The position numbers and the translations under genes are program-made. From contig JBDHWW010000061.1 of NCBI GenBank assembly GCA_039810425.1, forward strand, positions 1 through 15,942: a DNA stretch of 15,942 nt, written 5' to 3'. Each line of letters begins with the position of its first letter. Positions within the stretch are counted from its first letter, which is position 1. A model generated the notes under the pieces. That model did no database searches, was not told the DNA's origin, and was given only the letters and a program-made list of their open reading frames with translations. Positions 1-15,942 of this stretch are shown here, piece by piece. Source of the stretch: Pseudobdellovibrionaceae bacterium (GTDB lineage Bacteria > Bdellovibrionota > Bdellovibrionia > Bdellovibrionales > Bdellovibrionaceae).

Positions 1-2
1 GG

Positions 3-68
3 GACAGCGAGTTTGGTCTGGCGATATTCGACAACGTCTCGAATGTTTGGACAACTTACCGTGAATAA
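3..68 (+). CDS. Possible 3' end of a gene truncated by the window edge (DSEFGLAIFDNVSNVWTTYRE*)
   Basis: Open frame from the window edge to TAA at 66-68, followed by an imperfect hairpin at 84-127. Too short to verify, and other frames are also open. Confidence 0.25.
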   Translation, partial: DSEFGLAIFDNVSNVWTTYRE

Positions 69-242
69 TTTCACTTCGTCTTGGAGGCTGGCCGCAACTC
101 AAAGGCTCGTTGATGAGTAGCCGCCTCTTCAGTACATTGACATAAAATAAATCACCATCCCAAAAACCTCTGTCTATACAAACGGCTTAGGGTGATTTTG
201 TCAGGCGAAGTCATCTAATAGAACCTTTTATTCAGCAAGAGC

Positions 243-272
243 AAAAAAATGCGGCTCTTCGTGGGGCCGCAT
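243..272 (-). terminator. Rho-independent terminator of the resolvase gene
   Basis: The minus strand reads ATGCGGCCC-CACGAA-GAGCCGCAT followed by a T run, starting 6 nt after the stop codon at 279. Confidence 0.8.
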
Positions 273-278
273 AAAAAG

Positions 279-1100
279 TCAATCGTAGGTTTCATAGACA
301 ATATCGCCTTGAATTTTTCTGACATTTTCACGAGCTTCGCTTTCTAATTTTTCTTGGACCTTCGCAACCATCTCATTTGAAATGTTCAAGTCTTTCATTT
401 TGTCGACAGTGCTCCCGATGCCATTTTGCTTGATCTCATCGGTGATTTTAGCCATCTTTTCTTTGTCAGCATCAGATCGTTTTTTTAACCATTCCTTTTT
501 TTGGGCGCTCACGCTACCGTGACTGCATCTAGAAATTTTTGCGATCTCTCGAAACGAGAGGCCAGCTTCTAAAAGACTTTCTATGAGCATTGAATTTCTC
601 TTTCGAGCGCGACCGATTTTAACACCTTTTGCTTTGGCATTTTTCATTCCGGCACGAACGCGTTCGCGAATAAGTTCGCGTTCGAGCTGGCTCAAACAAC
701 CAAGAATTGTGAAGAGAGCTAGTCCCATAGGGGAATCTGTGTCGATAGACTCACACAAGGAATGAAATCGGACTTTCCTTTCACGGAATTTTTCTAAAGC
801 TTTTAAAAGATGAGTCGTGCTTCGTGCAAATCTTGAGAATTGAAAAACGACAACCTGACTGCAAAGTCCGGCTTCAACTTTTTCCATCATACGATTTAAA
901 GCAGGCCTACTTTCTTTGGCACCGGAAATACCATGATCCGTGAAAGTTTCAAAGTTTTTAATTCCGTTTTTTTCACACCACTCAGTCAATGCTCTTGTCT
1001 GACTTTCGGCGCCGCCGATTTGGTCCAGGGTGCTGACCCTGATATATAAAAAAACTGCTCGCGTGTCAGATGTTTGTATAAAGTTCTGCTGTTCAACCAC
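279..1100 (-). CDS. Resolvase/invertase-type serine recombinase with HTH and a ~70-aa charged C-terminal extension
   Basis: Catalytic motif YIRVST, then DHGISGAKESRPAL, FSRFARS and ERELIRERVRAG..AKAKG..IGR, and an HTH (GLSFREIAKISRCSHGSVS). Confidence 0.93.
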   Translation of the reverse strand: MVEQQNFIQTSDTRAVFLYIRVSTLDQIGGAESQTRALTEWCEKNGIKNFETFTDHGISGAKESRPALNRMMEKVEAGLCSQVVVFQFSRFARSTTHLLKALEKFRERKVRFHSLCESIDTDSPMGLALFTILGCLSQLERELIRERVRAGMKNAKAKGVKIGRARKRNSMLIESLLEAGLSFREIAKISRCSHGSVSAQKKEWLKKRSDADKEKMAKITDEIKQNGIGSTVDKMKDLNISNEMVAKVQEKLESEARENVRKIQGDIVYETYD

Positions 1101-1288
1101 GATTTTCTCTTTGGTAAATTGATTTAATGTTCATAACGTCACCTCCTCTGTTGTGGGTTTGTGGATGCTGTGACACTTGTTGCAAAATGGAGAACGATGT
1201 TCATGTCTGGATTATTTTTTTGAATGAAGCCCCTAATTTCTCAATGGAATTTTTAAATATTCCGCATCAACTGACCATATAGAATGGG

Positions 1289-1396
1289 TGGCGAATTTAT
1301 GCCGCCACTGGCGGACTTCCGCCATCCACCTATTTTCACTAACTCATCAAATTGACTTCTAAATTTAAAAACAAGGGTGGCGGGCAATCGCCACCC
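1289..1396. promoter_or_regulatory. Three TGGCG-N6-YGCCR inverted-repeat boxes in the divergent resolvase/tra intergenic region
   Basis: TGGCG-AATTTA-TGCCG (1289-1304, imperfect), TGGCG-GACTTC-CGCCA (1309-1324) and GGGTGGCG-GGCAAT-CGCCACCC (1375-1396). Confidence 0.6.
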
Positions 1397-1562
1397 CCAT
1401 TTCGTCGGCATTTCCCAAACTCAAAATCACTTCATCATTTAATTCAACAACTTAAGTCTGTTGGCATCTCGTTTAAAAAGAGAGTGTCCAGTTTTGCTTC
1501 ATAGATACCTCGAAAGCCGCAAGAAAATGCGGTCCTTAACTCAAAACAAAGGAGGTGCATCT

Positions 1563-1769
1563 ATGAATGCAAACCAGAATAAAAACCAATCAAAGATTAA
1601 GACGGAATTTAATCCCTCTCTTATCCAACTAGAAAAAGCGAAACCTATATCGCTTTTTAAACGCATGAAGATGGCGTTCAGCCAGTCGGATTTAGACCTT
1701 CAAAGTTGGGAGCAGCTTGAATCCAAGCGTATGCGTCTGAATTCCTCTCGTGAAGAAGGGAATCACTAA
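1563..1769 (+). CDS. Small hypothetical protein (68 aa), first gene of the transfer operon
   Basis: Strong SD GGAGGTG at 1551-1557 precedes ATG 1563, so the start is moved from 1461. TAATG overlap with the next gene. Confidence 0.7.
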   Translation: MNANQNKNQSKIKTEFNPSLIQLEKAKPISLFKRMKMAFSQSDLDLQSWEQLESKRMRLNSSREEGNH

Positions 1770-2020
1770 TGTCACGCACGTTAAAAGATAAAAATCCAAA
1801 CTACCGCCGCGATGACGAACTGTTTTATCAAACTCGCAACGAGCCACAAATGAAGCGTCGTTTTTTAAATTTCAAAAAAACAGGGGCTCCGCATGACGGC
1901 GATCAGTGCCCAGAGTGTGGCGGACTTACTGATTTTCAAGGGGGTTATCTTACCTGCTGCGAATGTGGATGGACCGAAGACGTGGTTGAAATCTGCGACA
2001 TGGAAAGATTTGCCGTATGA
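1769..2020 (+). CDS. Small zinc-ribbon protein
   Basis: CPECGG...CCECGW double Cys knuckle. Stop/start overlaps on both sides (TAATG, ATGA). Confidence 0.75.
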   Translation: MSRTLKDKNPNYRRDDELFYQTRNEPQMKRRFLNFKKTGAPHDGDQCPECGGLTDFQGGYLTCCECGWTEDVVEICDMERFAV

Positions 2021-2430
2021 GTAAATCAACAGACTTTCCATTTAATAACGTCATTCCTATTCGTAAAACGGATCACTTCGGTGTTTACACAGGTGAAGTC
2101 AGTTCAAGTGGTGAAATCATTGAGGGAGAAAGTGTTGGTATCGCTTTTTTAAAAAACCGAAGTAAAAAATTTCGACTGAAACTTTTTGTATTTCCGAGCC
2201 ACAACTACTTTATCGTGCCTGATGACAATGACGCTACCAAGTACATCGTTCTAAGCCTTGAGGAGTATCAACTTCCTACGGGTGAAATGCGCTCTCACTG
2301 GAACCGCATCGGTGAAGGAAGACTTGTTGGAAGTTTCATCGCACTTCGTATGCAGCTTATTTCTGGAAAACTCTATCTCTGTCTGTTTCCAGATAAAAAC
2401 GATGCTTTGGAGGATTCCATTGCTTCTTAA
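2017..2430 (+). CDS. Hypothetical beta-rich protein with an internal duplication; possible ssDNA-binding protein (DUF736-like)
   Basis: Two similar segments: ESVGIAFLKNRSKKFRLKLFVFPSHNYFIVP and HWNRIGEGRLVGSFIALRMQLISGKLYLCLFP. ATGA-coupled to the upstream gene. The function is inference. Confidence 0.65.
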   Translation: MSKSTDFPFNNVIPIRKTDHFGVYTGEVSSSGEIIEGESVGIAFLKNRSKKFRLKLFVFPSHNYFIVPDDNDATKYIVLSLEEYQLPTGEMRSHWNRIGEGRLVGSFIALRMQLISGKLYLCLFPDKNDALEDSIAS

Positions 2431-2455
2431 CCAATTTAACAAAGGAGGTGAACTT

Positions 2456-2743
2456 ATGAATCGAAAATACAAAATAATTTTCTCCTGTATGCTAATAGCT
2501 GTAGCTTTTGCTATTCCTGAGCTTGCAAACGCAAGTGTTGAGTCTTCGCTTCTAGGAATGCAGACGAAGCTCACGCGCGTGATTCTTCCATCACTCTCTA
2601 TCTGCGCCATTGCATGGGCCGCATTTTCAATGATGTCCGGTAATGACAAGTCAAAGACCCATCTTTGGTATGCCATTATCGCAACGATTGTAGGGTTTGG
2701 CGCGGAATCCATCGTTAATTTCATTTCGCAGACGGTGCGCTAA
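2456..2743 (+). CDS. virB2: VirB2/TrbC-family conjugal pilin (95 aa)
   Basis: SD AAGGAGGTG precedes ATG 2456 (start moved from 2258). Signal peptide ending PELANA, two hydrophobic helices, C-terminal GFGAESIVNF, and position before VirB3/VirB4. Confidence 0.85.
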   Translation: MNRKYKIIFSCMLIAVAFAIPELANASVESSLLGMQTKLTRVILPSLSICAIAWAAFSMMSGNDKSKTHLWYAIIATIVGFGAESIVNFISQTVR

Positions 2744-3066
2744 TGAGTGACGATTCAATTTTGACCTCAACGGTCCCGCGCACACTTGAAACTAAAAATA
2801 AGATCTTAGGCCTTGAGCTTTCAGATGTGCTGGTTCTTTTATTAAATCTTTCAGCTCAGAACTTAATTTTTGGCTCAACAAGTTTTAAAATCCCAATGGT
2901 ATTTGGAACAAGTTTAATTTTAGGCTTGGCGCTTTTCTTTTTTAAGCGCGGAAAGCCTGATCATTATCTTCAGCATGTTTTTGAGCACTTTGTCTCTCCA
3001 ACAGTCTTTGCTGCAAACACAATTGATCGTGAATACCGAAGATTCAATAAGGGTGGTGGCAAGTGA
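2743..3066 (+). CDS. VirB3/TraL-like inner membrane protein
   Basis: 107 aa; VPRTL..K.KILGLE motif, two TM segments and KRGKPDHYLQH; lies between the pilin and VirB4. Confidence 0.78.
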   Translation: MSDDSILTSTVPRTLETKNKILGLELSDVLVLLLNLSAQNLIFGSTSFKIPMVFGTSLILGLALFFFKRGKPDHYLQHVFEHFVSPTVFAANTIDREYRRFNKGGGK

Positions 3067-5525
3067 TTGAAGCTGCACTTTGCGAACAACTTCCGTTCTG
3101 GGAATTTGAACAAGATCCGATCCCACACACAATTTTATCGGACGGCTCCGTTTCAGCGGGAATTGAGCTTTTGCCAATCGATATTGAATGTTTTGATGAA
3201 TCACGTATCAATCAACTAACCCTTCGACTTAGAGCCTTTGCGAACTCGCTTCCCGAAGGAACAACGGCGCAGTTTTTGGTTAAGGTGGAATCTGATGTCG
3301 AAGAGATTTTAAAGAAACACTGTGACCTTGTATCAACTGACAACGAATTTTTGCGCAGCCTTGATCAAAAGCGTTCCCAACGTTTGCAAGATCAGATTCA
3401 ATCCGAAACGATCTTTCGCCCAAGATTGCTCTTTTTCTTAAGAACGGGCGGCGTCCAAAAACCAAGTTCATTTTCATTCGGTCAGGCGAAGAAATTCTCT
3501 GCTGAGTTCGAAAAGAACTATGAAGATCAACTGCAAACGTTAAGTCAGGCTCTTGCGAGTGCCTCAGGCATCCTATCATCACTCGGATTTAAAGCAGATC
3601 GCCTTGAACGAGATGATCTTATTCAAATTCTTTACAGCTATTTTAACCCAAAACGCTCGCATGACATCGAACAGCCTGTGGTTTCACCACGATTAACGGA
3701 GTTAGATGGGGCTTCACCTAGGTCACAGGTTGTTTTTGGAGATTTGGTTTTAGACCGCGAAGATTTTATTTTAGACCAGCGTCGCACACGCGTTTTAACT
3801 CTTAAAACCATGCCGGAGATGACATTTGGCGGAATGATGAGTTCATTTTTAGCTTTGCCGTTTAAGTACGAGCTTATTTTTTCGTTCCGAATTCAGGATC
3901 AGGCCAAAGAAATGAAGGCGCTTGAAAGTAAACGCCGCATGGCCCACTCGCTTTCAAGCACCACAAGTAACCGCGTGTCAGACTTAGAAAGTGAATCGCG
4001 TTTGTCACAGACAACAGATCTGATTCGTGAACTGATTGAAACAGGCCAGCGCATCTATCAAGCGGAAATGGTTTTGATTCTGCGTGAGTCAGCAACACTT
4101 GATGGTGAAAAGAAATTAAACCTTAAAACAAAAGAAGTTTTATCGCGCTTTAAAACCTTAAGTGGATCTGAGGGTATTCAGGAAACCGTTGGAGCCTGGA
4201 AGATCTTTAAATCAGATTTACCGCTGGCGCCAGTCAATCTTGTCCGCGCTAAGGCAATGAAAACAAATAATCTTGTTGATTTTCTACCACTTTATGGCGC
4301 AGCGACGGGCGACGAAATTCCCGTGTGTCTTACGAAAACACGCCTTGGGACTTTGTATTCCTATGATCCGTATTCAAACAGGCTATCGAACTACAATATC
4401 CTAACTACGGGATCTAGTGGTTCAGGTAAGAGTTTTGCGAATAACTTCTTAATGCTTCAACAAATTGCTCGCGGAAGCCGCCTTTATGTCATCGACATCG
4501 GCGGCTCGTATAAGAAAATGACAGAAGTCTTGAATGGTCAGTATTTTGAAATCAACTTAAGCGGTCAATATACAATTAATCCGTTTGAGCTATCTAATCC
4601 CGCTGAACCTCCAAGTGGCGATCGCCTTAAAGGTATGGTCAGCATTATTGAGCAGATGGTCGTAGATCAAGGCGAAAAACTAAGCCGATTTGACAGAGTA
4701 CAACTCGAAACAGCTTTAACCTCAGTTTTTGAAAAGGCCCGCAGTGAAAATACGCAGCACTCACCGGTTTTATCAGATCTTGCAAAGCACTGCTTAAAAG
4801 ATCCTGAAGAATCCCTAAGACGGATAGGAAAACTTCTTTTTCCCTGGGTTGGTGAAACTCCTTACGGAAAACTACTTGATGGGCATGGGAAAATTGCCGT
4901 TGATAAGTCCATTGTCGCTTTTGATTTGAAAGGACTTTCTCAGTATCCGGATCTTCAATCCGTGATGATTCTGATTTTAACGAATTTTATCTTAGAACAA
5001 GTTGAAACAGATCGCACGGTTCCAAAGCGGGTCTTGCTTGATGAGGTTTGGGAGCTTTTAAAAAGTCCTGCTGCTAGTTCTTTCATGGAGTATGCAGCTA
5101 GAACTTTTCGTAAAACAGGAAGCGGAATTACATTTATCACCCAAGGGGTTGAGGAAATTATCGCAAGTGGCATGGGCCCTGCGATCTTAAACAACACCGC
5201 AACTAAGCTTGTGATGCTGCAAAAAGGTGACACGAATATTCTTCGTGATGCTTTAAAGCTGAACTCCCAAGAACTTCGTTTGCTTCAAAGTCTCGAGCAG
5301 CGAAAGGGCCAATTCAGTGAAGGATTTCTGATGGAAGGAGAAAGTCGTCAGGTAATTCGTATTGAGCCTTCGCCTTTAGAGTATTGGATCTCCACGTCAG
5401 ATGCCCGCGATAATCAGTTTTTAAATCGACTTCGCAATGAAGGGCATTCGTTAGAATCAGCTCTGATGAAAGCAGCAGAGGTAGCACCGTTTGGCGCCTC
5501 CTCTATGAAGGCGGTGGCTGCATGA
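3063..5525 (+). CDS. virB4: VirB4/TraC-family T4SS ATPase
   Basis: 820 aa; Walker A GSSGSGKS, VIDIGGSY, Walker B VLLDEVW, RTFRKTG..ITFITQ and ILNNT. Confidence 0.95.
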   Translation: MIEAALCEQLPFWEFEQDPIPHTILSDGSVSAGIELLPIDIECFDESRINQLTLRLRAFANSLPEGTTAQFLVKVESDVEEILKKHCDLVSTDNEFLRSLDQKRSQRLQDQIQSETIFRPRLLFFLRTGGVQKPSSFSFGQAKKFSAEFEKNYEDQLQTLSQALASASGILSSLGFKADRLERDDLIQILYSYFNPKRSHDIEQPVVSPRLTELDGASPRSQVVFGDLVLDREDFILDQRRTRVLTLKTMPEMTFGGMMSSFLALPFKYELIFSFRIQDQAKEMKALESKRRMAHSLSSTTSNRVSDLESESRLSQTTDLIRELIETGQRIYQAEMVLILRESATLDGEKKLNLKTKEVLSRFKTLSGSEGIQETVGAWKIFKSDLPLAPVNLVRAKAMKTNNLVDFLPLYGAATGDEIPVCLTKTRLGTLYSYDPYSNRLSNYNILTTGSSGSGKSFANNFLMLQQIARGSRLYVIDIGGSYKKMTEVLNGQYFEINLSGQYTINPFELSNPAEPPSGDRLKGMVSIIEQMVVDQGEKLSRFDRVQLETALTSVFEKARSENTQHSPVLSDLAKHCLKDPEESLRRIGKLLFPWVGETPYGKLLDGHGKIAVDKSIVAFDLKGLSQYPDLQSVMILILTNFILEQVETDRTVPKRVLLDEVWELLKSPAASSFMEYAARTFRKTGSGITFITQGVEEIIASGMGPAILNNTATKLVMLQKGDTNILRDALKLNSQELRLLQSLEQRKGQFSEGFLMEGESRQVIRIEPSPLEYWISTSDARDNQFLNRLRNEGHSLESALMKAAEVAPFGASSMKAVAA

Positions 5526-6223
5526 GGAATAAAATCATCGGATTTTTTCTTTGTATGACGCTGACGGTATCCCCTAGGTCCGCGAAAGCGGACCTGTTCG
5601 GAGGCGATGTCGCGGTTTTAGTACAGATTCTGGCTCAGGCCATTCAAACGGTCACAACACTTAAGGGGGTACTTGAAAATGGCAAGGACACTCTGAATTT
5701 GATGCGTGATTTGAATGCGGGCATCAGAAGCGGGATTGATGTGATTCGCATCATCAATCCAAACTTCAATCCCGGCGTCTATGGAGACTTAAAAGACGCC
5801 AATCGAGTTTTAGCTGCAATTGAAGCCGTGTACGGTGTTACTCCAAAAGGAATGGACGAAGACTTGATGCGTTCACAGGATCAAAGTGTCGCTGAAGTTA
5901 TTTCTATGAACCGAAATCTCTACGACTATGCCGATCAGGTGGACCGCGAGCGTGACAAAATCCTTTACCACGCCCAAGTAGTAAGTCCTCAAGGGGCTGG
6001 GAAACTTCAAAACCAAGCTCTCGGTGTTTTGATTGGTGTTACAACACAGCTCTTACGGACACAAAGTCAGATGCTTAAGATCATGGCGCAAAATATGGCC
6101 TATGATACGCGTAAAGAAAAACTCTCTACTCAGAATTTTCAAGAAAACTATCAAGGGCTCTCTCAAGGGTTTGAGAATCTTCCAAAGGAAACCAAACTTC
6201 CACGCCTTGGGGGTGGCAAATGA
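5522..6223 (+). CDS. Secreted VirB5/TrbJ-like helical protein
   Basis: Signal peptide (AKA|D) and Gln-rich helical body; located between VirB4 and the VirB6-like gene. Confidence 0.65.
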   Translation: MRNKIIGFFLCMTLTVSPRSAKADLFGGDVAVLVQILAQAIQTVTTLKGVLENGKDTLNLMRDLNAGIRSGIDVIRIINPNFNPGVYGDLKDANRVLAAIEAVYGVTPKGMDEDLMRSQDQSVAEVISMNRNLYDYADQVDRERDKILYHAQVVSPQGAGKLQNQALGVLIGVTTQLLRTQSQMLKIMAQNMAYDTRKEKLSTQNFQENYQGLSQGFENLPKETKLPRLGGGK

Positions 6224-7092
6224 TGCCAAACCTTGAAATGCTAGGAACACTGGTGCGTGATCTGCACCAAGGCTTGAGTCATCTATTCTATATCATGTTA
6301 CCTATAGCGATTCTGTTTTCGGTGGTTTTTAGTTTTTTAAAATCAGGCGATCCCAATTATCCAGACGTTGTAAAGCGTGCATTCGTAGCGGCTCTATTGA
6401 TTGTTTCATTTCCTGAAGTTTCAAACTTCATCTTGGATGTTTGTGACGGGATCGCTCTTAAGATTGACGATATGTCGGGGCTTGAAACGTTCATGAAGAT
6501 GGCCCAAGAAAAATCCCTCGGATATGCGGCGGCAAAAAAAGTCCTACTGCTAAAGTTCGATGGGTTTTTCATGGCGATCTTAAGCTTTGCAAGCTTCGCT
6601 CTACTCTATATAGCGAAATATCTGACAGTGATTCTGTACTATTTTTATTGGGGCCTTTTGTCTATTGCAGCCCCCTTAATGATTCTTTGTTATTTATTTC
6701 CCTCAACAGCAAACATCACGGTCAATCTGTATAAGGGACTCATTGAAGTTGCATCGTGGAAAATAATTTGGGCGATTTTATCAGCCATGCTGAAATCGGT
6801 TTCGCTTGGTTTTATTTATGAAAATGAGCAGTCGTATCTGCCACTTGTCGCAATGAATTTCATTATTGCTATTGCGCTCTTGTTCACACCAAGAATTTTA
6901 CGCTCTCTCATTGGAGAAGGTGTTCAATCAACAGCAGCGAATATTGGAAGTGCTGCGGTGTCAGGAGTTCTCACGACAGTGGCCCCTGCTGCAAAACTTG
7001 CACAAGGCGTGAAGTTTTCTCAAGCGGTGCTACCTAGATCTTGGCAAGCATCCAGTCCTAAAAACCATTCAACAACTAACAAACGATCTTAA
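6220..7092 (+). CDS. VirB6/TrbL-like polytopic membrane protein
   Basis: About 5-6 TM segments, an APLMILCYLFPST motif and a small-residue-rich C-terminal tail. Confidence 0.78.
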   Translation: MMPNLEMLGTLVRDLHQGLSHLFYIMLPIAILFSVVFSFLKSGDPNYPDVVKRAFVAALLIVSFPEVSNFILDVCDGIALKIDDMSGLETFMKMAQEKSLGYAAAKKVLLLKFDGFFMAILSFASFALLYIAKYLTVILYYFYWGLLSIAAPLMILCYLFPSTANITVNLYKGLIEVASWKIIWAILSAMLKSVSLGFIYENEQSYLPLVAMNFIIAIALLFTPRILRSLIGEGVQSTAANIGSAAVSGVLTTVAPAAKLAQGVKFSQAVLPRSWQASSPKNHSTTNKRS

Positions 7093-7112
7093 AGATCGAA
7101 GGAGGTGTATTT

Positions 7113-7703
7113 ATGAAAGATAAAATTAAAGTTCAACTTAGTCAATATCCCAAAGCCATGCGTGAGTTCGCAGAAGAAAACCTGAACATCAAGTTTCTCT
7201 GCGGAGCACTGCTTGCAATTACTTTTTTCATGCTGATTCTGGTTCTGTATTTAGTGAAGCGTGGCCCCACAGTGATTGCACTTGAAAGCAGTGGTTCAGT
7301 TGCTGCTATTGAAACCAAAGTAACCGATGCACAAATTGAATCAGCAGCTAAAGAGTATGTACGTCACCGTTACTCATGGGATGAAAAGACAATTTCTGAA
7401 GAGCTTGAAAAAGCTAAATTCTTTGTGCTGCCATCCCTTGCAGCGGCATTTGAACGCTCGATGCTGGAAACCATGAAATTTGTGCGCGAGAAGAAAGTCA
7501 GACAGCGTGTTTATCCAAAATCTGTAACTGTTGATTTGAAGGAGAAGAAAATTTCAATTCTTGCAGACCGCATTACTGAGTTTGATAATTTGAAAGCGGC
7601 CACCGCGCTTAGACTTTCGCTTCAGTTCACCGTTGATGACCGTACTATCATCAATCCTTGGGGCGTCTATATAACAAAAGAATCTGAGGAGGCTTCTCGA
7701 TGA
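7113..7703 (+). CDS. VirB8/TrbF-like bitopic protein
   Basis: Single N-terminal TM, YVRHRYSWD helix, C-terminal NPWGVYIT motif typical of VirB8, and SD GGAGGTG. Confidence 0.82.
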   Translation: MKDKIKVQLSQYPKAMREFAEENLNIKFLCGALLAITFFMLILVLYLVKRGPTVIALESSGSVAAIETKVTDAQIESAAKEYVRHRYSWDEKTISEELEKAKFFVLPSLAAAFERSMLETMKFVREKKVRQRVYPKSVTVDLKEKKISILADRITEFDNLKAATALRLSLQFTVDDRTIINPWGVYITKESEEASR

Positions 7704-8407
7704 GAACTTTCTTAGCTGTAGTTATGTTATTAAGTATGACTTCGATCAGCAGGGCTCAGGTCAGAAATTCAGTCATTAAGGAAGATGGTATTTTGACTGT
7801 GAAAACGGCTCTTGGGATTGCGACCATTGTGCAGCTTCCTGAGGTTATTCAGTCGGCCATCATTGGAGATCAATCTGGATTTAAAATTGAGTACCTCGAT
7901 AAAGCTGTTACGATCAAGCCGCTTCGCTGGGGAGCTAAAACAAATCTATACCTAGTAACGGGATCAAGACGGTTTAATCTCAGGCTTGTTACCGGCTCTC
8001 AAGACACGGCTGATTACATTGTCTATCTAAAAAAACCAGAACCGCCCAAGTCAGTAACGAAATGGCGTCTTGTTAATCGCAGCAATGCACAAAAAAATAT
8101 GAAGCTCACCGTTGTTCGTATCGGCCAAAGTCCGAGTGGGTTTATTCTAGTTGATGCGCTTTTGACTTTGACTCAGCCGCAGCGAACGACAGTAACCCCA
8201 GAGTCTATCTGGATCAGACAAGCTGGTTCTTCAAAAGTAATTAACAGTATTTTTATGTCGGATTCAAAAGTCGAAAAAGACAAACCACTTCGCTTGGGAC
8301 TTTCTCTTGCGAAATCTGACCTTATCAAAGGGAAGCCCCTTGTAATTGAGGTGCGATCTGAGCAGACGCTTTCACTCCAACTGAATGAAGGTGATTTATG
8401 GAAGTAA
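7700..8407 (+). CDS. VirB9/TrbG-like core complex protein
   Basis: Signal peptide, ATIVQLP...IIGD, VTIKP...TNLYLVT..RRFNLRL; immediately upstream of VirB10. Confidence 0.82.
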   Translation: MRTFLAVVMLLSMTSISRAQVRNSVIKEDGILTVKTALGIATIVQLPEVIQSAIIGDQSGFKIEYLDKAVTIKPLRWGAKTNLYLVTGSRRFNLRLVTGSQDTADYIVYLKKPEPPKSVTKWRLVNRSNAQKNMKLTVVRIGQSPSGFILVDALLTLTQPQRTTVTPESIWIRQAGSSKVINSIFMSDSKVEKDKPLRLGLSLAKSDLIKGKPLVIEVRSEQTLSLQLNEGDLWK

Positions 8408-9357
8408 AAAATATCTTCACTAGTGCAAAAGAAAAATTTAAAAGACTCAAGAGTGGATTAAAAAATTCAGTTATCGAAGAAAATGCTTTTAGCCGGAAAT
8501 TTGATCTGAATTTCAAGACTCTTAAAATTGCGGCGATTTGCGGTATTGTCATTTTTATTACAGTTGTGTTTTTGCTTCCAACGGACGTTCCCGTTGAGTT
8601 TGCAGAAAAGATCGAGCGTTCTGAAGAAAATAAAAGTGATTCTGTTAAACCACAGGACGGCTCCCACCAAACAGAATCAGCTCAAAACCTTTGGGCGGCA
8701 CCTCAGGTTGCAGTACCTCGTGGTTCCGGTGGAAGTCAGATCAATTACAACACTTCCATGATCGTTGGCTCAAAAAATGGAAATGCTAAAACTGAGCTCA
8801 GATCTGGCATCCGTATTCCTTTAAGGCTTTTAGATAAAGTGATCTTATCTCAAGACCCAGTTCCCATCTTAGCAGAATCTATTTTGGATTCTGTTTCAGA
8901 TTCTGGGTTAATGCTTCCAGCTGGGACAAGGTTCTATGGACAAGCCAGCTTTCAAAGTGGATCAGACCGAGCCCTTATTCATTTTGATCGAATTTCTTTA
9001 CCAAGTGGGCAGATCAAAAGAATTGCAGCACTTGCATTGGATAAATCTGGCCAGCCAGGGGTCACGGGCAAAGTCTTTTCTGATGGAGTGAAGAACACGG
9101 CAGGCCAAGTGCTCACAACATTCATCGGAGGACTTGCCGCTGGAAGCATGCAAACCGACATCATGGGCAACTCGAAAGGCGGCATTGAAAACGGTCTTTT
9201 AGGAGCTGTTGCCGCCACCGCTCAGTCGCGGGCTCAAGCCTACGGAGAAAAGCTTAAAACAGAGCGCGAGTGGATTGAGCTTAATCCTGGGACTGAGTGT
9301 GACGCGGTTTTAAATGAATCTTTCAAATTACAAGAAGGAGGTGAAAGTTATGAATAA
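8398..9357 (+). CDS. virB10: VirB10/TrbI-like core complex protein
   Basis: N-terminal TM, low-complexity linker, LPAGTRFYG, RALIHFDRISLPSG, D.SG.PGVTG, Gly/Ala antenna helices and IELNPGT. Confidence 0.88.
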   Translation: MEVKNIFTSAKEKFKRLKSGLKNSVIEENAFSRKFDLNFKTLKIAAICGIVIFITVVFLLPTDVPVEFAEKIERSEENKSDSVKPQDGSHQTESAQNLWAAPQVAVPRGSGGSQINYNTSMIVGSKNGNAKTELRSGIRIPLRLLDKVILSQDPVPILAESILDSVSDSGLMLPAGTRFYGQASFQSGSDRALIHFDRISLPSGQIKRIAALALDKSGQPGVTGKVFSDGVKNTAGQVLTTFIGGLAAGSMQTDIMGNSKGGIENGLLGAVAATAQSRAQAYGEKLKTEREWIELNPGTECDAVLNESFKLQEGGESYE

Positions 9358-10996
9358 TAAATCGGAAATGTCAGATCGCGGCTTTTTAGTTCTAACGGTA
9401 GCGCTGGGGATCGGAATCCTATGGCTCCGCTATAAAATTCAGATCATGTCCTTCATTGTAAATTACAGAATCGCCGTGGCTGCTGCCATTACAATGATTT
9501 TGGTTATAGCTTTGCTGTTTGTAAGAAAAAAGATTCTGTCTAAAAATAAAGAACGCAACACTGAGCGTGATATTGTCACTCCAACGAATGGTGAAGATGC
9601 GGTTTTTGCAGGTCTATCTGCAACTGGTAACAACATTTACGTTAAACAACAGTTCCGCAGAATGCACACTCAGGTTGTCGGTACTACAAACGCCGGAAAA
9701 ACAGAGTCAGTGATTTTACCCTGGGCTATTGATGATATTAAAAAAGGCCGTGGGCTTCTTATTATAGATGGTAAGTCCGATATGAGTTTGTTAAATAAGC
9801 TCTACGCCTACGTAAAACGCCATCATCGTGAAGGTGATTTAAGAATTCTTTCACTTTGCAATGTGGGAATCAGTCACACTTTTAATCCACTTTGCGGTGG
9901 CTCCGCTCTTGAAATCACAGAACGTGTTTTTAACGCGTTTACTTTTGAAAACGAGTATTTCAAAAGTATTCAGTATGATGTGTTCCTTCATTCGCTTTTG
10001 ATGTTAGAGGCAGCTCAAATAAAACCTACACCGCTTAGAATGATTGAGTGCATGAAAAATGAAAAGGCCTTAGCTGATCTTGCCATGATGACGAAAAGCC
10101 CGCGACTTCAGATTTGGGCTGGAGATTTTTTAAAATTAAGCCGCGAGGAGCGTGAGCAACGAACAAGTGGTCTTGTGGCGCAGCTTCAAAGTTTTGCTGT
10201 GGGAGAAACAGCTCAAATTTTTAACTCTGAGATTTCCGACATCAATCTCGAACAAGCTCTTGAGCACAATGAAATCATCTACTGCCAGCTTCCGGCGTTA
10301 AAAATTCCAATATTAGGTAAAGCTACAGGAAAAATGATTCTTCAATGTTTACAAAGCGCTGTTTCGTCAAGACACCTGGGAATGTGCGAAAATCAAAGTT
10401 TCTTCTCCGTATACTTGGATGACTTCACCGAGTATTTGACTCCAAGCTTTGTCACACTCTTGAATAAATCAAGAAGTGCTAATGTTGGGATTGTTTTTGC
10501 GCACCAAGCTCTGGGCGACCTTGATGGTCTGGGTGATGGAGTTAAGAATACGATTCTGACCAACTCAAATCTTAAAGTTTTTATGCGCACGAATGAGCCC
10601 GAATCGGCTGAATATTTTTCGGCGGTCATTGGAACCTCGCAAAGCGCCAAAGTCACTGAGCGACAAACCAAGGGACTGTTTGGCTCTGAGAAAACTGGCG
10701 ACGGCTCTGTTCGTGAAGTTGAAGAGTATAAATATCATCCGAATATTTTTAAACAAGAACTCGGTGTTGGTGAGGCTGTTATGGTGTTACCACATGCCCA
10801 AGGCAGTCTGGCGGTTCGTTTGAAATTTAAGAAAAGTTTTGATCTTGATAAACCTCAAATTCCGTTGATCCAAAAATCAGAACCAATGGGTATGTTAAAG
10901 CTTGATCCTACAGTTAAAACAAATCAGCCGCAGATACTCAAGCCTCATTCTACATCTGTGATGATGGAACTTACTCAAGAAAAGAGGGCTGCGTGA
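9350..10996 (+). CDS. virD4: Type IV coupling protein (VirD4/TraD family)
   Basis: Two N-terminal TMs, HTQVVGTTNAGKT (Walker A), IIDGKSD, TFNPL, YLDDF (Walker B) and KSRSANVGIVFAHQ. SD AAGGAGGTG supports ATG 9350 rather than 9314. Confidence 0.93.
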   Translation: MNNKSEMSDRGFLVLTVALGIGILWLRYKIQIMSFIVNYRIAVAAAITMILVIALLFVRKKILSKNKERNTERDIVTPTNGEDAVFAGLSATGNNIYVKQQFRRMHTQVVGTTNAGKTESVILPWAIDDIKKGRGLLIIDGKSDMSLLNKLYAYVKRHHREGDLRILSLCNVGISHTFNPLCGGSALEITERVFNAFTFENEYFKSIQYDVFLHSLLMLEAAQIKPTPLRMIECMKNEKALADLAMMTKSPRLQIWAGDFLKLSREEREQRTSGLVAQLQSFAVGETAQIFNSEISDINLEQALEHNEIIYCQLPALKIPILGKATGKMILQCLQSAVSSRHLGMCENQSFFSVYLDDFTEYLTPSFVTLLNKSRSANVGIVFAHQALGDLDGLGDGVKNTILTNSNLKVFMRTNEPESAEYFSAVIGTSQSAKVTERQTKGLFGSEKTGDGSVREVEEYKYHPNIFKQELGVGEAVMVLPHAQGSLAVRLKFKKSFDLDKPQIPLIQKSEPMGMLKLDPTVKTNQPQILKPHSTSVMMELTQEKRAA

Positions 10997-11286
10997 TGAG
11001 AAATATATTTTTGCTTTTTTCTTTGATGATAGTCGGATGCGCTCACTCGCCTAAGTGCGGAAACCCTGAAGGGGCCAAGGTTGTTTTGGTTGGCGAAAAC
11101 TCCTGCCAAGTCCGTATTCGTCAGGTAACAATGGGCTCAGAACTCAAAATCCCGCAGTCCTTAAAAGGTGCTGCGTTAGCTGATTTTACATTGGAATGGA
11201 TCGAGCCATCCCTTGATTCTGGCAGGATTGAGTTAGGGCATTTTGTACTGGTTCCGTCATCGGCGAAAAAGGATTCCGGTTTATGA
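10993..11286 (+). CDS. TraV/VirB7-like outer-membrane lipoprotein
   Basis: Lipobox IVG|C, additional Cys residues, and C-terminal WIEP..DSG.I..GHFVLV resembling the TraV C-terminal motif. Confidence 0.65.
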   Translation: MMRNIFLLFSLMIVGCAHSPKCGNPEGAKVVLVGENSCQVRIRQVTMGSELKIPQSLKGAALADFTLEWIEPSLDSGRIELGHFVLVPSSAKKDSGL

Positions 11287-12080
11287 GAACTCCAGATAAG
11301 AAGGTCATTTCTGATTCTTTAGAATTTGCTGCCCGTTGGGGGTTTTTAACTCAAAGCCTGTTCTTTGAGTTTTTCTGCCGAATGAGCCGAGCCCAGCAGT
11401 ACAGGTACTGGAGCTACCTGACTGACAAAGGATACTTTGTTAAATCAAAGCATCATGAGCATACACTGATTCTTTCTTACCGAAGTCGTAAACTCTTGGG
11501 AGATCAAGTTCGTCCGGCGCGTTCGTATTTTTACATTGAGCATGACTCCATTGTTGCGAGGTTCTATCTTTCGTTAGCGCAAAGAGATCTATTAGGCGAT
11601 ACGTGGCTTGAAGATGAACTTATGCGAAACCCTTTAGAAGCTTATAGTGTTTTGGGATGTCAGCAGATTCAGCGGGTGCCAGATCTAGTATTTGATCTGA
11701 AAAGAAATAATGCCGCCGCTATCCGGTGCGCTTTGGAGATCGAGAAATCAACCAAGTCTAAAAGTCGTTACGCAAAAATAGCGCTTGCGTATTTGGATAT
11801 GTCAAAAGTGAGCATCTCATTGTATGGCTGCGTAAGCGAGACCACTGCAAAAGTCATTCGTTCCGCATTTAACAGTCCAGAATTTGTAGAAAGAGATAGA
11901 ATCCCCGGAACTTTTCTTTATGAAAGTTATGATGCAAGTCAGTTTAATTCTCAGGTACGATTCGCCGACAACGAAATGACTTTCCAGAATTTTATTTCTG
12001 TCGTCACTGGGCATTCATTAAGAGACCGAATTGAGAAATCAATCTCAGTATGCAAACCTCAAAAATCGGAGGCTGCATGA
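11283..12080 (+). CDS. MOBC-like / replication-relaxation family relaxase (wHTH + PD-(D/E)xK nuclease)
   Basis: PD-x17-EIEKSTKSKSRY fits the MOBC signature D-x6-17-ExE-x3-K-x3-RY. Also an EHD motif, and it lies next to the coupling protein. Confidence 0.8.
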   Translation: MRTPDKKVISDSLEFAARWGFLTQSLFFEFFCRMSRAQQYRYWSYLTDKGYFVKSKHHEHTLILSYRSRKLLGDQVRPARSYFYIEHDSIVARFYLSLAQRDLLGDTWLEDELMRNPLEAYSVLGCQQIQRVPDLVFDLKRNNAAAIRCALEIEKSTKSKSRYAKIALAYLDMSKVSISLYGCVSETTAKVIRSAFNSPEFVERDRIPGTFLYESYDASQFNSQVRFADNEMTFQNFISVVTGHSLRDRIEKSISVCKPQKSEAA

Positions 12081-12115
12081 GGAAATTCCAAAACAAATTC
12101 AATGAGATCGCGTCG

Positions 12116-12212
12116 ACCCAGTCCCGTCCCCCTAAATCTACGATTTTTCCTGACCACCCCCACCCAACGATGTTGGTTGAAGGTGGTCAGGAACCGGGGG
12201 ACGGGACTGGGT
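12116..12212. repeat. Nested inverted repeat forming a branched hairpin; candidate oriT
   Basis: Perfect 17-bp arms (12116-12132/12196-12212), perfect 12-bp arms (12147-12158/12182-12193), apical CCAAC-GAT-GTTGG and side hairpin AAATC-TAC-GATTT. The structure is seen directly; the oriT role is inferred. Confidence 0.8.
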
Positions 12213-12252
12213 GGAAGTCAGTGGAAATAAAAAATAAATAAGGAGGTGAAAT

Positions 12253-12672
12253 ATGAAGGAAGAAAAAATAAATCAGAAAACCAAAGAAAATAAAGAAGAC
12301 AGCAACGAAGTTGGAAAATTCATTCGAATAAGTGGCGAAGCTGATGAGGCATTGTCGAAGCTCCACGATGATTTGAATAAAATCGGAGATGTTGTCAGGA
12401 TTACGAAGGTGATGGTTGCGAGCTATGTGTTGGAAAAATTTTGCGCGATTTTTAGTGATGATGATTTGAAAGCTTTGTACATGAAGAACGTGTCGGAAGT
12501 GGATTTATTACGATTTGCCTATAAGCGAGCAATGGATTCTGGCGTGATGCCGGAGAATCTGCGCGAAATCCTCTTTGCAAACGCAGGCTTAACTCCTGGC
12601 CCCAAAAAAGTGAAAAAAGCTAGACAAGTCAATGGTAGCATTGCTACCATTGATGAATCGGAGGCAAGTTGA
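12253..12672 (+). CDS. Hypothetical protein, probable ribbon-helix-helix DNA-binding (relaxosome accessory-like)
   Basis: SD AAGGAGGTGA; FIRIS strand followed by two helices (EADEALSKLHDDLN; TKVMVASYVLEKF). Confidence 0.65.
   Translation: MKEEKINQKTKENKEDSNEVGKFIRISGEADEALSKLHDDLNKIGDVVRITKVMVASYVLEKFCAIFSDDDLKALYMKNVSEVDLLRFAYKRAMDSGVMPENLREILFANAGLTPGPKKVKKARQVNGSIATIDESEAS
12621..12653 (+). promoter_or_regulatory. Putative sigma70 promoter with overlapping 25-bp palindromic operator upstream of the XRE gene
   Basis: TAGACA (12621-12626), 18 nt, then TACCAT (12645-12650) with extended TG. Perfect palindrome TCAATGGTAGCA-T-TGCTACCATTGA at 12629-12653. Confidence 0.65.
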
Positions 12673-12923
12673 AACCTCAAGAGTTCAAAAAAATTCGGGA
12701 GTCTTTCGACTTAACTCAAAGTGAGCTTGCAGAATGTCTTGGCCTTACGCAAAAGACGGTAAGCCAATATGAAATGGGTTTTCGAGTGCCTGGCCCTACC
12801 GTGCAAGTGGTGATGAATACCTTGGATCGTGTTAAGCGAAATCAGCTCAAAACTCTACTCGAAATTATGAAAGAGGTATCGGAAGAGCTGAAAACGACCA
12901 AAGAAAAATGGAATCCGTCTTGA
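12669..12923 (+). CDS. XRE/Cro-family HTH transcriptional regulator
   Basis: FKKIRESFDLTQSELAECLGLTQKTVSQYEMGFRVP is a canonical HTH_3 pattern; TTG start with GGAGG. Confidence 0.92.
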   Translation: MKPQEFKKIRESFDLTQSELAECLGLTQKTVSQYEMGFRVPGPTVQVVMNTLDRVKRNQLKTLLEIMKEVSEELKTTKEKWNPS

Positions 12924-13123
12924 GACGGCCAAAGGAAAAGAAGGACTCAAAGACAATGACACAGTTGCCGCCAATCACAGTTGAATATGTAAAAGATGAG
13001 TCTCTGAACTCACAAAGACGTTGTGACGAAATTGTTGAGATCCTTTATCAGATGATGGTTCATCGGCCAAAACGAGGTCGTCCAAGAGTGAAAGATCAAG
13101 AGGAGTTTTTAGATGTCGCATAA
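12908..13123 (+). CDS. Small basic protein with AT-hook-like KRGRPR motif; candidate recombination directionality factor
   Basis: Overlaps both the XRE and integrase genes. Start uncertain (12908 or later). The function is inferred from position. Confidence 0.6.
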   Translation: MESVLRRPKEKKDSKTMTQLPPITVEYVKDESLNSQRRCDEIVEILYQMMVHRPKRGRPRVKDQEEFLDVA

Positions 13124-14900
13124 AATAGGAGCTTATCTACGTGTGAGTACCGAAGAACAAGCGGCTGCGGTCGAAGGTTCATTAGATAATCAACGCTATC
13201 GTTTAAAGGCATACGTCGATTCAAAAAACATGCAGGAAAAATCTTGGGGAAAAGTCGTTGATTTCTACGTCGATGATGGCTTTTCAGCGAAGGATACAAA
13301 TCGTCCGGCGTATCAACGAATGATGCTCGATTTGAAAAACAAGAAGATAGATTTGATTTTAGTAGCTGATCTTTCGAGGTTATCTCGTAATCTTTTAGAT
13401 TTTTGCGGTTTATTGAGTTTTTTAGAAAGGCACAAATCGGGATTTCTTTCGATCAAAGAGCAATTCGATACAAGCACTTCAATTGGCCGAATGATGGTTT
13501 ATCAAATAATCACATTGGCTCAATTTGAACGAGAACAAACATCGGAGAGAGTTGCTCTCGGTGCTCACGCACGTGGAATGCGTGGTCTTTTGAATGGTGG
13601 TCGTCCGATATTGGGTTTTGATAAAGATCCTAATAAGCCAGGCGTCTATGTCGTAAATCCCGAAGAAGCAAAAGTGGTGCGTCGTATTTTTGAATTATAT
13701 CTTGAGCAAGGGTCAAAGGCTCGCACAATTCGAAAATTGGATGAACTCGGAATTAAGCCTAAGCTAAACTTCAAATCAAAAAGTGGTTCACTCGATAGAG
13801 GTTGGTCAGTTGAGAATTTGGGGTATCTTCTTAGCAATGCAACTTATAAGGGATGCCACGAGGTTAATAAAAAAAGAAAGAGTGAAGACCAGGAATCGTT
13901 GAAACCTCATCATCGTTATCAAATTGTTAAAGCCTCTTGGCCTGCGGTGGTTTCGGATGACCTTTTTAACAAAGTTCAAGAGCAACTAGATGCGGCTAAA
14001 TCAATCGAACGTACACGCCTAGAAGGGGCAAGCCCACGTCTTTATATTTTGTCGAGTATTTTTAAATGTGCGGAGTGTGGTGAAGCTCTGGTTGGCCAGT
14101 CATACCACGGTCATGGCGGCGTATACCGATACTACGGACATACAACAAAAGGATCAAAAAATGGCTGCAAGGTGCAGAGGGTTTCTGCTGATGAAATCGA
14201 AAAAGCTGTGATTAGGTATCTCAAGGACAGCTTGGTCGATTCATCTTATTTTAAGAAGTTGCAGGCAAGATTAAAGCAGCTCACAGATCGGTCGACGACA
14301 GACTACTCTGACCAGATCAAGCATGTACAAAAAGAAATCGCCATGGTGGAGCAAGAGGCGACCAACATATTTAGAATGCAGGCTCAGGGTAACTTTGGTT
14401 CCGATGTCTTAAAGATGATGTCTGACCGATTGGAGTTGATCGCCAAGCAAAAGAACCAATATGTCGAATCTCTAAAGATGTTTGAGTCTAAGCAAAACGA
14501 TGTGTTTGATGCGGCAGAATCGGCTCAATTTATTCGATCAAGTATTGTTGAGTTCGAAAAGGGTTTTGATAAGGCTCCGATGGGGCTTAAGAAAAGACTT
14601 GTTCGTAACACCCTTAAGCAAGTTGTGTTGGCTCACGATAAATTGGCGTTTTGGTTTTTCACAGACGAAGATGAGCGGGGCTTTGGGCAGCGCCATTTGA
14701 AATTAGTTCGAGATGAGTCGAGTGAGGTCGGTGTTTCTTTGGCTTCGGGGGCTGATTTCGCGGTTTCTAATCTGTCGGTACAAGGTTTGGATATTGGTAA
14801 AATTGGTGATGCTGGCACGACTCGAACGTGCGACCTATTGCTTAGAAGGTCTATGTCTTATCCACCCGTATCAATTCTTTATGTGATTTCATTGGGTTAG
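13113..14900 (+). CDS. Large serine recombinase (integrase)
   Basis: YLRVST catalytic Ser, DDGFSAKDTNRPAY, DLSRLSRN, recombinase domain (NPEEAKVVRRIFELY...WPAVVSDDLF), zinc ribbon CAECG...H...C and coiled coil. Confidence 0.95.
   Translation: MSHKIGAYLRVSTEEQAAAVEGSLDNQRYRLKAYVDSKNMQEKSWGKVVDFYVDDGFSAKDTNRPAYQRMMLDLKNKKIDLILVADLSRLSRNLLDFCGLLSFLERHKSGFLSIKEQFDTSTSIGRMMVYQIITLAQFEREQTSERVALGAHARGMRGLLNGGRPILGFDKDPNKPGVYVVNPEEAKVVRRIFELYLEQGSKARTIRKLDELGIKPKLNFKSKSGSLDRGWSVENLGYLLSNATYKGCHEVNKKRKSEDQESLKPHHRYQIVKASWPAVVSDDLFNKVQEQLDAAKSIERTRLEGASPRLYILSSIFKCAECGEALVGQSYHGHGGVYRYYGHTTKGSKNGCKVQRVSADEIEKAVIRYLKDSLVDSSYFKKLQARLKQLTDRSTTDYSDQIKHVQKEIAMVEQEATNIFRMQAQGNFGSDVLKMMSDRLELIAKQKNQYVESLKMFESKQNDVFDAAESAQFIRSSIVEFEKGFDKAPMGLKKRLVRNTLKQVVLAHDKLAFWFFTDEDERGFGQRHLKLVRDESSEVGVSLASGADFAVSNLSVQGLDIGKIGDAGTTRTCDLLLRRSMSYPPVSILYVISLG
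14804..14849 (-). other. 3' half of tRNA-Arg(UCU): attachment-site fragment, not a complete tRNA
   Basis: Minus strand C-CTTCTAA-GCAAT-AGGTC-GCACG-TTCGAGT-CGTGC-CAGCATC-A-CCA: anticodon loop with TCT, perfect T-arm and CCA end. The 5' anticodon-stem strand (expected ATTGC, seen TAGAC) and the 5' acceptor strand are absent. Confidence 0.88.
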
Positions 14901-15029
14901 TCAATGAGCGAAACTGTCCCGACGAAGGGCGGTAGTGAGGTCATTTTGTTTATGGTGTTCTGGAAGTAAGAGAGGGCCGGAAAATCAGAGAATTTTTGGA
15001 CTCCTGAAAATTACCGAAAAGCCCGATAT

Positions 15030-15914
15030 GTGGGCGATATGGCATCACATTTAGCGATTGTTCCTGTCCGATATACGCAGGAAGAACATGAACGAGTTTT
15101 GAAAATTGAAGGCGTGATTGAGGAATTCAACCGCCTGAAGAACATCAGCAATGATAAGGGTTTTTCACACCCTGAAAGGTTCACGGCCAAGCAGGAGTTT
15201 GAACAGAAGTTTCCCAAAGGGAATTATCAGTCTATCGTTGCGGAATTTTTTAGACCTGAAGATAAGTTTGCGGAGGAAGTTCACGCCACTTTGGGGATTA
15301 ACTATTCCTCTTATAGAATTTTAGAGTTTTTAGTTCGGGAGACTCTTTCTCACGACAATGATTTCAACATCATTGAGTCCCGTCTGACTAAGATGGGGCC
15401 AAAATCTTTCTTAGTAGGGAGAACGGACCCTTACTACATTTGGAATGCTATCAGTAAATACATTGATGGTTTTCCAATGGCGGACTCTTACTATTATGGC
15501 CTTCAGGGAATTTACATTGATAAGTGGAACTACGTTAAAAAAGTTGAACTGGATTTCAAAAAGAAGATGGAGAACATTGACCAAGCGGTTCAGGTTCTTC
15601 GGGCCATAGATAGCGATTACGCCGACGAACAAAAAGAAGTCCTCACCAAAAATCTTTATGAAGAGGTTGAGGAAAAAATCAAGGTTGGGAAAAACGCTCT
15701 CCATAACTTCGTGAAAATTGACCCTGAAACCCGAAGCATCATCGTGGACTATGGGAAGTTTGTTTTTTTCAAGAGATACGCTCTGGCTATACGAATGATT
15801 TATGAGCCTGTATTGAAGGCGATGAATGGTAGTGATGAAATCAATATGACGAGGTTTCATCAGTGTCCCGCTTTTTTGTTAATCGGACTTTTGACGCGGA
15901 TATTTAAGGGATGA
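15030..15914 (+). CDS. Hypothetical protein (294 aa), possibly N-terminally interrupted
   Basis: Long ORF with protein-like composition and no recognisable motif. No SD at 15030/15039; the frame is open back to a TAA at 14967. Confidence 0.7.
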   Translation: MGDMASHLAIVPVRYTQEEHERVLKIEGVIEEFNRLKNISNDKGFSHPERFTAKQEFEQKFPKGNYQSIVAEFFRPEDKFAEEVHATLGINYSSYRILEFLVRETLSHDNDFNIIESRLTKMGPKSFLVGRTDPYYIWNAISKYIDGFPMADSYYYGLQGIYIDKWNYVKKVELDFKKKMENIDQAVQVLRAIDSDYADEQKEVLTKNLYEEVEEKIKVGKNALHNFVKIDPETRSIIVDYGKFVFFKRYALAIRMIYEPVLKAMNGSDEINMTRFHQCPAFLLIGLLTRIFKG

Positions 15915-15942
15915 TTTAATCTCGATATTGCGTCAAAAGGAG

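Follow-up and report, generated by a model that had tools for sequence, protein, structure and literature searches.

Outside MPF_T, VirB11 is "rarely found" (19%), VirB1 is dispensable and lacks homologues in the other diderm classes, and MPF_B and MPF_C already possess a VirB-like core without VirB11, as given in the excerpted survey text of PMC4027160. The coupling protein TcpA is restricted in print to MPF_FA of Firmicutes (PMC3548315, PMC12857230). For serine integrases, the zinc-domain (ZD) motif of attP lies 5 bp farther from the core than that of attB (PMC3783163, in extract), and the authors describing DsiB of Dehalococcoides suggested that its gene attains full length only in the circular form or beside a tandem island (PMC3146451, in extract). 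We analysed a contig of 15,942 nucleotides (C61; hereafter the window) from a Pseudobdellovibrionaceae genome; the far end of its element lies outside the assembly. The window probably holds the end with the transfer and integration genes of a putative self-transmissible element from a Bdellovibrionota-wide family, with the att site located inside its own serine-integrase gene and joined to the 3' end of a tRNA-Arg. The element is likely a DNA-transfer system of unusually lean build in predatory Bdellovibrio-type bacteria.

Table 1. Features of the window and the evidence for each.
Feature	Position	Strand	Evidence
Small serine resolvase with HTH, cargo or neighbour	279..1100	-	PF00239
Zinc-ribbon protein, probable regulator	1769..2020	+	Conserved in closest subgroup
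Conserved protein of unknown function	2017..2430	+	Directly 5' of pilin in most family members
TrbC/VirB2 pilin	2456..2743	+	PF04956, E 3e-8, above cut-off
VirB3/TraL-like	2743..3066	+	TIGR02762, E 2e-4, weak, below cut-off
VirB4 ATPase	3063..5525	+	PF19044, PF11130; Walker A/B; TIGR02746 315 bits (cut-off 567)
Likely VirB5/TrbJ-like minor pilin	5522..6223	+	Position and Atlas look-alikes only
VirB6-like polytopic membrane protein	6220..7092	+	PF04610 weak, E 0.03; six hydrophobic segments
VirB8	7113..7703	+	PF04335, E 3e-7
VirB9	7700..8407	+	PF03524, E 5e-11
VirB10	8398..9357	+	PF03743, E 4e-16
VirD4-type coupling protein	9314..10996	+	PF02534, PF12696; two N-terminal TM segments
Small lipoprotein, putative VirB7/TraV analogue	10993..11286	+	Lipobox motif
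MOB_C-like relaxase, 265 aa	11283..12080	+	Winged HTH and restriction-endonuclease-like domain
Nested inverted repeat, oriT candidate	12113..12215		Compensatory changes
Conserved 139-aa protein after repeat	12253..12672	+	Putative relaxosome accessory by position
Xre-type HTH regulator	12669..12923	+	PF01381
71-aa gene 5' of integrase, directionality-factor candidate	12908..13123	+	Linkage to serine integrases
Large serine integrase, N-terminal part	13113..14900	+	PF00239, PF07508, PF13408
attL: P' arm 14785-14795, predicted core 14808-14809, tRNA T-loop 14823-14827	14785..14832	-	Mirror-arm model
3' half of host tRNA-Arg(TCT), displaced by separate tyrosine-integrase island	14804..14848	-	Complementary 5' half on C17
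Neighbouring island end, outside ICE	14849..15942		Arm 14849-14948 and 294-aa orphan ORF 15030-15914

One tight operon (2456-12080) encodes the pilin through the relaxase-like gene (Table 1). Its order and most of its gene roles are as originally predicted; the VirB5 role is assigned from position and from language-model look-alikes in PF07996 and DUF4141 clusters (0.91-0.92), with no relevant match in Pfam or NCBIfam and no usable fold in the structure model (pLDDT 39). VirB10 also matched the TraM domain PF12508 at a sub-cut-off level (28 bits), and the coupling protein probably starts near 9350. The lipoprotein had been credited with a TraV feature; what was seen is the lipobox alone, present in 14 of 19 homologues. 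The protein encoded directly upstream of the pilin gene had no Pfam match, and its Atlas neighbours are unnamed Bdellovibrionota clusters.

As predicted, the operon contains no ORF for VirB11 or VirB1, and VirB11, VirB1 and F-type genes were likewise not found in relatives with mapped ends, where they might have lain beyond the operon. In tblastn, queries for F TraE, TraK, TraB, TraV, TraW, TrbI and partial TraU gave no match; Pfam found no TraF/H/N domains in the ORFs scanned (86 and 79), a search without TraF/H/N reference sequences that divergent copies could escape. The lack of VirB11 had been read as a sign of a stripped-down, divergent class, which overstates it: VirB11 is rare outside MPF_T, and its absence is normal there (PMC4027160, in extract).

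The channel might instead not be self-sufficient, being a reduced, predator-tied MPF_T-like system served in trans by a host VirB11-like ATPase (Tad/type IV pilus) and a transglycosylase. Other contigs of the host genome do encode several VirB11/TraJ-like ATPases and carry SLT-like genes, the gene order resembles virB, VirB9 scored best to TIGR02781, and the named close relatives of the element are Bdellovibrionota. However, pilus ATPases are general host genes, the rarity of VirB11 outside MPF_T applies here too, VirB4 did not group with R388 TrwK (the one MPF_T reference, on a long branch), and VirB4 reached 197 bits with the VirB4 model TIGR00929 (cut-off 643) versus 315 with the TraC model. 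We consider such borrowing quite improbable.

In the phylogenetic tree, VirB4 fell outside the F, T, G, B, I, FA and FATA references (MPF_C was not among them), so that the nesting in a described class which would have undone the original prediction was not seen. The plasmid VirB4 best by coverage was 25% identical. Against the Bacteroidetes model VirB4 reached 63 bits (cut-off 262); it did not group with the two MPF_B references, and neither the TraG-type VirB4 clade nor the TraJ/K/M/N models of MPF_B applied. The Tfc/PFL_47xx set and VirB4 clade of MPF_G were also not found (TIGR03744, 71 bits versus 521), in agreement with the tree. A new class is not established, because the deep backbone of the tree is without resolution. 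The same backbone leaves room for a deep MPF_F (or MPF_C) branch after loss of accessory genes, which CONJscan would file under an existing class: the best NCBIfam matches are F-type TraC and TraL and SXT TraD, and public records label the family VirB4 'TraC family'. Yet all these scores are below cut-off, the F accessory queries listed above were unmatched, and the F reference pair forms its own starred clade without family sequences. We hold this placement possible, if rather doubtful. The proposed mosaic of a P/T core with F-like features is not supported, F similarity being weak and limited to VirB4 and VirB3.

In 11 of 40 loci, VirB9-like, VirB10 and MOB_C-like genes accompany an FtsK-type protein, whereas the window itself has VirD4. 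The FtsK/SpoIIIE protein of these sister lineages scored 123-132 bits with TcpA versus 72-79 with host FtsK and 27-30 with TrwB. MPF_FA is a monoderm T4SS without VirB9/VirB10 and with a MOB_T relaxase, a description that the sister lineages do not fit.

As indicated by a structure model and fold matches, the relaxase combines a winged HTH with a PD-(D/E)xK-like catalytic domain, the domain composition of MOB_C; the matches were of middling quality, with Z reaching 8.5 in the HTH and 7-7.8 in the nuclease part. Residues P133, D134, D138, E152, E154, K158, R162 and Y163 are invariant in 41 sequences and were compared with the MOB_C signature spacing. The window protein scored 19.9 bits with the MobC model NF041423, far under the cut-off of 200; PF13814 was matched at E<=0.01 by 5 of 37 relatives (one above cut-off), and the family profile recovered two PF13814-like proteins at 1e-23. 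The relaxase appears to be a divergent, MOB_C-like subfamily under model cut-offs. MOB_C relaxases cleave oriT site-specifically without a covalent adduct, an activity that is putative here. The PD-(D/E)xK relaxase originally proposed thus appears to belong to the known MOB_C type. The inverted repeat downstream showed two-sided changes in 18 of 36 pairs, a level equalled in 0 of 500 shuffles, and this covarying repeat is a candidate oriT. The relaxase would cut at the repeat, the VirD4 protein would feed DNA to the channel, and the VirB2-3-4-5-6-8-9-10 channel would run on VirB4 and VirD4 alone, as in VirB11-less classes.

A VirB4 match was found in 133 of 401 Bdellovibrionota genomes, patchily distributed, and the gene order was the same in 13 loci and again in 40 chosen loci (these include kin, and the counts are not independent). 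The predicted ICE family with conserved synteny is supported, and our literature search found no published description of it. T4SS, coupling protein and relaxase lie together in one chromosomal locus, as in an ICE; attL is in the window, and far ends with strong scores were found in 10 relatives. Where ends were mapped, mirrored att arms lie 28-44 kb apart, and in one relative (G040) a GC step coincides with the predicted boundary. A near-identical element with other flanks was present in runs X2-X4 and X7; no attP junction was seen in the contigs compared, these runs included. The predatory hosts, and the ankyrin, TPR or LRR genes inside some operons, might point to a T4SS domesticated by the host for protein secretion or predation rather than DNA transfer. 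Against this speak the patchy distribution, the integrase with att ends, the linkage of relaxase and repeat in 36 of 40 loci, the variable metal-efflux and defence cargo of delimited elements (type I RM, BREX, CBASS-like) and an element GC below host level, and we regard it as very improbable.

The small resolvase had been proposed as a second recombination module; it was absent from 13 related loci, 40 further loci and 138 cargo ORFs of nine delimited elements, and has six homologues elsewhere in the same genome. Although another sample (run X2) also shows it next to the operon, it is cargo or a neighbour and lies outside the conserved module. At the other end, ARAGORN called the joined C61 and C17 halves as a 77-nt tRNA, and the same displaced-half layout occurs in the genome of relative L005. 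The island end (70% match to C17 5258-5403) was replaced by other DNA in runs X2-X4.

The integrase carries Resolvase, Recombinase and zinc-ribbon domains and the catalytic Ser of large serine integrases; its last ~29 residues in the window are read from the antisense tRNA half and the adjacent island. The integrase at a tRNA end was predicted correctly, but no complete tRNA lies within the window. The 71-aa gene occurred in 18 of 29 serine-integrase loci versus 0 of 11 tyrosine-integrase loci, and 26 of 30 loci had a full antisense tRNA or tmRNA overlapping the integrase ORF. Of 17 elements searched with the mirror-arm model, 9 gave far ends matching at 11/11 positions (7 of these 9 had played no part in building the model), with far-end arm scores of 19-21 versus 12-16 on the opposite strand. 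The arm search found no far ends for G385, L005 and L006; for the window element the best arm in the assembly matched only 8-9/11, and far ends of its type came to light in other genomes alone. At 14809, the predicted core, a contig from another study diverges from the window; in 4 of 9 cases the shared ends begin precisely with the predicted core.

In all 9 tabulated elements the T-loop lies at -24 and the P arm at -29, the 5-bp offset of the ZD motif. This geometry suggests that the T-loop of the tRNA (GTTCR) is recognised by the zinc-ribbon domain of the integrase, a reading that fits the use of 11 tRNAs and tmRNA as targets across the family; integrases 88-89% identical have different tRNA targets. 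Of 30 loci, only 16 have C[GA]AAC at +15..+19, as has 1 of the 27 control tRNAs. The enzyme would cut at tRNA positions 71-72, so that the element would supply only the last four bases and could switch among tRNAs and tmRNA.

Since the att site lies inside the integrase gene, insertion leaves the gene cut in two. At 13 of 14 far ends of relatives there is a headless HTH and Recombinase tail (146-184 aa) in the integrase frame, with a chance of such an open frame of 3e-5 to 1e-3 per far end; the G373 tail is out of frame. PF07508 was above cut-off in 12 of 12 tails scanned. Fused integrase ORFs of 745, 752 and 782 aa occur in three genomes; they look like tandem two-element junctions rather than circles, because their arms match 2-5/11 only. 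Alternatively, the tail may be translated alone, as a small DNA-binding regulator in its own right or as a relic, with its frame continuity reflecting descent. Of 401 genomes, 42 carry tail homologues, and some of these genomes lack a VirB4 match; two homologues stand unpaired in the genome of the window, a few have an early Met, and the truncated integrases retain all three known domains. However, most tails lack an in-frame ATG near the start, the frame tracks the integrase across phases 0, 1 and 2, and fused ORFs exist, and we judge a separate tail unlikely. Excision is predicted to rejoin the integrase to its DNA-binding tail. The integrated, truncated enzyme would keep its catalytic and DNA-binding domains and would carry out excision with the 71-aa neighbour as directionality factor; the circle would encode a longer enzyme (~740-780 aa) with the extra HTH and Recombinase tail, which may, as a guess, favour integration or repress excision. 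Three features go beyond the original prediction: sister lineages with an FtsK-type protein, a candidate oriT and an integrase gene that is split.

About one third of the sampled Bdellovibrionota genomes carry such a VirB4 match, and because the family proteins are below standard model cut-offs, conjugation surveys probably miss them. A near-minimal diderm T4SS is a system for asking what VirB11 does, and a natural VirD4/FtsK motor swap on related channels bears on whether TcpA-like proteins transfer single- or double-stranded DNA. The att rule supplies ready attP/attB pairs and accounts for target switching. The split gene makes the directionality switch directly testable; by the same token, integrases cloned from integrated copies lack one domain. 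Tentatively, and with less than even confidence, the family could be a ninth mating-pair class native to predators, with one channel for a VirD4 or FtsK/TcpA motor, an integrase reading any tRNA or tmRNA end via the T-loop, and the gene split as integration/excision switch. In such a class a MOB_C nuclease acting non-covalently would cut the DNA, which the FtsK/TcpA motor would possibly move in double-stranded form.

Among known systems, MPF_T (R388, Ti virB) shares the order B2-B3-B4-B5-B6-B8-B9-B10, but the window lacks VirB11/VirB1, its VirB4 is far below the class cut-off and its lipoprotein gene comes after that of the coupling protein. MPF_F (F, SXT) provides the best-scoring VirB4 and VirB3 models and has no VirB11, whereas the window family has no TraW, TraU or TrbI match, a short VirB6 and a TrbC-type pilin. 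MPF_B (CTnDOT type) and MPF_C are likewise compact virB-like diderm T4SSs with VirB3/4/6/8/9/10 and no VirB11, MPF_B also having VirB2 and VirB5 (PMC4027160, in extract); the window family differs from MPF_B in VirB4 clade, relaxase and host phylum. The sister lineages resemble TcpA-type MPF_FA (pCW3, Tn916, ICEBs1) in their coupling protein but are diderm, with VirB9, VirB10 and a MOB_C-like relaxase. MOB_C relaxases (TraX of pAD1, MobC of CloDF13; PMC12857230) share the N-terminal winged HTH, the restriction-endonuclease-like domain and the adjoining coupling protein; in place of the five direct repeats of TraX (PMC12857230) there is a nested inverted repeat. SSV1/pTN3 'suicidal' integrases are also split by tRNA-gene integration but are archaeal tyrosine enzymes with inactive halves (PMC8371274, in extract); an SSV1-type enzyme was rejected here, ours being a serine enzyme that retains all known domains (catalytic, Recombinase and zinc-ribbon) in its N-part. 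In streptococcal ICE serine integrases in rumA and in the Mx8 integrase, att lies inside the gene and the C-terminus differs between integrated and excised forms, but rumA is a protein-coding target with a frame change and Mx8 has a tyrosine enzyme (PMC4701971, in extract). In the Dehalococcoides ssrA islands, a serine integrase gene at the tmRNA 3' end overlaps attL without a stop codon of its own; as far as the extract of PMC3146451 goes, these islands are mobilisable, without a T4SS, have one target and no identified tail domain, whereas the present family uses 11 tRNAs and tmRNA and has a defined HTH and Recombinase tail.

The transfer ORFs of the window (contig C61; GC content 42.5%, versus 49.0% for the genome) formed a single tight operon. 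Pfam and NCBIfam backed the predicted pilin, VirB4, VirB8, VirB9, VirB10 and VirD4-type coupling protein, but VirB3 and VirB6 only weakly; VirB5 was called from its position and from Atlas look-alikes, its predicted structure being unusable. The same gene order was kept in 13 related loci, all titled Bdellovibrionota or Oligoflexia, in agreement with the synteny expected in other genomes. Within a sample of the phylum, 133 of 401 genomes showed a VirB4 match at E<=1e-20, a figure that takes in partial matches and is not the number of intact elements. A named Bdellovibrio isolate carries a VirB4 that is 75% identical. We picked 40 loci on long contigs, spread over the identity range. VirB9 and VirB10 were present in 38 of them and the relaxase in 36, the remainder being mostly truncated by the region end. 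The coupling protein was of the VirD4 type in 26, FtsK/SpoIIIE (PF01580) in 11 and cut in 3; the integrase was a serine enzyme in 22, a tyrosine enzyme in 11 and cut in 7. The small resolvase, originally counted as a module of the element, occurred in none of the 40.

This is a real, apparently undescribed ICE family, made of known kinds of parts newly combined. No description of it was found in the literature on Bdellovibrio ICEs, on serine integrases and tRNA, or on split genes, at the level of titles and abstracts; the supplements, whose integrase or ICE tables may list such elements, were outside this search. An Rfam search returned a chance miRNA match and nothing else.

Features of the window, of other contigs of the same genome (C) and of related loci (L)
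Contig or locus	Positions	Feature
C61	1-77, 15866-15942	contig ends with ~2x depth
C61	279-1100	small resolvase
C61	1286-1400	short GC-rich inverted repeats
C61	2456-12080	T4SS operon
C61	11283-12080	relaxase-like protein
C61	12113-12215	nested inverted repeat
C61	13113-14900	large serine integrase
C61	14804-14848	3' half of tRNA-Arg(TCT)
C17	~5258-15200	tyrosine-integrase island
C55	5364-6835	resolvase homologue near tRNA-Ser
C7	85044-85848	resolvase homologue near tRNA-Ser
C99	2085-2585	unpaired integrase tail
C64	116 onward	unpaired integrase tail
L133	6900-8400	tyrosine-integrase island, layout as on C17
L001	12574-14480	group II intron reverse transcriptase
L124	853-2924	Replic_Relax protein and coupling protein
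L137	165-3090	Replic_Relax protein and coupling protein

Several related loci carried additional genes. A group II intron reverse transcriptase sits between virB4 and virB5 in L001 and L044, and a secreted-looking protein of 396 aa is inserted between pilin and virB3 in L064, L065 and L068; in L082, L078 and L070, the operon is interrupted by ankyrin/TPR/LRR proteins, a subtilase and a methylase. A cargo block recurs 5' of the operon in L009-L013, L001, L048 and L049 (sigma-54 response regulator, histidine kinase, SBP_bac_5 protein and YcaO-like gene). Resolvase homologues on C55 and C7 follow tRNA-Ser genes at a distance of ~500-600 bp and may represent a distinct family of small islands linked to tRNAs. 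In the window, the GC-rich inverted repeats lying between the resolvase and the promoter region of the operon have a 67% match in another genome of the genus.

To place the family, we compared VirB4 with the described classes. All class-specific NCBIfam scores were below cut-off (bits/cut-off: TraC-F 315/567, VirB4 197/643, MPF_G 71/521, Bacteroidetes 63/262), and the top-ranked plasmid match was 25% identical. With FastTree (147 VirB4s), 27/27 family rows fell into one clade alongside further VirB4 representatives (0.92). With IQ-TREE (ATPase domain, 37 rows), the subclade of the window received 100/100, the whole family versus references only 75/88, with long-branch warnings and an open backbone. 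By these tests, the family would lie outside MPF T, F, G and B. A separate conjugation class did not follow, as the backbone was open; the references numbered one or two per class, with none for MPF_C. The top-ranked named plasmid VirB4 is on L135 (Myxococcus plasmid NZ_CP123279), typed as non-mobilizable and with a DUF2381 gene at the VirB9 position; its T4SS is possibly another unclassified one.

As predicted, no VirB11, VirB1 or F-type genes were found within the delimited elements. Fourteen reference proteins (VirB11, TraJ, PilB, three transglycosylases and eight F proteins) had no match there, their only matches lying beyond the tRNA or far outside the elements; the test is blunt, for the true VirB8-10 likewise escaped F TraE, TraK and TraB. 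No such family turned up within an element in Pfam scans covering 86 ORFs in flanking or inserted positions and 79/138 cargo ORFs (E<=1e-12 for cargo). However, the lean gene set is less odd than originally held, because VirB11 is uncommon in classes other than MPF_T and VirB1 is dispensable (PMC4027160, in excerpt).

FtsK-type protein matches were found in 54 of the 401 genomes (E<=1e-60); these findings apply to relatives of the element, not to the window. Among 32 matches checked on VirB4-bearing contigs, 29 (25 genomes) lay on the same strand and no more than 20 kb downstream. Judged by scores, the protein resembles TcpA of the pCW3 type more closely than host FtsK, and it also scores to EssC/EccC models. 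In print, TcpA is confined to Firmicutes MPF_FA (PMC3548315, in excerpt; PMC12857230). The sister lineages at L071-L083 carry the FtsK/TcpA-type coupling protein and lack the inverted repeat downstream of the relaxase; a short VirB9 (126-157 aa) and tyrosine integrases are further traits of one group.

The assignment of the 265-aa relaxase-like protein to the PD-(D/E)xK type was borne out. The residues PD...ExE...K...RY were invariant, and a confident model (pLDDT 90) showed a winged HTH at the N-terminus; its best matches included restriction-endonuclease folds, at middling scores. These features match MOB_C as described for the relaxase TraX (PMC12857230). Replic_Relax matched 5/37 relatives, one above cut-off, and 41 close homologues gave no meaningful Pfam match. 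A PDB sequence search, Foldseek at E<=0.001 and a metagenome scan with the relaxase as query found no match.

Downstream of the relaxase gene, a nested inverted repeat was 95.8% paired across 14 sequences, with changes on both sides in 18/36 pairs; none of 500 shuffles reached this level and slid controls gave 32-52%, although the structure was derived from the window itself, which favours it. The core pattern of the repeat occurs nowhere else in the genome, and a viral scan with the repeat as query matched one contig. A repeat of at least 10 bp was present within 330 bp 3' of the relaxase in 34/35 VirD4-type loci, whereas 10/11 FtsK-type loci had none after the relaxase. The nested repeat may be considered an oriT candidate. 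L124 and L137 encode a Replic_Relax protein and a coupling protein but no channel; they are found next to the ICE in the genome of the related locus L005 and on pBdHAGR5 (a 10.9-kb Bdellovibrio plasmid), and are likely mobilised by the T4SS of this family.

The ORF end is overlapped in antisense by a complete tRNA (11 anticodon types) or tmRNA in 26 of 30 integrase loci, with no stop codon before it. Of the remaining four, the window and L005 have tRNA halves, one lies at a contig end and one in a masked stretch. Different tRNAs are targeted by integrases sharing 88-89% identity. An att model built on three far ends (T-loop -24, mirrored arm -29 and +19, core -6/-5) was searched in 17 elements: arms matched 11/11 in nine (seven of them new) and 9/11 in G040, and were weak in four and absent in three. 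The far end in G303 first set at 37.1 kb was superseded by 34.9 kb. The model positions equal those of the LI integrase zinc-domain motifs, 11-19 in attB and 16-24 in attP (PMC3783163, in excerpt). The main text of a large survey of these enzymes makes no mention of tRNA (PMC10083194). X7, a contig obtained in another study, matches the window up to 14809 and then diverges (30 letters only); the divergence fits neither tRNA nor attP and may reflect a secondary site or a further tandem island.

At 13/14 far ends, the integrase frame remains open for 146-184 codons, versus the 6-45 codons by which it extends into the tRNA in the majority of integrated copies. The resulting tails are homologous; in 12/12 scanned, part of a second Recombinase domain scored above cut-off, and most also had an HTH. 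The tail is known from relatives, that of the window being unassembled; the closest integrase, in G349, has one. In the window's element, the far end is predicted 28-44 kb from 14804, with an arm that mirrors 14785-14795 and, next to it, a tail of ~170 aa lacking the integrase head. A weak search found no longer proteins containing the tail, and a separate search found fused ORFs of 745-782 aa in three genomes (L155, L156 and L157) in the same gene context. Because their arms match poorly, these probably mark junctions of two tandem elements and would encode chimeric enzymes. Under a switch model, the long integrase would catalyse integration, and the short form excision with the help of the 71-aa protein encoded before it. 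Unpaired tails were present on C99, C64, L123, L125 and L126; several share a single tRNA array, which points to tandem stacking and to far ends left as relics. Those on C99 and C64 were rejected as the far end of the window's element, since their arms do not mirror. The split-gene layout is already known in kind from DsiB (PMC3146451), streptococcal rumA ICEs and Mx8 (PMC4701971) and SSV1-type enzymes (PMC8371274); the excerpts of these three papers contain neither a defined tail domain nor a T-loop rule.

The predicted tRNA link of the window's own integrase held in part: its end carries the 3' half of tRNA-Arg(TCT), but not the full tRNA, and the complementary 5' half is on C17, so that mis-binning of C61 was rejected. 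Both contig ends run into ~2x-depth sequence, so the assembly breaks there. On C17, the 5' half is followed by a 404-aa ORF and then by a different complete tRNA-Arg; L133 has the same layout, with a Phage_integrase match. Therefore, the tRNA was split at the anticodon by a second island carrying its own copy, and the DNA to the right of 14848 is part of it. An ICE crossover in the anticodon loop, as first read, was rejected: far-end repeats span only the last 6-13 nt, and the anticodon junction is that of the tyrosine-integrase island. The window is not an excised circle either, the junction at 14848 not being attP. The island, with its 404-aa tyrosine integrase, splits tRNA-Arg(TCT) without repair and brings a full tRNA-Arg; on C17, a related island, in which toxin-antitoxin-like and Rep-like genes are duplicated, has in turn split this copy. 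A tRNA split with its own copy supplied has a precedent in tRNA-dependent lysogeny (PMC10865867, abstract), to which the arrangement is similar; the islands described here are non-actinobacterial.

Follow-up and report, generated by a model that had tools for sequence, protein, structure and literature searches.

A serine integrase gene of a Bdellovibrionota conjugative element that spans its own attachment site and may be cut in two by integration

Control of an integrase by the integrity of its own gene is well known for tyrosine integrases, and has only been suggested for serine integrases, in the case of DsiB. The integrase of Mx8 is a tyrosine recombinase. In Mx8, according to the passages available from one review, attP lies within the integrase gene, and integration makes a new 3′ end that changes the activity of the enzyme without killing it (PMC6070905). 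For the so-called “suicidal” archaeal integrases of SSV1, pTN3 and pT26-2, the accessible part of a second source likewise describes an att site in the gene, with the two halves at the element ends (PMC8371274). In BPs, excerpts place attP in the repressor gene, from which integration removes a degron (PMC3694055). Among serine integrases, passages on Dehalococcoides report that the att site invariably lies across the 3′ end of the DsiB gene and that the integrated C-terminus is variable; the authors suggest that full function may be confined to the circle (McMurdie 2011, PMC3146451). The layout of a serine integrase with its att site inside the gene is, on those passages, therefore already in print (PMC3146451).

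The locus compared with these systems is a window of 15,942 nucleotides, the whole of contig G000:C61 of a Pseudobdellovibrionaceae bacterium, with a GC content of 42.5% versus 49% for the genome. The integrase, type IV secretion genes and coupling protein of an integrative conjugative element are all present. A conjugation module on the plus strand (2258–12080) has pilin, VirB4, VirB8, VirB9, VirB10 and VirD4-like genes; a MobC-type relaxase match at 11283–12080 is weak (E 3.6e-4, far below the cut-off). Three small overlapping open reading frames (ORFs) follow on the same strand (12253–13123), encoding 139 amino acids, an 84-residue XRE-type helix-turn-helix (HTH) protein and 71 amino acids, the last overlapping the start of the integrase gene; they are candidate regulators or a candidate directionality factor. 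At the other end of the window, Pfam-type domain search identified a small serine resolvase on the minus strand (279–1100). It is 72% like a resolvase in G043:C12 that sits after, and in the same direction as, a frame like the far-end module described below; the window resolvase faces away from the element interior and has no module upstream, an orientation that possibly reflects an inversion or a second element. A short sequence at 15864–15906 is multi-copy, with contig depths of 39–139 versus 17 for the window in sequencing run X1; it also occurs in X7 and is 83% like G000:C100:5767–5819.

The gene at 13113–14900 (plus strand, 595 amino acids) encodes the integrated form of a large serine recombinase (LSR), an identity borne out by domain matches above the Pfam cut-offs for Resolvase (PF00239), Recombinase (PF07508) and Zn_ribbon_recom (PF13408). 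The catalytic serine, S12, is invariant among the homologues compared. An AlphaFold model predicts long coiled-coil helices at residues 377–462 and a folded part that ends near residue 545, with pLDDT below 50 for residues 548–595. The named homologues and related loci all come from Bdellovibrionota. A sequence-only reading of this DNA had described an LSR with no stop before a tRNA half, and the frame is indeed open there: codons 14805–14849 are, as quoted in that reading, the antisense of the host-derived 3′ half of a tRNA-Arg(UCU) (14804–14849, minus strand), read through as residues 565–579. All 46 bases are identical to the antisense of intact tRNA-Arg(UCU) genes in two genomes of the same genus (G001 and G005), so the match is not due to chance. 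The final 16 residues (580–595) are encoded by non-tRNA DNA, also as described. Searches of the window with ARAGORN and Rfam gave no tRNA, as expected for half a gene. The missing 5′ half is at G000:C17:15143–15182 (40/40 identical to the G001 and G005 tRNAs); read on from the window, it yields 24 residues, of which the first five are Gln-Leu-Leu-Tyr-Pro, in agreement with the prediction that an intact tRNA would continue the protein with Q and an LLYP-like sequence. Contigs of RNA run X15 cover the LSR only to 14737 and have no bearing on expression.

The abrupt end of the tRNA at 14849/14850 probably belongs to a separate, tyrosine-integrase element with its other end on C17. Cores in the anticodon loop are typical of tyrosine integrases, and a 9-base core common to both tRNA halves lies in that loop (14841–14849). 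It is followed by a terminal arm (14850–14948, plus strand), from which the LSR draws its final 16 residues and its stop codon (14850–14900). The stretch from 14799 to 14948 is 70% identical over 150 bases to G000:C17:5258–5403, where no LSR precedes the copy. Beyond the arm, a 294-amino-acid ORF (15030–15914, plus strand) with no Pfam, NCBIfam or Atlas match weakly resembles (E 0.001, 20%) an arm-adjacent 369-amino-acid ORF on C17. On that contig, the tRNA 5′ half adjoins a Phage_integrase gene (E 6.5e-9, above the cut-off), tandem units have weak Rep matches, one unit ends in the window-like arm, and an intact tRNA-Arg(UCU) differs in sequence from the split one (C17:13665–13741). The second element thus has a short core in a tRNA, an unrestored tRNA, a spare tRNA and a tyrosine integrase; its link from C61 to C17 is drawn from the tRNA halves rather than from assembly. 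The closest known case is tRNA-dependent lysogeny which, in the passages available, has in common the tyrosine integrase, the short tRNA core, the unrestored tRNA and the carriage of a tRNA of the same type (PMC10865867). Unlike the tailed actinophages of those passages (PMC10865867), the second element appears to be of rolling-circle type, with a weak Rep match.

The sequence-only reading had, by implication, placed the att site of the LSR at this same junction. The part of its claim that stands is that the LSR att site lies in its own gene and makes the C-terminus depend on recombination state; the position does not, since the crossover maps elsewhere, 40 bases to the left at 14808/14809. 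Here the core is six bases (14804–14809), the antisense of tRNA positions 76–71, and is spanned by Gly565 and Asp566. The symmetry centre is at 14808/14809, and the probable crossover dinucleotide, 14808–14809, falls within codon 566. We infer that the LSR recombines at the CCA/acceptor end of the tRNA, inside its own gene. The element-side (P) arm (14768–14803, plus strand) is part of the LSR coding sequence, and a 14-base motif in it (14784–14797) pairs at 13 of 14 bases, as an inverted repeat, with the far-end arm of locus L084, whose core has six bases in common with 14804–14809; among far-end arms scored against the window P arm, that of L084 ranks first (18/28). L084 (G041:C224) serves as a proxy, being the only far-end module match in G041, which also holds locus L001 on a separate contig.

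Additional evidence for this att position came from 12 element end pairs, which were selected manually on the basis of repeats, GC steps and module frame, 11 of them each on one contig, with the second-longest repeat used for G001, G004 and G035. Every pair shares at least six bases starting from TGG. The inverted-repeat score peaks solely when the centre is set after core base 5, where cognate ends average 15.3/28 versus 9.9/28 for non-cognate ends; other centres score 5.9–8.7. G007 is an outlier, with a dead frame at the far end and no symmetry at that centre. Further evidence came from other hosts of the same element end. In L001 the end is 99.2% identical over 4061 bases and abuts an intact tRNA that differs at acceptor-stem positions 14811–14813. 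In other sequencing runs, too, the sequence after 14810 is host-specific: X10 has an intact tRNA, X6 a stretch resembling a tRNA, X13 the tRNA of a different host, and X2 and X7 a version of the second element's arm. Run X1, from which the window may derive, does not count as independent. Because hosts with the same element end diverge from 14811 on, the tRNA is host-derived. In a survey of 42 distinct LSR loci of at most 7 kb (longer loci and duplicates were skipped), a tRNA or tmRNA was detected at the gene end in 31, and in all 31 the LSR frame stays open through the core, across 12 kinds of target. The tRNA-Arg(UCU) genes of the window (14804–14811) and of the L001, L003, L004 and L044 hosts keep the G2–U71 wobble pair in an otherwise variable acceptor stem; positions 71–72 correspond to the putative crossover dinucleotide. 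Conservation of G2–U71 may be the reason one integrase serves many hosts.

The 16-residue tail probably exists only because the second element later split the same tRNA at its anticodon loop. The earlier proposal gave this tail a role as a degron or a switch of directionality, governed by the recombination state of the LSR. The tail is unusually hydrophobic, and tails derived from a similar arm and sharing a motif end P0039 and P0047. However, those two tails are longer and have different ends, the last 10-mer of the window LSR is more hydrophobic than that of any of 120 homologues, and in X2 the second element's arm differs by four substitutions and departs from the window sequence at the stop codon. 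(The regex sorting of the 120 homologue tails was crude, with 22 unclear and at least two misfiled, and serves as a guide only.) Integrated tails in the 31 loci range from 6 to 97 residues, 15 of them ending after 6, and have no last residues in common. The parallel with BPs also breaks down, as the passages on BPs put the att-swapped degron on the repressor rather than the integrase (PMC3694055). A tail that comes from the arm of a different element, and is unconserved, unstructured and host-dependent, makes the switch proposal hardly credible; the tail is likely a neutral accident of the second element.

The far ends of related elements point to what the LSR gene may have lost. There, a frame of ~170 amino acids encodes an HTH and then a recombinase-type domain; in L084 it matches the Pfam Recombinase family (PF07508) above the cut-off. 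A structural model of the module has two confident domains (mean pLDDT 81), and Foldseek detected a weak likeness to serine-integrase recombinase domains and to paired domains (best E 0.006), with no match at E ≤ 0.001. Of 151 genomes in the order, 58 carry the module, and a search of viral contigs gave no relative of it. Among 40 far-end loci, with C99 counted twice, a core candidate was present in 38, of which 35 were in the LSR frame, two were in a second frame and one was probably a wrong pick. An HTH tyrosine follows the core at a distance of 34 or 38 codons. In both genomes with a second-frame module (G023 and G036), the LSR of the same genome reads the core in that frame too, and its arm best matches the shifted module, which is on a separate contig. 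For the module, dN/dS is 0.055–0.31 (15 of 105 pairs were close enough to score, 14 computable), values that, at the level of sequence, show purifying selection.

These data also bear on whether the module is simply a free-standing gene next to an LSR that happens to have no stop codon. Some in-frame start precedes the HTH in 20 of 36 scored loci and none does in 16; the starts lie anywhere from 35 to 4 codons ahead of the HTH tyrosine, and a ribosome-binding-like motif accompanies only three. At E ≤ 1e-30, an LSR match is absent from seven of 15 module-bearing genomes, whose modules lie in small islands at tRNA ends and are intact in several cases, which independent expression of the module would also explain. 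A free gene is at odds, however, with the co-variation of module frame and LSR frame, and with the LSR linker, a low-conservation segment that is stop-free in 31 of 31 loci and has a dN/dS of 0.14–0.31 (residues 520–548) compared with 0.4–1.3 for the att arm, although two of the six comparisons behind these ranges are duplicates. We consider a free-standing gene very improbable. LSR-less mini-islands of ~4–7 kb were observed at the 3′ ends of tRNA-Arg, -Pro, -Gln and -Met (L185, L186, L187, L190 and L191), bounded by the same cores and with the module kept, interrupted by a stop in one island. They are likely satellites or deletion remnants of the LSR family. The idea that circles of these islands fuse a short peptide to the module was rejected, as no conserved open P-side frame was found in the five islands.

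LSR and module also occur in single frames: natural fusions are P0015 (86% identical to the window LSR), P0013 (HTH only) and P0121. The only fusion with a known context is a 751-amino-acid frame in G014:C46, which lies in a chromosomal tandem array and not on a circle. Fusing the window LSR to the L084 frame would give 735 amino acids. Sequence comparison shows where the att site lies, that the linker is open, that relatives have a far-end module in a matching frame and under purifying selection, and that fused frames occur; excision would likely re-attach the ~170-residue predicted DNA-binding module to the LSR. In tandem arrays, G014:C46 joins an LSR to a neighbour's far end in frame, whereas the joins in L125, L193 (G036:C72) and L180 (G136:C8) are out of frame or stop early; tandem insertion can therefore swap or silence modules.

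The explanation that we hold, at somewhat better than even confidence, is that integration cuts a two-part gene, leaving a core of residues 1–566 in the chromosome, that the circle encodes a DNA-binding fusion of ~735 residues favouring integration, and that the 16-residue tail is incidental. The integrase gene of the element would span an att site at the CCA end of a host tRNA; once cut, the chromosomal copy would consist of residues 1–566 and whatever junk lies beyond, and the circle would encode the fusion with its predicted HTH and recombinase-type DNA-binding module. Excision would rebuild an operon of small regulators, LSR–module fusion and small membrane protein, expressed from the circle only. 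Most likely, the module would clamp attP or nearby element DNA, favouring integration in a new host. Integration would switch off the fusion and the membrane protein, and the module-less integrated enzyme would need a separate factor to excise. At the window locus, a second, tyrosine-integrase element would later have split the same tRNA, creating the hydrophobic tail of 16 residues. The module is less likely to be a classical directionality factor: in the passages of one study, fusions with directionality factors promote excision and reduce integration (PMC5737554), which is the wrong direction for an incoming circle.

The small membrane protein in this scheme comes from a gene behind the module (in L084, and in C99 from ~2588 onward) that encodes ~55–85 amino acids with a hydrophobic N-terminus and a conserved Trp-Gly-Ser-Pro motif. 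By eye, it overlaps or closely trails the module stop, within ~20 bases, in 27 of 37 loci; 30 have some ORF there. As a guess from its sequence, the product may be a membrane protein that acts as a circle-specific factor such as entry exclusion. Its position can be read another way: the split of the LSR gene would be real, and the module would be a circle-specific transcription regulator or would couple translation of the membrane gene, leaving the direction of recombination unaffected. The start of the conserved small gene within ~20 bases of the module stop is consistent with this, as are HTH matches of the module and the Foldseek result, where the module is as like paired-domain/HTH regulators as LSR recombinase domains (E 0.006–0.01, none significant). 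We regard it as unlikely, since a regulator needs no fusion to a 566-residue recombinase and the second half of the module is a recombinase-type domain. A predicted complex of LSR residues 160–520 with the module scored 0.02 and is evidence neither way.

How the integrated enzyme behaves would depend on what the cut leaves. Upstream of it, the enzyme retains the catalytic serine together with intact recombinase, zinc-ribbon and coiled-coil regions, and with the core whole the module need not matter for recombination. This arrangement weighs against a suicidal integrase, in which the module-less form would be inactive and integrated copies would be trapped until a related element or tandem insertion supplied the fusion. 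Such a scheme is the model for SSV1-type integrases in the passages on them (PMC8371274), and the recurrence of tandem arrays and of LSR-less mini-islands with the same cores fits it. The accessible account of Mx8, where the swapped end leaves the enzyme active (PMC6070905), points the other way, and trapping appears distinctly improbable.

Searches for the excised form and for the cognate far end bear on the state of the window copy. Contigs from eight sequencing runs, in which rare forms are dropped by assembly, contain no excised (attP) junction. A motif scan of metagenome contigs returned 38 matches, six with an LSR upstream; five of these were intact tRNAs and one an out-of-frame tandem junction, with no in-frame attP. 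The cognate far end was not found in the G000 assembly, and scans for the core with arm symmetry gave nothing convincing; the window copy may therefore be dead. The G000 assembly, with only one full family LSR, has orphan far-end modules at C99:2085–2585, C102:4625–4921 and C64:116–616. As candidates for the cognate end all three were rejected, none being in the top 14 for symmetry with the P arm; the C99 and C64 modules have no DNA match to L084. The C99 module begins at a core of tRNA-Arg type, immediately downstream of a hairpin resembling those that follow the tRNA-Arg copies of C17, and C99 is possibly a hybrid end. A match of 14 bases where C115 begins was put down to chance.

Compared with the systems described above, the window LSR is closest to DsiB: in both, a serine integrase gene overlaps the att site and runs antisense into the target RNA gene (PMC3146451). 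The available DsiB passages (PMC3146451) give tmRNA (ssrA) as the only target and describe no fused DNA-binding domain, whereas the window clade uses 12 kinds of tRNA and tmRNA target and has a two-domain module of ~170 residues under selection, and the window LSR belongs to a conjugative element. The window LSR has a tRNA-Arg target and neighbours that encode type IV secretion and regulators, and the six-gene Dehalococcoides integration module is absent. By its predicted layout it works like DsiB, yet it lies outside the ssrA-island family. In contrast to Mx8, which the passages assign to a phage (PMC6070905), the window LSR belongs to a conjugative element. SSV1-type tyrosine enzymes, on the part of the source seen, lose a catalytic part (PMC8371274); here the enzyme is a serine recombinase, the core upstream of the cut is intact and an accessory module is severed. 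As in the BPs excerpts (PMC3694055), integration rewrites a C-terminus, but the att site is in the integrase and the 31 integrated tails have no degron pattern. One review states that only archaea have self-disrupting recombinases, a claim contradicted by DsiB and this clade. A literature search of main texts, with few subscription papers, found no LSR with an att-severed HTH and recombinase module, and the accessible portion of PMC12884075 has nothing on one.

The window's hydrophobic tail is probably ordinary debris. LSRs taken from integrated elements of this clade carry junk tails in their annotation and lack the conserved part of ~170 residues, so screens of “wild-type” enzymes taken from such elements may in fact assay truncated proteins. 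Of interest for retargeting is that arms in this clade accept many tRNA ends (12 kinds of target across 31 loci). If the module alters activity, the direction or expression of a serine integrase would be set by the integrity of its own gene. A broader proposal, possible though doubtful at present, is that across this Bdellovibrionota LSR clade recombination is itself a directionality switch, with a circle-only module of two extra DNA-binding domains, and the coupled membrane protein, driving integration at almost any tRNA CCA end, with integration then cutting these domains off, and with tandem insertions swapping modules between elements. If that is true, module swapping via tandem insertions would be natural domain shuffling toward new target specificity.
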